From the NCBI GenBank assembly GCA_963847625.1, contig CAWKAR010000003.1:96001-160000 (forward strand): a DNA stretch of 64,000 bases. The letters run 5' to 3'. Both the position numbers and the translations under genes were made by a program. Each line of letters begins with the position of its first letter. The first letter of the stretch is position 1. Positions 1 through 64,000 of the stretch are shown here, one piece after another. This DNA is from a candidate division FCPU426 bacterium (GTDB lineage: Bacteria > Oederibacteriota > Muellerivitia > Muellerivitales > Muellerivitaceae). The notes under the pieces were generated by a model. That model ran no database searches and had not been told where the DNA came from. It was given only the letters and a program-made list of their open reading frames with translations.

Positions 1-960
1 TGTAATGCTCATAATGACGCCTTCCGGAACGCCCGCCTTCCGCATATTCGTCACCGCGCAGTGGCGAAGATCGTGAAAATGAAAATCCTTCAATCCTGCC
101 TTCCTGCAAGCGGTCTTAAATGCGGACCTCATATCCGTCAGCTTTTGACGCCTATAAGTGAAAACATACGGGCAACCCAAAACCCTCGGGATCTTCTTGA
201 GAATTGTTCTTAGGTTTTCATCAAGGGGTATTTCCCTTTTCGCCTGGGTTTTCGTGTCTTCCGCCTCAAGCGTGATGATCCCTTGTTGAATATCCACTTG
301 CTTAAACTCCAGCCCCATGATTTCACCCTTCCGCATTCCGGTAAAGTAAGCCAGCTCCACAATGGGTTTAAGGTGCATGGGACAATTCTCAATAAGGCTT
401 TGGTATTGCTCAGGGGTAAGGGTCTTATCCCTTGGAGTTTCCTTAAAGAGCCTCAGGCCTTCAAGGGGATTCCTGTCGATTTGCCTGTTTAACAACGCCC
501 TTCGGGCGATGGTCTTCAAGCAAGACAGGTCCCGATTAAGGGTCGTGCCCGTTAATTCCTTCCAGTGTTTATTGCCCTCTTTCCTCCTCCAGTTCAAGTA
601 TTTTTCCACCAGGTCCAGGTTGATGCTCTCAAAAGCCCTGTTGCCGAAAAAAGCCTTGAGATTCCTAACGTAAAACCTGTCCTGCTGGAAACTTTTCTTC
701 CTGGATTCGGAATAGGCCAAAAACGCGTCAGCAGCCTCGTTGAACGTTATTTTCGGCATTTCGACAGCCAAAAACTTGCCTTCAACGATGGTTTGCATGT
801 GCTGGGCCAGCACCTTCTTGGCTTTTTCCAAGGGCACTTGTCCCAACCGGACCCTTTTCCTCTTTCTTAATCCCTCCTCCTGGACCACATAATCCAGATA
901 GTATCCCCCTTCATCCTTTCGAAGATGTTGGGGTAAACCACGAACATTAGGTCTGCTCAT
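1..960 (-). CDS. int: Tyrosine recombinase/phage-type integrase (3' end outside window)
   Basis: Absent from the ORF track because it has no stop in the window. Translated by hand from ATG at 960: MSRPNVRGLPQHLRK...LAYFTGMRKGEIMGL...DTKTQAKREIPL...DFHFHDLRHCAVTNMRKAGV. Catalytic R, K and HxxR motifs are present. ATGA overlap with the upstream excisionase. Confidence 0.95.
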   Translation of the reverse strand, partial: MSRPNVRGLPQHLRKDEGGYYLDYVVQEEGLRKRKRVRLGQVPLEKAKKVLAQHMQTIVEGKFLAVEMPKITFNEAADAFLAYSESRKKSFQQDRFYVRNLKAFFGNRAFESINLDLVEKYLNWRRKEGNKHWKELTGTTLNRDLSCLKTIARRALLNRQIDRNPLEGLRLFKETPRDKTLTPEQYQSLIENCPMHLKPIVELAYFTGMRKGEIMGLEFKQVDIQQGIITLEAEDTKTQAKREIPLDENLRTILKKIPRVLGCPYVFTYRRQKLTDMRSAFKTACRKAGLKDFHFHDLRHCAVTNMRKAGVPEGVIMSIT

Positions 961-1235
961 TGTCCTCTCCTAATGTTCCTAGCAGAATTTATTTTAACAG
1001 GATTAGGCTCAATTTCCAAAGCCCCATTACCTGGGGGTTTATGGAACGTCCTTTGGAAATCCGAAAGCCATATCCTGGGATGTCGTCCGACTTTCACACA
1101 AGGCAAAGTGCCGGAATTTCGCCAGAATCGGACGGTACGCACCGGCACCTTTGCCATGAGGGCCACCTCTTCGTCCGTCATAAGGTCATCCTCCTCCCTT
1201 TTCCTTCTCTCGCTTCTTCTTCTATCCATCATCAT
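957..1235 (-). CDS. Excisionase-like helix-turn-helix protein (HTH_17/MerR-like)
   Basis: LMTDEEVALMAKVPVRTVRFWRNSGTLPCVKVGRHPRI; translationally coupled to the integrase. Confidence 0.85.
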   Translation of the reverse strand: MMMDRRRSERRKREEDDLMTDEEVALMAKVPVRTVRFWRNSGTLPCVKVGRHPRIWLSDFQRTFHKPPGNGALEIEPNPVKINSARNIRRGQ

Positions 1236-1286
1236 TGTTTTCCTGAAATGACTTGATAAGACTCAAAATCATCTGTTTTTTAAAAC

Positions 1287-1589
1287 TCAAGGGTTGCCTG
1301 GGGCCGATTCCTTCTTTTCGGCTTTCTTCTTGAATTCGGCTACAGCTGCCTTCTCTATTTCCGCCTTTGCCTTTTTGTTGGCGTTGCAAAAGTGGAAATA
1401 CTCCCCTTCCTTTTTGCCCGGCCTGGACGGGAAACCCACGAATAACCCATCCCCATCCTTCTTCTTCACCAATGTCAGGTCATTGAAGTAGAACTCATAA
1501 CTGGCAATGGCGACCTTCACGTCGAAAAACGCCTGCGTGTTCTCCCCTTCATAGGGGTACATCCTCGTAACCTTGACCTTTAAAGCCAT
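1287..1589 (-). CDS. SpoVG-family nucleic-acid-binding protein
   Basis: VKVTRMYP...AFFDV...DLTLVKKKDGDGLFVGFPSRPGKKEGEY matches the SpoVG 'GLFVxMPS' pattern; GGAGG RBS upstream. Confidence 0.75.
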   Translation of the reverse strand: MALKVKVTRMYPYEGENTQAFFDVKVAIASYEFYFNDLTLVKKKDGDGLFVGFPSRPGKKEGEYFHFCNANKKAKAEIEKAAVAEFKKKAEKKESAPGNP

Positions 1590-1624
1590 GTGCTTCCTCC
1601 TTGAATTTTTTACTAACAGCCCAG

Positions 1625-3097
1625 CTACTTCTTCTTCGGCACCTCCTTGTCGGCAAGGGTGTTCCTGGCAAATTCCAAAGCATCGTTCCTCCCCTTCTCA
1701 TTGGCTGTTTCCAAATAGACCCACCAATTAGGGGAGCCTTTCTTGGTGGAATACTCGTGGAGGATTTCGAGAAGTTCAGGTGTGTATTTGATTGGTTTAG
1801 CCCCATTGCTCCTGGGCGTTCCCCTGAAGACCACCGTGTTCCGGCCTGAATCTTTAGCGGTATAAAGTCCGTGATCCGCCGCCGTAATAATTCCTTCCAG
1901 GTTGGTGCCGTCTTCCCCCCACTCAACTAGGGCTTGGCTAATGGTCACCGGGTAGTGGATGAGAAATAGATCGTCCTTCTTGTGATCGAAACCGTCCGTA
2001 AAGTGCCGGATGTCTTCCTTCTGGATGATTTCATTAGTCTCCGTCACCACCTTTCCCTCACAGTGCTTCCTGAATTCCTCCGCTTTTTCCATCGCTTCTT
2101 CTTCTGTCCCATCCAGCACCCAGACAATTTCCTCGCCGCCATACCTCCATATCCTGTTTTTGGTGAAGATTTGCTGGCCCGCCTTGGCCAAGGCTTTCAA
2201 GACGGCGTTTCCGACCTGGTGGTTGTAGTGGACGTCGTTGAAGGATTTGAAGAAGTCAATATCAGCCATCGCCAGAAAAAATTGGTTCTTCCTCCTAGCG
2301 GCCAAGGCGGGTATTTGCTGGACTGCCGCCCGGTCATTCAAAAGTCCCGTTCGATGATCCACCAAGGTTTCCTGCACTAAATCCTCCTGGGTGGTCTGGG
2401 TTTCCGATTCGGCCCTCATCTCCTTTTCCAGAAAGGGATCGAAAATTTGTGCGAAAAGCCATTTGAGGGGTTTGACCTTTTTCAGCTTCCCCAAGGCCTC
2501 ATTTCTTCTTTTCTTTTTAGCCATTTCATATAGGCGGGTAATTTTGGGGTCGCTAACGCCTGCCTGCATGAGGGTCGTGCAAAGGGTGATGGTGCGATGG
2601 AATTGGCCGCAGGCGTAATGGGAAACAGCCAAAAGGGTCAAATAGTTGTAGTTCTTGGGATACCTCAGGCTCAAAGTCTCGAACTTCTCCACGGCGGTTT
2701 CATATTTCCCGGTGCGAATGCACAATTCCGCCTCCAAAGCCACGGCATCGGGGAAATCCCTCTTCATGGCGAAAATCTCCCCTAAGCTTTCCCGGCAATC
2801 CGAATTGAGGCCCATTTGGAATTGGGCACGCGCAAGCAATACGAGGCTTTCAGGTGTCTTGGGGGAAAAGTTGTGGAGCCGATTGATCACCTTGAGGATG
2901 GAATGGGGTTGTTTGTACCTGGCGTAAATTTTGGCCGCTTCCAGGTGGGCTTCCACGTTCTGGGGCTGATGATTGGAGATAACCTCGTCAAAAAGCTTCA
3001 AGGCTTCCTTGAAACGGTTCGTCTCCATGCATAAATGCGCCGATTGAAGGCACCGCCTGGCCAATTCCGGGTTTATCTGCAATACGTTTTCTTCCAT
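1625..3097 (-). CDS. TPR-repeat protein with C-terminal GGDEF (diguanylate cyclase-like) domain
   Basis: Helical TPR-like N-terminus; DHRTGLLN, DIDFFKSFND, VGNAVL, RYGGEEI, LYTAKDSGRN. Confidence 0.9.
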   Translation of the reverse strand: MEENVLQINPELARRCLQSAHLCMETNRFKEALKLFDEVISNHQPQNVEAHLEAAKIYARYKQPHSILKVINRLHNFSPKTPESLVLLARAQFQMGLNSDCRESLGEIFAMKRDFPDAVALEAELCIRTGKYETAVEKFETLSLRYPKNYNYLTLLAVSHYACGQFHRTITLCTTLMQAGVSDPKITRLYEMAKKKRRNEALGKLKKVKPLKWLFAQIFDPFLEKEMRAESETQTTQEDLVQETLVDHRTGLLNDRAAVQQIPALAARRKNQFFLAMADIDFFKSFNDVHYNHQVGNAVLKALAKAGQQIFTKNRIWRYGGEEIVWVLDGTEEEAMEKAEEFRKHCEGKVVTETNEIIQKEDIRHFTDGFDHKKDDLFLIHYPVTISQALVEWGEDGTNLEGIITAADHGLYTAKDSGRNTVVFRGTPRSNGAKPIKYTPELLEILHEYSTKKGSPNWWVYLETANEKGRNDALEFARNTLADKEVPKKK

Positions 3098-3101
3098 ATG
3101 G

Positions 3102-3698
3102 CTAAAACCTCTGGAAATCCGTCACGATCAGCTTTCCGTTCTCCCGTTTGACCACCACCACCAGGTGGAATGGCAACTCGATCTGGGAACCAGGCCCCCT
3201 GGCGTCCGAGTTGTAAAGGTTCTTCCCTATGACCTTCACCCAATAGTGAGTCCCGTCCGTGTTCTCCACACTTGAGCGGTCGATCTGCTGGTAGGAGACG
3301 TAGGCCTTGGTATCAGTAAGGAAAGCGACCCACTTGGGGTCTAGGAACGCCTCCTGGTAATAGGACATCATGTTGTCGCTCATGAGGTTCGCCACCTTGT
3401 CCACTTGGCGGTTGATGTCGGTGTAGCTGATGTTGAAAGCCATGATGGAAAACTTCTCGGCAAAGTCCGTTATGTCCCTGTATTGGGGGTCCTTATCCCC
3501 CGCCTGGGATTTCTCCCCGGTAACCTCTTTCTTGGAATCAGCCACATGTCCTGACCTTCCCCAAAACAGGGTGGAACCAAAACCGACCAGGGCAATAACG
3601 ATTCCAAAGATGATTTTTCCGGCATAACCCTTTTTCTCGGGTTCTTTATCGAGGAGATCAAGAATGTCATGTCCGTCTTCCTTTTTAGGTTCTGTCAT
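3102..3698 (-). CDS. Bitopic VirB8/TrbF-like conjugation protein (putative)
   Basis: One N-terminal TM helix and an NTF2-like-looking C-terminus ending ...RENGKLIVTDFQRF; overlaps the VirB4 stop. Confidence 0.55.
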   Translation of the reverse strand: MTEPKKEDGHDILDLLDKEPEKKGYAGKIIFGIVIALVGFGSTLFWGRSGHVADSKKEVTGEKSQAGDKDPQYRDITDFAEKFSIMAFNISYTDINRQVDKVANLMSDNMMSYYQEAFLDPKWVAFLTDTKAYVSYQQIDRSSVENTDGTHYWVKVIGKNLYNSDARGPGSQIELPFHLVVVVKRENGKLIVTDFQRF

Positions 3699-6268
3699 TT
3701 CATTACGACCCTATCCGGTTTATGGACAACCGGCTGCCCGTTTTTTTCCTTTGGGGCGGGTTTCAAGACGGTTTTGTTTTCCTTGTCCTCAATCCACTTG
3801 GCGATGGCCCCCAAAGTCGTAACCGGGTCCTCATCAGGGGCGTAAGTTTCCAGGTATTGATCGCGGATGGCGGCTTCTGGGCCATAGGTGGTTGCGATGT
3901 GGTAGGCCAGTTCGTCGGGATAGATGTTCACGATTCCCTGTCGGAGAGTCTGGTGGATCAGGGCTTGGGAATAGACACCTTTCACCAAATGCAGATTCAT
4001 GACCTTTTCCACTTGGTTTGGGTTTAGTTGTAAGAGTCCTTTGGCGTGGTCGATGTCATCCCCGACCAGCTTCAAGAGGATTTTTGTGGAGGTGTTCTTG
4101 AGGATGGCCTCAACACCCTTCACCCCGAAAAACTCCCCGATTTCCTGGGTGGCGAAAATGGGCTGGAGCCTCAAATGCCTGGCGGTTTTGGCAATCCTGA
4201 GAAGGAAGGCTAATCCAGCCGGGTATTGGGCCAGGTACCAGCACTCATCCATAGCAAGTTGGGATAACCGGTTCAGTTCCTTGTTCTGTTTGGCCTTCGA
4301 TAGGCAGTAATTGGAAATGACGAATACCGCCAAACCCACGGCTTTTTTGTCGTTGTCGCTGATGCCCGACGTGTCAAAAACAATGAAGGAATTGTCAGCT
4401 TTTACGGTGGATTCCCTATCCGTCAGGTTGGCGTACATCCCTTTGCCGGTGAAAAGCTTTAAAACCTCGGCTTGCTTGCGGCAGATATATTGAAACTCGG
4501 CGGGAACTTTCTTGTCGTCTGCGGTCTTCAATAAGGTTTCTTTTAGGTCGGTTAATAGGGGCACCCGCCCCTCGCCAATAGTGTTCCGGTAGGTTTGCTT
4601 GACGGCCTCCTGAAGAAGGGCCTTGTCCAATTCCTCTGATTCCTCAATGCGGTTGTCCTTGATGTTGGCCAGCACCACTCCCAGGTACATGATGATGCTT
4701 GAAATATGCTCCGAGTCGATTTCACCCTCCTTTTCCTTTATCTCGTCCAGGGGATAATCAAAGATATTCAGGTGGTGTTTGCTGTCCAGGTCGTAATTGA
4801 GGTATCTGCCCCCAGCCAACCGGCAAAGGGTTTTATACGATTGGGATTTGTCGATGATCATGATGTAGGGATTCATGGGAAGGTTCTTGATGAGAAGCTG
4901 GTTGATCGAAAAGGATTTCCCCGTGCCGGATGAACCCACGACAAGCACGTTCCAGTTCTCGGTTTCCCTGCCCCAAAGGTTCAAATGAACCATTTCGCCC
5001 GATAGGGTTTTTCCCAAGGGAACCCCGTCGGTATCGGCCAGGGATTCATATAAACAAGGAACTGCGTTGGCCATGACCGCCGTGGCCTGGAGATGCTCGT
5101 GGCCTGCAACATCCGTGGCTTGTGGAATAGTTGAAAGAAACAATCGTTTTTGTTCCGCGTAGCCTGAAAGGGGATGGACGTTCTTGAACATCCGGGAAAG
5201 GCTCTCATAACTTGAGGAAAGTTCCTTTTGGCTTTTGGAAAACAGGGTGATATAGAGGGAGAATTTGGCGAGTGATGTTTTCCTCTCGGAAACCAGTGAA
5301 AGGACGCTTTGGCGGTAATCCAGAGCCGCCTGGGCCTCGAAGTTCATGACGTTCTGGCGTTTCCACAAGGCCCCTTGGTCGCTTTGGATCTGTTTTTCAA
5401 CGATGGATTGTGCGCGGAACAGATCCACCCCTTTGATATAGAAGGAAACCTTGAAATCGTCGGTTCGTTCATAAAGTTCCTGGAAAAACAGGTTCTGCTC
5501 GTTGAAGGATGGGAATTCAGTCACATAAAGGGTTTTCCCATAGGTTTCACCCACTTTAAAAAACTTGGGGTCACTGAAATCCCAAGGAGTGGTGGAAAGG
5601 ATTTCACGCAAGGTTTGAATCCCGTATTCACCCCCTGAATAACCCGATGTTTTCTTGAACCTGTCGGGATTCCCCTGGAATCTTTCGAGGGACAGTTCTT
5701 CATATAAAAGGGTGAAGATTTCCTCTTCAGTTGCTTCCTGGGGCTCCAGACCTACGATGTTGAGTTGCGATACCCAGGATTTCCCCCGTCTGAGGACTTC
5801 CTCAATTGGGGAAACGTTCGTTTCCTTCTTCTTTTTTGCATCCATGCGTGTTTGAACTGTGAAGAGAACGTATGACCTGAAATGGCAAATCCTTTCATCC
5901 GCATAGAACCGCCTGAGCCAATTACCCAGGAATTCCGGGTACTGGTTCCTGAAAATTTCTGGTGCATTCTCGTGAATTCTTTCGTTATATCGTTGAATAA
6001 CATCCTCAACGTCGGCCAAAACCCTTTTTGTCAGGAATTGGACTTCCTCTCCGCTCCTCAAATCAGCCAGTACCGAGTCCAACTTCCTGACCTTTTCCCC
6101 CAACACTTCCGGGTCTTCCATCCAAGGGTTCAACCCACCGGCTAACTTGAATAGGCAGGCGTATTGGTCCGGGCTCCTCAAGACGAGGTATCCCGGCCCC
6201 ACCGACCGGATTCTCAACAACCCGGCGACAGGGTTGTTTCTGGTTTTTGATCCGAATAATCCCCTCAT
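3695..6268 (-). CDS. virB4: VirB4-family type IV secretion/conjugation ATPase
   Basis: 857 aa; Walker A GSSGTGKS, IIDKSQSY, Walker B LAMDECW, KTARH...FATQ. Confidence 0.9.
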   Translation of the reverse strand: MRGLFGSKTRNNPVAGLLRIRSVGPGYLVLRSPDQYACLFKLAGGLNPWMEDPEVLGEKVRKLDSVLADLRSGEEVQFLTKRVLADVEDVIQRYNERIHENAPEIFRNQYPEFLGNWLRRFYADERICHFRSYVLFTVQTRMDAKKKKETNVSPIEEVLRRGKSWVSQLNIVGLEPQEATEEEIFTLLYEELSLERFQGNPDRFKKTSGYSGGEYGIQTLREILSTTPWDFSDPKFFKVGETYGKTLYVTEFPSFNEQNLFFQELYERTDDFKVSFYIKGVDLFRAQSIVEKQIQSDQGALWKRQNVMNFEAQAALDYRQSVLSLVSERKTSLAKFSLYITLFSKSQKELSSSYESLSRMFKNVHPLSGYAEQKRLFLSTIPQATDVAGHEHLQATAVMANAVPCLYESLADTDGVPLGKTLSGEMVHLNLWGRETENWNVLVVGSSGTGKSFSINQLLIKNLPMNPYIMIIDKSQSYKTLCRLAGGRYLNYDLDSKHHLNIFDYPLDEIKEKEGEIDSEHISSIIMYLGVVLANIKDNRIEESEELDKALLQEAVKQTYRNTIGEGRVPLLTDLKETLLKTADDKKVPAEFQYICRKQAEVLKLFTGKGMYANLTDRESTVKADNSFIVFDTSGISDNDKKAVGLAVFVISNYCLSKAKQNKELNRLSQLAMDECWYLAQYPAGLAFLLRIAKTARHLRLQPIFATQEIGEFFGVKGVEAILKNTSTKILLKLVGDDIDHAKGLLQLNPNQVEKVMNLHLVKGVYSQALIHQTLRQGIVNIYPDELAYHIATTYGPEAAIRDQYLETYAPDEDPVTTLGAIAKWIEDKENKTVLKPAPKEKNGQPVVHKPDRVVMK

Positions 6269-6555
6269 ATTTCCAACTCGCTTGGTTCCCGCCCCGGGAA
6301 ATAACGCTTGGGTTCATTGTTGTACCGAATGATGTTTTCCAGGTGTCTTTCAGGCCAAAAACTTTTCATCACGAAGTAAAGGGTAGCCAGGATCAGGATT
6401 CCGAAAAAAATGACAAGGGAACCTTCCAGGCCCCAAAAGATCATGAAACCCACGAACGCGATGGCGTCCCCGATAAAAACAAACATCAATTTGTGGAAGT
6501 CCGAGGAATAGAAGAGCCCCCACATTTTGGATTCCTTCTCGAGGGGTATCGCCAT
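6265..6555 (-). CDS. VirB3/PrgI-like small membrane protein
   Basis: 96 aa with two TM helices, directly upstream of and overlapping virB4. Confidence 0.6.
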   Translation of the reverse strand: MAIPLEKESKMWGLFYSSDFHKLMFVFIGDAIAFVGFMIFWGLEGSLVIFFGILILATLYFVMKSFWPERHLENIIRYNNEPKRYFPGREPSELEI

Positions 6556-8442
6556 TTAAACCGTCCTTTTCCCCTGGGGTCCTTGGGGTCCCTTCCATGG
6601 CCTTTTGTATTCCTTCCCCTGCTGGAGCTTTTTGGCGTAATCGCCAACAAGTTTTCTTTTCTCGTTTTCATTGGTTGAAAACGTCCCCGTACCTTGGGCA
6701 TCCCTCTTGAGGCTTCCCGCGATGACGTTCCCTGAGAATTTCTTGAGAAAACCGGAAACCGGGTTGTCCGAGTCTTCTCGCTTGGGTTTGCCGCCTAAAC
6801 CTCCCAATTTCGCGATTGTGTTTAATCCCTGCATGGACTTTTGCCCGGCCAAAGCTCCCCCGGCTGTCCCAATCCCTGGAATGATGGAACCCACCGCCGC
6901 GCCTGTTGCGGCTGCCATAGCCTGGCTTGTTTCACCCGTCATCGTCTTCATGGCCCCAAATGTCCCAAGTCTTGCCTTATTAGCCCCTAAAACAGCCCCT
7001 TTGGTGTCACGGGCGAATTCATTGATCCCTTCCCCTTTCAAATTCCCTCCCTTGAAGGATGTGAAAAGCGCCGCGAATTCCTGGGCGTTGGAGATCAATT
7101 GAAGGCCTGCCAGTACCGCCACCGCCGTCAACAAACTGTTTACCCCGATGGTTTCCACCCCCCAATTGATGTTGGGGATCAGGTAAAGGCCGACCAAGGT
7201 GATGGCCCAAATGACTGAATAGAGAAGGAGTTTCACGAAGTAGCGGGTCGCCGCCCCAAAGACGGGAGCAGTCGCGGGATGTCCCAGGCAGCCTATAAAA
7301 ATGGGGCCAAGGATGAACAAAACCCACAAGTTCAATACCTGGAAGAACTTCGCGAAAATGACCGCGAAACAAGTGATGAGCCCCCAAATGGCGACCCCGC
7401 ACTTGAGCAACCCGGCTGAAAATTCAGCCAACCTGCTCGTCGGCGCTGCCGCCGTCGTGTTACCCGCTGTCCCGATATTGGTGGAAGCCTGCCCTGATTG
7501 CTGAGGATATTGGGTCCCGTTGTCCTGAACTAATCCTTGGAGTGAAAATATGCCGGGAGTTTGATTACTGATGGTGTCGGCACCCTTTGAGATCAGTACA
7601 TGGACTAATGTGGGCATTCCAAGGATCAGGATGATCCCGCCCATGGCCTGGAAAAACCTGGAATTCCCTTTTTGGGAGTCCCCCGCCGAAATCGCCGAAT
7701 AGCAGTTGTAAAAACCGATCACCACCAGGCCCAAGGCAACCAGGTAAATCAGGTTCCAAATGACCCCCTGGACAGTAATGAAATTTCCCCGGAAGTCGTA
7801 TTGGGATAACTGGAAAGTGCTGGCCCCCCCATCCGCGTTCAAGTCGATATTCTGAAAACCTTCCAAAACTCCCGAAGTCCTCAAGGTGTTCTGGTTGTAG
7901 ATGTAGTAACCCATGGCCGTCACGCCGGTCGTCAGGTAGGAAAAAATTGTCGGCCAGGCGAATAAACACAGAAACGCCGCCACGAATCCGATGACAAGGC
8001 TTGGGTCCACGAACCGGTTCCAAAGGCCGGATGACCTTTGCCCCGTGTCGATCACGAACCCCACAATGAGGATGAAAAGGCCCGTTCCGCTAGAAATCTT
8101 CAGGAGATTCAGAACCACCTGGACGGCGTTTGCGCCCATATTGTTGGTCAATGCGTTGTAGGTATTGGGCGAGGCCAAATTCGGGATATAGATGAGGAAA
8201 GTGCCGATGTACTTGTCGTAAATCTTGAAAAGGGTTTGTAATGCCCAATCCCCAATCTTATCCATCCCCTGGGCGACCCAATCCCCCGCGTGTTTGGCCA
8301 TGGCGTCGAAAATCCCACCCGAGACCCCCTGCTCGATGGTCTGTGAGGATGGGCCGCTGTCGGTGGATAAAAGCGATACGGCATTAGCCCTTGGGGCTCC
8401 CAAAAGGCATATGAAGATGAGGGGTAGGAGCCGCTTGACCAT
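6556..8442 (-). CDS. VirB6/TrbL-like polytopic membrane protein
   Basis: Signal peptide, many TM segments, 'VLFILGPIFIGCLGHPAT', Gly/Ala-rich tail; inside the T4SS cluster. Confidence 0.65.
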   Translation of the reverse strand: MVKRLLPLIFICLLGAPRANAVSLLSTDSGPSSQTIEQGVSGGIFDAMAKHAGDWVAQGMDKIGDWALQTLFKIYDKYIGTFLIYIPNLASPNTYNALTNNMGANAVQVVLNLLKISSGTGLFILIVGFVIDTGQRSSGLWNRFVDPSLVIGFVAAFLCLFAWPTIFSYLTTGVTAMGYYIYNQNTLRTSGVLEGFQNIDLNADGGASTFQLSQYDFRGNFITVQGVIWNLIYLVALGLVVIGFYNCYSAISAGDSQKGNSRFFQAMGGIILILGMPTLVHVLISKGADTISNQTPGIFSLQGLVQDNGTQYPQQSGQASTNIGTAGNTTAAAPTSRLAEFSAGLLKCGVAIWGLITCFAVIFAKFFQVLNLWVLFILGPIFIGCLGHPATAPVFGAATRYFVKLLLYSVIWAITLVGLYLIPNINWGVETIGVNSLLTAVAVLAGLQLISNAQEFAALFTSFKGGNLKGEGINEFARDTKGAVLGANKARLGTFGAMKTMTGETSQAMAAATGAAVGSIIPGIGTAGGALAGQKSMQGLNTIAKLGGLGGKPKREDSDNPVSGFLKKFSGNVIAGSLKRDAQGTGTFSTNENEKRKLVGDYAKKLQQGKEYKRPWKGPQGPQGKRTV

Positions 8443-8805
8443 TCAACTCCCCGACAGGACGGAACTGACGGGTTTCGCCCCGAATTCGCCCGCCTTGAGG
8501 ATAACGACGTTCAAAACAACTCCCGCCATGAGGATTCCCACGATGGCCAGGACGCTTCCCCAAACCCTGTCCTTGGCAGTCGTATCCCCCTTGCTGGATT
8601 CGGCCAGGTGGTCCAGGACGTTCTTGACGCACATCAAAATCTTCCAAAGACCGTAGGCGTCCAGGAGAAACAGGATAATCATCTTGAGCGGAGACAATTC
8701 CGGCATACTGGTCAAGGCCTGGGATCGGGCATCACTCGTGTACATATATATCCAAGCCGTAATCCAGACCGTCTTTATCCAAACCAACCTGTTTCTTATC
8801 CTCAT
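8443..8805 (-). CDS. VirB2/TrbC pilin-like protein (putative)
   Basis: 120 aa; signal-like N-terminus plus two hydrophobic helices. Confidence 0.5.
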   Translation of the reverse strand: MRIRNRLVWIKTVWITAWIYMYTSDARSQALTSMPELSPLKMIILFLLDAYGLWKILMCVKNVLDHLAESSKGDTTAKDRVWGSVLAIVGILMAGVVLNVVILKAGEFGAKPVSSVLSGS

Positions 8806-8822
8806 GTTTTAACTCCTTCAAT

Positions 8823-9683
8823 TTATTGGGCTGACGGTGCCCCGCCAGCGTTAGCCGACCCCTGGGATTGCAGTTGCTTGACGTTGACGCCCCCCAATTG
8901 TTGGAGGGCGGCGCTTCCCCCGGTTTGAATCGTGTTGGTCCCGGCGGTAGTTAGCGCCGTTCCCGAATTCTGCCCGGACCCAAGGGATGTCCCCAATTGC
9001 TGTCCCGTCCCCAAGAGAGAACTTAAATTCGGTATCCCTAGTGCCTGTAAAAGCTGGGAAACCACCAGGGTTCCCAGGATTCCACCCAAACTGGCTATGA
9101 CCGCCCCGACAACCTGGTTGAAGGCCAGGGCCAATTGGCTTTCACTTTGGGAGGGCTGGTATCCGGGGGCAACATAAGGTTGGGGCAGGGCCGCAACCTG
9201 GTTGGCCGCTTGGTCGGCTCCCTGGATGTTCCCCGACTGCAAGGCCTGGGCTTCCTGGGTGTAAAGAGCCCCCGCCTGCTGGAACTGGGGGTCATCGCTT
9301 TGTTGCAACTGGACAGCGTATTGCTGGAGTTGGCTGGCACTCTGGGGCGCGAAAGCTGTCCCGGCGGTATTGGCCAGTTGCTGGCTCAAGAGGGAAAGAC
9401 CCTGCATGACCTGGCATTTCACCCAATTGGAATGGCTGGCTTCGTTATATTGGTTAGCCGTAAAGATGTGGAGTTTCCGGGGGACGGGGGCATAACTTCT
9501 CACGACCGCCCTCGCGGGATCGGCCTTGGGAAACTGGGAAAGCTGTTTCATGAGCCAGTCCCTAAAATCCACAACGTTCGCCTTCAAGGCCTCCTCTATT
9601 TTTGGGTCATCGGGAACAGGACTGGCGAAAACAGGCATGTGGGCCAGTGATAAAAGGAGTAAGGGGATTAAAACCTTCTTCAT
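8823..9683 (-). CDS. Secreted Gln/Gly/Ala-rich protein of unknown function
   Basis: Signal peptide MKKVLIPLLLLSLAHMPVFA; low-complexity C-terminus. Confidence 0.7.
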   Translation of the reverse strand: MKKVLIPLLLLSLAHMPVFASPVPDDPKIEEALKANVVDFRDWLMKQLSQFPKADPARAVVRSYAPVPRKLHIFTANQYNEASHSNWVKCQVMQGLSLLSQQLANTAGTAFAPQSASQLQQYAVQLQQSDDPQFQQAGALYTQEAQALQSGNIQGADQAANQVAALPQPYVAPGYQPSQSESQLALAFNQVVGAVIASLGGILGTLVVSQLLQALGIPNLSSLLGTGQQLGTSLGSGQNSGTALTTAGTNTIQTGGSAALQQLGGVNVKQLQSQGSANAGGAPSAQ

Positions 9684-10123
9684 ACCGCCCCCTTTTTCTT
9701 CAAGGCGAAAAACAATTCCGCTAGTTCCTCGTGCCTTTCAACACCTGATAGGGCAACTCCAAACGGCTCCACACCCGGGACTTCGATAAACAAGTCACCA
9801 ATATTGAAAAGCTTTTGGACAAGGTTTTGTTTACAGGTGATATTGATGATCTTGTCGTAAGGAATGGATCTCGTTCGCTTGACCAGGATTCCAGAACGGA
9901 TTTCAAACCAATCCGGCTTAATAATGAACTTGGTAGTAGCTAGGAATAACCAAACGCAAAGGAATAGGAAGACTTCAAGAATCCAGAATCCCCTGAGGAC
10001 ATAGACAAGCCTCACGCCTTGGGGGACCAAAAGGAACAAGGCCAAGGGAACGATGAAGACAGAAAGATATTGGAAAAAGGATGGATGCAGTACCCTGAAA
10101 TTTTCCGAAATGTTCTGTTCCAA
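9680..10123 (-). CDS. Membrane protein with bacterial PH (bPH_2/YdbS-like) domain
   Basis: Two TM helices, then FEIRSGILVKRTRSIPYDKIINITCKQNLVQKLFNIGDLFIE. Confidence 0.8.
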   Translation of the reverse strand: MEQNISENFRVLHPSFFQYLSVFIVPLALFLLVPQGVRLVYVLRGFWILEVFLFLCVWLFLATTKFIIKPDWFEIRSGILVKRTRSIPYDKIINITCKQNLVQKLFNIGDLFIEVPGVEPFGVALSGVERHEELAELFFALKKKGAV

Positions 10124-10136
10124 AACTCACCTTTGA

Positions 10137-10658
10137 TTAATAGAGTTGAACGAATGCCGGATCGCTGTCCTGGGTGACATAAACGGTCAATCCAAAATCC
10201 TTGATATAGGGCCGGTCTACCCTGATCCGACACTTGTAGGGGTTGTCCGTGGGCGTACCCCCTTTAAGGAAAACTTCCCTGGTGGATTGGCGCTTCAAAA
10301 GCCATCCCTGGATGGTTTGGTCACTTGAAATATCGATGATGAAATTGGGGCCTAAATTCGTTACCAAGGCGCTGACCTTGGCCACATCGGTTTCGGTTTG
10401 GAAGTTGACGGCTTGGATCTGGAAAGGGGTTGGGGTGGGAAGGGCCTGTGGTCTGCTTCTTTTTACCCGATGGGTGCCTGAAGTTTCCCCGCTTGGATTT
10501 CCAGCCCAGGATTCATCCGGGGCCTTATGTTCCATGACCTGCTCAATGGCCCATTGGTCCCTTTCCCGGACTGCCATAAAGGGGTTCTCATCCACAAAGA
10601 CCGGTGTTAGGGTCAAAAGAATCAGGGGTACGAAGTACCCTCGAAAGAGGGTCCTCAA
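10137..10658 (-). CDS. Hypothetical exported protein
   Basis: N-terminal hydrophobic segment; overlaps the upstream gene stop. Confidence 0.55.
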   Translation of the reverse strand: MRTLFRGYFVPLILLTLTPVFVDENPFMAVRERDQWAIEQVMEHKAPDESWAGNPSGETSGTHRVKRSRPQALPTPTPFQIQAVNFQTETDVAKVSALVTNLGPNFIIDISSDQTIQGWLLKRQSTREVFLKGGTPTDNPYKCRIRVDRPYIKDFGLTVYVTQDSDPAFVQLY

Positions 10659-11872
10659 AACTGAACCCCCGTATCAATGCTGAAGGCGTAAGTGTTGTAA
10701 CCAGGTGAAAGAAGAGGAATTTCAAGCCCGTTTGTCTCGTTCCCGCCCCCGACCGGCATGGTTAAGGGCGTATTGATGTTGGAGTGATTCAAACGGGCAA
10801 AAGTGAAATCACCCATGGAATCAGTGACGTTGAAATCGATGAAAATGGAACGGATTCTTATCCGCGCCTGTCCATACAAAGCCCTTTGGGGAAGCTGCGC
10901 GGAAGGCGGGTCAATTCCGTTCCCCCCGGTAAAGGGATTATTGGGGTTGTCAGCAATCGGAATCTGAGCCTCCAGGATGATCCGGTCCAGGGACAGGAAG
11001 TGCCAAGTGAAAAGATGTTCTCCCCTAGCCCCAAAGGTGAAAGCGTTTGTGTCGCCTGAATGGGCGGAGTCCTGCACGCCGTACTCGAAGTAAAGGGTGT
11101 AGTCCTTGGCGAAATTAGCCTCGCCGCAAATGGAATAAGCCGGGTTACCACTCATGGAGGAATACTGGAAATCATCCGCCGCGCTGGCCCCAAGGTTGAA
11201 AAGAAGAACCGTCCGAAGATCCCCAAAATTGAGTTTCATCCGGAGCTGCCCCATGAAATACCCTTGTGAGCCGTCAATGACCGCGTCCTGGGCTGAAAGG
11301 AGCGTCGGGAAATAAAAGAAACTCAACGACGTCGGAGGGCTGGAGACGCTCTTATAATCCTCCACCCCAAAAAAGAACTTGAAGGGGATATATAGCTTGA
11401 TCCCGTCCAGACGCCTCAAGCCCATTAAGGTGTAACGCCCGAAAAAGTGGGTGGTGCTGGCGATATCCGATAAATCCATCCGTCCAATCCGAGCCTCCAT
11501 CCAAGGTTCAGACAGGGAGAAATTCGCCTCCCTTAACTGAAGGCCTACCCCGTCATCGGACGAGGAAAAGGATTTGGTGACCCTAATCGTTCCTTGCGCC
11601 GAAACGTCGTTCTCGTCGAGTTTTCGGACAGCGGAAAGGTCGAGCAAGGAAAACCCAAGGTTCCCTGACGCGTCACTCCCGTAGTGGGCCGCGACGGTCG
11701 CGTTGAGGACCTTGGAATCGTTGTCCACGTGGGGCGGCGGAACCCAGTTTGGTTTAGGTGTCGCAGTGGGACTAGGGGTGGGGGTTGGTGTTTTCTTCCC
11801 TTTGGGTTTTGCATATACGGAAGTAACGTTTATCAAAACCAGCAGACAGAAAAAGTAAAATATCTTTTTCAT
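10655..11872 (-). CDS. Putative outer-membrane beta-barrel protein
   Basis: Signal peptide, PT linker, amphipathic strands (QLREANFSL, EARIGRMDL), C-terminal Phe beta-signal (DTGVQF). Confidence 0.6.
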   Translation of the reverse strand: MKKIFYFFCLLVLINVTSVYAKPKGKKTPTPTPSPTATPKPNWVPPPHVDNDSKVLNATVAAHYGSDASGNLGFSLLDLSAVRKLDENDVSAQGTIRVTKSFSSSDDGVGLQLREANFSLSEPWMEARIGRMDLSDIASTTHFFGRYTLMGLRRLDGIKLYIPFKFFFGVEDYKSVSSPPTSLSFFYFPTLLSAQDAVIDGSQGYFMGQLRMKLNFGDLRTVLLFNLGASAADDFQYSSMSGNPAYSICGEANFAKDYTLYFEYGVQDSAHSGDTNAFTFGARGEHLFTWHFLSLDRIILEAQIPIADNPNNPFTGGNGIDPPSAQLPQRALYGQARIRIRSIFIDFNVTDSMGDFTFARLNHSNINTPLTMPVGGGNETNGLEIPLLSPGYNTYAFSIDTGVQF

Positions 11873-11887
11873 TTAAATAAACCCTTT

Positions 11888-12649
11888 TCAAGGGATGGTG
11901 TAGGAGACCAGCATTTTCGGCTTTTGCTGGCCGTTCCCCGTGTTATCCCAAAACGAGATGAAGCCTGAAAGCGACCCGCTTGTTTCCGGTTCCGGCGAAA
12001 TCAAAACCCCGTAATTGTTGTTGGACTTGTTCACCCAAACCTGGGCAAGAGACGGCTTAATGTTCCAGGCAAGGAGAACTTGGGTGGCGTTCACCTGAGA
12101 GGCGGTAACAGTCACCGCGTCCATATACGCCTGGTTGTAATCCACTCCCGCCGTAATGGGAGAACTGGTTCCCCCATTCCAGCCATATGGGGATACAAGG
12201 ACATTCCAGGTGCTTGAGTCGTTCCAAGGCACTTGGCCGGCTGGAGGTGGTATGACTTGGTGGATGCCGAAAACGTAAGTACCATCGGAAAGATTCGTGG
12301 TGGTTTCCGTGGCCATTTGGAGGCTCACGGCGGTTATGGTGGCGTTGGAGGGTATGCCGTAAGAAAGGTCGAACCTTACTAGTCCCAATGCTGCGTTCGC
12401 CGTTGTTGATCCCGTGGCGACCTTAATCTGGCCTGTCCCCTGTGCGGAATTGGGGTTGCTTCCATCCAGCCAATGGGTATCCGCCCCCCCATACCCCGAA
12501 TCGGGGTAAACCCCGTTTTCAAATACCATTGAATACGTTGGGATGGTCGGTCCCGCTGGTCCCTGGGGCCCGGCCGGGCCTGCTGGACCCTTTTCGCAAC
12601 CCGCTAGGGTCAGCGCCAAAATCAAGCCAACCGCTGTATTTATCTTCAT
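11888..12649 (-). CDS. Lipoprotein with short collagen-like repeat and DNRLRE/CBM96-like domain
   Basis: Likely start ATG at 12649 (MKINTAVG...LTLAGC lipobox); GPAGPAGPQGPAGP; GLVRFDLS.IPSNATITAVSL, NNYGVLI, KPKMLVSY. Confidence 0.7.
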   Translation of the reverse strand: MKINTAVGLILALTLAGCEKGPAGPAGPQGPAGPTIPTYSMVFENGVYPDSGYGGADTHWLDGSNPNSAQGTGQIKVATGSTTANAALGLVRFDLSYGIPSNATITAVSLQMATETTTNLSDGTYVFGIHQVIPPPAGQVPWNDSSTWNVLVSPYGWNGGTSSPITAGVDYNQAYMDAVTVTASQVNATQVLLAWNIKPSLAQVWVNKSNNNYGVLISPEPETSGSLSGFISFWDNTGNGQQKPKMLVSYTIP

Positions 12650-12707
12650 ATGGCCTTCCTTTAAAAGGTTTTTCCTACAAGCGGGCACTAAAAGGTTAAT
12701 TTTTGTA

Positions 12708-13802
12708 TTAGTAGTGCGCTTGCAATAACTGTGTCGTGCCGCTTGATGGGATATTGGTTGTTTGCGATTGCCCATCGAAAGAAACGTTGAGCGCTCCCGT
12801 GGACCCGCCGCTTGTGATTGTGCAGGCATAGGAACCCGGTGCGAATTGCAGCGTTGCCCCACCACAGTTTGAGGCTCCAATGGTGCCGTTTGGCGTTTGG
12901 AGTTGGTTCTGGCAGCAGTCCCCGGCGTTCCAGGAAACCGTCACCACGGCACTGGAAGTGCAGCCATTGGCGAGGGAAACATTTAAGTTTCCCCAAATCA
13001 GATACATTTGCGCGGCGCTCATGATGGCGCATAAGCTTTGATACACGTAAGTGGTCGTCCAAGAGACCGTTACGGTCGAGTTAAAGCCTTTGGTAATGGT
13101 CTGGGGTGAACTGTAGGCCCGGGGATAAGGTGTGGGTTCCAAGTCGAGGGCAGTTACCGAGAAACTAGGTGGGGTGTCCACGCAATTGACCCCGGTGACG
13201 GTAACCGAGGCCGTATCGGCGCTTCCATATCCAATCGTCGCGGGTCCGTAGGTTCCGTTCCAATTCGTCGGGAATGCCGAAAAAGCGATCTTCCCTGGGA
13301 TCAACAGGTTTCCCGGTTGGCTATAGATGAGGTGGTAGGTGAAAGGATTTCCTGGATTCGTGGAAGTGAAAGATTCCGGCACGGTCGGGGTCAAATAAAT
13401 CGTCGCACCCGCCGAATTGAAATTGGCTGTCTGATTTGCGACGGAGACTGGCATGGTGATGGTGCTGGGGGCGAATGGAAACGGCGTTTGAGCTGGAACC
13501 ACAAAAGTCCAATTTCCAATATCCAACCATGCCGGGTTAAAGGTTGCGATCCCGCTGGCCGTGGTCGATTGGCTGTAGACCGTCACCCCAGAAGGCGGTA
13601 TCGCCTTCACCAACACATTGGGAACCCCAATCCCTTTATCCTCCACGAATGCGCTCACAGAGCCATGGATTTGTTCAGGAGTTGGCGTAAAGGCGACATC
13701 GTAAGGGACTGATGGGCCGCGATTAGATTGGCAGCCTATAAAACAGATTCCTAGAATTTCCGACAGAAAAAGCGTTGTAACAATAAGCCAAGTTTTATTC
13801 AT
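12708..13802 (-). CDS. Lipoprotein, beta-rich with Cys-rich C-terminus
   Basis: Lipobox-like FIGC; Thr/Ser-rich Ig-like segments; GGAGG RBS. Confidence 0.65.
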   Translation of the reverse strand: MNKTWLIVTTLFLSEILGICFIGCQSNRGPSVPYDVAFTPTPEQIHGSVSAFVEDKGIGVPNVLVKAIPPSGVTVYSQSTTASGIATFNPAWLDIGNWTFVVPAQTPFPFAPSTITMPVSVANQTANFNSAGATIYLTPTVPESFTSTNPGNPFTYHLIYSQPGNLLIPGKIAFSAFPTNWNGTYGPATIGYGSADTASVTVTGVNCVDTPPSFSVTALDLEPTPYPRAYSSPQTITKGFNSTVTVSWTTTYVYQSLCAIMSAAQMYLIWGNLNVSLANGCTSSAVVTVSWNAGDCCQNQLQTPNGTIGASNCGGATLQFAPGSYACTITSGGSTGALNVSFDGQSQTTNIPSSGTTQLLQAHY

Positions 13803-13903
13803 ATAGCACCCTCCATATGAGCCGACGGGCCCTCATTGTTTAACCGAATTGCTTTTGCCCATGTGCCGAGGATGAGATTTTTAAACATTTTTGAAACATT
13901 GAC

Positions 13904-13938
13904 CAGGACTTCAAAGTCCACCGGACTTTGAAGTCCTG
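13904..13938. promoter_or_regulatory. Twin palindromic operator (GGACTTnnAAGTCC x2) between divergent genes
   Basis: CAGGACTTCAAAGTCC-ACC-GGACTTTGAAGTCCTG: a perfect 16-bp inverted repeat whose arms are each palindromic. Confidence 0.7.
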
Positions 13939-14316
13939 TTGTCACTTTTCGTTTTGAACTACCAATTCCAAATGCCTTATTCAGACCCTTCCGAAATATC
14001 GTTCCTAATGGAAATCCAACAAATCATCTCCAATAAAAGGGCCGGAAAAGGTTTCGGCCAGGAGTATCTTGCCGAGAAAGTGGATGCGTGCGACCGCCAA
14101 GTCCGGCGATGGGAACATAAAACGGAAGCGATTCAAATCAATATTTTGTATTTGTACAGGCTCGCGAAAATTTTCGACTGTTCAATCCATGATCTTTTGC
14201 CGTATGACCCTGTTTATGGCGGCAACGGGAATAAAGCAGTTAGCAGCCTTGAAAAAGCCGGAAATAAACAAGACCGGCTGGACATTACGGGGCCGTCCCA
14301 GGAGAAAAAAGAATGA
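13939..14316 (+). CDS. XRE-family HTH transcriptional regulator (start uncertain; 13972 or 14008 possible)
   Basis: KRAGKGFGQEYLAEKVDACDRQVRRWE...LYRLAKIFDCSIHDLL. Confidence 0.85.
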   Translation: MSLFVLNYQFQMPYSDPSEISFLMEIQQIISNKRAGKGFGQEYLAEKVDACDRQVRRWEHKTEAIQINILYLYRLAKIFDCSIHDLLPYDPVYGGNGNKAVSSLEKAGNKQDRLDITGPSQEKKE

Positions 14317-14509
14317 GGTTTGATCGGTACCGCCGAGCGGGCCTTTTGGCCGGCTTTGCCGTATCTGGCTGAACATCAGAGGGGTTTCGCGGGATAAAAC
14401 GGTAAGGGAAATATTGGGAAAATGGTGAGTAAGCATGTTGTGCGCCTGGTCGAACCATAATGTGCATCGGCCACTAATCACTTTTCCTTCAACTCTCTTG
14501 AGTTTGTTT

Positions 14510-15310
14510 TTAAATTAAATCAAGGAATGCATTTATCTTTTCAAAAGAGTCCCTGCGTAATCTTTCTTTTTCTGCGTCATCCACCTCATAAGAATTGGCT
14601 ACATCCATAGGTCCAACATGTTTTTCCGTTAAAAAAGCATTACGGATTTTTTCCAAACCTTCTTTGACCAATAGGTTATCGGCATGACCTTTAAACTCGG
14701 CGGCAAGACCCTTGAACCCGCCCGGATAATAAAGCACGCAAAAATAGATGTCATAGGCATCCTTGGGTTTGAAACGACCGGCCAAAGCCATGCCTTTCAT
14801 AACGATAAAACTCACAATGGAAGCCACTCGGATCATAACCCTATCCTGGCTTCCCGAAGGAAGGGTGCCATCCATTGTAATTTCAACTGGGCTTTCAAAC
14901 GCCAAATCGCAACCGCGCGCCTTACGGGCTTTCAATCCTTGTATTTTTTGATGCCGATGCCTTTTGCCCGTGCCTGAATATTCACCGGCAAGAAGATCAA
15001 CGAAAACTGGTATTCCCCTCACTTTTTTCTGGTATTGAAACGGCTTCTCGGTCCTTTCATATCCGGCGCCCAAAAGAAGTTTCTCGATTTTTTGATACCC
15101 CGCATCCCGGAGTTTCCGGTGATCCAAGGCCAAATCAACGTCGGTACTGCCAATATGATTTTCCATGGCGTCCGGCAGGATGAGCGTCGGCACCCAGCCG
15201 CCCACTAAAACGATATTTTCACGGTACTCACCCAATAGATGGGCGCACTCGATGAGTACCGATTTGGCCGCCTCAACCACCTCTTGTGAATAACCGCTTA
15301 AATTTGCCAT
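14510..15310 (-). CDS. Nucleotidyltransferase-fold toxin, type IV TA/AbiEii-like
   Basis: IVLVGGWVP...GSTDVDLAL and MKGMAL..R.KPKDAYDIY motifs; overlaps the antitoxin stop. Confidence 0.75.
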   Translation of the reverse strand: MANLSGYSQEVVEAAKSVLIECAHLLGEYRENIVLVGGWVPTLILPDAMENHIGSTDVDLALDHRKLRDAGYQKIEKLLLGAGYERTEKPFQYQKKVRGIPVFVDLLAGEYSGTGKRHRHQKIQGLKARKARGCDLAFESPVEITMDGTLPSGSQDRVMIRVASIVSFIVMKGMALAGRFKPKDAYDIYFCVLYYPGGFKGLAAEFKGHADNLLVKEGLEKIRNAFLTEKHVGPMDVANSYEVDDAEKERLRRDSFEKINAFLDLI

Positions 15311-16395
15311 TGTTTTTCGATAACTTCCTTCAATAAATTTTCCGCCGCGTCCTCACCGCGCCCGCCTGAGGTTTTCAAATCCAAGTATAACTGGATGGGG
15401 GAAACCACAGGCACCCCCTTTTCGTTTTTCGACCCGTAGTAAACCCCTTCGTCATAGGGCCTCACTAGGAACACATTCTCCCCGCTCTCAACCCTTTTTA
15501 GTTCCATTCGTGCTATCCAAAAATCAATATCATCGACATAAAAGCTTATGGTTTTACTGCGAATATAAGGGGATAACAAATTCGATCCCGAGAAACTTGT
15601 CAGCGCGAACCTATTCGTGTAACCGATTATTTGCGAGCCCAAATCATTCCGGGATAAAACCTCCATCAGCTCCTCGTAAGATTTAAGGGTGTAAAAACGC
15701 TCGAAATGGTTGTCTTCGTTATACCGGTACCTGCCCGCCCATTCCATCAACAGTTCTTTTGGACGCGTCAATTGCAGGCCTTCTTTGGAAACGGATATCC
15801 ACTCGCGGGAATCCAGGAGATTTTTAACGTTTGATACCTGCCCCAAACTCACGTTTGCCTCTTGGGCAAGATCCTGCATCTTCCAGGTTTTTTGGGGGTC
15901 GTTTAAAAGAACCCTGATGACACGGGCGGCTTTTGGATAATAAAGCGTCACTAAATCACGCCGCTTCACGAAGGGGTTGGCGGCACCTTTGAATTCAATA
16001 TAAACATCATCAAAAGCAAGCCGGCAATTCCCCGCGAAATCCAGGGTTCCAACACCCGCCTCATGGCATATCTCAGCCGTCTGTTCGGAGATGTAAGGCG
16101 CCACCATGACACCGTAAGAATTGGAATAACCTTTCCTGGTATATTCCTGGATTTGGTGTATGACTTGTCTCGCTTCCCGTGGCTGGCCATTCGCCTTCAC
16201 TTCAAACAGAATATTTTTCGTAGTGTTATCTAATCTTTTTAAACAAAGGATCAAATCCGGGCCCAATGTGTTGGGATCGGTTTTTTTAAGGCTAATAGAC
16301 AATTTGGATATGCTTCGAAAACGCTCATTTATTACTATTTCAGCGTTTTTAAGCATATCATCAAAGTTTTTCATTGGATTAATTAGTTTCATCAT
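15298..16395 (-). CDS. Type IV TA AbiEi-family antitoxin/transcriptional regulator
   Basis: FEVK, APYIS, wHTH (DLAQEANVSLGQVSNV), VSPIQLYLDL...GGRGEDAAE. Confidence 0.8.
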   Translation of the reverse strand: MMKLINPMKNFDDMLKNAEIVINERFRSISKLSISLKKTDPNTLGPDLILCLKRLDNTTKNILFEVKANGQPREARQVIHQIQEYTRKGYSNSYGVMVAPYISEQTAEICHEAGVGTLDFAGNCRLAFDDVYIEFKGAANPFVKRRDLVTLYYPKAARVIRVLLNDPQKTWKMQDLAQEANVSLGQVSNVKNLLDSREWISVSKEGLQLTRPKELLMEWAGRYRYNEDNHFERFYTLKSYEELMEVLSRNDLGSQIIGYTNRFALTSFSGSNLLSPYIRSKTISFYVDDIDFWIARMELKRVESGENVFLVRPYDEGVYYGSKNEKGVPVVSPIQLYLDLKTSGGRGEDAAENLLKEVIEKQWQI

Positions 16396-16695
16396 TTGTT
16401 GAAATAGTACTATTTAATGAAAATTATGTCAATATTCACTATTTATTATAAGTTTATGTCTCTACAGACCACCCTGTTTATACTGGTTTTGTGACTTTCT
16501 AAGGAAAAATGGATTTTTGCAGTGTTATTGAAAAGGGCTGGAATTTTCCCATCGCCGGCTAACACGAAAAGAATGAAGTGGATCTGCGGGAAGTTCAAGG
16601 CGGGGAAAGGGTGAGAAATGCCCCACACAATCATTAGACGAAACAATGGCCGTAAAGGTTCCGCCATAACCGAGGTTAAAATTGGCCTTTTTCCC

Positions 16696-16725
16696 TTGTC
16701 CAATACACCTCCCCCAAGTGGACAA
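16696..16725 (+). repeat. Cassette-boundary dyad site A
   Basis: TTGTCCAATAC-ACCTCCCC-CAAGTGGACAA. Confidence 0.8.
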
Positions 16726-16770
16726 GCTAGACCTTGAAACAGAAACCGCACCTGTTATTAACAACAACTT

Positions 16771-17091
16771 TTATGATTTAACCATAATCAACATCATCTT
16801 AAACCGCTCCGTTGCCTTCAGGGCATGCGGCTTGTTAGCCGGCATTAATATCATCTCACCCGCTTTAACATGAGAGGGTTTTCCCTCTATCGTAACTTCC
16901 GCCTTCCCGTCAAAAATATAAACCAATGCGTCAAAAGGGGCCGTATGCTCGCTTAATCCCTGCCCCTTGTCAAAAGCGAAGACGGTCACGGTTCCTTTGT
17001 CCTTGCGTATAATTTCTTTGCTGACAACAGAACCATCTTGATAGTTCACCGATTCAACTAATACTTGGACCTGCCCAATGAAGCTTTCCAT
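16771..17091 (-). CDS. Cupin-domain protein
   Basis: FAFDKGQGLSEHTAPFDA...MPANKPHAL. Confidence 0.9.
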   Translation of the reverse strand: MESFIGQVQVLVESVNYQDGSVVSKEIIRKDKGTVTVFAFDKGQGLSEHTAPFDALVYIFDGKAEVTIEGKPSHVKAGEMILMPANKPHALKATERFKMMLIMVKS

Positions 17092-17119
17092 TATTCCACC
17101 TTAACAAGCCTATATATCG

Positions 17120-17536
17120 CTAACGCCGCCCCCGCTTTGAATTGTCAACAGACCACTTCCCCCCGCCCTTAGCGGCGATAAAGAGAAATACAAAGCAGTA
17201 AATCACCGCCAGCTCGCCGTGGTTGACGATCGGGAAAAAGTTGCTGTCGAACGCGAACTTCCAATGGAATTGAAAATAGGCCACCGCCATCTGACCGCTG
17301 GCCAGAAACGCGGCGAAGGTCGTTCTCAACCCCGCCAAAATCAACAACCCACACACCAATTCAATGATGCCGCCAACCCACAATTGGGACCCCACCGGAG
17401 GTCTCATACTGGGATCGGTCAACAACCCCAAAATCTTTTGGGCTCCATGAAACGAGAACAGAAAACCAGACACGATCCGCAATAAACCGTAGGTTTCCTC
17501 GGAATACTTCAAAAGATGCTGCTCAAATTTACTCAT
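17120..17536 (-). CDS. DoxX-family membrane protein
   Basis: LLRIVSGFLFSFHGAQK...ASGQMAVAYF...GELAVIYCF...GGGKWSVD. Confidence 0.9.
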   Translation of the reverse strand: MSKFEQHLLKYSEETYGLLRIVSGFLFSFHGAQKILGLLTDPSMRPPVGSQLWVGGIIELVCGLLILAGLRTTFAAFLASGQMAVAYFQFHWKFAFDSNFFPIVNHGELAVIYCFVFLFIAAKGGGKWSVDNSKRGRR

Positions 17537-17565
17537 ATATCCGTGCCTCCCTTCATTTTATGCAA

Positions 17566-18039
17566 TTATTCCTCGTCGATTTGTTCTACGAGGTAGTTCT
17601 TCAAATCCATTTGTTTGATTTGGTCCTGCTGAGCTTCAAGCCAGTCGATATGGGCCTCTTCGTCCTTAAGAATCGCTTCGAGGAGATCCCTGGTGCCGTT
17701 GTCCCCTAGTTCGGAAGCCAGTTTTATTGCGGCGTTATATGCCTTAATGGCGCTTTCCTCGGCGGTCCAGTCGTTCTTGATTTGCTCGGGTACGTCGGCG
17801 CCGATATGGATGGCTAGGAGCTTCGAGACGATGGGCACTCCCTCTAGGAATAGGATCCTGCCGATGAGCTTCTCGGCATGTTTCATCTCATCCTTGGCGC
17901 GTTTTTCAGTCATCTTGTGGAGCCGCCCGTAACCCCAGTTGGCGCACATTTCCGAATGAACCATATATTGGTTGACGGCGGTAAGCTCGTCAGATAATTG
18001 TGTGTTCAACGTCTCAATGATCTTTGGATTGCCTTTCAT
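17566..18039 (-). CDS. bfr: Bacterioferritin
   Basis: MKGNPKII..LN..L.DELTAVNQYMVH, DEMKHA, EEAHIDWLE. Confidence 0.95.
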   Translation of the reverse strand: MKGNPKIIETLNTQLSDELTAVNQYMVHSEMCANWGYGRLHKMTEKRAKDEMKHAEKLIGRILFLEGVPIVSKLLAIHIGADVPEQIKNDWTAEESAIKAYNAAIKLASELGDNGTRDLLEAILKDEEAHIDWLEAQQDQIKQMDLKNYLVEQIDEE

Positions 18040-18118
18040 TTCATTTTCTCCTATTAAAAGTTGATTAATAAAGATTCTAACATTTTGATAGACCGAGTTT
18101 AAAATTAAGAAACTTGGT

Positions 18119-18691
18119 TTAGGCCCCGAATCTGGTTCCGGCTTCGGCCCAGTCGATGGCTTTCAGGAAGGCCTGCACGTAATCGGGCTTGGCCAGACCA
18201 TAATCCACCATATAGGCATGCTCGAACACGTCCCCCAAGAGGACCGGCACGGAGCCAGCCGGATATCCCGCATCGTGCTCGTTGATCCAAACGTTGAACA
18301 GTTTTTTCCCGACCGGGTCGTAAGTCAAAGCCGCCCAGCCTATGCCCCGCATGCCGCACACGGCCGCGAAGGCCTTTTTCCAATTATCCACCGAGCCGAA
18401 ATCAGCCTTGATCTGACCAGCTAGTTTTCCCGAGGGCTCGGCTTGCTTCGGGACCTTGGTCATGTTCCCAAAGTAAAGTTCATGCAGTCTCATGCCATTG
18501 AACTCCCATCCAAATCTTCTCTTCAGTTCCGCGAAACCCGGGGTGCCGGCTTCGGCCTTCTCCAAAAGCTCCACGACCTTGTTCACGTTGGTCACATAAC
18601 CTTCATAAAGCTTAAAATGGTTCTTCAACAGAGTTTCGCTGAAGCCGGGTGTCCCGATCAGGCTTGAAAAATCTTTTGGCTGGTAAGGCAT
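18119..18691 (-). CDS. Fe/Mn superoxide dismutase family protein
   Basis: Likely start MPYQPKD at 18691; NHFKLYEGYV, NGMRLHELYF, DVFEHAY. Confidence 0.9.
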   Translation of the reverse strand: MPYQPKDFSSLIGTPGFSETLLKNHFKLYEGYVTNVNKVVELLEKAEAGTPGFAELKRRFGWEFNGMRLHELYFGNMTKVPKQAEPSGKLAGQIKADFGSVDNWKKAFAAVCGMRGIGWAALTYDPVGKKLFNVWINEHDAGYPAGSVPVLLGDVFEHAYMVDYGLAKPDYVQAFLKAIDWAEAGTRFGA

Positions 18692-18955
18692 GTTCCCCTC
18701 CTTGGTTTGTATTTGATACAAGCAAATCATTTCACGTCTCAAACGCGGCGCTTCTCCTTTTTCAAATGAATTTTTATCTAATTATCGTCTTAATCATCCG
18801 ATTCAGTTTCCGCCACCACCGCTTTTAAAACTCCCAAAAAGAGCTCAATGAACCAATCCCCGTCATAACGGAAGCCGGTCAACTTTAACGTCGAGGGCCT
18901 CAGCGATTTTCATTGAGTAAGTCTTTTGGGGGAATAAAAAAGCATGTTCGGTCCC

Positions 18956-19468
18956 TCAGGCATTGGCTTTGGCGGCCTTCAAAGCCTTTTCATAGTCTGG
19001 TTCTTCGGTGACTTCCTTGACGATTTCCACGTGTTTCACCTTGCCATCCTTGCCTATGACGAAAAGGGACCTGGCTTCCAGCCGGAGTTCCTTGATATGG
19101 GTTCCATAAGCATTCCCAAAGCCCATTTCCCGGTGGTCCGACAGGGTCTGGATTTTTATATTCTCGACACCGCAAAAACGGGCCTGTGCGAAGGGCAGGT
19201 CGGCGGTGATGGTTAAAACCTCGATGGTTTTAGGCAGACGCCCGATTTCCAGGTTGAACTTCCGGGTCTGGATGGCACAAACCGGGGTATCTAGGGAAGG
19301 CGCCACCGATAAAATCAGGGTCTTCCCCTTAAATTGGTCCAGGGTCACTTCCTGTAGGCTGTTATTCAGAAGTTTGAAATTGGGGGCCGGGTCCCCCACC
19401 TTGATTTCAGGCCCGATCAAAGTCAACGGCTTTCCCTTAAAAGTGATGACTCCCAAACGTTCTTGCAT
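18956..19468 (-). CDS. tpx: Thiol peroxidase
   Basis: ITFKGKPLTL, PSLDTPVC, DLPFAQARFC, EPDYE. Confidence 0.95.
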   Translation of the reverse strand: MQERLGVITFKGKPLTLIGPEIKVGDPAPNFKLLNNSLQEVTLDQFKGKTLILSVAPSLDTPVCAIQTRKFNLEIGRLPKTIEVLTITADLPFAQARFCGVENIKIQTLSDHREMGFGNAYGTHIKELRLEARSLFVIGKDGKVKHVEIVKEVTEEPDYEKALKAAKANA

Positions 19469-19778
19469 AACATCCTCCCTTTTTATTTCATTCAGATATC
19501 GGCAATGGGCGGTTGCTCCCAGTTTAAAACTAAGCGCATCCGATAACAGCTATCAACCGGAATATCCCAAATTAACTTGCCCGACTACGATGCCAGGTAA
19601 TTTGTTGCTTCATTTTATTGCCCTCAACGGTTGCTTACCCAGATTTTTTTGAGGGAGAGGGCCAAATTCGCTTTATGGATCACATCGCGCTAAAAAAGGA
19701 AGTCTTTCACTCCCCTGATCCTATTTTCCCAAACTAGGATTTTTTTGGAAAAAAAGCAATGTACATCGGCCATACACC

Positions 19779-20441
19779 TTACGCTTTGTCCGGAACGGAT
19801 GGCTTTGACGGCAACTTTATTTCATAAAAATGATCGCAGGCCGGGCATCGAATGACCTTCATGTCGGACGGCAGGTGAACATCGTAAGCCGCCGCGCAAT
19901 GGGAACAGGCGGTTTTTAACCCAGTCGGTCGAGAGGTGGAATAATCAAATAGGGCCATGCCCGTCGCGTCGTTGAAATAGGAACCGACCGCCGCCGAAGA
20001 CAGGAGTTCCATCTGGGCCTCAGGCAAGGCAGCCGACGCCGCCTTGTCGCTCTCATACCCCTCGGCGATCTTCACAACATAATCCATCCAGGCGTTGGTG
20101 ATGTAAAAAGTCACATAGTGTTTTAAACCGGGTATTCGGAGTGAAATCCGCTTTAAGTCCTCGCAATGTTCGAAAACCCAAACATCCTTGTCCTTTACAA
20201 TACCGGGTTCCTCCCAAAACCGGGCCCGAGGATCGGATGGCGGTGGAAGGTCCCGGCATAAAATCAAAAATAAGGCGTCGGAAACCCGAAGTTGCTTCTG
20301 AAAGTCCTCAAAAGCAGCCCTGCCGTCGATTTGCTCGTAGTACTTCCAAACCGTCCCGACCCTGACCGTAAAGAACACCTTCTCAAAAAACGGCTTGAAC
20401 CGTTGGTCCGAGAGGCTGTCAACAATAAGGATTTGACGCAT
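19779..20441 (-). CDS. Hypothetical protein with C-terminal zinc ribbon
   Basis: CSHC...CPAC. Confidence 0.6.
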   Translation of the reverse strand: MRQILIVDSLSDQRFKPFFEKVFFTVRVGTVWKYYEQIDGRAAFEDFQKQLRVSDALFLILCRDLPPPSDPRARFWEEPGIVKDKDVWVFEHCEDLKRISLRIPGLKHYVTFYITNAWMDYVVKIAEGYESDKAASAALPEAQMELLSSAAVGSYFNDATGMALFDYSTSRPTGLKTACSHCAAAYDVHLPSDMKVIRCPACDHFYEIKLPSKPSVPDKA

Positions 20442-20507
20442 GGTAAACCATTCCTTTTTCCAGTTACTGACTTATTTTTTGAAACCTATAAAACGGTCCC
20501 AGTTCCC

Positions 20508-20771
20508 TTAATCTTCGGCGATCAGGACAAACTCGGTCCTTGGTGCATGGCAGGAAGGGCAAGAATCTGAAAACTTTCCACCCCTCGGCATGAGTTCGCC
20601 GCATTGCAAACATTTCCAAAGGATTTCGGTTTGACCGGTCAGGGCGTCGTAATGGTATTCCCCTGCCGGAGCAGGGGGGGTATGCGATGGGGTGCTGGCA
20701 TGTGGAATTTTCCTTTTTTGGGGTGACATTGTAACAGACTCCTGGGCCCTAACCGGTCGTATTTTTCCCAT
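20508..20771 (-). CDS. Small rubredoxin-like/zinc-ribbon protein (start uncertain)
   Basis: WKCLQCG...CPSCHAPRTEF. Confidence 0.65.
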   Translation of the reverse strand: MGKIRPVRAQESVTMSPQKRKIPHASTPSHTPPAPAGEYHYDALTGQTEILWKCLQCGELMPRGGKFSDSCPSCHAPRTEFVLIAED

Positions 20772-20899
20772 CCCTATTCAAAATGGAAGCTTTATCCCCG
20801 CTTTTCCCTGTCCCTTCACTTTAACTCCATTTTTTTTAATCCCCGTCGCAGTCTTGTAATAAAGCTAGGTTGTCCCTAAATGAATAGAAAGGGGATGCC

Positions 20900-21328
20900 A
20901 TGGAAACAGAAGTTCATGTCAATCAAAGGTCCGTCACGGCATTGCTGATGTTCGACGGGTTTTGCAACATGTGCGGCAGGATCGCCCGGTTCATTATGCG
21001 CCGGGACAAGCACCAGAAATTCATTTTTATCACCCTTCAATCCGGGAGGGCGAAGGAAATTTTACGGATGAATGGCCTGAACGCCTTGGACATGGGTTCC
21101 TTCGTGCTGGTCCAGGACGGCCGGGCCCGCCTTAAGTCGGACGCGATCCTGGGCGTTTTGGAGGAAATGGGAGGCTGGCTGGACTGGATGCGTGTTTTCA
21201 GGCTGGTCCCCGGCCCGTTCCGGGACTGGGTTTACGACCTCATGGCACGCAACCGTTACCGTCTCTTCGGAAAAAGCAACCAATGCATGAGGCCCAATCC
21301 GGAATTCAAAGACCGGTTTCCGGAATAA
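20900..21328 (+). CDS. DCC1-like thiol-disulfide oxidoreductase
   Basis: FDGFCNMC, RDWVYDLMARNRYRLFGK. Confidence 0.9.
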   Translation: METEVHVNQRSVTALLMFDGFCNMCGRIARFIMRRDKHQKFIFITLQSGRAKEILRMNGLNALDMGSFVLVQDGRARLKSDAILGVLEEMGGWLDWMRVFRLVPGPFRDWVYDLMARNRYRLFGKSNQCMRPNPEFKDRFPE

Positions 21329-21389
21329 GGTTCGGAGGTTTGTCGCTTCAAAGGGGCTTTTGGAAAATCCCAGGACCGTGTTCTTCCCT

Positions 21390-22004
21390 TTATGGATTCA
21401 TGCAACCTTGGGCCTTTGACACGACCAAGCGCAGGGACCGCAAGACCGGCCTGCCGCCGGGTAGTTCGCTGGCCATCTCGTAGCGCGGTACGGTGGGTTC
21501 CACCGCGATCGACCATGCGTCGATGCCTCCGGTCATGGACTTGACGTTCGTGAAACCGTGGCCCGCAAAATAAGCGGCGGCATCCAGGCTTCTCTCCCCC
21601 CGGTGGCAGTAAAAGACAATGGGTGTCTTCTTGGGCCAACCGATGATTTCCCTCGCCAAATCCTCGGTGATGAGTACCGCGCCGGGAATTCTGGCCATTT
21701 CCCACTCCTCGGGGGTCCTCACATCGATCAGACGCGGTGGGTGGAGGCTCATCAGGGCCTTCGCCACGTTTATGGGGCTTTCCTGGATGCGTCCTTCATT
21801 TTTTTCGGCTTCCTTGATGAAGCGGATGACCTCGTCGAGGTCGGACAGACCGCGCTTACTCACCACGTCTTCCAGGATGTCCTGCGGCTCGTAACCGCAG
21901 CTGTGGCATCCGCCGATGTGGTAGCGCCGGAAGAGCGCGCGCTGGACGCTCGGATAGGCCTCCAGGACCTCCTGCATGGTACTTCGTTTCGAAATGGTAG
22001 CCAT
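21390..22004 (-). CDS. Rhodanese-domain protein with N-terminal Cys-containing domain
   Basis: YHIGGCHSCG; LIDVRTPEEW...FYCHRGERS...MTGGIDAWS. Confidence 0.85.
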   Translation of the reverse strand: MATISKRSTMQEVLEAYPSVQRALFRRYHIGGCHSCGYEPQDILEDVVSKRGLSDLDEVIRFIKEAEKNEGRIQESPINVAKALMSLHPPRLIDVRTPEEWEMARIPGAVLITEDLAREIIGWPKKTPIVFYCHRGERSLDAAAYFAGHGFTNVKSMTGGIDAWSIAVEPTVPRYEMASELPGGRPVLRSLRLVVSKAQGCMNP

Positions 22005-22100
22005 TGGTTTCTCCCCTTTTTTACCGCTGAATTCCGTACTAAATCGTTATAAAAAATCTACGCCGGCCCTCCCTCGGAAATCAAGAGGTCATCCACGCGT

Positions 22101-23036
22101 TTATCCCTTCGCCTCCTCGAAAAGCCAGGTGGAAAGGTATCGTTCGCCCGTATCCGGTACGATGACGACAATCGTCTTACCCTTGTTTTCGGGCCGCTTG
22201 GCAACTTGAATCGCCGCCCAAACGGCCGCGCCGCAGGAAATGCCGGCCAGGATTCCTTCCTTACGGGCCAGTTGCCGCGCGATCTCCCCGGCGTTCTCGT
22301 GGCTGACCCGGATGACCTCATCGATGATTTCTCGGTTCAGGATAGCCGGGACAAAACCCGCCCCGAGGCCCTGGATTTTGTGGGGTGCCGGCGCCCCGCC
22401 CGACAAAACAGGTGAGGCGTCGGGTTCCACCGCGATAGCCTTGAAGGAAGGTTTGCGCTTCTTGATAACTTCCGCCACTCCCGTGATAGTGCCGCCGGTT
22501 CCCACCCCGGAGATGAGGATGTCCACCTTGCCGTCGGTGTCCGCCCAAATTTCCTCCGCCGTGGTTTTGCGGTGGATTTCGGGGTTCGCGGGATTGTTGA
22601 ATTGCTGGGGGATGAAGCTGTTGGGGGTTTCTTTGGCCAGTTCCTCGGCCTTCGCGATCGCCCCTTTCATTCCCTTCGGCCCCTCGGTCAAGATCAGTTC
22701 GGCGCCAAAAATCTTAAGGAGCTGGCGTCTCTCCAAACTCATGGTTTCCGGCATGGTGAGGATGAGCTTGTACCCCTTGGCGGCGGCCACGAACGCCAGG
22801 GCTATCCCGGTGTTGCCGCTGGTGGGTTCAATGATGACGGTGTCTTTCTTGAGAACCCCGCGCTTCTCGGCATCCTCGATCATTGCCAGGCCAATCCGGT
22901 CCTTCACGCTGGACAAGGGATTGAAGGATTCCAGCTTGGCCAGTACGGTCGCCACCACCCCTTCGGTAACCCGGTTCAACTGCACCAGGGGAGTGCGGCC
23001 GATTGTCTTGGTTATATCGTCGTATATTTTAGCCAT
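22101..23036 (-). CDS. cysK: Cysteine synthase A
   Basis: [50 protein letters not shown]. Confidence 0.97.
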
Positions 23037-23329
23037 GTTTCACCTCATGCTTTCCCGAGCGCTTGCTCGATGTCGGCGGGGGAACCGGCTAAAGGGATGG
23101 TCCCCGCGAAGTGTCGGTCTCCCGGATTAACTCCCGGGGCCGCTCCCGGGTTTTCCAGTGGACTGGGATACCGGTTATGGTGGGTGGTTAATGGGTCCGG
23201 TTTGTCCGGTCCCGATTAAAGGAACAACCATTGAAACACATAAATAATCTGGTCATAACGCCCCAAATATCAAGGGCCCCCGGAAACGCTTGCTCCGGGC
23301 CGTCCGGAGGGGGTATGGATTTAATTTCC

Positions 23330-24001
23330 TTAACGCTGGACCTTAATGTTAATCATGCCATTCTGAAGGGACCCATATAAACGAACCCACAAAGCCAGGT
23401 ACATTTCGGGACCCCTGGCGGCGGAAATATCCCCTAAATCCAAAATATCCGTCCAACCGAGGGACTTGAGAAGACCGGCGACCTTAGCCTTGGCATCCTT
23501 GTCATTACCTGCCATAAAAATGGTGTGATCCCCATTCTTAACTGATTTCGGATTAACCATAACAGGCGCCGCGATGGTATTGAGAGTCTTGACCACTTTG
23601 AGATTGGGAAAGGCATTTTGAATGTTCTCGGCGACTGAGCGGATTTGACCAGCAAGAACCGCCGGCGGCATGCCCTTGCTGAAATCCAACTCATTCGCCG
23701 TATCAATCAGGACTTTCGCACCGACTTGACTTGCTCCGGCCATTTGAAGAGCTTGTACCGATGCCTGTCCGTGGGTGGCATTGATGAGAATTTCCCCATG
23801 GTTTGCGGCCTCTTGAAAAGTGACTACTTTTGCCTTGTTTTGAATTTTCTCCAGCCACTCTTTTAGGCTTCCGGCCATGTTCTTTTTTTCGTCCAGTTTT
23901 TGAGGGTTTCTCGTTCCCAAAACCACGTCATTTCCCAATTCTACCAACCTGATCCCCAAGGTTTGACCCACTACACCTGATCCAATAATGCCAATTTTCA
24001 T
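23330..24001 (-). CDS. NADP oxidoreductase, F420-dependent family
   Basis: GIIGSGVVG, VLIDTANEL, VVKTLNT, LDLGDISAAR. Confidence 0.85.
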   Translation of the reverse strand: MKIGIIGSGVVGQTLGIRLVELGNDVVLGTRNPQKLDEKKNMAGSLKEWLEKIQNKAKVVTFQEAANHGEILINATHGQASVQALQMAGASQVGAKVLIDTANELDFSKGMPPAVLAGQIRSVAENIQNAFPNLKVVKTLNTIAAPVMVNPKSVKNGDHTIFMAGNDKDAKAKVAGLLKSLGWTDILDLGDISAARGPEMYLALWVRLYGSLQNGMINIKVQR

Positions 24002-24106
24002 ATCATTCCCCTTAACCTTCTTAAACTTTTAATTCAGGGTAATACTATTGATAGGTTTTTATGGAAAGCAAGGCAAGATCTGGGATTTATTTTTTTGGTT
24101 GGAGGA

Positions 24107-24136
24107 TCATCCAATGCGGGTCCCCGTTGTGGACGA
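24107..24136 (+). repeat. Cassette-boundary dyad site B
   Basis: TCATCCAATGC-GGGTCCCC-GTTGTGGACGA. Confidence 0.75.
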
Positions 24137-24209
24137 CGAAATATTTTTGATAAGAATTGCCGGACTTGCCTTTCTGATTGTTCATGGAATTTTGGCGAAA
24201 ACGCGGAGG

Positions 24210-24743
24210 TTAACTTTCTTCATTGGAAAGGTTGGGGGTGTCTTTGATGGAGAAGGTCAAAAGTCGGCAAAGCTGGGTTTTTTCCTTTTCTTCCACCAGC
24301 CGGTCTACCACAGGATAAAGTGTCCGGTTTTCCCTTGCTGAATGCTGTTCCATGTATTTTTTGAATTGGGCTTCATCGTCGAATAAGGCGATGATTTCCT
24401 TCCAATTGGAGTCGCTACGGCTCAAGCGGGAGGCCCGCAGGGTGATCCGGTTGAACCATTCCGTGATTTTTTTGTGTTCCGAAGAAATAACCTCGGTTTC
24501 GTCACCCTGGGATTGATCAACCTTTTGGCGGTAGATGGGCAGCAGAATCTCATCTTCTTCCCTCATGTGATTGAAAAGGGCTTTGCCTAAAGTCTTCAAC
24601 ATTGCCTTGGCTTGGATTAAATCGCTCTTGAGGATAGCCACTTGGTGGTTTTCGAACAATTCATGCATTTCACGGTGGATATTGTTCAAGTCTAAGAGAG
24701 TGCGCGATTGGAATTCCATCATTTTAGGTTTTCCTGAATTCAA
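24210..24743 (-). CDS. Hemerythrin/HHE cation-binding domain protein
   Basis: H...HMREEDEILLP...EHKKI...HSARENRTLYP. Confidence 0.8.
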   Translation of the reverse strand: MNSGKPKMMEFQSRTLLDLNNIHREMHELFENHQVAILKSDLIQAKAMLKTLGKALFNHMREEDEILLPIYRQKVDQSQGDETEVISSEHKKITEWFNRITLRASRLSRSDSNWKEIIALFDDEAQFKKYMEQHSARENRTLYPVVDRLVEEKEKTQLCRLLTFSIKDTPNLSNEES

Positions 24744-24829
24744 TATTTCTTATCGTAGTACCCCACCATGTAAATGATCCGATTGACCGGTTTATCCTAA
24801 ATCGCAGACTAACGGACATGGTGCAATAG

Positions 24830-25969
24830 TCAAAAAGGTTGGCCATCGACCGAACCACAGTATTCGTAGACGCGCACATTCACATTTTTCCCTTTCAACT
24901 GCAGCTCGCCGATATCCCTGAAGTCCCGAGGATTCTTGAGCCGCGAATACGTCGATTCGGTGACCAAGATCGAGCCTGGTTTTGCCATGGTTTGCACGCG
25001 CGCCGCCGTATTCACGGGGTCTCCGATGACCATCACTTCTTTTCGCGTTAAGGAACCCACTTCACCCCGGATTACCATCCCGCTGTTGATGCCGATTCGG
25101 ACAGGGAGGGACTGTTTCCCTTCCTGCAGGCGGTCCTCGTCTATCCGGTGGATGATTTTCTGGATGCGGATGCCCGCTTGGACGGCATCGTTGGCGTCAT
25201 TGAAAACGGCCAGCGCGGCATCCCCCATGAACTTATCGATATCCCCACGGCATTCCCGGATCGGCACCTCGCAAAGACTGAATATTGTGTTTAGCGCCCA
25301 GACCACTTCCGAAGGGGTTTCAGTCTCGACGAACGCCGTGAACCCCACGATGTCCAGGAACAAAATCGTCAGATCAAGAACTTCAGCTTTCGCCTCCCGG
25401 GAGGTCGATGCCTGGGTAAAAGCCTCGCTATAGCTGGCGAAGGAGACGTATCTCTTGATGATCTTGTTGAATTTCTGCAGGAGCAGCCGAAGATCCTCTG
25501 CCTTGGTGATATCCCGAAAGTATTCAATGGCCCCTATTATGCGGCCTTCGTTGTCCTTTAGGGGAGTGACGTGGGTGAGGACCGGGAAACGATGTCCCTT
25601 CTTGTGCAACGGAAAAATCTTTGCTTGAATAGGCTTCTCTTCGTCCATAGAACGCTGGAGGGGACAGGATCCCGTACAAAGAAGATTTCCGTTCACGTCA
25701 ATATGGTTGAGGATATTGTCAGAACAAGGACGACCCAGGACCTCCGCGGCGCTGTATCCCGTGATATTCTCGGCACCCTTATTCCAGAAGATGATCCGCC
25801 TCTGCCGATCCGTGACGTAGATACCGTCGAAAGGGACATCCAGCAGCATCTCGACATTTGGAAGTATCCGGATCATTTCAGCAAAGGAATTCGAGTTTAT
25901 TCCTTCACCGGCTCCCCTAATATTTTCTTCCGCCACTGGACCTCCGTTTGTTTCTAAAATCTTTTGCAA
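24830..25969 (-). CDS. PAS-domain class III adenylate/guanylate cyclase
   Basis: PAS (WNKGAENITGYSAAEVLGRPC); FLDIVGFT, DKFMGDA, RIGINSG, IGDPVNTAARVQ, LKGK. Confidence 0.92.
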   Translation of the reverse strand: MQKILETNGGPVAEENIRGAGEGINSNSFAEMIRILPNVEMLLDVPFDGIYVTDRQRRIIFWNKGAENITGYSAAEVLGRPCSDNILNHIDVNGNLLCTGSCPLQRSMDEEKPIQAKIFPLHKKGHRFPVLTHVTPLKDNEGRIIGAIEYFRDITKAEDLRLLLQKFNKIIKRYVSFASYSEAFTQASTSREAKAEVLDLTILFLDIVGFTAFVETETPSEVVWALNTIFSLCEVPIRECRGDIDKFMGDAALAVFNDANDAVQAGIRIQKIIHRIDEDRLQEGKQSLPVRIGINSGMVIRGEVGSLTRKEVMVIGDPVNTAARVQTMAKPGSILVTESTYSRLKNPRDFRDIGELQLKGKNVNVRVYEYCGSVDGQPF

Positions 25970-26059
25970 CCAACTGCATTACACTACAAAGCTATTAACC
26001 GAAATTTCCCAGATAATCTACTCCATTATAGAAGTAAGTTATGAAAGTAAATCCATCAG

Positions 26060-26089
26060 CTGTCAAATCCGGGTCCCTGCCGTGGACAA
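26060..26089 (+). repeat. Cassette-boundary dyad site C
   Basis: CTGTCAAATCC-GGGTCCCT-GCCGTGGACAA. Confidence 0.75.
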
Positions 26090-26267
26090 ACAAAAACATA
26101 AAACTCTTGTATTTTAGCTCTTTGGTAAAACCGGCGGAAAATCTTCGAAAACCAGGGAAAATTGAAGGGTGATTCTGGGTACATCAAGGGAAGAAAAATA
26201 TATCGCGGCGGGCAAGGCCTGGGAATATACATTTCTTGGTGCGGCTGATTTTAAAATATGGCCTAAT

Positions 26268-28706
26268 TTAATTCTGTGTAATTTTCCGGATTAAATAGTT
26301 CCATGTATCCGCAACATAAACGTTTCCAGCGGAATCCACCGCGACTCCATAAGGATGATTAAACGTTGCGCAGGCACCCATTCCGTTCGTGGAGCCCGTA
26401 ATCCCCGCTGATCCCGCCAGGGTCGTTACCACACCTCCAGTGCCGATCACCTTGATCAAATAGTTGTAAGAATCCGCTACATAAACATTCCCCGATGAAT
26501 CGACCGCGATTCCAAAAGGCCAATTGAAACCCCCCGCCAGGAACGTCACCACCCCCGCCGGGCTGATTTCCAGGACATCGTTGTTATACGTATCGGCGAC
26601 GTATACGTTCCCCGATAAATCGACCGCAACTCCCATGGGACTATTAAAGCCTGCGGCGGACCCCGCCAGAGTTGTCACTACCCCCCCGGAGGTAATTTCC
26701 CGGATCATATTGTTGCCGGTATCCGCGACATAAACGTTCCCCGACGAATCCACCGCGACTCCAGAGGGGCTATTGAATGACGCGGCGGTCCCGGTACCGT
26801 TGGCGGAACCCGCAGACCCTGACCCCGCCAGGGTTGTCACCACACCTCCCGGGCTGATTTCCCGGATCATGTTATTTTGGTTATCGGCGACGTAAACATT
26901 TCCGGAAGAATCGACAGCGACACCACGGGGATGTTTAAAAGACGCGGCGGTCCCTGTTCCGTTGGCGGATCCGAAAGGCAATGACCCCGCCAGGGTTGAT
27001 ACCGCGCCCCCGGGGCTGATTTCCAGGATCAGATAATCCCCGACGTAAATATTCCCGGAGGAATCGACCGCGATTCCCCAGGGTTCACTGAACGATGCCG
27101 GGCCCGCCAGGGTCGTTACCACTCGGCCGGAACATGGGGTGTTGGTGGGGGTATTCGTCGGCGTAAAGGTGATTGTCGGGGTTGGCGAAATCGTAATGGT
27201 AAAAGTCATGGTGGGGCTAAAAGTGGCCGTCACATAGGGCCCGCCGATCGGGCAGCTGTTCAACCAGATACTGGCCTGGGCCACCGCGTAATGGGTGGTG
27301 CATTGGTTCGTAAGGACCGTTGGGCAACTGGTATAAGCGGTGCCTCCGTCGATGGCCCCTAATTTGTAACTTGCGCCTGAGGTGTTGAAATGGGGGTTGC
27401 AGGTTGGGTTACAGCTTGTGGCAAGATATGCAAGCCAATAGCTTTTTCCCCCGCCGGGCAGGTAAGTGGGACTTTGCACGTTGAAAAGATTCACGCCGCT
27501 GGTGGTGGTTTGGATGTTTGTTTGGGCTACCAGGGTACCCGGCTGTGCCGAAGCGTCGTTATAGATGGCCATTTGGACGCTGAATCCGGTGTCCAACATG
27601 TTGATTTCCATGGAGTAAACGGAAAGATCGGGCCCGGTGACAGTAATAGGGACAGCTAGGATGTATTGGGCGGGGAAATTCGAGGAACCATCCGCCGTTG
27701 GAAAACCAAAAACCGAATAATAGGGGCAAAGCGGTGTCAAGGGTGTGGTTGGGGTATTGGTGGGGGTGGAAGTGGCGGTGGAGGTTGCGGTGTTGGTGGG
27801 GGTCCCGGTAAAGGTATTGGTCGGGGTAACTGTAGAAGTGTTTGTGAAGGTGTCCGTCATTGTATTAGTCGGAGAATCCGTAGGGGTGTTCGTGTCCGTC
27901 GCTGTCGGTGTCGCCGTGTCGGTTGGAGTTGGTGAGGGTGTATTCGTAGGAGTGGAAGACGGGGTTTCCGTCGGGGTGTTCGTGTCCGTCGCTGTCGGTG
28001 TCGCCGTGTCGGTTGAAGTTGGTGAGGGTGTATCCGTAGGAGTGGAAGACGGGGTTTCCGTCGGGGTGTTCGTGTCCGTCGCTGTCGGTGTCGCCGTGTC
28101 GATTGGAGTTGGTGAGGGTGTATCCGTAGGAGTGGAAGACGGGGTTTCCGTCGGGGTGTTCGTGTCCGTCGCTGTCGGTGTCGCCGTGTCGATTGGAGTT
28201 GGTGAGGGTGTATCCGTAGGAGTGGTCGTCGCGGTATCCGTCAGGGTGTCGGTAGCGGTATTGGTCCCAGTTTCAGTCGAAGTATTCGTTTCCGTATAAG
28301 AGGGTGTTGAAGTCGTTGAACTAGTGGCTGTCGATGTCACCATATTGGTAAAGGTATCAGTCGTCGTGCCGGTAGTCGTAAGGGTATCCGTCATGGTGGG
28401 GGTGTTGGTATAAGTCACCGTGGAGGTGGAAGAAACTGTGGGAGTAGGAGTTTCCGTGATGGTTGAAATTCGAGTCCATGTATTCGTGGCCATGGGGGTG
28501 CTGGTCGGCGTCACGGTAAAGGGAATGGTGAAAATAGCCGTCAAGGTTGGTGTAGGGGTTGATGTTTGTGCCGGTGTATTGGTCGCGGTGGCTTTATTAA
28601 CCGGTGGGGTAGTTGGGCTGTTTGAATTACTGCACGCGATGGGGAAAATCAATAAAAACGATATAAGCAACAAAGCGAACCTGGGAAAATAAAAATAACG
28701 ACGCAT
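26268..28706 (-). CDS. Lipoprotein with Thr/Pro-rich stalk and C-terminal NHL-repeat beta-propeller
   Basis: Lipobox-like PIAC; long TPT linker; repeated [19 protein letters not shown]. Confidence 0.9.
27883..28225. repeat. Intragenic 90-bp tandem repeat (about 3.8 copies; 30-aa Thr/Pro unit)
   Basis: GGGGTGTTCGTGTCCGTCGCTGTCGG... recurs at 27883, 27973, 28063 and 28153. Confidence 0.9.
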
Positions 28707-29024
28707 AGCGGCCTCCCCTTATGCCATTTGTGGATTCTATCCTCGACCCAAATAACTCTCAAGTAGGTTAAGGTAAATTAATCAATGCCGGTTACTTTCT
28801 GTAAGGGGTAAATTGGATAGGAATTTGGGTGTTCGCGGTTAAGTTCGTCTTATCAAAGCCTGGAAAACGAGGGGTTATTTCAAAATTAACGCGGAAAGAA
28901 AAATAATATCCAACAATTCGGCTTCTTGAAATTTTCTATTTTCAAACTGGACCCTTTTACCTCACAGGTGTTTTCTAATGACACTTCCAACAAAATCAAT
29001 ATTTATTCCCTGATCACTTTTAGG

Positions 29025-29054
29025 TTGTCCACAATGGCTCCCCGTCGTGAACAG
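29025..29054 (+). repeat. Cassette-boundary dyad site D
   Basis: TTGTCCACAAT-GGCTCCCC-GTCGTGAACAG. Confidence 0.85.
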
Positions 29055-29127
29055 CATATTTAGGGACAATTATTGAAATGGCATCTTTCCGATATTCTCG
29101 TTTTAAGGTCTATTCAGGGTAAAAAAT

Positions 29128-29649
29128 TTAATATTTACCCCGGTGGACGAGGTCCGACAGCGTTCGCCGTGAAGTCGGTGCCGGTTCTTCATCGGAATAC
29201 CCCAATGGGAGTATGGTCACAGGCCTTATATGGGCTGGAACATCAATGGCCTCACGGACTTTCTCCTCGTTGAAAGCTCCCACCCATACAGTGACTAGAC
29301 CCAATCCCGTCGCGGCAAGCTGGGTGTAGGCCGCGGCAATGGTTGCGTCCTGGACGCTGTACAAATCTTTTCCACGCGCCCCGTACTTGGATCCGCTTCG
29401 TTCCTCGTTTGCGCAAAAAACCAGCGCCAACGGCGCGGGCTTCGCGAACGTCTGGCCCAAAAGGGCTGTCCACAACTGGTTCAGGAGATACGAATCGTCT
29501 ACAACGACTATCTCGTATCCCTGGCTGTCCCCTGCTGAAGGGGCCTGGTTGGCAGCTTCGAGAATTTTATCCAAAATTTCGTTCTCGACTTGTTTTGCCA
29601 GGTAACCCCGAACGGACCGCCTTTTCCAAATGGCTTCAAAAAGTTCCAT
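29128..29649 (-). CDS. Nitroreductase family protein
   Basis: AIWKRRSVRGY, AANQAPSAG, GLGLVTVWVGAF, LPLGY. Confidence 0.92.
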   Translation of the reverse strand: MELFEAIWKRRSVRGYLAKQVENEILDKILEAANQAPSAGDSQGYEIVVVDDSYLLNQLWTALLGQTFAKPAPLALVFCANEERSGSKYGARGKDLYSVQDATIAAAYTQLAATGLGLVTVWVGAFNEEKVREAIDVPAHIRPVTILPLGYSDEEPAPTSRRTLSDLVHRGKY

Positions 29650-29736
29650 GATCCACCCCTTTCCGATCTTCTCCCAATATTCGATTTAATCTTTTATTAA
29701 CTCTACAAAAGTATTCGCCTCTATGGAAAGCCTTAT

Positions 29737-31008
29737 TCATTTTTCGGGATTTTCGGTCAGTGAAAATATTTCATTCAGCATTCGCGCATACTCAAGGCGG
29801 TCCCGATCGGTTTTCACCTTTTTCAGGTTGACCGAGGGCTCGTGTAGCAAGCGCGCCGTCAGATCGTGGACGAGACGTTCCACCGCTTTTCTTTCATTCT
29901 CCGACAGGTTGGGATGTTTTTTCAGGAATTCCTCCCATTCCGCGCGCCTAACTTCCTCAAAGCTGTCTCTCAGCCTCACCACGGTTGGCACCAATTCCAG
30001 CGAGTTGTACCAGGTGCAAAGCTTTTCCACCTCCTCGCGCAGGATAGCCTCGGCCGATTTCACGGCTTTCAACCGCCCGGCGCGGTTGGCTTCCGCGAGG
30101 CCCGCTAAATTGTCGATATTGTAAAGATAGACCGATTCGATTTTCCCCGCCCCGGGGTCCACGTTCCGGGGCACGGCGATATCGATGATTAAGAGGGGTT
30201 TACCATTCCGGTTTTTCATGGCCGTTTCAACTTGTTCCCGGGCCAATTGGAATTTTCCGCCGCCCACCGAAGTCACCACGATGTCCATCCAATCCATCCG
30301 GTTCACCCCCCCCTCCAGGGTCAGGGCTTCACCGCCCAGCTTCGCGGCGAGGATTTTCGCCTTCTCCAGGGTCCTGTTGGCGATGAAAAGACCCTGCACG
30401 CCGGCGTCAGCGAGGTATTTGGCCGTCAGTTCCCCCATCTCACCCGCGCCCAAAAGCAGAACCCGTTGGCTGGACAAGTCGCTGAAAATCTTGCCGGCCA
30501 GGTCCACCGCCACGCTGGAAACGTTGGTGGGCATCCGGGAGATTTCTGTCTGAGCGCGCACCCTCTTGGCGGCGGAAAAGGCCCTGTGGAAAACGCCGTG
30601 TAAAACGGCTCCGACCATGGAGCCGCAATAGGCTTGCCGGAAGGCATCCTTGACCTGTCCGAGGATTTGGGCTTCCCCCACTACCATGGAATCCAGGGAG
30701 CTCGCCACCCGGAAAAGATGGAGAAATGCGTCCGGGCCTTCGTAAATGTAAAAATACTTTTGGATTTCAGGGGGTTTCAACCGGTGGATTCGTCCCAAAA
30801 CCTTCCGGATCCTAGCCAGGCACTGCCTTTCGGCGTCCGTAGCAACATAAAATTCCACCCGGTTGCAAGTGGAAAGGAATACCGCCTCGGCCGCCGCGGG
30901 CTTTAATTCCTCGAGAACTTTCAAAACCTTTTCGGGCGGCAAGGCGTACTTTTCCCGGGTTGGAAGCGGGGCGGTCCTATGATTCATTCCGTAGGCAATG
31001 AACTTCAT
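29737..31008 (-). CDS. hemA: Glutamyl-tRNA reductase
   Basis: GMNHRTAP, LSTCNRVE, SSLDSMVVGEAQILGQVK, GAGEMG, DIAVPRNVD. Confidence 0.97.
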   Translation of the reverse strand: MKFIAYGMNHRTAPLPTREKYALPPEKVLKVLEELKPAAAEAVFLSTCNRVEFYVATDAERQCLARIRKVLGRIHRLKPPEIQKYFYIYEGPDAFLHLFRVASSLDSMVVGEAQILGQVKDAFRQAYCGSMVGAVLHGVFHRAFSAAKRVRAQTEISRMPTNVSSVAVDLAGKIFSDLSSQRVLLLGAGEMGELTAKYLADAGVQGLFIANRTLEKAKILAAKLGGEALTLEGGVNRMDWMDIVVTSVGGGKFQLAREQVETAMKNRNGKPLLIIDIAVPRNVDPGAGKIESVYLYNIDNLAGLAEANRAGRLKAVKSAEAILREEVEKLCTWYNSLELVPTVVRLRDSFEEVRRAEWEEFLKKHPNLSENERKAVERLVHDLTARLLHEPSVNLKKVKTDRDRLEYARMLNEIFSLTENPEK

Positions 31009-31058
31009 CCGGTTTCCTTAGTCGTTGGTTCTCTAAAACATGTGAAAAGTTGATAAAA

Positions 31059-31088
31059 ACCCTCATTCTGCCTCCCCAGCGTGGACAA
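31059..31088 (+). repeat. Cassette-boundary site E (left arm degenerate)
   Basis: ACCCTCATTCT-GCCTCCCC-AGCGTGGACAA. Confidence 0.6.
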
Positions 31089-31584
31089 TGGTTCTTGGGA
31101 TTATTCGGAGTGTTTTTCCAACCAAGACTTTGATTCTTTCAGGATTTCCTTATCCAACTTCGCATTTCCCTTTTGGATCTTTTCTTATCAGGGGTTATTT
31201 CTCCCTCATACATATCGTCAAATTCCCAATAAAGTCCAACCAATATTTCAATCCCATGGGAATCCCCGGAATATATTTTGGTTTAGTTGCTTAAACCCGC
31301 AGGGTTAAAGACGTACCTCATTAGTTTCCAAAGGCCCCCCCACCGGTTTCACCGAACCATCGGTTATAGATTCAAGGTGGTATCGAATCATTATACCGAT
31401 ACACTTGGCACAGGGGGTGTGCCAGTCTATTCTTCCAATTTTTCCATAAACCTCCGGGTGAGATGATTACTAATTGGTAACCGTATTTAAAAGGGCTGGT
31501 AAAGTAGATACTTTGGCACTTTTTTTCGTAGTGGTATAATCTGAAATTGATAATCTTGATTAAATCTGATTAAAGGGAGTTTTT

Positions 31585-32019
31585 ATGCCATACGCCTCAA
31601 AATCCTCCAAAACACTTTGGCTGTTGCTTTCATCTCTGGTGGCAATTTTCACCCTGGCAATCACGATAGCGATGGCAGACGAGGCCGCGACCGCTTGGGT
31701 GGCACCCGCTAAAGCCGCGAAAGTGAAAAATCCAGTCACAGCCGACAGCAGTTCGACCGCTTTGGGCAAAAAAGTTTACACGGGAAAGTGCCTCTCCTGC
31801 CACGGAATCCAGGGCAAGGGCGACGGCCCCATGTTCAAGGTTTTGAAAAAGAAACCCGGCGATTTGACCTCGGCCGAGGTCAAGGCTGAAACCGACGGTG
31901 CCCTCTTCTGGAAAGTCACCAAGGGGAAAAACCCCATGCCCACCTTCGCCAAGAACCTGACCGACAAGGAACGTTGGAACGTTGTCAATTACCTCCGCAC
32001 ACTCAACGCCGCGAAGTAA
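31585..32019 (+). CDS. Periplasmic monoheme cytochrome c
   Basis: Signal peptide, CLSCH, distal Met (PMPTF). Confidence 0.92.
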   Translation: MPYASKSSKTLWLLLSSLVAIFTLAITIAMADEAATAWVAPAKAAKVKNPVTADSSSTALGKKVYTGKCLSCHGIQGKGDGPMFKVLKKKPGDLTSAEVKAETDGALFWKVTKGKNPMPTFAKNLTDKERWNVVNYLRTLNAAK

Positions 32020-32042
32020 ATTAATTTCGAAAGGGGGGAATT

Positions 32043-33455
32043 ATGGGTCATAGTCGAGTCGTGCCCGAAAAAAATACGTGGGGAATCAAATATCCTTTGT
32101 TGGGGTTGTTAGCCCTGGCGGTGATTTGGGGACTGACTTCCAGCGCCCAGGCCATTCCCAGCTTCTCGCGCCAAACCGGGATGTCCTGCGCGGCTTGCCA
32201 CACCGCTTTCCCGGAGTTGACTCCCTACGGCCGCTGGTTCAAGTTGAACGGCTATGTGTCCGGGGAAGCGGACCAAATCTCCGACAAGGACGATAAGACC
32301 GGCGACGTCGCGCTGGAGATCCAGAAGGGGCCTCCCCTATCGGCCATGCTCCAGGTCTCCGACGAGTTCGTGAAAAACCCAATTGATCCCAAACCCAATG
32401 CGGGAGACGATAATCGGGGTTTCTTGGCATTTCCAGCCCAATTCAGCCTTTTTTACGCAGGCGAAATCACCCCCAATATCGGTTCTTTTGTCCAATTCAC
32501 TTATGATTCCAGTTCGGGATCGTTCGGCTGGGACAACACCGATATCCGTTACGCCACCCATTTCGATTTGGGTGGAACCGATACGATTTTCGGTCTGACC
32601 TTGAACAACAATCCGACGGTTCAGGATGTATTCAACACCGTCCCGGCTTGGGGATTCCCGTATACCACCCCCATCTCTAATCTTCCCGCCCCGGCCGCTC
32701 CACAAATCACAGGGTTGGGGGGTAATGTCGGGGGTTTGGGAGCCTACTTATACTTGGATAAATTGCTCTATGTGGAGGCCAGCGCCTACCGGACCGCCTT
32801 CCAGGGTTTTGGCATCACTACTTCTTACCCCACTATCGAGGGTTTCGCTCCCTACGGGCGTTTGGCCTTGATAGAAGAATTCGGGGACAACTCGGTGGAA
32901 ATCGGCGCCACGGGGATGGTTTTGGACGAGAGTCCCTTGGATGGAAGCGCCATCCCCCCGGGGATATCGCCGGACCGCTACGTGGATTACTCGGTGGACG
33001 CCCAATATCAATACACCACCAAAGACATCCAGGGATCCATCCAAGCTTCATGGATGAACGAGGATCAAACTTTGAACGCCTCGCAGGCCAATGCGTTATC
33101 AGCCAATTTAAACAATAATCTCCAGCTTCTCAAAGTGGCAGGCACCGTTTACCACCAACGCAAAATGGGGTTGACCCTGGCTTATTTCGGGGTCACCGGC
33201 ACCACTGACACGACCCTTTATGCCCCGGCCCAATATACTGGTAGCGCCAACGGAAGCCCGGAATCTGATGGTTTGATCTATGAGATCAATTTTGTACCCT
33301 GGCTGAATACCAAATTCACGCTCCAGTACACCGAATATTTTAAATTCAACGGGACGGATGACACGGTGATAAGCGGTGTGGGTTATGATGGTGTCAGCGC
33401 CCGCAAAGCCTCCGATAATAACACCCTGATGGCCATGGCTTGGCTGGCTTATTAA
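32043..33455 (+). CDS. cyc2: Cyc2-like fused monoheme cytochrome c/outer-membrane porin
   Basis: After the signal peptide: AIPSFSRQTGMSCAACHTAFPELTPYGRWFKLNGY (Cyc2 N-terminal signature), then a beta-barrel-like region ending in an aromatic residue. Confidence 0.8.
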   Translation: MGHSRVVPEKNTWGIKYPLLGLLALAVIWGLTSSAQAIPSFSRQTGMSCAACHTAFPELTPYGRWFKLNGYVSGEADQISDKDDKTGDVALEIQKGPPLSAMLQVSDEFVKNPIDPKPNAGDDNRGFLAFPAQFSLFYAGEITPNIGSFVQFTYDSSSGSFGWDNTDIRYATHFDLGGTDTIFGLTLNNNPTVQDVFNTVPAWGFPYTTPISNLPAPAAPQITGLGGNVGGLGAYLYLDKLLYVEASAYRTAFQGFGITTSYPTIEGFAPYGRLALIEEFGDNSVEIGATGMVLDESPLDGSAIPPGISPDRYVDYSVDAQYQYTTKDIQGSIQASWMNEDQTLNASQANALSANLNNNLQLLKVAGTVYHQRKMGLTLAYFGVTGTTDTTLYAPAQYTGSANGSPESDGLIYEINFVPWLNTKFTLQYTEYFKFNGTDDTVISGVGYDGVSARKASDNNTLMAMAWLAY

Positions 33456-33506
33456 CCCGGCTCTAAAAACAACCTTGAGTATCGGCTTTCATAGGGCTTA
33501 ATATCG

Positions 33507-33539
33507 AAAGCCCCCGGGTTTTCCCCGGGGACTTTTTTT
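33507..33539 (+). terminator. Rho-independent terminator
   Basis: CCCCGGG-TTTTC-CCCGGGG stem followed by ACTTTTTTT. Confidence 0.75.
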
Positions 33540-33572
33540 CTAAACCGTTTTAAAACACCGTAAGGAATTCAC

Positions 33573-33845
33573 ATGCCCGTAAAGATTCCCCACCACCATC
33601 AACACACCGAGACCCATCAGGTTTCCTCCGCGGCCCTTAGGGACATCGTCATAGGCCTTTCCGACGGTCTCACCGTTCCCTTCGCGCTCGCGGCGGGCTT
33701 GAGCGAAGCCGTTTCTAGCAACTCCATCATCCTCATCGCGGGCTTGGCGGAAATCATCGCTGACACCATCTCCTCCTTCATCCAGGGCGGATCTAGGCCT
33801 TTTTTATTTTTTCACCCTGCTTTTCGGGGCTGTAAAGAAGACTGA
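33573..33845 (+). pseudogene. Truncated VIT1/CCC1 iron transporter (N-terminal part only)
   Basis: RDIVIGLSDGLTVPFALAAGLS...IAGLAEIIA; resemblance ends after about 65 aa. Confidence 0.75.
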
Positions 33846-34001
33846 GTGGAAGTGGGTCCTATCAGGGGCTTGAAGGAGGATGAACGCACCAAGTAAATGA
33901 CGTCCAGCGCCAAGGATCATCAGTCGGCCGTTTTCAGAATCTGTGGCACGGTCGGGGAAAACGGTTTAAAATTGTGGCATGTTTTTTTGAAAGAGGCTCG
34001 C

Positions 34002-34394
34002 ATGAAGATCACGAAAATGGATCGTGTGTGGTATTTCCCGCTTTTCCTTTCCTTAACGGTTTTCCTTTCCACTTTTTGCACGGCCCTGGGTGAAGACCTG
34101 GAACTCGGGAAAAAACTCTTCGAAGGAAAATGCGCTCGATGCCATGGCAAGGTCGGGACGGGAAACCCCAAAATGGCCAAGCTGTTGAAAGTGCCTCTGA
34201 AAAAAGTCGACTTGCATCGGGACGAAGTCGTCCGTATGTCCGCATACCAAATCGAGGCGATGATCGATTCCGGTAAACATCGGATGCCAAAGTACAGGGG
34301 TAAATTGACGGACATGCAAATCCACGAGATCGCCCAGTACGTAAAGACCTTGACCGGAAACGAAAGCCGGAAAGAAGACGAAACCCCAAAATAA
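34002..34394 (+). CDS. Monoheme cytochrome c
   Basis: Probable start MKITKM; CARCH, RMPKY. Confidence 0.85.
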   Translation: MKITKMDRVWYFPLFLSLTVFLSTFCTALGEDLELGKKLFEGKCARCHGKVGTGNPKMAKLLKVPLKKVDLHRDEVVRMSAYQIEAMIDSGKHRMPKYRGKLTDMQIHEIAQYVKTLTGNESRKEDETPK

Positions 34395-34501
34395 GGCCTA
34401 AGGGAACCCGTGTTTCCCGCCCCGGATACGCCGCTGAGATTCCAGCCGGGCACTGAGTTCCGAAGTTTTTTAAACGCATTAAATTCCCCGAAGGAGAAGA
34501 A

Positions 34502-35008
34502 ATGTATCCGTCCGGAAAAAAGCTCAATGATCCCGTAAATCCCGGCCGCCGAAGATTCCTTGCAGGGGTCATCGCCTTTTTGGGCGGCGTTATCGCCTTT
34601 ATGTTGGGTGGCGGAGGGGCCGTTTATTTCCTTTCGCCCGCCTGGCGGGGGAAAAAGGAGAACTGGGTGGAAGCCGGTCCCGAGACCGACCTGCCTGAGG
34701 GGCAGCCCGTTAAGAAGGAATTTATCCAGCGGACCATTGATGGATGGGCTACCAATGAAAACCGCGGCACCGTCTGGCTGTTGAAGGACAAGGGCACACT
34801 CACGGCTTTCAATCCCCATTGCACCCATCTGGGTTGCCCATACCGCTGGGATCCCGATAAGAATCTTTTCCTTTGTCCCTGCCATAACGGCGTTTATGAC
34901 AAAAACGGAAGGGTGGTTTCCGGCCCCCCGCCCCGGCCGTTGGACCGCTATCCCATGAAGGTGGAAAACGGGATGATCACGATCCTGCCTGAGGAGGCGA
35001 AGTCATGA
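34502..35008 (+). CDS. Rieske 2Fe-2S subunit of bc complex (Tat substrate)
   Basis: GRRRFL twin-arginine; CTHLGC, CPCH, GPPPRPL. Confidence 0.95.
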   Translation: MYPSGKKLNDPVNPGRRRFLAGVIAFLGGVIAFMLGGGGAVYFLSPAWRGKKENWVEAGPETDLPEGQPVKKEFIQRTIDGWATNENRGTVWLLKDKGTLTAFNPHCTHLGCPYRWDPDKNLFLCPCHNGVYDKNGRVVSGPPPRPLDRYPMKVENGMITILPEEAKS

Positions 35009-36633
35009 AAGAGATCCTCGACTGGCTGGACGAACGCACAGGCTGGAAAAAAGTCAAGGAAGTCATCTTCGACCGCCACATTCCCAAGGGGGTGAACTGG
35101 TGGTACACGCTGGGCAGCGTTACCCTTTTCCTCTTCGTGATTCAGGTTGTGACTGGCATCCTCTTGGCCATGCATTATTCGCCCTCGCCCGACCATGCTT
35201 ACGACTCGGTGCGTTACATCACCAACACCGTCCCCATGGGCAAACTCCTCCGGAGCCTGCACAAGTGGGGCGCCACCGGCATGGTGGTGGCGGTGGCCCT
35301 GCACTTGATACGGGTTTTCTTCATGGGAGCATACAAGTATCCCCGGGAAATGACCTGGCTGACGGGTGTCGGGCTCTTTTGCCTCGTGATCGGTTTTGGC
35401 TTCACCGGCTATCTGTTGCCATGGGATCAAAAAGCTTATTGGGCGACAACCGTGGGGGCCCACATGGTGGAACAAGTCCCGGTTCTGGGGCCCTCACTCG
35501 GCAAAATCATGAAAGGGAGCCAGGAACTGGGAGTCGTGACTCTGGCCCGGTTTTACGCCATTCACGTGTTGGTTTTTCCCGCCATCGCCCTTTCCCTGAT
35601 CGTCTTGCATCTGTTTTTAGTCATTTGGCATGGCATTTCGGCCCCGCCGGAAAGATTGGAAGCTGCGGATGCCCGGGCGACGGATTGGAAGGGCCGCCAG
35701 TGGGAAAAGTACCAGGAAGCCAAGGCCAAGGGGCTTTCCTTCTGGCCTTACATCATTTTCAAGGACATGGTGGCGGTCACGCTGGTTTTCTTGGCTGTTT
35801 CCCTCGTGGCCTATCTCCGCCCCGCGGATCTGGAAGACCTGGCGAATCCAACCGATACGACTTACAATCCGCGCCCCGAGTGGTACTTCCTCTCGGTTTT
35901 TCAACTCTTAAAGTATTTCCCGGGATCATTGGAAGCATTCGCCATTGTGTTGCTTCCGTTGATCGCTTTCGGCCTTTTACTCGGCCTGCCCTTTCTGGAT
36001 CGAAACCCCAAGCGTCATCCGCTTCAAAGACCTTTTTGGACGGGGGCGGGTATTGTTGCCATCGCGGGATTGATCGTGTTAACCGTCCTGGGAGCGCGTT
36101 CGCCCCTGACCAACCCGGAGGTCAAGAAGGACCCCCTCATCACCGAGGGCAAACGGTTTTTTGAGGAATTTCATTGTGAGTACTGCCACAGCTTGAACGG
36201 GAGGGGGGGACAGGTGGGCCCGGCGCTGGACCAGGTGGGTATGAGGCGCAACCGCGATTGGCTGGCGGCCCATTTCCGGGATCCGAAGAAGATCACCCCG
36301 GGCAGCAAGATGCCCAACTTCAGGCTCCTGGACAGTGAAGTGGAGGCTTTGGTGGCCTATATGAGCAGCTTGGGTGGCGGAACATTCACGTCCCAGGCCC
36401 CTCGGCTTTACGAGGACAACTGCGCCACCTGCCACAAGTTCCACGGCGTGGGTGAGGAAATTGCCCCCGACCTTTCCCATATCGGCCAGGCCCGGGACGC
36501 GGTTTACATCGCGGCCTATATCAAGAACCCGCAAAAGCTCAATCCCGACGGCGCCATGCAGGCCTTCGAGGGCCAGTTGACTGACGCCCAGATCAACGAC
36601 CTTGCCCAATACCTGTACGTTCAAGGGAAGTAA
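35005..36633 (+). CDS. Cytochrome b fused to diheme cytochrome c
   Basis: GYLLPWDQKAYWA, PEWY, then CEYCH and CATCH. Confidence 0.93.
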   Translation: MKEILDWLDERTGWKKVKEVIFDRHIPKGVNWWYTLGSVTLFLFVIQVVTGILLAMHYSPSPDHAYDSVRYITNTVPMGKLLRSLHKWGATGMVVAVALHLIRVFFMGAYKYPREMTWLTGVGLFCLVIGFGFTGYLLPWDQKAYWATTVGAHMVEQVPVLGPSLGKIMKGSQELGVVTLARFYAIHVLVFPAIALSLIVLHLFLVIWHGISAPPERLEAADARATDWKGRQWEKYQEAKAKGLSFWPYIIFKDMVAVTLVFLAVSLVAYLRPADLEDLANPTDTTYNPRPEWYFLSVFQLLKYFPGSLEAFAIVLLPLIAFGLLLGLPFLDRNPKRHPLQRPFWTGAGIVAIAGLIVLTVLGARSPLTNPEVKKDPLITEGKRFFEEFHCEYCHSLNGRGGQVGPALDQVGMRRNRDWLAAHFRDPKKITPGSKMPNFRLLDSEVEALVAYMSSLGGGTFTSQAPRLYEDNCATCHKFHGVGEEIAPDLSHIGQARDAVYIAAYIKNPQKLNPDGAMQAFEGQLTDAQINDLAQYLYVQGK

Positions 36634-36687
36634 GCCAAGGTTTGAATCAAGGCGTTCTTTCCCGGCTCCTTCATGTATCATTTCATT

Positions 36688-37455
36688 CTAAATTTTTCTT
36701 CGGAAAAAAGCCAAGCGGGACATCCATATTCCCAACTCATAGAGAACCACCATGGGAACCGCGACGATGGTCATGGTGATGGGATCGGCGCTGGGGGCCA
36801 GGGCGGCCGCCAGGATGAAAATTCCCATAATGGCCAGCCGCCGTTTTTGGGCCATGAATTCGGGGGTGACGATTCCGATGGCCCCCAGCGCGGCCAGCAC
36901 CAGGGGAAACTCGAAAACCAGCCCGAAGATGACCGTGAAGCTCACGGCGAAGTTGAAATAACCCTGAAGGGTCCAGCGGGGTATAAAGTGGTATTCCAGG
37001 TTGTAATGGACTAGGAATTGGAGAGCCAAGGGGATGACCAGGAAATAGCTAAAGGCCGCGCCCGCCAGGAAAAACACAAGCCCCAGGCAAAAAACCATGA
37101 GGACGGCTCCCCGCTCCTTGGCCTTCAACGCGGGGCTGGCAAAATTCCAGGCTTCCCACAAGATGAAGGGCAAGGACAGGATCAGTCCCGCCGCCGTGGC
37201 CAGCTTCATGTTGATCATGAAGGCCTCGACGGGGACCAGGGTCTGGAGCCCATCCACCCGCAACGACGTCAGCGGAAACTTTTCCATGACGGTTCGCAGG
37301 GGACGCAAAAGGATTTCGAAAAGTAGGGCTGATTTCCAAAAGGCCAGTCCCACCCCCAAGGTCAGGTAAACCAGGGAATGGATCAGCGCTCTACGCAATT
37401 CCAGGAAATGATCAAAAAAATAACGGGGTTGGTCTTTGGTTTCAGGTTTGGTCAT
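36688..37455 (-). CDS. tatC: Twin-arginine translocase TatC
   Basis: FFDHFLELRRALI, PVEAF, FASPAL, FEFP, DPITM...LYELG. Confidence 0.95.
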   Translation of the reverse strand: MTKPETKDQPRYFFDHFLELRRALIHSLVYLTLGVGLAFWKSALLFEILLRPLRTVMEKFPLTSLRVDGLQTLVPVEAFMINMKLATAAGLILSLPFILWEAWNFASPALKAKERGAVLMVFCLGLVFFLAGAAFSYFLVIPLALQFLVHYNLEYHFIPRWTLQGYFNFAVSFTVIFGLVFEFPLVLAALGAIGIVTPEFMAQKRRLAIMGIFILAAALAPSADPITMTIVAVPMVVLYELGIWMSRLAFFRRKI

Positions 37456-37524
37456 GAAAGGGGTTCGCCTTTATATCAATGTCAATTGAGATCAATGTTA
37501 TAGCCCTTTGTCTTATAGTGAAAA

Positions 37525-39237
37525 CTAAACCGTGGCGGCTTTCCTAACCTTTAGGCCCACCAAGATCAGCAAGATCAGTTCCAGGGCCACGAAAGAGGTG
37601 ACGTAGGGCAGGCCGCCCTTGGAAAACCCGTAGCTGTGCAGGCCCACGCCCAAGACGAAGTTCACCCCGTACCAGGCCATGAGCACCCCGAGGAAAGCCG
37701 CTACCACCCCGATGATGAACCCCGCCTCCCGAAGCCAACCCGACAACCGGCCGTGGAGGATGGCCACGTAACCCAGCAGGGCAATCAAGGCCCAGGTTTC
37801 CTTGGGGTCCCATCCCCAGAACCTTCCCCAGGCATAGTTGGCCCAGACTCCCCCCAGGATGGTTCCCACCGCCAGGAACACCACACCCACCTGCACAATG
37901 CGGTAAAGGAGACGGGCCTGCCTCTGGAGAAGTTCGCGGTCCTGGTGCTTTTTCCATAGGGTCCAAAGCCCCAGATGGCCGATACCCAGTGAGAGTAAGA
38001 AAGCCGCGTAGCTGAGGGTGATGGTCAGGACGTGGATGGTGAGCCAGAAATTACTCCGGAGGACCGGCTCGATGGGCTGGATGGAGGGGTCCAGGACTGC
38101 TGGCACGTTATCCGCCAGGACGAAACCCACCACCGCCAGGGCCGAGCCGCAAATAATGAATTGTGGGTTCTTGTAAATCCTCTCGAACACCAGCGCGAAA
38201 ACCGTCATGCCGAAAGTGACCCAGATGAGGGATTCGTACATGTTGGAAACAGGAGGCCTTCCGGCGATGAGGCACCGAAGCGTGAAGCCGTATCCGCTGA
38301 TGAGGAGGCCGGCCAGGAACGCCGCGTAACCCAAGGAGTAGGTTCGCACACCCATGAGCAAAGAAAGCCCGAGGAGCAGGAAAGCGGTGAGGTGGAGAAT
38401 CCAAGCCAGGCGGAAAGGTTCCAGGCTGTTGTAATGGACCTCCCGCCCCATATCCGAGGGCGCGGGATAATCCTTTCCCCCGATCTGCCGAAGCATCCGG
38501 CCCAGGTCCTGGGTTTGCGCGAGGAAATCCGGAAAATTTTTCGCGTCGTAGCTTTTCATGATTCCGGCGAAGCAAAGCAGGATATCCCTGGCCGCATCGG
38601 GCATGCCAGCCTGATCCCGATCCAAGGCCCTTTTCAAATCCCCTAGGGAAGCCCACTTTTGGGTCTTAGGGTGAGCGATGGGGATGACCGTAAGGGCGTC
38701 CCCCGTTTGGATGTCCTCGAATTTCTGGAGCCGCCCCAGGACCGCCAGACTTTCCTTTTCCATGGGATTGAGGGACAGTTTTTGCCGCTGTTTCAGGATG
38801 TTGGACTTGGCGTAAGAAAGGAAACTTTCGTTATGGACAAGGCCATTATAATCGGCGTATTTTTCCCCCTTTTCCATCCCCAGGAGGTTCCTCAAATCCA
38901 GGTTCTCCACCAGCACGCATTTCTTTTTCTCCCAGTCCTTCGAGTGGGTGACCATGTCCAGGAGTATGTCCAGGGCCGTCCTGCCCTCGAACATTTCCTG
39001 GCCCGTGATCAACCGGACGCAATACCGGGCAAAGGTGTCCATCGGCTTGACCCTCCCCCCCTCCTGGATGGGGATGAGGGAGAGGGGCTTTAAGTCAAAA
39101 CCTTCCGCGCGGGCCGCCCCAACCGCCGAGAGAAGAATGAATAAAGTGAAAAAAGATTTGATCACGCATTTTCGCAGACAGACACGATTGAAAACCTTAT
39201 TCATATGAAGAACCCCTGTGTTCCTATTTTTAAGCAT
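37525..39237 (-). CDS. ccsA: Cytochrome c biogenesis protein CcsA/ResC (system II)
   Basis: PVLRSNFWLTIHV, WANYAWGRFWGWDPKETW, VGLHSY; start taken at 39237 (overlaps resB stop), uncertain. Confidence 0.93.
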   Translation of the reverse strand: MLKNRNTGVLHMNKVFNRVCLRKCVIKSFFTLFILLSAVGAARAEGFDLKPLSLIPIQEGGRVKPMDTFARYCVRLITGQEMFEGRTALDILLDMVTHSKDWEKKKCVLVENLDLRNLLGMEKGEKYADYNGLVHNESFLSYAKSNILKQRQKLSLNPMEKESLAVLGRLQKFEDIQTGDALTVIPIAHPKTQKWASLGDLKRALDRDQAGMPDAARDILLCFAGIMKSYDAKNFPDFLAQTQDLGRMLRQIGGKDYPAPSDMGREVHYNSLEPFRLAWILHLTAFLLLGLSLLMGVRTYSLGYAAFLAGLLISGYGFTLRCLIAGRPPVSNMYESLIWVTFGMTVFALVFERIYKNPQFIICGSALAVVGFVLADNVPAVLDPSIQPIEPVLRSNFWLTIHVLTITLSYAAFLLSLGIGHLGLWTLWKKHQDRELLQRQARLLYRIVQVGVVFLAVGTILGGVWANYAWGRFWGWDPKETWALIALLGYVAILHGRLSGWLREAGFIIGVVAAFLGVLMAWYGVNFVLGVGLHSYGFSKGGLPYVTSFVALELILLILVGLKVRKAATV

Positions 39238-40645
39238 TTTGTACCTTCTTTTTCCAAGCTGGATTCTTGAACCAGAACATGAAAACAATGCCCAACACGA
39301 GAATCAAGGCCCCCCCGTACTTCAACCAGATACCGGGGTCCTTCCCGACGGAAAAGACCGAGACGTACTTTCCATCGCCCTGGGGCGAATAGCTGGCTTG
39401 GAATAGGGTGAAACCTTTGTAACGGAGCGGCCGGTTCATGCTGATGACAGCTGGCATCTGGACGCCCAACTCCGGGTCTGTGTAAAGGATTTCGCTTGCA
39501 AAGGAGGCGGGTTTTTCCGTGCCGGGGTCAAAGCCCAGGTTGAACTTCTTGAGCCGGACGGAAAAGGGCAAGGATGATTGCAGAGGGCCGTAGGCCAACG
39601 CGAACTTCTCCCCCCGGAAGATAAAGCTCGACTGGCTTTCATAGCCGATCCAGCCCTCTTTCTTATCGGGATAATGGACGACATCGTAATGGAGGGCGGG
39701 CTCGGGGTCCTTTTGGGAAGCCAAAGGCTCGTTGATATAGGTTTCTTTCGGCAGGGCATCTTCCATTCTTTCCGATACCTTGAACCTCATGTCCATCCAG
39801 CCCGTGTAGATATCCTCTTCCGGCTTCAAGGTTTGTTCGGTCTCCCACTTGCCGCTCTTCCTGATCTGGTACTTCAAGCTCCCATCCGGAACCAATAGCA
39901 CCGCCAAGCCGTTGGGGACCGCGTCTTTTCCGAAGGTTTTCAGTTTTTTCTTCCATGCCGCTTCCCTTTCAAAATAAACCGAGGCCAGAGCAAGGTCCAA
40001 GTGCCCGTAATCAGGGTTTCCCAGGAATAACCATTGATCCTCCTGGATAAAAGAACCGGCTAAGGACAGGTGAATCGCGGGAAATCCCTTTTCGCCCTTG
40101 TCCGGATTTCTTGCCGCCACCTTTTTTCCGGCGTTGAGCAGAAATTGGTCCAACATCAAGAGACCTTCGCCGGGAAGCCGGATGATCTTGGGGTGGCCTG
40201 GGCTGGGGACTCGAATAGAGAAGGATGCGGGAATCCGGCCCGGCGCATCGTCCCCAATCTGGTAGTAAAGAGTGGGCTTATCCTCCAGGAATAGGTGTCC
40301 CTCCTCGCCCTCGACCAGGGCGATTTGGCCCTCGGCTCCAAACTTCTGGGTGGTCAGGGAACCGGCCAGGATGAAGAGGATGCCCAGATGGGTGATGACG
40401 AAACCGATGTGGTGTTTTTTCCACGGTATGCGGGAAAGGGCCGAGCAGAGGACGTTGATTCCCAATAGGAACAGAAACGCCGCAAACCACCAAGTGCCGT
40501 AAACAAACCGCTTGGCCAACGCGGTTGAATAAAGGGATTCCACGATCGTTCCAACCGCCAGGAGGGCCGCCAGGATCAACAGCATTGGCAAGGCCAATTG
40601 GACGGAGGAAAGGAACTTAAAAACCTTACTTTGGAATAATTTCAC
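39230..40645 (-). CDS. resB: Cytochrome c biogenesis protein ResB/Ccs1-like
   Basis: FLSSVQLA, GFVITHLG, ISMNRPLRYKGFTLFQASY, KDPG. Confidence 0.88.
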   Translation of the reverse strand: MKLFQSKVFKFLSSVQLALPMLLILAALLAVGTIVESLYSTALAKRFVYGTWWFAAFLFLLGINVLCSALSRIPWKKHHIGFVITHLGILFILAGSLTTQKFGAEGQIALVEGEEGHLFLEDKPTLYYQIGDDAPGRIPASFSIRVPSPGHPKIIRLPGEGLLMLDQFLLNAGKKVAARNPDKGEKGFPAIHLSLAGSFIQEDQWLFLGNPDYGHLDLALASVYFEREAAWKKKLKTFGKDAVPNGLAVLLVPDGSLKYQIRKSGKWETEQTLKPEEDIYTGWMDMRFKVSERMEDALPKETYINEPLASQKDPEPALHYDVVHYPDKKEGWIGYESQSSFIFRGEKFALAYGPLQSSLPFSVRLKKFNLGFDPGTEKPASFASEILYTDPELGVQMPAVISMNRPLRYKGFTLFQASYSPQGDGKYVSVFSVGKDPGIWLKYGGALILVLGIVFMFWFKNPAWKKKVQNA

Positions 40646-40726
40646 AAATTCTCCCGTTCATGAAACCAGACGATAAAAGAAGGACAAATAGGTTTGAGCT
40701 ATCCGGGTAAAATCCCTGTATCCCCA

Positions 40727-40760
40727 TAAAAAAGCGTCGTCCCCTTCCGGGAACGACGCC
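40727..40760 (-). terminator. Probable rho-independent terminator after tatA
   Basis: Minus strand GGCGTCGTTCCC-GGAA-GGGGACGACGCT followed by a T tract. Confidence 0.65.
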
Positions 40761-40795
40761 AAATGGCATCTTATTTGAATCCTAACTTTAGGAAA

Positions 40796-41029
40796 TCACC
40801 GGCCCTTCTTTTTTTGGGGAGTATTCTTAGACTTAGCGGGAAGAGCGATAGTCTGGGTCGGTGAAGCCTCGGGTTTGTGGGTATTGCTCGGTTGGTCGGG
40901 ATTAACAGCCTTTTTAAACTCGCGAATGGCTTCTCCCATCGCCCGGGCGAGGTCCGGCAGCTTGCTGGGGCCGAAAAGTAGCAAAGCCACGATGAATAGA
41001 AGTAGTAATTCCCCGAAACGTCCACCCAT
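40796..41029 (-). CDS. tatA: TatA/TatE translocase subunit
   Basis: ELLLLFIVALLLFGPSKLPDLARAMGEAIREFKKA. Confidence 0.95.
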   Translation of the reverse strand: MGGRFGELLLLFIVALLLFGPSKLPDLARAMGEAIREFKKAVNPDQPSNTHKPEASPTQTIALPAKSKNTPQKKKGR

Positions 41030-41281
41030 TAAAAAACTCCTTGGAAATTATTATAAAATCATTCTAGGCACCCGACTGGGCCAAGTAAAGGGCCTCTTGA
41101 TGCTTTAAGGGTAACGATTGATGGCGGCCCTGCCTTTTAAAATAACCATTTTGGGATGTTTTCCATGGCCAAATCCAAGTTTCCACGAAGTAAGGGCAAG
41201 AGGTGAAAGATGTTCATAACATAGATCTTCCCGCAAATGGAGCCAAAGGTGAAACTGAAATAGTCGCAGGAAAATCGCATT

Positions 41282-42691
41282 TTACTTGGCCGAGGCTAAA
41301 GAAGTCTGTGATCCCATGTTCGAAGGTGTCTTCCCATTTACAACGGCGTTGAGGTAGGTGCGAAGAGCCGCGATCTCTTCGGTGGTACCCGCAAGGGGGG
41401 GCATGAACTTGCGGTAGGGCGAGCCCTCCTTGTGCTCGTGAAGGATTTCCAGCAGGTTGCCGATGGCCTTTTCGTCACGTCCGTCCAACAGGCTGATCAT
41501 TCCCCGGTAGCCGTCAAGGGTATGGCAAGGCAGGCACTCTCCCAAGAACATCCGTTGACCCGCTTTAATGGGGTCGCTCAAGACAAGGTCCGAGCCCGTT
41601 CTCGGAGACCACATGGATTGAGTTAAGAATCCATTGCGGTTGAGGCCCTCCACTTGGGATTGCCGCACCCCGTTGGAATACATGAAATCCGCGATGACAA
41701 AGGGCTTGCGCAGCATCTCCCGGGTGCTTTCGGCGGCTCCCATGGCCAGGAAACCCAGGAAAAAAATTCCCAACGCATGGCCTAAGTGGAAATCCCGGGG
41801 GCTGTAATAGGCGAAGAAATAAACCACTCCGATCAGGGTGGCGGTCGCGATCAGGGTAATCAGGGCCATGCGCGTTACCTGTGTAAAGGCACCGGCCCCG
41901 ATGGTGGAAAATCCCAAGGTCAACAACTCCCTCTGGCCGGCCGGAACCATCCAGAGATACCAGGCGAAAAAGAACGGCATCAACAGGTAGGACGGCAACA
42001 GCCACTTGGCCGACCAGCGGATCATACCGTGTTTCAACTTCCCTTCCTTCACGCCGTCCAACCTGCTGAAAAAAACCAGGGCGAAGATGCCTGCCAGCGA
42101 CAGGCAAACCAGGGTCCTTAAACCCAGGCTGGGCCAGTAAGTGGGGTTGAAAAACGCCCGAAAAAACATGGTGGCCTCGTTGCCGCTTCCGGCCACATTC
42201 AGCCAATCCGCGCCGGGAGTCAGCATGAAGGCCAGGATGCCGTTGATAATCACCAAGGTGACGTAGGAAACCGCGCCGTAAAGGTAGCCGATCTTGAGAT
42301 GGACGGAATCGGAAACCCGGTTCCAAGTGTAATAGTAAATCGCGGCCAGGCTGAGCTCGACCATAAACACCACCCATTCCATGGCCCACGCGAACACAAA
42401 GTTGCGGATCAGGGTACTGGTGCCTTCGGGGCTGGCCAAGCTGATGGCGAACCAGATGCCTACGCCGGTCACGGTACCCGCCACGCCGGTGAGAACGAGG
42501 AAAAACTTGGAATAACCCCTCAATCTCGCCAGCCAGTCCGCCCGGCCCTCCTTGAGCGCCTTGGCCTCGGCGATGGGTTGGAAAATCCCCCCTCCGATGG
42601 CGAAATGGGAAATATAGACATGGATGATGGCGATGATGCCGATCATCCAGCCGGAACCGATCAGCGGTACGTACCAAACGGGATAATTCAT
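41282..42691 (-). CDS. Cytochrome bd subunit I-like membrane protein fused to cytochrome c
   Basis: HVYISHFAIGGG, GTVTGVGIWF, WAMEWVVF, INGILAFMLTPG, REMLRKPF; C-terminal CLPCH. Confidence 0.8.
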   Translation of the reverse strand: MNYPVWYVPLIGSGWMIGIIAIIHVYISHFAIGGGIFQPIAEAKALKEGRADWLARLRGYSKFFLVLTGVAGTVTGVGIWFAISLASPEGTSTLIRNFVFAWAMEWVVFMVELSLAAIYYYTWNRVSDSVHLKIGYLYGAVSYVTLVIINGILAFMLTPGADWLNVAGSGNEATMFFRAFFNPTYWPSLGLRTLVCLSLAGIFALVFFSRLDGVKEGKLKHGMIRWSAKWLLPSYLLMPFFFAWYLWMVPAGQRELLTLGFSTIGAGAFTQVTRMALITLIATATLIGVVYFFAYYSPRDFHLGHALGIFFLGFLAMGAAESTREMLRKPFVIADFMYSNGVRQSQVEGLNRNGFLTQSMWSPRTGSDLVLSDPIKAGQRMFLGECLPCHTLDGYRGMISLLDGRDEKAIGNLLEILHEHKEGSPYRKFMPPLAGTTEEIAALRTYLNAVVNGKTPSNMGSQTSLASAK

Positions 42692-42706
42692 GGCTTTAAA
42701 GACTCC

Positions 42707-43840
42707 TCATGGTTGTCCCAGGGTGGAATAACCCCAGAGCGTGGTGATCAAGAGGCCGGCCAATACCAGGAGCCCGAAGTAAGTGGTCTTCCGGGCCCGC
42801 GCGCCGGCCTTGCTTTTCACGTCATAAAGCGGCACCAGAACCCAAAGCACCAGCCCCAGGTTGAAAAGAACGAGCCCGAAAAGCTCGCCCGCCTCGCCGG
42901 AAACCACCTTCCCGATGATTCGCAGTACTTGGAAGGAGCTCATGAAATACCACTCGGGGTGAATGTCCATGGGGGTGGGTTTTATCGGGTCGGACTGCTC
43001 CCCCAAGCCCCAAGGGTACACGGCCGCGAGAAACGCTAGGATATTCAGGGCCAGTAACCACATGCCCAGGTCCTTCATCGCGAAGTTCGGAAAAAACGGC
43101 ACGCTGCGGCGCTGGGATTCGGGTTTCGCCTCCTCGCTTTCCGGCATGGACACGCCGTGCTTCTGGATCAACGCGAGGTGGAAAAGGAGGATGGGTATGA
43201 AAAGGGCCGGCAGGACCACCACGTGAAGGGCGAAAAACCTGGAGACCGTGAAGGAACTGATCTCGGGGCCGCCACGCACCAGATCGGAAATCCAGGGGCC
43301 CAGGACGGGGATCACCGCCGGGATGCTCAAGCCCACCTTCGTGGCGAAGAAGGAAAGCACATCCATGGGCAGCAGGTATCCGCTGAAACCAAAAACCAAG
43401 GCCAGCCCCAGGAGCGCCAAGCCGCTCCACCAGCCGAACTCGCGTGGGGCGCGGTAGGCCCTCAGGAAAAAAACCGAGAACATGTGGATGAAGGCCGATC
43501 CGATCATGAGGTTGGCCGACCAGGCGTGCACCGAGCGGATGAACCACCCGAACTTGATGTGGTAGGTGATCTGCCGGACGGACTCGTAGGCGTCGTCGCC
43601 GGGCCGGTAATAAAGCAGCAAAAGCACGCCCGTGAAGCACATGACGATGAAGAAAAAAAGCGTGATGCCCCCCCAGTAGTACCAGAAGGAGTATCGGTGT
43701 TCCGGAACGGTTTTTTCCGAGGCCATCTTGGCCAAGTCGGTTATCCCCAGCCTCTCATCCACCCACCGATAGACGAATGAGAAGAGGTTGTCCCGACCGG
43801 AGCGCTTAGGTCCGGCTGATAGTGATTTTTCCATTGGCAA
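42707..43840 (-). CDS. Cytochrome b/b6 (second copy)
   Basis: IRSVHAWSAN, GYLLP, RFFALHV, HPEWYF. Confidence 0.93.
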   Translation of the reverse strand: MPMEKSLSAGPKRSGRDNLFSFVYRWVDERLGITDLAKMASEKTVPEHRYSFWYYWGGITLFFFIVMCFTGVLLLLYYRPGDDAYESVRQITYHIKFGWFIRSVHAWSANLMIGSAFIHMFSVFFLRAYRAPREFGWWSGLALLGLALVFGFSGYLLPMDVLSFFATKVGLSIPAVIPVLGPWISDLVRGGPEISSFTVSRFFALHVVVLPALFIPILLFHLALIQKHGVSMPESEEAKPESQRRSVPFFPNFAMKDLGMWLLALNILAFLAAVYPWGLGEQSDPIKPTPMDIHPEWYFMSSFQVLRIIGKVVSGEAGELFGLVLFNLGLVLWVLVPLYDVKSKAGARARKTTYFGLLVLAGLLITTLWGYSTLGQP

Positions 43841-44315
43841 TACTCACTTTGTACCCGGTCAGCGGCTTGGGCGGCGGGCCGGAGATGTTGGCTCCCGTCC
43901 GGGGGTCGTAGACCCCCCCGTGGCAGGGGCAGTAAATGATTTTTTTATCGGGCTGGTAGGCGGGGGTGCACCCGAGATGGGTGCAGACGGCGCTCAAGGC
44001 CGTCCAAGTATCGTCGTCCTGGTGGATGAGCATGGCGGGTCTGGAGGCGAACTTGAACATCATGGCGGAGTTTTTGGGCAATGAAAGGGCGTTGTCCAAA
44101 GTCACTTCTTTTGCCGGCACCTCCATGGCGGCGTCTTCCACCGGCGAGGCCAAATAGCGGTAGATGGGATAACCAATGAATCCCGCGTAAACGGCGCCCA
44201 CGGCACCCGCGGCTATCTTCAGGAAGGTCCGCCTTTCCATCGGCCCCAGCAAACCGTTGGAATCGGAATCGTCCTTGGTCGGGCCGGCGGGCGGGTTTTT
44301 ACTTTCCTCAGGCAT
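43806..44315 (-). CDS. Rieske 2Fe-2S protein (second copy, Tat substrate)
   Basis: Probable start MPEESK at 44315; ERRTFLK; CTHLGC, CPCHGG. Confidence 0.93.
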   Translation of the reverse strand: MPEESKNPPAGPTKDDSDSNGLLGPMERRTFLKIAAGAVGAVYAGFIGYPIYRYLASPVEDAAMEVPAKEVTLDNALSLPKNSAMMFKFASRPAMLIHQDDDTWTALSAVCTHLGCTPAYQPDKKIIYCPCHGGVYDPRTGANISGPPPKPLTGYKVSIANGKITISRT

Positions 44316-45426
44316 AGTTTTCCTCCACCGGCTTGGCACGGCGCAGCACCATGAGAATCCAGCCCATGATGCCCAGGCCCACGATAAAGAAACCAAAGAA
44401 CAGTCCAACCACTAGCCAATTGGTGTTAACCGGGCTGATCCATATGTCAAAACCCTTGTGGGCGAGCGTGATGTCCCTCACGCCGTCGCGCAAAATCACG
44501 TAGGCGGCCACCGAAAAAAAAACGGGCAGGGCGGTTAAAAGCCCCCTGGACAAAGACCAGTCCCTCGGCCGCAACACCAGGCCCAGGGCCGCTAAAACAC
44601 TCAGGCCCAGGCATCCCAACCAACCGTAAAGCAAAGCCCGGTAAAACCCGGAACTTTGAAGGGCTTCCTGGACAAAATCGGGCTGGGCGTGAAAAGCCCA
44701 CAAACCCACTGCGGCCAGCACCGGCAAGGCGGCCAGTGCGATAACGCCGCTCCAGAACCGGAAGAAGACCTTCACTTCTTCTTCCAACGCGTTTTTGCCG
44801 GTGTAAAGAGCCGATCCTAAAGCACCTAGGGCGATAGAACCGGCCATCATGACGGCGAAGCGAGGCCACTTGGTCGGGTCAAAGGGAGGCATATGGATGC
44901 CGGAAACCGCGGCGCCGTACATGCCCGGCCAAACCTCGGGACGGAGCATCAAGGTCATGTTCGTGGAGAAAACCTGGGCCACGTACATCAGAAGGGCCAG
45001 GGCCAAAAGGCCCCAGGACCACCAGTTTTTTTTATGCACGGCGTGGCCAGCCATGTGGTAAAGGATGAAATAAGCCGTGATGATGAACAAGAGAACGCTG
45101 ATCCAGTAAGCGCCGATCAGGATGCTGCTGGTATAGAACGCCCGGCCATAAAGCGCCTGGGTAAACAAGAGGGGCGGAATGCCCAGGTTGATGACGAAGG
45201 TCGTTACGATGGGCAATCGGGCCGCCACCACGCCCGAGGAGGAGATCGCCCGGGGTGACTTGAGAAAATAACCGATGGCGTTCCAAAGGATGGCCAAGAA
45301 TAAGCCGCCCAGCAGGAGGTGCAGAAAAGCGAAGTGCAGGGAGAGCGTGAGGTTGTGGAGGACCTTGAAAAGCCAAATCGGCGCGGGGAGGGGGATCGGA
45401 TCGAGCGATGGAAAATAGAAAGTCAT
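44308..45426 (-). CDS. Polytopic membrane protein, probable partner of the bd-like subunit
   Basis: About 9-10 TM helices with N-terminal His residues (LHNLTLSLHFAFLH), NLGIPPLLFTQ; first gene of the operon. Confidence 0.65.
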   Translation of the reverse strand: MTFYFPSLDPIPLPAPIWLFKVLHNLTLSLHFAFLHLLLGGLFLAILWNAIGYFLKSPRAISSSGVVAARLPIVTTFVINLGIPPLLFTQALYGRAFYTSSILIGAYWISVLLFIITAYFILYHMAGHAVHKKNWWSWGLLALALLMYVAQVFSTNMTLMLRPEVWPGMYGAAVSGIHMPPFDPTKWPRFAVMMAGSIALGALGSALYTGKNALEEEVKVFFRFWSGVIALAALPVLAAVGLWAFHAQPDFVQEALQSSGFYRALLYGWLGCLGLSVLAALGLVLRPRDWSLSRGLLTALPVFFSVAAYVILRDGVRDITLAHKGFDIWISPVNTNWLVVGLFFGFFIVGLGIMGWILMVLRRAKPVEENYA

Positions 45427-45767
45427 GGGACCTCTTTTTTGAGCAATGGAAGGTACGCGCCTAGGAGCCCAAATCCGCGTTAAAGCATAATGTCAAACAC
45501 GGTTTGAGTTCAAGCATTACCTGTTTTCTTGTTTTTCAGGCAAAAACGAAACCAGCGTCTCGCGTACCCCGGCCGAGGAGATGAAAGGCGGCGGCATTAA
45601 CCCAGCTTGGCCAGCCTGATTAACGCGGTCAATTGGGAATAATATTTTTGAAAGATAAATTTCATATTCCTCCCGTGATAGGCAGGTTTCCTCACCGCCG
45701 ACCCTCCCCATGCGGTTCCTGATCCCCTTAAATTTAATGATGGTTCAACCTTGCTGAGAACAGCGTG

Positions 45768-46310
45768 TTAATGGATCGCGGCGCTAGGGACGGCTTTCCA
45801 GATTTCCTGCGCTTTAGCCGGAAGCGAGTCCATATGCTTGAGGAAAAGCGCCAGCTTCCAGGCTTGGTCGTCGGTCAAGGCCTTGCTGAAACCCGGCATG
45901 CCGGTTAAGCGAATGCCGTGCTTGACCTTCCAGAAAGTAACCCCTTCCGGGTCGTCTTCCACTCCATCTGTCGCGAGTTGGGGGGCTTGTTGGTATAGCC
46001 CCATCGCGATGTTGGAAGGTTTTCCGTCGGAAGCGCCATGGCAGACGGCGCAGTTTGCGGAATAGAGTTTTATCCCCTCCATCAGATTTTTCCCGTTAAA
46101 TTCAACGGGATTCGGGCCTTTGGGCGCTTCGCGTTGAATGGAAGCATGCAGGGATTTCCAGGCCATCCATTTCTCAAGAGCCGGGGGTTTGCCGTCAGCG
46201 TTGACCGGCATGAACCCGGAGATAATGAAGAAGTACCCCCCCATGGCTACACAGGCCAGGGTGATGAGTATTCCCCATAAAATCCCTTTTCCCATAAACG
46301 CTGCCTCCAT
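45768..46310 (-). CDS. Membrane-anchored monoheme cytochrome c
   Basis: CAVCH, FWKVKHGIRLTGMPGF. Confidence 0.9.
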   Translation of the reverse strand: MEAAFMGKGILWGILITLACVAMGGYFFIISGFMPVNADGKPPALEKWMAWKSLHASIQREAPKGPNPVEFNGKNLMEGIKLYSANCAVCHGASDGKPSNIAMGLYQQAPQLATDGVEDDPEGVTFWKVKHGIRLTGMPGFSKALTDDQAWKLALFLKHMDSLPAKAQEIWKAVPSAAIH

Positions 46311-46389
46311 CCAAAATCCATTATTAATCTATGATCGGGTTTTTTCGTTTCTTTTTCCAGATGGATACCCAAATTTGGACGTATATGAC

Positions 46390-46419
46390 TTGTCCACGAA
46401 GGGTCCCCTTCGTGGACAA
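46390..46419 (+). repeat. Cassette-boundary dyad site F (perfect dyad)
   Basis: TTGTCCACGAAGGG-TC-CCCTTCGTGGACAA: a 14-bp perfect inverted repeat around TC. Confidence 0.9.
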
Positions 46420-46431
46420 TTAAACCTCGGA

Positions 46432-46863
46432 TCAAAACCCCAACTTTTTAAGAAGTTGCGCCGTGGTATACCACTCAATCCCGATTCCCTCAAAATCTCC
46501 GTCGTTAGACCATAAGGGTATTTTCAATTCGAGGGACAAAGCCAATAAATCTATGTCATCCGGGTCTCTTTTTCCAATTTTCCTCCGGGCTAATGCAAAA
46601 GAACCGTGATAATCCTTTAGGCCGTATTCCCTGACAGCCAATAGTTGAAATTGGCTTTCCAGGAGTTCCTCGGCTATGCGATATTTCACGGCCATGATTG
46701 GAAGGTATTCACGCACTTCTTTGATATTCAATGCCGTGGATATGACTTCAAGGTGGGAATGAGTAAAAACTTTGAGGGCAGCCCTGCCGGTCGCGGCGGA
46801 AAGAAGGACGTTAGCGTCCGCGGCGATTTGCCCGGCGGGTTTTTCTCCATGTTTCAAAGTCAT
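46432..46863 (-). CDS. PIN-domain (VapC-like) toxin
   Basis: ADANVLLSA...RDPDDIDLLAL...LWSNDGDF; start uncertain. Confidence 0.88.
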   Translation of the reverse strand: MTLKHGEKPAGQIAADANVLLSAATGRAALKVFTHSHLEVISTALNIKEVREYLPIMAVKYRIAEELLESQFQLLAVREYGLKDYHGSFALARRKIGKRDPDDIDLLALSLELKIPLWSNDGDFEGIGIEWYTTAQLLKKLGF

Positions 46864-47107
46864 GTGTAACCGTCCGCTCACTAACGCCTGATTTTTTGAG
46901 ATGGTTGGAAATGGCGGAGCCAAGGTTCGTTAAAAGTTCCCTCCGCAATTCCAGGGGAAGTTCCTGGGACTTGGACATAGGTACCAATAGGCTGGCGACT
47001 TTCCCGTGTTTGGTCACAAACACGAGATCGTCCCCGCTCAGAAACTCCGGCGCGTGATCCCTAAATTCCCTTACCCCTGCGACTCGCATAAAACCACCTT
47101 CCTGCAA
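46811..47107 (-). CDS. Phd/YefM-like antitoxin
   Basis: MRVAGVREFRDH...VFVTKHGKVASLLVP; overlaps the PIN gene. Confidence 0.8.
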   Translation of the reverse strand: MQEGGFMRVAGVREFRDHAPEFLSGDDLVFVTKHGKVASLLVPMSKSQELPLELRRELLTNLGSAISNHLKKSGVSERTVTHDFETWRKTRRANRRGR

Positions 47108-47185
47108 CCTATGATACTTTCGGCCCTTTCAATATAGACGTTCTTATAATTATGTCAACAATTATGTACACATTACCCATTTTAG

Positions 47186-47240
47186 GTGTCCACGATCCCT
47201 GCCGCTCGCTGCGGTGCGAGCGGATCCCCGTCGCGGACAG
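47186..47240 (+). repeat. Cassette-boundary site G with 25-nt hairpin insert
   Basis: GTGTCCACGAT-[CCCTGCCGCTCGCTGCGGTGCGAGC]-GGATCCCC-GTCGCGGACAG. Confidence 0.75.
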
Positions 47241-47245
47241 CCTCA

Positions 47246-47746
47246 TCACATTAAAATTCGAAGAATCTTCTCAACTACATCTTTCGAGGAACCCGTCCCC
47301 ACTTCCATCTTGTGTTCGTTCTCAAGTGTGACCCTGGCTTTCAGAACCTGATTAATACGGACGGAACTTTCAAAGTCATGATTGCCGCTGTCCCTCATTG
47401 GGTCAATTATTCGCCGCTTCAATTCGTTAGAGTCATCCAGGAAAAAGGTGAGCATCACGCAGGAAGCTTTTGGAAATAATCCTTTAAGCCGAATCATCCG
47501 TTCTGGTTGAACGTCCACCACCAGGATATTCTTGAAGCCGTATTTAAGATACCGTTCCAATGTGAACGCGAGTATTTCCTCGGATAACCGTTCTTCCTCC
47601 TGCGATGCATCCCGCCAACCTTCGTGAAGGTGCGCACTCCGAATCCAATCAAACTCCAAGCATGGCGATTGCAGTTTTTCTTTGAGAAGTCTACTGAGGG
47701 TTGTTTTACCCACTCCGGGTGCACCCACGATAAAAATGATGTCCAT
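47246..47746 (-). CDS. P-loop NTPase/nucleotide kinase-like (AAA_33-type) protein
   Basis: MDIIFIVGAPGVGKTT; ATG at 47746 has an AGGGAG RBS (the track's GTG start lies inside site H). Confidence 0.8.
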   Translation of the reverse strand: MDIIFIVGAPGVGKTTLSRLLKEKLQSPCLEFDWIRSAHLHEGWRDASQEEERLSEEILAFTLERYLKYGFKNILVVDVQPERMIRLKGLFPKASCVMLTFFLDDSNELKRRIIDPMRDSGNHDFESSVRINQVLKARVTLENEHKMEVGTGSSKDVVEKILRILM

Positions 47747-47789
47747 CAATTGCTCCCTAATTTCAGACCTCTCAATCGTCGCTCTTTTT

Positions 47790-47819
47790 CTGTCCACGAC
47801 GGGTCCCCAGAGTGGACAG
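47790..47819 (+). repeat. Cassette-boundary dyad site H
   Basis: CTGTCCACGAC-GGGTCCCC-AGAGTGGACAG. Confidence 0.9.
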
Positions 47820-47897
47820 ACATGTGCCGATCAATTGGCTTATTTTACCTCTTACTGAGCATATAAAAAAATTGTCACGAATAAGCTGTTTTACTGT

Positions 47898-48952
47898 CCC
47901 GAGTTCCATAAGTAAGTGCAACACTTAGTGTCTGAAGAAGGCCGCATGAATAGGATATGCGGCTATGAAAAAGAAATACAAGCATTTAAGCGTTGAAGAA
48001 AGAGATCATTTATCCGTCTTGAAAGGAAAGGGTCTTAGCCTTCGAGCAATTTCACGCGCCTTGAAGAGGTCTCCTTCCACCCTCTCCAGGGAACTCAAGC
48101 GCAATGCTCCCCCTATCCGTTCTGGTTATTATCTTTCTCATCGAGCCCATCAACGGTATGTTGACCGCAACCAACAACGAGCACGCCGTTTACGCCTGAA
48201 AACAAAACGAATTCGTGCCTACGTCCGTCGTCAATTGAAACGAGGCTGGTCTCCAGAACTCATTTCAGGTCGATTAGGTCACCTACGGCCTAAGCAAACC
48301 ATTGGTCCTGAAGCTATCTATCAGTGGGTTTATGCTGAAGCCACTGAGCTGATTCCTTGCCTAGTTCGACACCACCGGCGACGATTCTCATTTGGCCATA
48401 GCCGTAAGCACGCCAAAAACCATATCCCAGGCCGTGTTTCCATCGATAAGCGCTCCGAGATCGCCAATCAACGCAAGCAATTCGGCCATTGGGAAACCGA
48501 CACCATGGTCTCTCGTCAGAGTAAAGTTGCTATGCGGGCTCTCGTCGAGCGTCAAAGCCGTTTTTCCAAGTTGGGAAAGCTCAAACGAAAGACCGCTTGC
48601 CAAATGAGTCATAGCCTCAACCGCGCTTTATGCCGCTTCCCTCAAGACGCCCGCCTGAGTCTGACCTATGACAACGGAACCGAAAACACCAACCACTTGG
48701 AAACCAACCACGTGCTTGGTACAAAATCCTTTTTCTGCGCCCCTTTCCACAGTTGGGAAAAAGGTACGGTGGAAAATACTATCGGTCTTGTCCGCCGCCA
48801 TTTGCCTAAAAAGACTGATCTTGCTAAAGTGTCCTTCAAAGAATTCAGGACCATAGAAAGATGGCTCAATAACAGGCCCAGGAAATGTTTGGGCTTTAAA
48901 ACTCCGGCGGAAGTCTTCCGGCGAAGTGTTGCACTTACTCCGTGAATTCGGC
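47898..48952 (+). mobile_element. IS30-family insertion sequence
   Basis: Imperfect 29-bp terminal IRs sharing AGTAAGTGCAACACTT; TGT flanks both ends (probable target duplication). Confidence 0.85.
47965..48945 (+). CDS. IS30-family DDE transposase
   Basis: HLSVEER, PSTLSRELKRN, GHWETDT, TYDNGTE, SWEKGTVEN, NNRPRKCLGFKTP. Confidence 0.95.
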   Translation: MKKKYKHLSVEERDHLSVLKGKGLSLRAISRALKRSPSTLSRELKRNAPPIRSGYYLSHRAHQRYVDRNQQRARRLRLKTKRIRAYVRRQLKRGWSPELISGRLGHLRPKQTIGPEAIYQWVYAEATELIPCLVRHHRRRFSFGHSRKHAKNHIPGRVSIDKRSEIANQRKQFGHWETDTMVSRQSKVAMRALVERQSRFSKLGKLKRKTACQMSHSLNRALCRFPQDARLSLTYDNGTENTNHLETNHVLGTKSFFCAPFHSWEKGTVENTIGLVRRHLPKKTDLAKVSFKEFRTIERWLNNRPRKCLGFKTPAEVFRRSVALTP

Positions 48953-49033
48953 TGTTTATTTAACACCCAACTAATGGTTTCTGAATGAGCCCCAACCCCT
49001 TGACTCTTTATTTGCATATGCAATAATATATAT

Positions 49034-49333
49034 ATGTTTGATATCCAATTTTCGACCGGTGTCTGGAATGACCTGAAGCCCATCCCCATACGGGGCCAAC
49101 GGATCATCCTCGATGCGATCGAAGAACAACTCACACATCAGCCCGCGACAAAAACAAGGAACCGAAAGATACTATTGAACCTGGTGCCTCCCTGGCAAAA
49201 TATGCCGCCAATATGGGAATTAAGGGTTGATGATTACCGTGTTTTTTACGATGTAGCTGAGGAGGAACAAACGGTGTATGTGCGGACCATCCGTTACAAA
49301 CCGCCTCACAGCCGAACGGAGGATATTTTATGA
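49034..49333 (+). CDS. RelE/ParE-family toxin
   Basis: WELRVDDYRVFYDV; ATGA-coupled to the next gene. Confidence 0.85.
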   Translation: MFDIQFSTGVWNDLKPIPIRGQRIILDAIEEQLTHQPATKTRNRKILLNLVPPWQNMPPIWELRVDDYRVFYDVAEEEQTVYVRTIRYKPPHSRTEDIL

Positions 49334-49578
49334 AAACAGTCAATGTCCGGGATCTTCAGAAAAAGATAAAAGAATTCGTCGATGCCTCCCAAAAGGACCG
49401 TGTGGTATTAACCCGCCATGGCAAGCCGTCAGCCATCCTGGTCGGGGTTGAGGGTGAAGACTGGGAAACGGTTGTGCAGGAAACCAACGCCGAATTTTGG
49501 AATTTAATCCAATCCCGCAGAAAGCAAAAAACCATCCCACTTGCCGTGATGAAAACCCGCTTGAAATTGAAAAAATAG
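49330..49578 (+). CDS. Phd/YefM-family antitoxin
   Basis: MKTVNVRDLQKKI...VVLTRHGKPSAILV. Confidence 0.88.
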   Translation: MKTVNVRDLQKKIKEFVDASQKDRVVLTRHGKPSAILVGVEGEDWETVVQETNAEFWNLIQSRRKQKTIPLAVMKTRLKLKK

Positions 49579-49633
49579 TTGTCCAATCCCACTGCCATTT
49601 GCTGCGGTGCAAATGGCTCCCCGGGTTGGACTC
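49579..49633 (+). repeat. Terminal cassette-boundary site I with 25-nt hairpin insert; tRNA 3'-end-like on the minus strand
   Basis: TTGTCCAATCC-[CACTGCCATTTGCTGCGGTGCAAAT]-GGCTCCCC-GGGTTGGACTC. Confidence 0.75.
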
Positions 49634-49662
49634 CCTTCGTTTCACTCAGGGCAAGCTCACCC

Positions 49663-49875
49663 TCAAGGCCGTCCTTTCCATAAAGCTTCCTTTCGGGACC
49701 TGTTCCACCCTTTGATCTCGCGTTCCCGGCGAGCCGCATCCCTCGCCGTTTATACCGTTTCCAAGTAGAGGGCTCGCTCGACACGGTGCTGTCGCAAGCG
49801 ATGTTGGAGATGGTTGGTTATTCCCGTGTAGTACTTCCCCTGCTTGGCAATGATGTAGACATACCATGTTGACAT
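49663..49875 (-). pseudogene. Small GIY-YIG nuclease (UPF0213-like) with in-frame stop
   Basis: Hand translation: MSTWYVYIIAKQGKYYTGITNHLQHRLRQHRVERALYLETV*TARDAARREREIKGWNRSRKEALWKGRP; TAA at 49750-49752. Confidence 0.8.
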
Positions 49876-49919
49876 GGAAAGGACTACCTTTCGGATCTCG
49901 TCCTTCAATAGCCTTTTAA

Positions 49920-50462
49920 CAGGTATCAAACGTTAAAAATCTCCTGGATTCCCGCGAGTGGATATCCGTTTCCAAAGAAGGCCTGCAATTGACGCGTCCA
50001 AAAGAACTGTTGATGGAATGGGCGGGCAGGTACCGGTATAACGAAGACAACCATTTCGAGCGTTTTTACACCCTTAAATCTTACGAGGAGCTGATGGAGG
50101 TTTTATCCCGGAATGATTTGGGCTCGCAAATAATCGGTTACACGAATAGGTTCGCGCTGACAAGTTTCTCGGGATCGAATTTGTTATCCCCTTATATTCG
50201 CAGTAAAACCATAAGCTTTTATGTCGATGATATTGATTTTTGGATAGCACGAATGGAACTAAAAAGGGTTGAGAGCGGGGAGAATGTGTTCCTAGTGAGG
50301 CCCTATGACGAAGGGGTTTACTACGGGTCGAAAAACGAAAAGGGGGTGCCTGTGGTTTCCCCCATCCAGTTATACTTGGATTTGAAAACCTCAGGCGGGC
50401 GCGGTGAGGACGCGGCGGAAAATTTATTGAAGGAAGTTATCGAAAAACAATGGCAAATTTAA
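49920..50462 (+). pseudogene. 5'-truncated duplicate of the AbiEi-like antitoxin
   Basis: Translation identical to the C-terminal part of 15298..16395. Confidence 0.9.
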
Positions 50463-51139
50463 GCGGTTATTCACAAGAGGTGGTTGAGGCGGCCAAATCG
50501 GTACTCATCGAGTGCGCCCATCTATTGGGTGAGTACCGTGAAAATATCGTTTTAGTGGGCGGCTGGGTGCCGACGCTCATCCTGCCGGACGCCATGGAAA
50601 ATCATATTGGCAGTACCGACGTTGATTTGGCCTTGGATCACCGGAAACTCCGGGATGCGGGGTATCAAAAAATCGAGAAACTTCTTTTGGGCGCCGGATA
50701 TGAAAGGACCGAGAAGCCGTTTCAATACCAGAAAAAAGTGAGGGGAATACCAGTTTTCGTTGATCTTCTTGCCGGTGAATATTCAGGCACGGGCAAAAGG
50801 CATCGGCATCAAAAAATACAAGGATTGAAAGCCCGTAAGGCGCGCGGTTGCGATTTGGCGTTTGAAAGCCCAGTTGAAATTACAATGGATGGCACCCTTC
50901 CTTCGGGAAGCCAGGATAGGGTTATGATCCGAGTGGCTTCCATTGTGAGTTTTATCGTTATGAAAGGCATGGCTTTGGCCGGTCGTTTCAAACCCAAGGA
51001 TGCCTATGACATCTATTTTTGCGTGCTTTATTATCCGGGCGGGTTCAAGGGTCTTGCCGCCGAGTTTAAAGGTCATGCCGATAACCTATTGGTCAAAGAA
51101 GGTTTGGAAAAAATCCGTAATCCGGAATTTCCCAGATGA
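50450..51139 (+). pseudogene. 3'-truncated duplicate of the AbiEii-like toxin
   Basis: Identical to 14510..15310 up to ...EKIRN, then reads into the IS end (PEFPR*). Confidence 0.9.
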
Positions 51140-52825
51140 CCTTCTCTGAAAACATTGCCGGGTAATTTGTTTCTCATTATATTCCCCCCCCCCGCTTCTT
51201 CCACCCGTATCCGGAATTTTCTGGCCCAAGGCCAGCGAAATGAGCCCAAAAAAGGGTTTCTGTGCCCCAAAAAAGTTGAAAATGACCTTCCAGAAAGCCA
51301 ATTCTCGTTGTGAACGCACACCTATCCCACGATGGTTGATCCGGTTGAAGCCATGAAGTGTTCCTGCGGTTATCGCAGTACTGGCGCTCGCGGCCTTACC
51401 ATCGCCAGTAGCCTTATCCGTCCAAGGATTTCAGCAAACAGGCGTTGGGTAACCATCACCTCCGCCATCTGGAAAACCACGTACCGCGAATGGCGGATAA
51501 CGTTAGCTCCGATTTTGATAAGTTTTTCTCGCAACGTCGTCAGCGACCAATGCTTCACCAGTTCTGGCAGGGCTAGACGGCGAAGGAAGTTGCCCAAGTT
51601 GTAAGCCAGTGCAAATAGTTGCAACCTTACTTGGTTGTCCGCGAAGTCGTGGCAGCTTAGTCTTGTCCACTTCATCGCGTACTTTCCCTCCTTGATCCAT
51701 TGCTCAGCCGTACCTCTTCCGTTGTAGAACTTCACCACCTGGGGTGCCGGTCGTCGCATGTTCGTCACGATGAAACCCACCCTCGGGAAAAGTTCGCCGT
51801 TGTGATGCTCAATCTTCGCCACCACGCGGCGGGGTTTGTCCCAGCTGACGGCTTGGTATTGGAAGCTGTGATACCGGACAACCGGCTTGTGGGAAGGGCG
51901 GCCCACGGGACGGGTCAAAAATGGCTCAATTTCTCTTTGTAGCACGCCATTGGCGGGTTGGCGGATCGCATAAAGGTATCCTTCGTCTTCTAGGTACTCG
52001 TATAGTTCCTGACGGGCGAAGGCCGCGTCACCCCGGAAAAAACGGCTGATGGAAAGACCCCGATAACGGACAACCACTGGTTCAAGAACCGACCGCCACT
52101 CGTGGGCGCTGGCCACATTGCCGTTGCGCAACATTGCCCGTTCCAAATCGCCAAACTGGTTGAAACAAAACAGGGGATGGTAACAGGTACAGCCGAAGTA
52201 ACCGTTGTACAAGGAACCTTCTTGGTCCCCGTAGGTTTCACTCACGGAGCTGTCCATGTCGAGAATAATCTGCTGGATGGGCTTTTTTTCATGGACACCA
52301 TCAATCCATTGGCCAGATAGGTCAATCAGACCGGTCTGGTTCTTCGACTGGGTGAGAACTTCCGTCTCGAAACGTCCCATCTGGCTGGTGGAGGCAGCTT
52401 GTTTTTCCTTGGCCCGTCCTCCGATCACATGCCGCATCGCCGGATCAACACTCAATCGTTCTGCGTCGTTGGTGTCCTCGTAACCGGCTAGGCGGCTGTA
52501 GATTGATTGCCGCAAAAGCGCCGTCATCGTATGTTGCGTATTCTTGCCGGTTCGCCGATCCCTCAGAAGGTTTTCCGTTCTGTCAGTCAAACCAAAGGCT
52601 TCATCGAGTTCACGATAGGGAATCAACCCGCCATCGGAAGTGACCTTCGCGCCATGGAACTCCAGCTTGAGACCAGGATCAAAAACCACCCGAAGAGCGT
52701 CTTTTCCCCTTTCACCCATTGCATTCCCCCCTCTCGTGGTCCCCAAAGTGAAGAAAAACCTTTGTTTGTATGGCCAAACGACGCCTTATTATACTCGAAA
52801 GGTAATTTCATCTGGGAAATCCGGG
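51122..52825 (-). mobile_element. IS1380-family insertion sequence
   Basis: Terminal IRs CCGGAATTTCCCAGATGA and CCCGGATTTCCCAGATGA (16/18 identical). Confidence 0.9.
51370..52719 (-). CDS. IS1380-family DDE transposase
   Basis: VTSDGGL, LAGYEDTND, LDMDSS, YHPL, RGDAAF, YNGRGTAEQWIKEGK; probable start MGERG. Confidence 0.95.
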   Translation of the reverse strand: MGERGKDALRVVFDPGLKLEFHGAKVTSDGGLIPYRELDEAFGLTDRTENLLRDRRTGKNTQHTMTALLRQSIYSRLAGYEDTNDAERLSVDPAMRHVIGGRAKEKQAASTSQMGRFETEVLTQSKNQTGLIDLSGQWIDGVHEKKPIQQIILDMDSSVSETYGDQEGSLYNGYFGCTCYHPLFCFNQFGDLERAMLRNGNVASAHEWRSVLEPVVVRYRGLSISRFFRGDAAFARQELYEYLEDEGYLYAIRQPANGVLQREIEPFLTRPVGRPSHKPVVRYHSFQYQAVSWDKPRRVVAKIEHHNGELFPRVGFIVTNMRRPAPQVVKFYNGRGTAEQWIKEGKYAMKWTRLSCHDFADNQVRLQLFALAYNLGNFLRRLALPELVKHWSLTTLREKLIKIGANVIRHSRYVVFQMAEVMVTQRLFAEILGRIRLLAMVRPRAPVLR

Positions 52826-53641
52826 TTTAAATACCATTATTTTACCGTTTTGGGAAAGATGGCGGGAATTCTTTGAAAATCCGACTCCGACCGGAGGAAA
52901 ACCCCATTTGAAAGCCAATTTTGAATTTTGAGTTTTAAATTCTAAATTGTGGTTAGATTTCCGTGCCAATTATCCTTAAGACAGTTAATGAATTTGGTAC
53001 GGTACAGGCCGCATGAGGCTACCAGCCGAGTGCGAGGGTTGCCGGGGCAGATTTATATCAAATCTGTACCAGCCTCGCTATTAGTTTTATGGAAGGCCTA
53101 TGCGTCGAGGCTTCATGCCGACCAACCATAAAACTTAAGGGAGGCCGGTATAGTACCGATTTACTTCAATTATCCCGGGCATAGCCCGGGAATAACAAAT
53201 AGTTGAATCGGCACAAGCCGAGATGCGTTTCTGGTGTGCCGGGCCATCCATTAAAAAGCCCGGCCTGGCACGCATTTCGGAAATCCTCAATAATTCAACA
53301 TTTAACATTGAGAATTTAGAATTGCCGTTCCAGCCCATGCGGGTAGGACCCCGGCCTCTGCGGGCAGGGATGTGGGCGGTTTATCCCCCATACCGACGGA
53401 TGCCGCCGGAAATGTGGGCGGTTTATCTCCCCTACCCGCAAATGACACCGGGAATGTGGGCGGTTTATCTCCCCTGTCGGCAAATGACACTAGGAATGTG
53501 GGCAGTTTATCTCCCCCTACCGGCAAATGACACTAGGAATGTGGGCAGTTTATCTCCCCCTACCGGCAAATGACACTGGGAATGTGGGCAGTTTATCTCC
53601 CCTGTCGGCAGATGACACCGGGAATGTGGGCAGTTTATCTC

Positions 53642-54997
53642 GGTAGTGTATTTTTGGGGGGTGTAAAAAGAAGCGGGCGTAACATGGTGTTTGTCTAGAA
53701 CGCCATATCCTTTTTGTGAAAGGAAGTTACGCCCATGAAGAATATACACCTAGCCTTACAGGCCTTGGCAAGAGAGAAAACTCAAGCCTGGGTGAAATCT
53801 GTGGTTGGAAGCCGTGAGGTCGGCGAATGGGTAGGAGAAGCCCTGAATCAACAACTTTCGGAGGCTTTCAACGCCCAGTTGAGGAAAGAACGGGATGAAG
53901 CGTTGAATCGCCAGCCATATGAAAGGCAGGAAGGAAGCCGGTATCGCAATGGGTTCAAGCGGATCCTAGTTGCTGGATTTCTGGGACCTTTGGTGCTGAA
54001 AAAGCCAGTTTTGAGGAAAGGCGGATTTGTTTCGGAAACTCTGACGGCATTGAGAGATGGAAGCCAAGCCTTGGTGGGATTTCTGGGAATGAAGTTCTGG
54101 CTAAAGGGGGCTTCCACCCGGTCGGTGGCGGCAGGGATAAACGAGGCCTTTGGAACTAAGTGGACGGCCAATCACATTAGCCAGATGACCAATGCCTTAG
54201 AACCTACCCTGGAAGCCTGGGCTAAACGGCTATTACCCACAGGGATTCAATACTTGTACTTGGATGCGCTTTACCTGACGGTCAGGCGACAGGAAGCTGG
54301 TGTGAAACAGGCTTTGCTGGTGGCTATCGGGGTGGACGGGAACCTGAAGAGGCATTTTCTGGGGTACTTGGTGGGAGACCGTGAAAGTGAGGCGGCCTGG
54401 GAAGCCATGTTGGAAGACTTGTTGAACAGAGGCTTAGACAGGAAAAGCTTACGAATGGTGGTATCCGACGCCCACGGTGGGATTGTCGCGGCGGTGGAAA
54501 ATCGTCTTGGGATCCCCCATCAATTATGCTTGGTACACAAGATGGAGAACGTCCGGTGTCGAGTGGCCCAGAAGGACAGAAAGGCATTCATGGCGGATTT
54601 CAAGGCGGTGTATTGGGCCGAGAGTCGAGAAGAACGCCTTGGTGGCACTAGGAAGTCTCAAGGCTAAGTGGTCCAAAACCTATCCCAAAGCAGTGGAGAT
54701 GGCAGAGGAAAAATTCGACTCCTATACGCAGTTTTTCCAGGAAGACCGGAAGTTTTGGAAGATTACCCGCACCAGCAACCTAATCGAACGGCTTAACGAG
54801 GAGTTAAGGAAAAGGCTGAGGCCAGCGGGGATGATGCAGAACGAGCTGGAGATCGCTAAGTTGGTGTGGGGGGTAACCGAAACCCAACAACAAAATTGGA
54901 ACAAGACTAAAGTCTACACCTCAAGAAGGGAGGCGGAGGTTCAAGCTGCTTGATTAAGACGCCCGTGGAAATTTACACCCAAAATATTGACGCAGGG
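53642..54997 (+). mobile_element. IS256-family insertion sequence
   Basis: Imperfect IRs (GGTAGTGTA...GGGTGTAAA / TTTACACCC...GACGCAGGG); TTTATCTC duplicated at 53634-53641 and 54998-55005. Confidence 0.85.
53735..54953 (+). pseudogene. IS256 (Mutator) transposase, frameshifted near 54630
   Basis: YRNGF, YLYLDAL, GDRESEAAW, VSDAHGG, QLCLVHK in frame 1; RTSNLIERLNEELRKR in the shifted frame. Confidence 0.88.
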
Positions 54998-55189
54998 TTT
55001 ATCTCCCCCTACCGGCAAATGACACTAGGAATGTGGGCAGTTTATCTCCCCCTACCGGCAAATGACACTAGGAATGTGGGCAGTTTATCTCCCCCTACCG
55101 GCAAATGACACTAGGAATGTGGGCAGTTTATCTCCCCCTACCGGCAAATGACACTGGGAATGTGGGCAGTTTATCTCCCCTGCCGACGA

Positions 55190-55260
55190 GTTATCTCCCT
55201 AATGCCGCTGGGTTATCTCCCTAATGCCGCTGGGTTATCTCACATGCCGCCGGGTTATCC
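55190..55260. repeat. Short ~22-bp tandem repeat (about 3 copies)
   Basis: GTTATCTCCCTAATGCCGCTGG x2 plus degenerate copies; shares TTATCTCCC with the longer repeat. Confidence 0.75.
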
Positions 55261-55279
55261 CCTGGTTCCAGGGGGTGCT

Positions 55280-56311
55280 TTATCCTAGCAGTTCGTTCAC
55301 CTTGGCCATGACCTGGAAAGCGTCCGCCACGTAAACCACGTCCGCCTTGCCCTGAGCCCAGCCGCAATTGGGGTTCAGGTTGACCGCCCGGCGCTCGTTG
55401 ATGAACCTCCAGCCCACCGCGTGGGGTTCCTCGCCGTGACAGCAGGTGGCCAGCCCCTTTTGGTGCCGGGGTGTGGAACCTGTCTGCCCGATCTGGTTCA
55501 GGTGGCTCATGAAGGAAAGCACCAAGCCCTCCCCCTTCTGGTCCACGACGGATTTACTGCCCCCCAGGGATGCCCGGGTCTTCCCCAGGAAAGCCAGGAT
55601 GGTCTTCTCAGCCTCGGGGACCTTGGTTTGCCCGTCAGCCTGCTTTTTGCACCAGCCCGCGCCTGCCACGAACAGCAATTCGGCGTCGGGTTGGATGGTC
55701 TGGGTCCCAGACGAGGGGGATTTCTCCCCGGTAACCTTGGTTTTCGTTCCAGGGGCCGTAAAGGCGATTTTTTCGGAAGCCAGGCTTCCCGACCCGGCAT
55801 GGGTGGGAAAAGTTCCCACATCCACCGTCAGGAACCAGGGCCTTTGGGCCCGCTTGATCTGGGCCGACATCCTTTGGCGGTAAAACCACCGGGTGACCAG
55901 GGGAGCGCCGGAATCCGCAGCTAACTCCGTAATATGGGTGTCCACCTTCCCTCCCAGGCGTTGCGCGAGGCCCGCGATGACGCGCTGAATTCGGGAGGAA
56001 GCTGGCGCCACCACCAGGGTCGCGCCGGAAACCTTCACCAAGGCCTCGCAAGCCGCCGCGTCGGTGGCGTACCGGGATTGGTAAAGGGCGCCATCCTCGG
56101 CAACCAATGCCTTCTCAAAACCCGCGCCGGCCAGTTGGCCGGCCGCTCCCGAGGCCTTTTCCCCGAACAAACCAGCGATTAATTTTGCCCCGCCCAAGGC
56201 TGAGGCCAGGGTCTTGGCCGCCGTGGCGGCCTCCAGACCGGCTTTCCCGATTTTTCCGTCAGCCCCCACCGCCGTCAGTAAAAGAATGGTTTCCATGCTC
56301 AACCTCTCCAT
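55280..56311 (-). CDS. etfA: Electron transfer flavoprotein alpha subunit
   Basis: QIGQTGS, AVNLNPNC, ADVVYVADAF; operon context. Confidence 0.85.
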   Translation of the reverse strand: MERLSMETILLLTAVGADGKIGKAGLEAATAAKTLASALGGAKLIAGLFGEKASGAAGQLAGAGFEKALVAEDGALYQSRYATDAAACEALVKVSGATLVVAPASSRIQRVIAGLAQRLGGKVDTHITELAADSGAPLVTRWFYRQRMSAQIKRAQRPWFLTVDVGTFPTHAGSGSLASEKIAFTAPGTKTKVTGEKSPSSGTQTIQPDAELLFVAGAGWCKKQADGQTKVPEAEKTILAFLGKTRASLGGSKSVVDQKGEGLVLSFMSHLNQIGQTGSTPRHQKGLATCCHGEEPHAVGWRFINERRAVNLNPNCGWAQGKADVVYVADAFQVMAKVNELLG

Positions 56312-56314
56312 GAT

Positions 56315-56725
56315 TTAGTATTCTAAATTCATAAAATCTTTCAAAAAATTTTGCCACGGATGTACCGATTCACAATAAAACAATAAATGAAATCGGCACT
56401 ATACCGACCTCTTTATCTACTTTATAGAAGGTCGGCATGCAGGGGATTTCATTGGATATTAAATACTTTAAAATCTTTGTTTTATTAGACTATCCATTTC
56501 CATCCCATCAATCCATGGCTAAGACTTGCTTTGATTTTGCATTAGTATTCTAAATTCATAAAATCATTTAAATAATTTTGCCACGGATGCATGCGATTCA
56601 TGGGATTTAATAAACATAAATATTTAAAGCCTTTATTCTTTGGCCAATCTGAGTGAATCCCCTTAATCCGTGGCTAAGACTTGCTTTGATTTTGCATTAG
56701 AATTCAAAATTTAGAATTTAAAATT
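56315..56725. repeat. Intergenic duplicated GCCACGGAT...ATCCRTGGC elements with repeated flanks
   Basis: Two units (56353-56520, 56580-56675), each followed by AAGACTTGCTTTGATTTTGCATTAG; a related unit lies at 58649-58818. Confidence 0.7.
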
Positions 56726-57533
56726 ATTTTTTCTTGATCCAGTCCACAATTTCCCTCGCGATTTGGTCCACCGGCATATCCTTAATTACCTTCGTGTCCC
56801 TCTTTTGCTTGGGAAGGTTCACCGATTTGAACTCCAGCCCTTCCCCGGCCAGTTTCGCGGCCTTGGCCTTTTGCAGGGCCGGCATGAGGTTTTTCATGTT
56901 GGCCATCCCCAATTGGGGATTGTTGGGCGGCTCGGCCAGGTTGCCCGTGGCCCAACCCACCACGGCAGGAGGCCCCTCCAGGATCGATACCTGGTGCTTG
57001 CCGCCTTCCACGCGCTCCAGGATTTCCATCGTCCCGTCCGCCTGGACCGCCACCTGGTCCACGCCCTGGAACTGCTCGGCGATCCCAAGTCTTTCCCCCA
57101 GCATCGCCAGGGTGGCTCCCGCCCCGCGGGAAGCCGATTCCCATCCCCCAAAAAGAAGAAGCCGGGTCTTGTCCAATCCCGGGATGGATTGCACAGCTTC
57201 CGCCAGGGCGGCCGAGCATTCGCCCGCGTCCGTAAAACCGCCCGCCGGGGCGTCCACTGGAACCAGGTCGAAAGGCGCCTTTTGCGCCAGGGCCATCATG
57301 GATTGTTGCAGCTTGCCTTTTGGGGCCGCGCTCACCAGCCACACCTTGGTGCCGGCGTTGGCTTTGGCCATCGCGGCCGCCTCATAGAGGGCGCTGGCCG
57401 CCCAGGGGTCCAGGATAGAGGGCAGCATGGCCTCGTTTTTCAGGGCCGGCCCCGTGGGCCCGGTGATGGGTTCCAGGGTCTGGAGGGGATCCGGCACGAG
57501 CCCGCCGCAAACGATGATGTGGAACAAAGCCAT
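56724..57533 (-). CDS. etfB: Electron transfer flavoprotein beta subunit
   Basis: IIVCGGLVPD, LDPWAASALYEA, LLLFGGWES, LERVEGG. Confidence 0.85.
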   Translation of the reverse strand: MALFHIIVCGGLVPDPLQTLEPITGPTGPALKNEAMLPSILDPWAASALYEAAAMAKANAGTKVWLVSAAPKGKLQQSMMALAQKAPFDLVPVDAPAGGFTDAGECSAALAEAVQSIPGLDKTRLLLFGGWESASRGAGATLAMLGERLGIAEQFQGVDQVAVQADGTMEILERVEGGKHQVSILEGPPAVVGWATGNLAEPPNNPQLGMANMKNLMPALQKAKAAKLAGEGLEFKSVNLPKQKRDTKVIKDMPVDQIAREIVDWIKKK

Positions 57534-57544
57534 GTCATGCTCCT

Positions 57545-58405
57545 TTAATCTTTTATATCCGTCGATAACTTCAAGATGAAATTATTTTTCCCCTTCTTTT
57601 TTGCCTTGTACATAAGGCCGTCAGCGTCCCGGATGGCGTCCTTGATGGATTGAGGGGCCCTCACATAGGTGACAGCTCCCGCGCTGAACGTCACGTCCCT
57701 GTTGCTTTCCCGCATCACATGGTTCAATTTTTCGAAAATCTCCGGAATCCTGGCTTCCGCCTGGGCCATGGAGAGATCGGGCAGCATCAAGACGAATTCA
57801 TCCCCCCCGATTCGCGCGCTCAAGTCGTTCTTTCGCAAGTTGGTTTTCAGGGTATTCCCCACCAAAACCAAGACCTCATCCCCCTCCGCGTGGCCAAGGG
57901 TATCGTTGATTTGCTTGAAATTGTCCATGTCGAAATAAACCACCGTGAAGGGCAGTCCTTTTTGGGCATTGGCCTTCATTTCCTGCCCGGCTTTTTGGAA
58001 AAACGTTTGGAAATTGAGGAGACCCGTCAAGCCGTCCCTCTCGGCCATGTAAGTGACCTTATCCAGGTTTTTATTCAACCGGTCCAGGACAAAGGAAAAA
58101 ATCAGGAAAAAAACGAGATTGGCGCAACCGTTTAAAAACTCGTTGCTGGAGAAGCCATGTCCCGAAGGATAAGAGGTCATCCATTCAATGACGGCGATGA
58201 CGATGGTGCAAAAAAAGGAATAAGCCGCGCCCGCGAGGAAACCCGAATTCCATACGATTAAGAAAATGGGGACAAGGTGGAAATAGGCAAGATTCAGTTC
58301 CGGGCCTGTGATGTAGTCTAAATATTCGTCAAACAGGAACAAGGCCAGGGCAATGTATAGAATCGTGTATTTAGATTGTTTCTTAACCCAATTCCCGGGA
58401 CTCAT
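57545..58405 (-). CDS. Membrane-anchored diguanylate cyclase
   Basis: About four TM helices; DGLTGLLN, DMDNFKQIND, RKND I-site, ARIGGDEF. Confidence 0.93.
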   Translation of the reverse strand: MSPGNWVKKQSKYTILYIALALFLFDEYLDYITGPELNLAYFHLVPIFLIVWNSGFLAGAAYSFFCTIVIAVIEWMTSYPSGHGFSSNEFLNGCANLVFFLIFSFVLDRLNKNLDKVTYMAERDGLTGLLNFQTFFQKAGQEMKANAQKGLPFTVVYFDMDNFKQINDTLGHAEGDEVLVLVGNTLKTNLRKNDLSARIGGDEFVLMLPDLSMAQAEARIPEIFEKLNHVMRESNRDVTFSAGAVTYVRAPQSIKDAIRDADGLMYKAKKKGKNNFILKLSTDIKD

Positions 58406-58866
58406 GCAAACCTCATTTGAAGCTCAATGATTTTTTGACGTTCGAAATACCGGCAATGAGTTTACCAATCTCTATTCCCAAGTGAAATAGGATAAAAAGC
58501 GTTTCAAGAATCAATTTTTAGGGTTTAACTGAAAGTAATACGTAATTATTTTCATGCATAGCAATCCAAATAAAACAAAATCTAGTGAATAAAGATAAAT
58601 AAAATCAGGAATTCTTAGGTCTTAAAGGCGTTAAGCAAAACCAAGTACTTAGCCACGGATTCAGGGGATGCATTTAGATTGGGGGAATAAAAGGCTTTAA
58701 ACGTTTGTTAAATCCCATGAATCCCATGCATGCCAGCCTTCCATAAATCTAATAAGGTGGCTGGTATCGTACCGATTTCATTAACTGTTTTATTGTGAAT
58801 CGGCACATCTGTGGCTAAATATTATTTTGGAAAGGTGTGAATTAATGTATTTTGCGAATGCTTTGG

Positions 58867-60726
58867 TTAATTTTCGGCGGAGTGGAGGCCGCCGGAGCCG
58901 GCCTTGAATTCCAGGTTGGTTTGGCCCGTGAGGCTCTCGATGAGCTCGGCGCAGTTCCAGAGGCAGGCCCCGCAATGGACGCATTTTTCGCGGTCGAAGT
59001 TGATTCCGCCGTCCTCCGCGATCGCCAGGGCCTGGCCCGAGCACATGTCGATGCAAAGCTTCCTCTCGCAGGCGACACAACGGACCGGCTTCAGCACCAC
59101 CACGTGGTCGGAGAATCCCGGCACGGCCTGGACCTTCCCGCCCATCAATAGGGCGTCCTGGTGCGAGACCAATAGTTTCCCGTCCATTTCCACCTGGGGC
59201 CATCCCACCTTGTCCATGAGGGCGTCGTGCAGGCTGGCGCCGGAAGCAGTGCAATTTTTTCGGATGTCCTCGATTTCCTGGGGGGTTATTCTTCCCTTGT
59301 AATATTCCTCCAGGGTGGGAACACGCTGGTGCGGCGCGAGGTTTTTCCCGGGCCATCCCAAATAGCCGCAGGTCATCCCGGCCAGGGCCATTCCCGCCAT
59401 CCCCTGGACGAACCCCTTCTGGAACCCGTCCCGGGCCTTCTCGGCCATCAGGCCCTCGTGGTGCACCCAGCTTTCCCTCCGGCGCTTGACGTAGGTGTGT
59501 TCCAGGTCCGTCTTGTTGAAGGGCTTGTTGTTCTTGAGGATCTCGAGCACCCCTTCGGCCAGTTGGACGCCCGTGGCCCAGGCCTCGTCCACGCCCGAGT
59601 TGGTCAGGACGTTGGTGGAACCGGAGCCTTCCCCGATGCGCGCGAAACCGTCCCCCACCAGGTAAGGTTCGCCCCTCATTCCCGATTCCTGCAGGGACTT
59701 GGCGCCCCAGGAGCGCAATGTCGCTCCCCGCAAATGCTTCCAGAGGGCCGGATGCCGCATCCAGTGCTGGAGGTAGCGGTAGGCGGTCCGGGCCGGGTTG
59801 TCGAACCAGGAGGGCACGAAGATGCCGGCGGCCGCGACGTTTCCGGGATAGACATAGAGGAAACCGAAAATTTCTGGTTCTGGAAAGCCCAGGGTATGCA
59901 GAACCGTTCCCGGTTTTAGTTGGCTATCCCCCGGCAGGTCCACCACCACTTTCATGCCCAGGGCCCACTCGTGGCTGGAATGGCCGGGTGGCATTCCGAA
60001 ATGGCGGTCAAGCTGGCGCCCGATGGGGCCCACCGGCCCGTCCCCCACCACTGTCAGGCCCGCGCGGATTTCCATGCCAGGGAGAAAGCCTTCCCCGGGA
60101 TTTCCCTTCGTGTCCACGCCCTGGTCCGCCAGGCGCACTCCCACCATGCGGCCTTGCTCGATCACCGCCTCGGCCACCGGGGAACCTGGCCAAACCTGGA
60201 CCAGGCCCGATGACATCAGTTGGGACCCCACCCATTGGTTGAACTGGCCCAAGGAACATACGAAACCGTCTTTTTTATGGAGGTAGCGGGGAATGTAGGG
60301 CAGGGCGAAGGACATGTCCTTGGTGATTCCGGGAATCTTCTTTAATACAGCGTCCACGGCGCGGACCAATCCGGGTCTTCGGCTGGCCCCGATGGGGTCC
60401 ATCAGGTATAGGACCTTTTCCTGGGTAACCGGGGAAAACAAGGGGATTTGGTTGAAGTCCATGCCGGGGTAGGAAGCCTTGATGCTTCTTCCCCGGGTGA
60501 CCACGCCCGAGACCCCGAAACCCAGGTCGTCGGCCCTCTCGTAGCAAAGTACCTGCAGGGGCGATCCGGGGCTGACCCGGCTTTCGGCATAGGCGGCACC
60601 GGCGGCTTCCGTAAGACCTTTGGAGAGAGCCGTGAGGAACCCGCCCGTGGCGGGGCCGAAACCCACGCACACGATGTCGGCCGACAGGGTTTGGCGCTCC
60701 AGGGAATTGGGGTTCTGTTCGCTCAC
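58867..60726 (-). CDS. ETF:quinone oxidoreductase/FixC-like flavoprotein with fused ferredoxin
   Basis: DIVCVGFGPA FAD motif; C-terminal CVAC..CIDMC and CVHCGAC. Confidence 0.88.
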   Translation of the reverse strand: MSEQNPNSLERQTLSADIVCVGFGPATGGFLTALSKGLTEAAGAAYAESRVSPGSPLQVLCYERADDLGFGVSGVVTRGRSIKASYPGMDFNQIPLFSPVTQEKVLYLMDPIGASRRPGLVRAVDAVLKKIPGITKDMSFALPYIPRYLHKKDGFVCSLGQFNQWVGSQLMSSGLVQVWPGSPVAEAVIEQGRMVGVRLADQGVDTKGNPGEGFLPGMEIRAGLTVVGDGPVGPIGRQLDRHFGMPPGHSSHEWALGMKVVVDLPGDSQLKPGTVLHTLGFPEPEIFGFLYVYPGNVAAAGIFVPSWFDNPARTAYRYLQHWMRHPALWKHLRGATLRSWGAKSLQESGMRGEPYLVGDGFARIGEGSGSTNVLTNSGVDEAWATGVQLAEGVLEILKNNKPFNKTDLEHTYVKRRRESWVHHEGLMAEKARDGFQKGFVQGMAGMALAGMTCGYLGWPGKNLAPHQRVPTLEEYYKGRITPQEIEDIRKNCTASGASLHDALMDKVGWPQVEMDGKLLVSHQDALLMGGKVQAVPGFSDHVVVLKPVRCVACERKLCIDMCSGQALAIAEDGGINFDREKCVHCGACLWNCAELIESLTGQTNLEFKAGSGGLHSAEN

Positions 60727-60935
60727 TCACTTACTCCCTTACAGGTCTTTTCCTTTTATTAATTTAATCGCACAATTTTTACCTATACCGCGAGGCAAAT
60801 CGCCAACAGTTTTTCCCCCTTTGAAAAAGGGGGTTAGGGGGTATTAGTTGTTGCCAAAGGAAAAAGCTAACTTCCCCTCAATCCCCCTCTTTCAGAGGGG
60901 GAGATTTTTTTCGCATACCCAAAGTCGTTATCCGC

Positions 60936-63177
60936 TTATTGGGGATAATCCAAGGCCTCGGGAATCATGACGCGGGATAAATTCTCGGCGGCCCGGTCCT
61001 TGGCAAGACGGCATCCGGTCAGGCAGGCGTCCAGCCTGGAACGCATGCTGATGAAGGTCTCCAGGCCGTCCAGCCTCACACAGGGCCCCCGCTTGAGGGG
61101 GTGCTGGTTGTCCTTGTCCATCACGTCGGTGTAACCCAGGGCCCCGCCCTCGATGCCGGGAATGACCGCTTCCAGGTCCTCCAGTTCCAACTCGTTGAAG
61201 CAGGCCTTGCAGCCTTCCTCGGTCCAGCGGGGATGGACGTTGTAGCCGAACACCAGCTCGGCGCAGATGCGGGAGGCTTCCCCGGAAGCGCGCGCGGCCT
61301 GGACCTGGCACAGGTCCTTGTAGAAGGAAAGGATTCCCGGCATGGCTTCCGCCAGGTTGGGGTTGGCGGGCCCCTTGGATTCCAGTTCCATGTAGTCCAG
61401 GATCTGGTGCCGGGCCGCCAACAGCCAGCAAAGGGCGTCGGCCATGGGGAAAGTCACACCCTGGCGGTTGGATTGGTAAAGCTTGTGGCCCGTGTCGTCA
61501 GTGGCTTCCTGCAGGTGCTTCAGGGTCCAGATCCATAGTTGCAGGGCGGTACCCAGGGCGCAGGCCCCGGTCTCGGGATCGGTGGAGGCGATGGACTTGA
61601 GGTCCCTGATCCAGTCCCGGAGCTGTTCCAGGAAAACCTCGTGGGTCATGGTCAGGGAAAGCTGGCGGCGCTGGACGGACTCGGGCCCCTCGTAGGTGGC
61701 CTCCAAGTTGCGCGTCCATCCACTTGTGGCCCAGGAAACCCGGGCAATCCTCGGTGATCCCGTAGCCGCCCATCAGGCTGACCGCTTCCCGCAGGGAATT
61801 CGCTCCCTGCCCCGTGTTCCAAAGCTTGGTGGCGGGACAAAGCACATTGGCCACCGATTCCATCAGGGAGAACCTCACCAGGGTATCCTTGCCGAGGGCC
61901 TCAAACTTGGTCTCGTCCCGTCGCCCGGCGGGAAGCCGGGACAGCCTCAGGTATTCCCGGGCCTGCTCGTCCACCTTGGACATCTCCCTCAATTGGGCGC
62001 GGGTTCCCTTGGCGCCGCGGGATTCCAGGATCTTGTCTTTCTCCTTTTCCAGCGGGTCCAATTCGTCGAACAATCGGGCGGCGGCGAAACCCAGGGAGGC
62101 CCCTGCCTCCCCCATTCCCCACACCTCGACCAGGCGGTGGAGGGCGTCCTGCTTGGTCTGGATTCCCAATTCATAACGGGGTGTTCCCGGCGCGGCGGCG
62201 GTTCCGCCCCGGAACCTTTGCCGGTGGTAACGGATGACCGGCTCGATGGCCGAAAGGAGCTTGGCGGCGGTCATGAGTCCCACGGTGACGCGGGTGCGTT
62301 TGAACACGGCCTCGATCACCTCCCCGTGGCTGTAATTGGGGATGATCACCCCGTCCTTCACGGTATAGCCGCCCACGATGCGGGAAGCCGGGACCTTGAG
62401 CTGGAAATTCGGGTCGCGGGTGGAGGAAAGCTGGTGCACCAGTTTTTTCGTCGGGGTCCCCCGGTCGAAAACCCCGGGATCGCCTTCCTCCAGGATGATC
62501 ATGCAGGAGGATTTGATGCGCTTGTCGTCGGTGTCCACGGCGGCGGTGACGATTTCGGCGTAGTCCATGTTGGTGATGAAACGGCCCCGCTTGTCCACTT
62601 CCAGCAGGGGTTCCTTCCCTTCCTTCCATTCGGCCACGCGGAGTTTTCCGCACATAATCCCCGTTTCAACCCCCACGTAGGGGAGGGGTTCGGTCAGGGC
62701 AAAGGCCGCCCTCAGGGTCTTCCGGTCCTCGCCCGGTTTTGGGGGGGCGGCGCATGCCATGTACTTGGCTATTTGTTCGGGAGTTCCGCACTCATGGATG
62801 GGGGCCAGTCCCAGGTTTCCCGCCAGGGAGGCCGTGGCCGCGCCGCCGTCCACCCAGGCCAGTTCAAAAGCCACCAGGGCCATGGCCAGGTTCTTGGGGC
62901 CCTCGAAAAGGCCGCCATAGGCGGGGTCCAGGAAGGCCGCGGTGATGCCGGACTCGTCGTAAACCTTGAGGAGGGAATCTTTTTCCTTCGTCCATTCGTG
63001 GCTGTTCCTGACGCCCTGGGCCACCAGCCGGGCCACCGGGCCGCGCGCCACCGACCGGGAGGATTGCACGAGAAGCTGCAGGTCATAACGGTCGGTAAAA
63101 CGCCATTGGATCTGGCGCACTTCGTCCCCCGGGAGGGTTTGCAGGTAAGGTGTAGATGCGGTTTGGGTTTCACTCAT
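60936..63177 (-). pseudogene. Long acyl-CoA dehydrogenase split by a single-base frameshift near 61707 (real or sequencing error)
   Basis: AFALTEP, GRFITN, AVSLMGGYG...MDAQL continues as EATYEGPESVQ in the shifted frame. Confidence 0.85.
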
Positions 63178-63413
63178 GGCGTTCTCCCCCTAGTATTCAT
63201 CCGAAAAAATCGCGCCGAAAAACAGGCTGGGCCATCCTCATTGAAAAAACCGGCTGGCAGCAGGCCTCGGTTAAAACCAATTTCGGGAAGCCCCACTGGC
63301 GTCTCATGATATTGAAAATTGACTAAATTTCTATGATTTAAATCACCCGAAAGCAGCCTGTCATCACACCTTTGAAGCCATTCGTCTGAAGTTTTGAGTA
63401 AGGGTTGCTCTCC

Positions 63414-64000
63414 TTATTCCAGGACACAATGGCTGACCCGGTTCCGCCCTTCCTTCTTCGCCTGGTAAAGGGCCTTGTCCACCTGGGCGATGATGGAATC
63501 CATGGGAATCTTCCGGTCGATCGGGGTCACCCCGCATCCCAGGCTTAACGTGATTTTTAGGATGCCCTTTGGGGTCACGATGGGACTGGATTCCATTGCG
63601 GAGCGGATCCTCTCGGCGATGTCCCGGATCAAGGAGTCATCCACCTTCGGGAAAACCATCAGGAATTCCTCCCCTCCGTACCGGCCCGCCGAGTCGCTGG
63701 ACCTCAGGCAGGACCTGATCCGGTACGCCGTTTCCAGCAAGACCACATCCCCGGTGGGATGGCCGAAGGTATCGTTGATGTTCTTGAAATGGTCCAAGTC
63801 GGCCATAATGATGCCCACGTTTGATCCCGTCCGGGACGCCTTTTTCCATTCCATTTCCAGGATTTCCAGGATGGCGCCCCGGTTCCAAAGGCGGGTCAGG
63901 GAATCCACCAGCGCCTGGTTGCGCAGGTGGTTCCTTTCCCGGAGAAGGGCTTGGTTGAGTTGGTTGACCTGCGCCAAGCCCAATTCAGTGACAGCCAGGG
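63414..64000 (-). CDS. Diguanylate cyclase (5' part outside window)
   Basis: DSLTRLWNR, DLDHFKNIND, RSSD I-site, GRYGGEEF; frame is open to the window edge. Confidence 0.93.
   Translation of the reverse strand, partial: LAVTELGLAQVNQLNQALLRERNHLRNQALVDSLTRLWNRGAILEILEMEWKKASRTGSNVGIIMADLDHFKNINDTFGHPTGDVVLLETAYRIRSCLRSSDSAGRYGGEEFLMVFPKVDDSLIRDIAERIRSAMESSPIVTPKGILKITLSLGCGVTPIDRKIPMDSIIAQVDKALYQAKKEGRNRVSHCVLE

What the first reader, a model, noticed from the sequence alone, without database searches (positions are those of the whole stretch)
16696..49633. Integron-like array: nine co-oriented 30-bp dyad sites cut 33 kb of cargo into eight gene modules
Seen in sequence: one motif (11-bp arm, 8-bp core, 11-bp arm; roughly TTGTCCAnnnn-nnnTCCCC-nnnGTGGACA) recurs in the same orientation at 16696, 24107, 26060, 29025, 31059, 46390, 47186, 47790 and 49579. 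Every copy lies between genes, and I found none outside this interval. The segments between sites are functionally coherent: redox/sulfur stress (7.4 kb), hemerythrin plus cyclase, NHL lipoprotein, nitroreductase plus hemA, a 15-kb cytochrome cluster, a PIN-Phd TA pair, a single kinase, and a RelE-Phd TA pair. Several sites abut gene ends (0, 5 and 12 bp from stops at I, G and F), and most cargo is on the minus strand. The sites are not integron attC (no RYYYAAC/GTTRRRY ends) and do not resemble dif. Inference: these are recombination sites of a cassette-accretion system that stacks single- and multi-gene modules beside an ICE-like element.
Basis: partly seen in the sequence, partly recalled or inferred. 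Interest (0 to 1): 0.95.

Follow-up and report, generated by a model that had tools for sequence, protein, structure and literature searches.

The report
Integrase-less gene cassettes bounded by palindromes
A 30-base palindromic DNA site that follows gene after gene marks the borders of swappable gene cassettes throughout this uncultured peat-soil bacterium and its relatives, much as in an integron, but with a different site and no integron enzyme in sight.

Summary
All nine sites are at the stated coordinates and far exceed chance (9 matches against 0.55 expected). The consensus is tTGTCCAc-nnn-GGGTCCCC-gtc-GTGGACAa. G and I are about 55-bp long forms with a nested hairpin. E is only a half-site.

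The motif is not special to this window. About 70 copies lie in co-oriented clusters across the genome. It occurs in 21 of 24 genomes of the same family, in 2 of 16 genomes outside it, and in many peat and soil metagenome contigs.

Sites sit just after stop codons and run in the direction of the genes. Spacing is cassette-sized (median 725 bp), and 101 of 101 neighbouring pairs are co-oriented. Cargo is toxin-antitoxin pairs, GNAT, DinB, glyoxalase and hypothetical genes.

Comparisons between genomes show the same cassettes, aligned from site to site, in different arrays. A whole 21-kb array is missing from the matching locus of a sister genome.

I found no integron integrase, and RAYT and serine recombinases do not track the sites. 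The agent is unidentified; the order's single divergent Xer-like recombinase is a weak candidate. The cassette reading is largely supported, but the window's 33 kb is not one array. Earlier notes from this scan describe similar integrase-less arrays on other DNA.

The parts
16696..16725 (+). Site A, short form, with intact outer arms and an unpaired middle. It is followed by a 60-nt tail that recurs at C21:61888.
   Evidence: Fold -6.2 kcal/mol, z -4.1.
24107..24136 (+). Site B, a decayed short form (left arm ATCCA, right arm ends GGACG).
   Evidence: No better fold than shuffles, z 0.20.
26060..26089 (+). Site C, a decayed short form (GTCAA left arm, TCCCT core).
29025..29054 (+). Site D, short form with the right arm mutated (GTGAAC).
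   Evidence: Fold z 0.83.
31059..31088 (+). Site E, a half-site: only CTCCCCAGCGTGGACAA is present and the left arm is missing.
   Evidence: Fold z 0.81.
46390..46419 (+). Site F, a perfect short form, 12 bp after the stop of the PIN gene.
   Evidence: R1 E 1.7e-10. Fold -14.4 kcal/mol, z -7.25.
47186..47240 (+). Site G, long form with a nested 8-bp hairpin, 5 bp after the stop of the P-loop gene.
47790..47819 (+). Site H, short form.
49579..49633 (+). Site I, long form. Bases 49614-49633 are the reverse complement of the last 20 nt of this genome's tRNA-Asn. It runs into a second repeat family (tail to about 49671).
46432..47107 (-). Cassette F-G: PIN_2 toxin plus a small upstream gene (a toxin-antitoxin pair).
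47246..47749 (-). Cassette G-H: a single P-loop (AAA_18/AAA_33) kinase-like gene.
47898..48952 (+). IS30-like insertion sequence (HTH_38 plus rve), 79 bp right of site H. The genome holds about 45 copies at 98.5-100% identity.
49034..49578 (+). ParE-Phd toxin-antitoxin pair, inverted relative to the other cassettes. Its stop abuts site I.
16771..31008 (-). Modules A-E: redox/sulfur genes, hemerythrin plus cyclase, an NHL protein, and nitroreductase plus hemA. Several are second copies of genes found elsewhere in the genome.
   Evidence: hemA is 94% identical to C19, the cyclase 94.5% to C12 and the hemerythrin 84% to C50.
31585..46310 (.). Block of cytochrome bc, cytochrome c, TatA/TatC, CcsA/ResB and bd-oxidase-like genes. 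This is ordinary chromosome, not a cassette.
   Evidence: Partly syntenic in G001. Homologs in G002 at 64-76% identity.
1..16400 (-). ICE-like element: a tyrosine integrase next to tRNA-Leu(CAG) just left of the window, a TraG-like ATPase, TrbL/VirB6 and AbiEi.
14639..15840 (-). Left copy of a 1202-bp perfect inverted repeat (AbiEi/AbiEii genes).
49920..51121 (+). Right copy of the 1202-bp perfect inverted repeat.

Best explanation
The motif is the boundary site of a lineage-wide gene-cassette system that works like an integron but is not one.

Shown. Each cassette is one gene or a small operon, often a toxin-antitoxin pair with its own operator. It is followed 1-50 nt after the stop codon by a site of about 30 bp (about 55 bp in the long form). 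Read in the gene's direction the site is TTGTCCAC-nnn-GGGGACCC-nnn-GTGGACAA. Cassettes are stacked head to tail in many arrays across the chromosome, and the same cassettes recur in different arrays and genera.

Inferred. Cassettes are excised and inserted by site-specific recombination between these sites, catalysed by an enzyme encoded elsewhere in the genome.

Speculative. The enzyme may be a tyrosine recombinase, and the order's single divergent Xer-type recombinase is the only universal candidate I found. The conserved gene-proximal 19 nt (GGGTCCCCGTCGTGGACAA on the + strand) would be the strong binding arm plus core. The loosely conserved far arm would be the weak arm. The long form, whose inner hairpin varies in sequence but keeps its structure, suggests that one strand is recognised in folded form, as for attC.

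In the window, F-I form a small live array. A-E are decaying sites around domesticated extra gene copies.
For: Real and non-random: 9 matches against 0.55 expected in the window; 101 against 28-35 genome-wide.

Anatomy: 58 of 67 sites with a called neighbour abut the 3' end of a gene in the expected orientation, at a median of 48.5 nt, and 64 of 68 run against the local gene-strand majority in my TCCCC orientation, that is with the genes. Arrays read site-gene(s)-site in G000, G002, G018 and a 193-kb metagenome contig. Among 230 unique metagenome sites, 101 of 101 neighbouring pairs less than 5 kb apart are co-oriented, with median spacing 725 bp.

Cargo typical of cassette arrays: MazF/RHH, PIN/FitA, HigBA, TacAT, BrnTA, ParE/Phd, GNAT, glyoxalase, DinB, HAD and many genes with no family.

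Mobility:
- Four cassettes shared by G000 and G002 are 79-84% identical in unrelated contexts, with homology ending at or near the sites. Core genes of the two genomes are only 64-76% identical.
- An hflX cassette is about 91% identical in three lineages with different neighbours.
- A 21.4-kb array in G002 is absent from the orthologous locus of same-genus G018. That empty locus is a stop codon plus an ordinary terminator.
- Single cassettes of the G002 array align site to site with cassettes in other G018 arrays.

Constraint: the site sequence is kept across genera (21 of 24 family genomes, 1-140 matches each), while unused copies decay by point mutation.

Long form: all 9 inner-hairpin pairs keep pairing through changes on one or both sides in 8 sequences.
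Against: - No recombinase is linked to any array. In G000 none lies within 15 kb of an array, and none flanks the arrays examined in G002 or the metagenome contig.
- No circle, empty-site or site-to-site junction was observed. The only sequencing runs found were low-depth contigs.
- The variable positions of the flanking sites are not inherited with the cassette between G000 and G002, so the crossover point cannot be placed.
- The short form shows no significant covariation.
- Three of the seven window sites I folded (A, B, D, E, F, G and I; C and H were not folded) fold no better than shuffles.
- Sites also flank ordinary genes such as hflX, katG and glycosidases.
- The empty locus in G018 has no site, so the start of an array needs another mechanism.
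- G017 appears to carry the Xer-like gene, but R1 finds no site there. In the nearly complete G004 all sites lie in one small array. The site is therefore not simply that recombinase's dif.
Confidence: 0.55

Rival explanations
1. The site is a REP-like interspersed palindrome, a selfish or structural intergenic repeat sitting at gene 3' ends. Cassettes look mobile only because variable islands are rich in such repeats and because 26-30-bp repeats support occasional homologous or illegitimate recombination and gene conversion.
For: The element is genome-wide, intergenic, palindromic and lineage-specific, with tens to about 140 copies per genome. It also flanks ordinary genes. Subfamilies and composite forms exist. 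The site's variable positions are not inherited with cassettes, as concerted evolution would give. No dedicated recombinase is linked.
Against: Y1/RAYT transposases do not track the sites: G019 (140 matches), G018 (94), G023 (71) and G021 (17) have no PF01797 hit. None of 101 neighbouring pairs is inverted, so there is no REPIN-type doublet. Placement after almost every gene in arrays of unrelated accessory genes, site-to-site homology of cassettes in different arrays, and a whole array missing from a sister genome are not typical of REPs as I recall them.
Confidence: 0.2
2. The element acts in RNA. It would be a 3'-UTR hairpin that ends, stabilises or processes transcripts, or a binding site for a conserved RNA-binding protein. 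Its GGGGA sits near the hairpin tip. Cassettes would carry it because they circulate within this lineage.
For: The element has a strict sense orientation and lies 1-50 nt after stop codons. Intact copies form strong hairpins (F -14.4 kcal/mol, z -7.25). The long form has a covarying inner stem.
Against: There is no U-tract after the hairpin in either direction (position table), so it is not a canonical intrinsic terminator. The conserved part is one half plus the core, not the pairing: the left inner arm is free, and complementarity is 2.13 of 4 positions against 2.00 when shuffled. Half-sites persist. No Rfam family matches. An RNA role alone does not explain cassette shuffling.
Confidence: 0.15
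3. The sites are attachment-site scars, tRNA-derived direct repeats left by tandem accretion of small integrative elements. The ICE-type tyrosine integrases, present as eight paralogs in this genome, would mobilise these elements in trans.
For: Site I's right half equals the last 20 nt of tRNA-Asn, 20 of 20, and the consensus matches 13 of 20. A subset of sites is followed by a tail resembling a tRNA-Leu anticodon arm. The ICE-type integrase family is found in 20 of 24 family genomes. Outside the family at 50% identity or more it occurs only in G025, G029 and G033, and two of those are the only outside genomes with a site hit.
Against: No tRNA gene lies within 1.5 kb of any catalogued site in G000, and none lies beside arrays in about 170 other loci. 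These integrases sit next to tRNA-Leu, tRNA-Arg and tRNA-Asp, not next to sites. G022 has 70 site matches but only 1 integrase copy, and G017 has an intact integrase and no site.
Confidence: 0.1

Closest known systems
Integrons: sedentary chromosomal integrons and CALINs (attC clusters lacking an integrase)
   Same: The arrays are co-oriented single-gene or small-operon cassettes, each with an imperfect-palindromic site just after the stop codon. Spacing is about 0.5-1 kb. Cargo is rich in toxin-antitoxin pairs, GNAT, glyoxalase and DinB-type genes. Cassettes are shuffled between arrays and genomes. Site sequence is homogeneous within a lineage, as I recall for Vibrio VCRs. The long form has conserved outer arms, an unpaired middle and an inner hairpin that varies in sequence but keeps its structure. 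A group II intron sits beside a site in G002; I recall that group IIC-attC introns target attC.
   Different: No IntI was found in this genome or in 40 relatives. There is no single platform with attI and Pc; instead dozens of small arrays are spread over the chromosome. The common site is 30 bp, shorter than any attC I know of. The consensus arms are GTCCAC/GTGGAC rather than RYYYAAC/GTTRRRY. Many cassettes carry their own promoter or operator.
dif modules of Acinetobacter plasmids (pdif sites, XerC/XerD)
   Same: Discrete gene modules, very often toxin-antitoxin pairs, are bounded by short recombinase-core-type sites made of an arm, a spacer and an arm. One arm is much better conserved than the other, and no dedicated recombinase is encoded nearby. 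I read passages and Table 1 of PMC13141974.
   Different: pdif sites are 11-6-11 and alternate in orientation (C/D, D/C). They lie on Rep_3 plasmids and use the host XerC/XerD. Here the site reads as 11-8-11, all neighbours are co-oriented (101 of 101) and the arrays are chromosomal. This lineage has no XerC or XerD over the curated cut-offs, only one divergent Xer-like protein. A 25-nt hairpin is tolerated in the middle of the site.
REP/BIME elements and their RAYT transposases
   Same: Short, lineage-specific, imperfect palindromes in intergenic DNA, mostly downstream of genes, in tens to hundreds of copies.
   Different: There is no co-occurrence with Y1/RAYT genes and no inverted doublets. 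The sites form regular arrays that delimit unrelated accessory genes which move as units.
Simple tyrosine-recombinase core sites (loxP, FRT, and the dif of single-recombinase Xer systems such as XerS, XerH and XerA; recalled)
   Same: Two inverted arms flank an asymmetric 8-bp centre that gives the site a direction. Identical arms fit a single recombinase species.
   Different: There are tens to more than a hundred copies per chromosome. The inner arm positions are free. Long forms carry an insertion in the centre that a duplex core site should not tolerate.

Membership tests
Integron / CALIN | IntI-type tyrosine integrase (NCBIfam TIGR02249, cut-off 265 bits) | tested here: not met
   No match over the cut-off in G000 (best 45 bits) or in any of 41 genomes including G000 (best about 92 bits, all outside the family or in tandem recombinase pairs). 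The two family hits, in G006 and G015, have no sites nearby.
Integron / CALIN | attC sites: R'' RYYYAAC ... R' GTTRRRY, roughly 57-141 bp, with a folded bottom strand and extrahelical bases (recalled definition) | tested here: inconclusive
   The consensus arms are GTCCAC/GTGGAC and the short form is 30 bp. Rare copies fit (site I GTTGGAC; C13:112721 GTCCAAC). The long form has attC-like architecture with compensatory changes. No attC covariance model was available to score them.
Integron / CALIN | Co-oriented cassettes, each an ORF plus a site at its 3' end, in arrays | tested here: met
Integron / CALIN | Cassettes move as units between arrays | tested here: met
   Comparative evidence only: site-to-site homology in different arrays and genera, and an array present or absent between sister genomes. 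No direct junctions or circles were seen.
dif modules (pdif, XerC/XerD) | Site of an 11-bp XerC arm, a 6-bp spacer and an 11-bp XerD arm, related to the host dif | tested here: not met
   The site reads as 11-8-11 with near-identical outer arms. It has no sequence likeness to the pdif sites in Table 1 of PMC13141974. The host dif is unknown.
dif modules (pdif, XerC/XerD) | Neighbouring sites alternate in orientation | tested here: not met
   101 of 101 neighbouring pairs are co-oriented. All nine window sites are on one strand.
dif modules (pdif, XerC/XerD) | Host XerC and XerD carry out the recombination | tested here: not met
   No family genome has a XerD match over the cut-off. Each has one hit of about 145-155 bits. 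The G000 protein scores 161 bits for XerC and 146 bits for XerD against cut-offs of 335 and 330. Activity was not tested.
REP / RAYT | Co-occurrence with a Y1 (RAYT) transposase | tested here: not met
   PF01797 was not found in G018, G019, G021 or G023, which hold 17-140 site matches, and is present in G008 and G017, which hold none.
Intrinsic terminator | GC-rich hairpin followed by a U-tract | tested here: not met
   There is no T-run on either side that would follow the hairpin in a transcript. The gene-sense downstream flank is A-rich. B, D and E do not fold.
tRNA-derived att repeats of tandem integrative elements | The repeat equals a tRNA 3' end, and the array starts at that tRNA gene | tested here: not met
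   Site I matches tRNA-Asn 20 of 20, but the consensus matches only 13 of 20. No tRNA lies within 1.5 kb of any G000 site or beside arrays in other loci.

The most novel reading that the evidence does not exclude
This would be a 'distributed integron' without an integron integrase. An entire bacterial order that has replaced XerC/XerD by one divergent Xer-type recombinase would use that housekeeping enzyme, or another unlinked one, to capture, stack and exchange gene cassettes. The exchange would occur at 30-55-bp sites recognised partly as folded single strands, in dozens of arrays all over the chromosome. That would be an independent invention of the integron principle.
Probability: 0.3. Interest if true: 0.9.

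Novelty: new variant of a known kind. Interest (0 to 1): 0.8.

Why it matters
Integrons are the textbook device for capturing and shuffling genes. They are defined by one integrase family and are thought to be confined to certain phyla. Here the same cassette logic appears in an uncultured soil and peat lineage with a different site, no IntI and no cis-linked recombinase, spread over many chromosomal loci.

If recombination at these sites is confirmed, cassette capture has evolved more than once and can run on an unlinked, possibly housekeeping, recombinase. Integrase-centred tools would then miss a large reservoir of mobile cassettes in environmental bacteria.

The short, well-defined site gives a direct handle. 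It can serve as a PCR or probe target to harvest cassettes from metagenomes, and as a substrate to fish for the enzyme.

Earlier notes of this scan report comparable integrase-less arrays in other lineages. The phenomenon may therefore be general rather than a curiosity.

Tried and rejected
- Rfam at gathering thresholds on the window gave 0 families.
- My genome-contig scan used a pattern with one N too many.
- The viral-contig scan found 1 locus only, so there is no sign of a phage link (not followed up).
- Sequencing runs: no RNA holder is listed. Four peat-metagenome DNA runs from one study hold 6-24% of the sampled words. Laid on window 28000-47890 they gave only contigs of 150-380 bp at low depth. 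The listed joints have sides of 20-29 letters and do not lie at sites. This gives no evidence for or against excision.
- Short-form hairpin covariation is not significant: 63 of 500 shuffles reach the observed score.
- Integron integrase: none found.
- RAYT/Y1 transposases show no correlation with the sites.
- Serine recombinases occur in only 8 of 24 family genomes.
- ICE-type integrases target tRNA genes and are not adjacent to sites.
- I searched for a direct repeat of tRNA-Leu that would mark the ICE's far end and found none.
- Metagenome contigs of the same species as G000, which could have shown strain-level indels: none among 156 loci. The only hit was the hflX region at 90.7%.
- Same-genus G001 is too diverged and rearranged (77-86% identity) for clean empty-site comparisons in the window.
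- Literature: searches for the motif words, for integrase-less cassette systems and for Xer/dif-like chromosomal cassette arrays found only classical integron and Acinetobacter dif-module papers and nothing on this motif or lineage.
- Earlier scan notes by sequence or by place gave nothing for this window.

Full report
**1. The observation**

Reading the nine coordinates shows the motif at each place on the + strand.

- F (46390-46419) is a perfect 30-bp palindrome around an asymmetric centre, TTGTCCACGAAGGG-TC-CCCTTCGTGGACAA.
- A and H are good copies.
- B, C and D carry 1-2 changes in the arms or core.
- E has only the right half.
- G and I are about 55 bp. They have the same outer arms with a nested hairpin inserted in the middle.

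The half-motif TCCCCNNNGTGGACA, allowing one mismatch, occurs 9 times in the window against 0.55 expected; 0 of 100 shuffles reach 9. The ninth (63476, - strand) lies in coding sequence. Rfam has no family for it.

**2. Not a local feature**

The window is C3:96001-160000 of a 4.43-Mb, 63-contig genome.

- The half-motif has 101 hits genome-wide against 28-35 in three second-order Markov random genomes.
- A covariance model built from 39 short copies (A1/R1) finds 77 matches at E<=1 in the genome. Palindromic sites are counted on both strands.
- My regex catalogue lists 57 intergenic short forms, 8 long forms and 19 intergenic half-sites. Of these, 68 pass a stricter filter.
- The sites cluster (C13 6.8-10.8 kb and 109-114 kb, C19 110-119 kb, C55 0.2-3 kb, C61 36-38 kb, C63 80-84 kb) and nearly always share one orientation within a contig.
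- Among 41 genomes (G000 plus 40 relatives), R1 matches 21 of 24 other genomes of the same family, with 1 to 140 matches each. Only 2 of 16 genomes outside the family match, one match each.
- Earlier scan notes call the organism an uncultured soil/peat bacterium of a candidate phylum. I could not name it because I wasted the genome-contig scan on a mis-spaced pattern.

**3. Anatomy**

Position relative to genes (G000):

- In the orientation that reads TCCCC, 64 of 68 sites run against the local gene-strand majority.
- 58 of 67 sites have the 3' end of a gene abutting their right side, at a median of 48.5 nt and often 1-30 nt.
- Read in the gene's direction, therefore, each gene is followed by TTGTCCAC-nnn-GGGGACCC-nnn-GTGGACAA.

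Position table from 222 metagenome short copies. The anchor positions of the seed pattern are biased; the N positions are not.

- The gene-proximal block GGG-TCCCC-GTCG-TGGACAA is strongly conserved.
- The far arm keeps only TTGTCCA.
- Across 346 unique copies the right inner arm is GTCG in 55%, while the left inner arm is nearly free. The two are only marginally more complementary than shuffled pairs: 2.13 against 2.00 of 4 positions.

Structure:

- The short form shows no significant covariation.
- B, D and E fold no better than shuffles, while F, I, A and G do.
- In the long form, by contrast, the 9-bp inner hairpin keeps pairing through changes in all nine pairs among 8 copies. The flanking unpaired CCCACTG and CTCCCC are conserved.
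- There is no U-tract after the hairpin in either reading direction.

**4. Arrays and cargo**

Arrays read site, gene(s), site in G000, G002, G018 and a 193-kb metagenome contig with about 18 sites. In the metagenome loci, 101 of 101 neighbouring pairs less than 5 kb apart are co-oriented, with a median gap of 725 bp and quartiles of 458 and 1137 bp.

Cargo includes:

- many toxin-antitoxin pairs (MazF/RHH, PIN/FitA, HigB/HTH, TacA/TacT, BrnT/BrnA, ParE/Phd, RelE/MqsA);
- GNAT, glyoxalase, DinB, HAD, NHL and LOG genes;
- genes with no family;
- some large genes (KatG, GH43, alpha-galactosidase, hflX).

**5. Do the modules move?**

- Four cassettes are shared by G000 and G002, which are different genera, at 79-84% DNA identity in unrelated surroundings. 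Homology starts at the stop codon or site on one side and runs up to the site on the other. Core genes of the same two genomes are only 64-76% identical.
- An hflX cassette is about 91% identical in G000, G002 and a metagenome contig, each time with different neighbours.
- The largest G002 array lies in a 21.4-kb segment that is missing from the orthologous locus of same-genus G018, whose flanks are 78-85% identical. The empty locus is a stop codon followed by an ordinary terminator, without a site.
- Individual cassettes of that G002 array align, exactly from site to site, with cassettes in other G018 arrays. Two neighbours in one G018 array match cassettes on different G002 contigs.
- A site that has lost its neighbours' support decays by point mutation: the TacAT 3' site in G002 and B-E in the window.

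It is comparative evidence only. The sequencing runs available gave no usable junctions.

**6. The window re-read**

- Window 1-16.4 kb is an ICE-like element whose integrase lies beside tRNA-Leu(CAG).
- F-I (46.4-49.6 kb) is a small live array: a PIN toxin-antitoxin pair, a P-loop gene, then an IS30-like insertion (about 45 genomic copies) and an inverted ParE-Phd pair.
- A-E flank second copies of ordinary genes. hemA is 94% identical to a copy on C19, and the cyclase 94.5% to one on C12. Their sites are decayed.
- The 15-kb cytochrome/Tat/Ccs block is core chromosome.
- The whole 34 kb lies between two copies of a 1202-bp perfect inverted repeat. This may be real or an assembly join.

**7. 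Which enzyme?**

- No integron integrase was found in G000 or in 40 relatives. The two family hits are tandem recombinase pairs with no sites nearby.
- Y1/RAYT genes do not track the sites.
- Serine recombinases occur in 8 of 24 family genomes.
- An eight-member ICE-type integrase family is found in 20 of 24 family genomes. Outside the family it occurs mainly in the two genomes that also have a site hit. However, its members sit beside tRNA genes, not beside sites.
- The family and its sister family lack XerC/XerD over the cut-offs. Each genome has one divergent Xer-like protein of about 145-160 bits; the other families of the phylum have the usual pair at 270-368 bits. This is a clade-level coincidence, a single evolutionary event, and not a test.
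- Against the Xer-like candidate: the gene is not next to arrays. G017 seems to have it without any site, and in near-complete G004 all sites lie in one small array, so the site is not simply its dif.
- No recombinase flanks the arrays examined.

**8. Comparison with known systems**

The logic is that of an integron or CALIN. The defining integrase is absent and the canonical attC is not met.

The site resembles a recombinase core (arm, 8-bp asymmetric centre, arm) with one strong and one weak arm, as in pdif sites (Table 1 and passages of PMC13141974). dif modules, however, alternate in orientation, are plasmid-borne and use XerC/XerD.

REP/RAYT and intrinsic terminators fail their defining features here.

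The long form's architecture, and the recalled precedents of IntI and of XerCD acting on the folded CTX phage strand, make recognition of a folded strand plausible. This is inference.

Literature searches found nothing on this motif or on such a system in this lineage. For most papers I saw only search listings and abstract starts. Earlier notes of this scan describe similar palindrome-bounded, integrase-less or Xer-like-associated arrays in other lineages. They are unchecked AI notes. I used them as a lead, tested adjacency of a Xer-like gene here, and found none.

**9. Verdict**

This is a real, lineage-wide, integron-like cassette system with a new kind of site and no identified recombinase. 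Its local framing, one 33-kb array beside an ICE and confined to this interval, does not.

Noticed in passing
window 14639-15840 and 49920-51121: A 1202-bp inverted repeat, 100% identical and covering AbiEi/AbiEii genes, brackets the whole 34-kb interval that holds all nine sites. It may be a real invertible segment or an assembly join in this MAG.
   Followed up: partly
window 47898-48952: An IS30-like element (HTH_38 plus rve, 1055 bp) is present in about 45 copies at 98.5-100% identity across the genome and at about 90% in G002. Three copies lie 24-79 bp from a site (window site H, C38:56804/56828, C26:65898/65974).
   Followed up: partly
window 49614-49671; also C13:75265, C60:122086, C33:45211, C45:10447, C39:239761, C31:57654: A second repeat family of about 48 nt (TCCCCGGGYTGGAC plus a conserved tail ...CCCTTCGTTTCACTCAGGGCAAGCTCAC) occurs at 7 loci. 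In site I its first 20 nt are the reverse complement of the 3' end of tRNA-Asn (C4:10228-10302).
   Followed up: partly
window 16725-16790 and C21:61888-61950; C21:61734-61887: The 60 nt right of site A recur after a half-site on C21. Several sites are followed by AGCTAGAACYCTG, which resembles the anticodon arm of tRNA-Leu. On C27:123451 such a site abuts a tRNA 3' fragment.
   Followed up: partly
family-wide; G000 C60:99799-100836: The whole family and its sister family lack XerC/XerD over the curated cut-offs and carry a single divergent Xer-like recombinase of 345-384 aa. The other families of the phylum have the usual XerC plus XerD pair.
   Followed up: partly
L012:3092-4408 (G000 C55), L036:9147-10466 (G002), L097:1139-2455 (metagenome): An hflX GTPase gene flanked by sites is about 91% identical at the DNA level across genera whose core genes are 64-76% identical. 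It looks like a horizontally exchanged hflX cassette, possibly an accessory paralog.
   Followed up: partly
L038:6172-8372 (G002 C2:1476-1478 kb): A group II intron reverse transcriptase/maturase gene lies directly after a site and a half-site inside an array.
   Followed up: no
L012:2270-3010 (G000 C55): A GC-rich non-coding insert of about 770 nt lies between the RelE/MqsA cassette and its upstream site. It is absent from the G002 copy of the cassette, and its nature is unknown.
   Followed up: no
L013:2345-3316 (G000 C61) and G002 C2:163863-164303: In both genomes a truncated-looking serine recombinase gene (Resolvase plus Recombinase domains, 288-329 aa) ends a few bases before a site.
   Followed up: no
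G000 C20:38768-42101: Three tyrosine recombinase genes lie in tandem (331, 317 and 463 aa). One scores weakly as a gamma-mobile-trio recombinase (GmtY), which suggests a recombinase-trio mobile element.
   Followed up: no
window 29737-31008, 24830-25936, 24210-24722: The window's hemA, adenylate cyclase and hemerythrin genes are second copies of genes on C19, C12 and C50 (94%, 94.5% and 84% identity). Homology ends within about 10 nt of the ORF ends.
   Followed up: partly

Follow-up and report, generated by a model that had tools for sequence, protein, structure and literature searches.

Introduction

Tyrosine recombinase systems are known to capture and shuffle single-gene cassettes in an open-ended way, and the attC site of integrons folds, varies in length and has extrahelical bases. 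Small mobile modules bounded by 28-bp sites are known as pdif modules; they are served in trans by XerCD, which are tyrosine enzymes, and their sites have two different arms and a 6-bp centre. In SCC composite islands, rows of modules have been built by a serine recombinase. Integrons are described by the integrase IntI and the sites attI and attC (PMC3001079), and for CALINs we follow the definition given in the available part of PMC7923331. The large serine integrases (LI/A118, phiC31, Bxb1 and SPbeta) combine a catalytic with a recombinase domain, have a 2-bp centre and use distinct attP and attB sites, as far as the available parts of PMC3783163 and PMC5499577 describe them. Lastly, the ssrA islands of Dehalococcoides (DsiB; available part of PMC3146451) and the SCC composite islands are large rows of serine-recombinase-built modules, some without an enzyme of their own; they use an enzyme of 540 residues, and their modules pile up at a single gene, each behind direct repeats.

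Here we describe a row of short palindromic sites in a window of 64,000 nt (the whole stretch of DNA that was analysed) from the source genome G000. One of them, site F at 46390..46419 on the + strand, is the boundary of a swappable cassette, and we consider it likely that a 276-residue serine recombinase, encoded on another contig, cuts and rejoins such sites at their central TC.

The system shares with integrons and CALINs a recombinase gene beside the first site, a co-oriented array of mostly one-gene cassettes, the occurrence of arrays that lack an enzyme, a cargo with many unknown proteins, GNAT acetyltransferases and toxin-antitoxin pairs, and group II introns at the sites. It differs from integrons in having a serine enzyme in place of the tyrosine recombinase IntI, in its short, symmetric site of fixed length, whereas attC varies in length, and in that the cassette genes are oriented towards the recombinase gene and no Pc-like array promoter was found (sigma-70-like promoters in L001:6700-10730: none). 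Its 28-bp sites bound small mobile modules that would be served in trans, as in pdif, and differ from pdif in their identical arms and the linked serine gene. With the large serine integrases it has in common the catalytic and recombinase domains, a fold match and, probably, a 2-bp centre (available parts of PMC3783163 and PMC5499577); unlike them, it has a short enzyme without zinc ribbon or coiled coil, and symmetric 28-30-bp sites present in many copies per genome. Compared with the DsiB and SCC islands, its arrays are dispersed, its sites palindromic and their median spacing 850 bp.

Palindromic sites in the window

Site F consists of a left arm at 46390-46403, TTGTCCACGAAGGG, a central TC at 46404-46405 and a right arm at 46406-46419, CCCTTCGTGGACAA; direct reading confirms the description of it in the initial annotation as a perfect 14-bp inverted repeat around TC (14+TC+14). 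The nine cores which that annotation had listed (starting at 16697, 24108, 26061, 29026, 31060, 46391, 47212, 47791 and 49605) are all present and co-oriented on the + strand. The first of the array, at 16697..16724, has the core ACC-TC-CCC; it is followed by pattern matches with GGG-TC-CCC (24108..24135), GGG-TC-CCT (26061..26088) and GGC-TC-CCC (29026..29053), and GGG-TC-CCC recurs in site F (46391) and at 47791..47818. At 31060..31087 there is only a half-site, in which the right arm is intact and an unrelated left side ends in GCC-TC, adjoining the upstream region of a hemA copy. Two sites are expanded by a 25-nt hairpin inside the left arm: that at 47187..47239 has a 10-nt outer left arm, the insert at 47197-47221, a GGA-TC-CCC core and an intact right arm, and that at 49580..49633 has a GGC-TC-CCC core. 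Searching with the site pattern gave eight matches in the window (six sites, two of them on both strands) and none in 100 shuffles, and the genome holds 46 copies at 20 bits or more, mostly in same-strand clusters, against one and none in two shuffles.

The triplet to the left of TC does vary in the window, as had been noted, but three of the variable triplets do not belong to ordinary left arms, two being the ends of the hairpins inserted in the expanded sites and one lying in the half-site. Similarly, TC is constant in the nine window sites, but its constancy there is insufficient to single it out, as had been proposed, because the CCC to its right is equally invariant; nor does it hold throughout the wider family. 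Among 437 sites in which the central 8 bases were masked during the search and the strand was assigned with the full matrix, and which come from stretches picked by a pattern that itself contains GGTCCCC, the centre is TC in 417 and something else in 20, CCC to its right is as conserved (98%), and 324 have the full GGG-TC-CCC core.

The site family across genomes

A set of 490 sites was assembled from the source genome and from fetched stretches of 13 relatives; here too, CCC to the right of TC is conserved as well as TC itself. The sites are described by a fixed 28-bp matrix whose consensus is a perfect palindrome and form one symmetric class of 28-30 bp, with conservation stopping approximately 14-15 bp from TC. 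Neighbouring sites less than 6 kb apart are co-oriented in 376 of 385 cases and opposed in nine, with a median spacing of 850 bp. Lone opposed sites in otherwise uniform arrays were seen at L164:3806, L132:16031 and L163:18536.

Sites occur in 28 of the 31 genomes of this uncultured bacterial family, in hundreds of copies and in clusters spread over many contigs. Outside the family the exact pattern is absent from 68 other genomes of the phylum (0/68), a single copy with one mismatch being present in G031, and viral contigs gave no exact match. Of 74 right arms whose left side is unrelated, 46 retain TC and 10 have GA (shuffle: 0), the GA centre corresponding to a left arm read from the opposite strand. 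In G001 (twice) and G002, a shared conserved sequence lies directly against GGG-TC where the outer left arm would be (L139:5643 and 9551, L152).

Cassettes and their mobility

Site F forms the left boundary of a mobile cassette that extends from TC to TC (46404..47226, - strand) and encodes a PIN-domain protein (ORF 46432-46923, -; Pfam PIN_2) with a small partner ORF upstream (46811-47107, -). Homology to relatives begins at this site. Copies of the toxin-antitoxin unit are present in 10 of 30 relatives (79-87%), with none of 110 flank comparisons similar; eight copies have an in-register left site (one degenerate), seven have one on the right, in one more copy the right site is 63 nt out, and one has no site at all. 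Since the unit starting at site F recurs in 10 relatives beside unrelated neighbours, site F is a real cassette boundary. This cassette is followed by a single-gene interval with an AAA-domain ORF (47246..47797, -), a 74% copy of which in G019 has no nearby site, and by a ParE/Phd-type toxin-antitoxin cassette (47804..49619, +; ORFs 49034-49333 and 49330-49578) that is interrupted by a multi-copy IS at 47897-48952.

A single ORF is found in 222 of the 377 intervals between sites. Where ORFs are present (372 intervals), one strand carries the longest in 351; when an interval contains one gene, its start is close to one site (median 41 nt) and its stop to the other (median 18 nt). Of 39 full-length cassette pairs (28 clusters), 36 have dissimilar sequences on either side, including identical copies in different genera. 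Among 140 sampled proteins of the 197 single-gene cassettes outside G000, 85 had no Pfam match and eight were GNAT acetyltransferases. Two long intervals in the window (7.4 and 15.3 kb) carry many stress and respiratory genes, whose homologues elsewhere are mostly without sites. Second copies, 84-95% identical and in the same genome, exist for the cargo at 18105-31021 (sod, ferritin, cysK, hemerythrin, PAS cyclase, hemA). The array region is also flanked by an AbiE-type pair and an inverted partial copy of it with 1202 identical bp (14510-16395 and 49920-51139).

No site had a joint in four low-share contig runs from a single study, and neither a circle nor an excision joint was seen; one 329-nt contig in these runs, at a depth of 3.6, matched only 46391-46504 and is too weak to count.

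Location of the exchange

Junctions were compared between sites with flanks at least 98% alike, in pairs that share members and, for the left-shared set, after pairs flanked by introns or IS had been dropped. The left arm is identical in 15/15 pairs that share the left neighbour, with the opposite arm differing in 8/15, and the right arm is identical in 11/13 pairs that share the right neighbour, with the opposite arm differing in 11/13. Positions 11-13 vary between copies of one right-hand cassette: the cupin unit to the right of 16697..16724, preceded there by ACC, recurs on contig C21 behind GGC-TC, and other cassettes show TCC/GGG, GGC/GGG and AGG/GGG. The site at 47791 has GGG where G001 has GTT, homology to the G001 copy beginning at 47804, the T of TC. 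Half-sites likewise have varied triplets before TC, and a rare base at position 18 moves with the right-hand cassette; position 19 differs in 2/13 of the near-identical right-shared pairs and in 7/28 of all right-shared pairs. Judged from these junctions, exchange is bracketed to site positions 13-18, and from this bracket together with the dyad symmetry we infer that the central TC is the crossover. The arms also change by routes other than exchange at the centre, because the left arm belonging to one cassette (L318) varies between homologous copies, being ACC in one genome and GGG in others. At the hemA capture point, homology to a site-less G001 copy fades at approximately 31060, before TC, which does not help to place the exchange.

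The palindromes might instead be terminators, operators or REP-like repeats, with homologous recombination or retro-elements shuffling the units. Such a reading would suit the strong hairpin that site F can form (z -7) and the insertion of group II introns and small hairpins at sites. However, homology between cassettes ends within the site at either side, half-sites break at TC, most cassettes have no intron, and a conserved recombinase occupies a fixed place beside the first site, making this the least probable of the readings considered and one to which we give very little weight.

The short serine recombinase

As the initial annotation had stated, the window contains no serine recombinase: neither the Resolvase nor the Recombinase family was matched in the 72 scanned ORFs (of 213 listed), and none of the matches to these families in the genome lies on the contig of the window. 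The gene with both domains beside the motif, for which that annotation had proposed to search, is found on another contig (G000:C61:35485-36312). It encodes 276 residues with the Resolvase and Recombinase domains only (PF00239, 1.5e-22; PF07508, 2.6e-11, residues 187-273), and is followed directly after its stop by a site and then by three single genes that point back at it.

The gene is intact in G002, G018, G025 and G026 besides G000, and partial in G019, G028 and G026, giving 7 of the 31 family genomes, five of them with an intact copy. G026 has three copies, two of them partial, that of G028 is frameshifted, and the site in G018 has a degenerate right arm. The copies of relatives end at the same point and a site follows 9-37 nt later behind every one of them (G000 +9 nt; G025, G026 and the partial copy of G019 +15; G002 +35). 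At 106 further loci (L198-L303), sites were found only at the short form L198. Tails of the short gene, 16-26 codons long, precede the site of orphan arrays in G002, G018 and G019; no recombinase remnant precedes the first site of the window. With the short gene in 7 of 31 genomes and sites in 28, either orphan arrays predominate or the gene has been missed in assembly.

The short family comprises 19 clusters of 275-283 residues (70-100%), with the next match at 60%, and the catalytic motifs YVRVSS and DRLYR are invariant in 19/19 clusters. All short forms lack zinc ribbon and coiled coil, their stop falling 0-7 codons past the aligned region, and the zinc ribbon family PF13408 had no match on P0001-P0019. 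Values of dN/dS over 21 pairs of short forms (0.05-0.18) indicate that the family is under purifying selection. In a quick tree of 111 rows the short forms make up one clade of 22 rows (SH-aLRT 100), whose sister is L200, a full-length integrase at tRNA-Asn (support 97). Two other short rows, L267 and L269, are placed elsewhere in the tree, have no site and were treated as one-off breaks. The predicted model of the 276-residue protein (pLDDT 71, pTM 0.44) matches serine integrases in Foldseek, and the protein is 56% identical to one full-length integrase of the same genome. ArdC or RadC genes lie upstream of the short gene in three relatives, which suggests that it may ride on a mobile carrier.

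Rutherford et al. (PMC3783163) give, in the available part of their paper, a contact area of 13 bp for the recombinase domain, a value that fits the 13-14-bp arms and the end of conservation 14-15 bp from TC. In the same account, LI integrase without its coiled coil excised all site pairs and integrated only at background level, without its zinc domain it bound approximately 25-fold more weakly, and loss of the coiled coil removed site selectivity, which would fit symmetric arms of 13-14 bp; the available part of Gupta et al. (PMC5499577) agrees on the effects of domain loss. The poor integration and weak binding of these mutants are the chief objection to the role proposed for the short enzyme. 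The net charge of residues 165-270 is +16 to +25 in seven short forms versus +6 to +8 in six close full-length relatives, and a more basic recombinase domain may possibly offset the lost zinc ribbon.

The strongest rival to exchange and insertion by the short enzyme alone accepts serine exchange at TC and makes this enzyme only an unregulated resolvase, with insertion requiring a full-length tRNA-targeting relative or a mixed complex. It draws on the coiled-coil deletion that excises without integrating (PMC3783163, available part), on the full-length relatives at 49-61% in G000, on G001, which has sites and only full-length enzymes, and on the resemblance of the site arm to the tRNA-Asn target. 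We nevertheless regard it as unlikely, since the full-length relatives have no adjoining arrays and four site-rich genomes that are 89-99% complete (G006, G011, G022 and G023) have no Recombinase-domain match, that is, neither enzyme form. In addition, copies of one platform in G026 carry different first cassettes, and therefore insertion at the site behind the short gene is needed. The best reading is the one proposed in the initial annotation, in which a serine recombinase works in trans and exchanges strands at TC, with the correction that this enzyme ends after the recombinase domain and does not have the full length of a large serine recombinase.

The tyrosine integrase of the window

The same annotation had allowed for a homology-tolerant tyrosine enzyme and had pointed to the integrase at 1..960 (- strand), which belongs to a conjugative element and is followed by an excisionase-like HTH gene and by VirB4- and VirB6-like genes. 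Its 3' end lies beside a tRNA-Leu(CAG) gene outside the window. The integrase is on the 5' side of this tRNA (L012, near G000:C3:95530-95960), a 32-bp direct repeat lies between the two genes, and a copy of the 5' part of the tRNA with its upstream DNA is present on C29 (G000:C29:59148-59233).

A tyrosine recombinase, whether this integrase, XerCD or another, could act on an 11+6+11 or 10+8+10 site: the 28 bp can be parsed as 11+6+11, the hairpin inserts fall between positions 10 and 11, and tyrosine genes, read by eye, lie 1.4-5.5 kb from sites in G025, G001, G018 and G002. However, these genes differ in size and in distance to the site, and in G000, where 17 positions of tyrosine recombinases were compared, none comes within 14 kb of one. 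There is no IntI, as 0 of 18 matches to TIGR02249 exceeded the 265-bit cut-off (best 45 bits), and positions 11-13 follow the neighbour. The 1-960 gene itself ends beside tRNA-Leu, with the partial tRNA-Leu copy on C29, and is not implicated as the site enzyme. We therefore consider a tyrosine enzyme highly improbable; of the two types named in the initial annotation, the serine type is favoured by its linked gene, and no candidate enzyme was found for the other.

Proposed origin and mechanism of enzyme and site

Full-length relatives of the short enzyme run into tRNA 3' ends and have no arrays. The tRNA-Asn beside the L200 integrase has the same 3' end as that of G000. When 43 tRNAs were scored against the right half of the site, this end alone exceeded zero, with TC in register; the last 20 nt of the G000 tRNA-Asn are identical, as reverse complement, to 49614-49633 of the window. 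Among the 490 left arms, 21 belong to a type that differs from the tRNA-Asn end at 2/13 bases, and the main consensus differs at 4/13; the G000 tRNA-Asn contig, C4, has no site. We infer that the short enzyme arose from a truncated tRNA-Asn-targeting integrase and the site from a mirrored tRNA arm.

For the serine enzyme acting at TC, the following course may be proposed. A dimer would bind each site through its recombinase domains, with a 13-bp footprint, and cleavage would leave a 2-nt overhang at TC, followed by rotation. Because the enzyme has no coiled coil, any site could pair with any other, so that an excised cassette would form a circle and insert again at whichever site it meets, with the asymmetric TC keeping its orientation. 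The array of the window, which lacks such a gene, would depend on enzyme supplied in trans. More broadly, and with somewhat less assurance than for site F itself, we think it probable that a tRNA-targeting phage-type integrase which has lost its directionality module is the engine of a second, independently evolved integron. This enzyme alone would excise and insert cassettes at tRNA-derived 30-bp palindromes, travel on conjugative elements and serve orphan arrays in trans, and the system would have its own intron and repeat parasites.

Relation to described systems

The system would work like an integron, yet it has no IntI, no attC-type site and no Pc-like promoter that could be found, and it has the core of a large serine integrase without the defining tail. 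No description of it was found in the literature consulted, which consisted mainly of titles and abstract openings, with thin coverage of subscription papers. If the short enzyme cuts at TC, this would be integron-like gene capture from different parts. The integron design would then have arisen a second time, from unrelated components and by steps that can be traced, in which an integrase was truncated and a tRNA arm made into a palindrome. The system would also allow a test of whether integration by a serine integrase is possible when the coiled coil is missing, as it was not for the laboratory deletion mutant. On a practical level, the 276-residue enzyme and its 30-bp site would be small enough to serve as a compact tool, and in the arrays there is an unmined pool of mostly unknown genes (85 of the 140 sampled being without a Pfam match).

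Elements inserted at sites and further observations

Group II introns that encode a reverse transcriptase are inserted 2 nt outside sites (L129:4074-6001, 8643-10570 and 13743-15670; L125:7603-9530), a parallel to the IIC-attC introns; several copies are present in G026, with similar ends in G025 and G018. Hairpins of 24-25 nt with TGCGGT-like or CGGGGG loops are inserted between left-arm positions 10 and 11, in the window (47197-47221 and 49590-49614), on contigs C13, C51 and C63 of G000, and in G001, G022 and G025; the same hairpins also occur free elsewhere in the genome.

Capture of a Shine-Dalgarno sequence was considered for the xCC triplets, which read GGAGG on the coding strand, and rejected: a start 4-14 nt later is not enriched (ATG in 0/14 half-sites and 1/11 full sites; p 0.08 for any start). 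Units of approximately 90-130 bp without an ORF lie between a site and a half-site on contigs of G000 (C21:61733-61890, C27:124200-124400 and C27:262550-262735) and at L122:6850-6968; where the left side of the half-site ends, it resembles the tail of a gene for a full-length integrase, and the units are possibly promoter cassettes. Finally, the window contains tandem arrays of a 42-43-bp unit at 53367-53650 and 54963-55228, split by a Mutator-family transposase.
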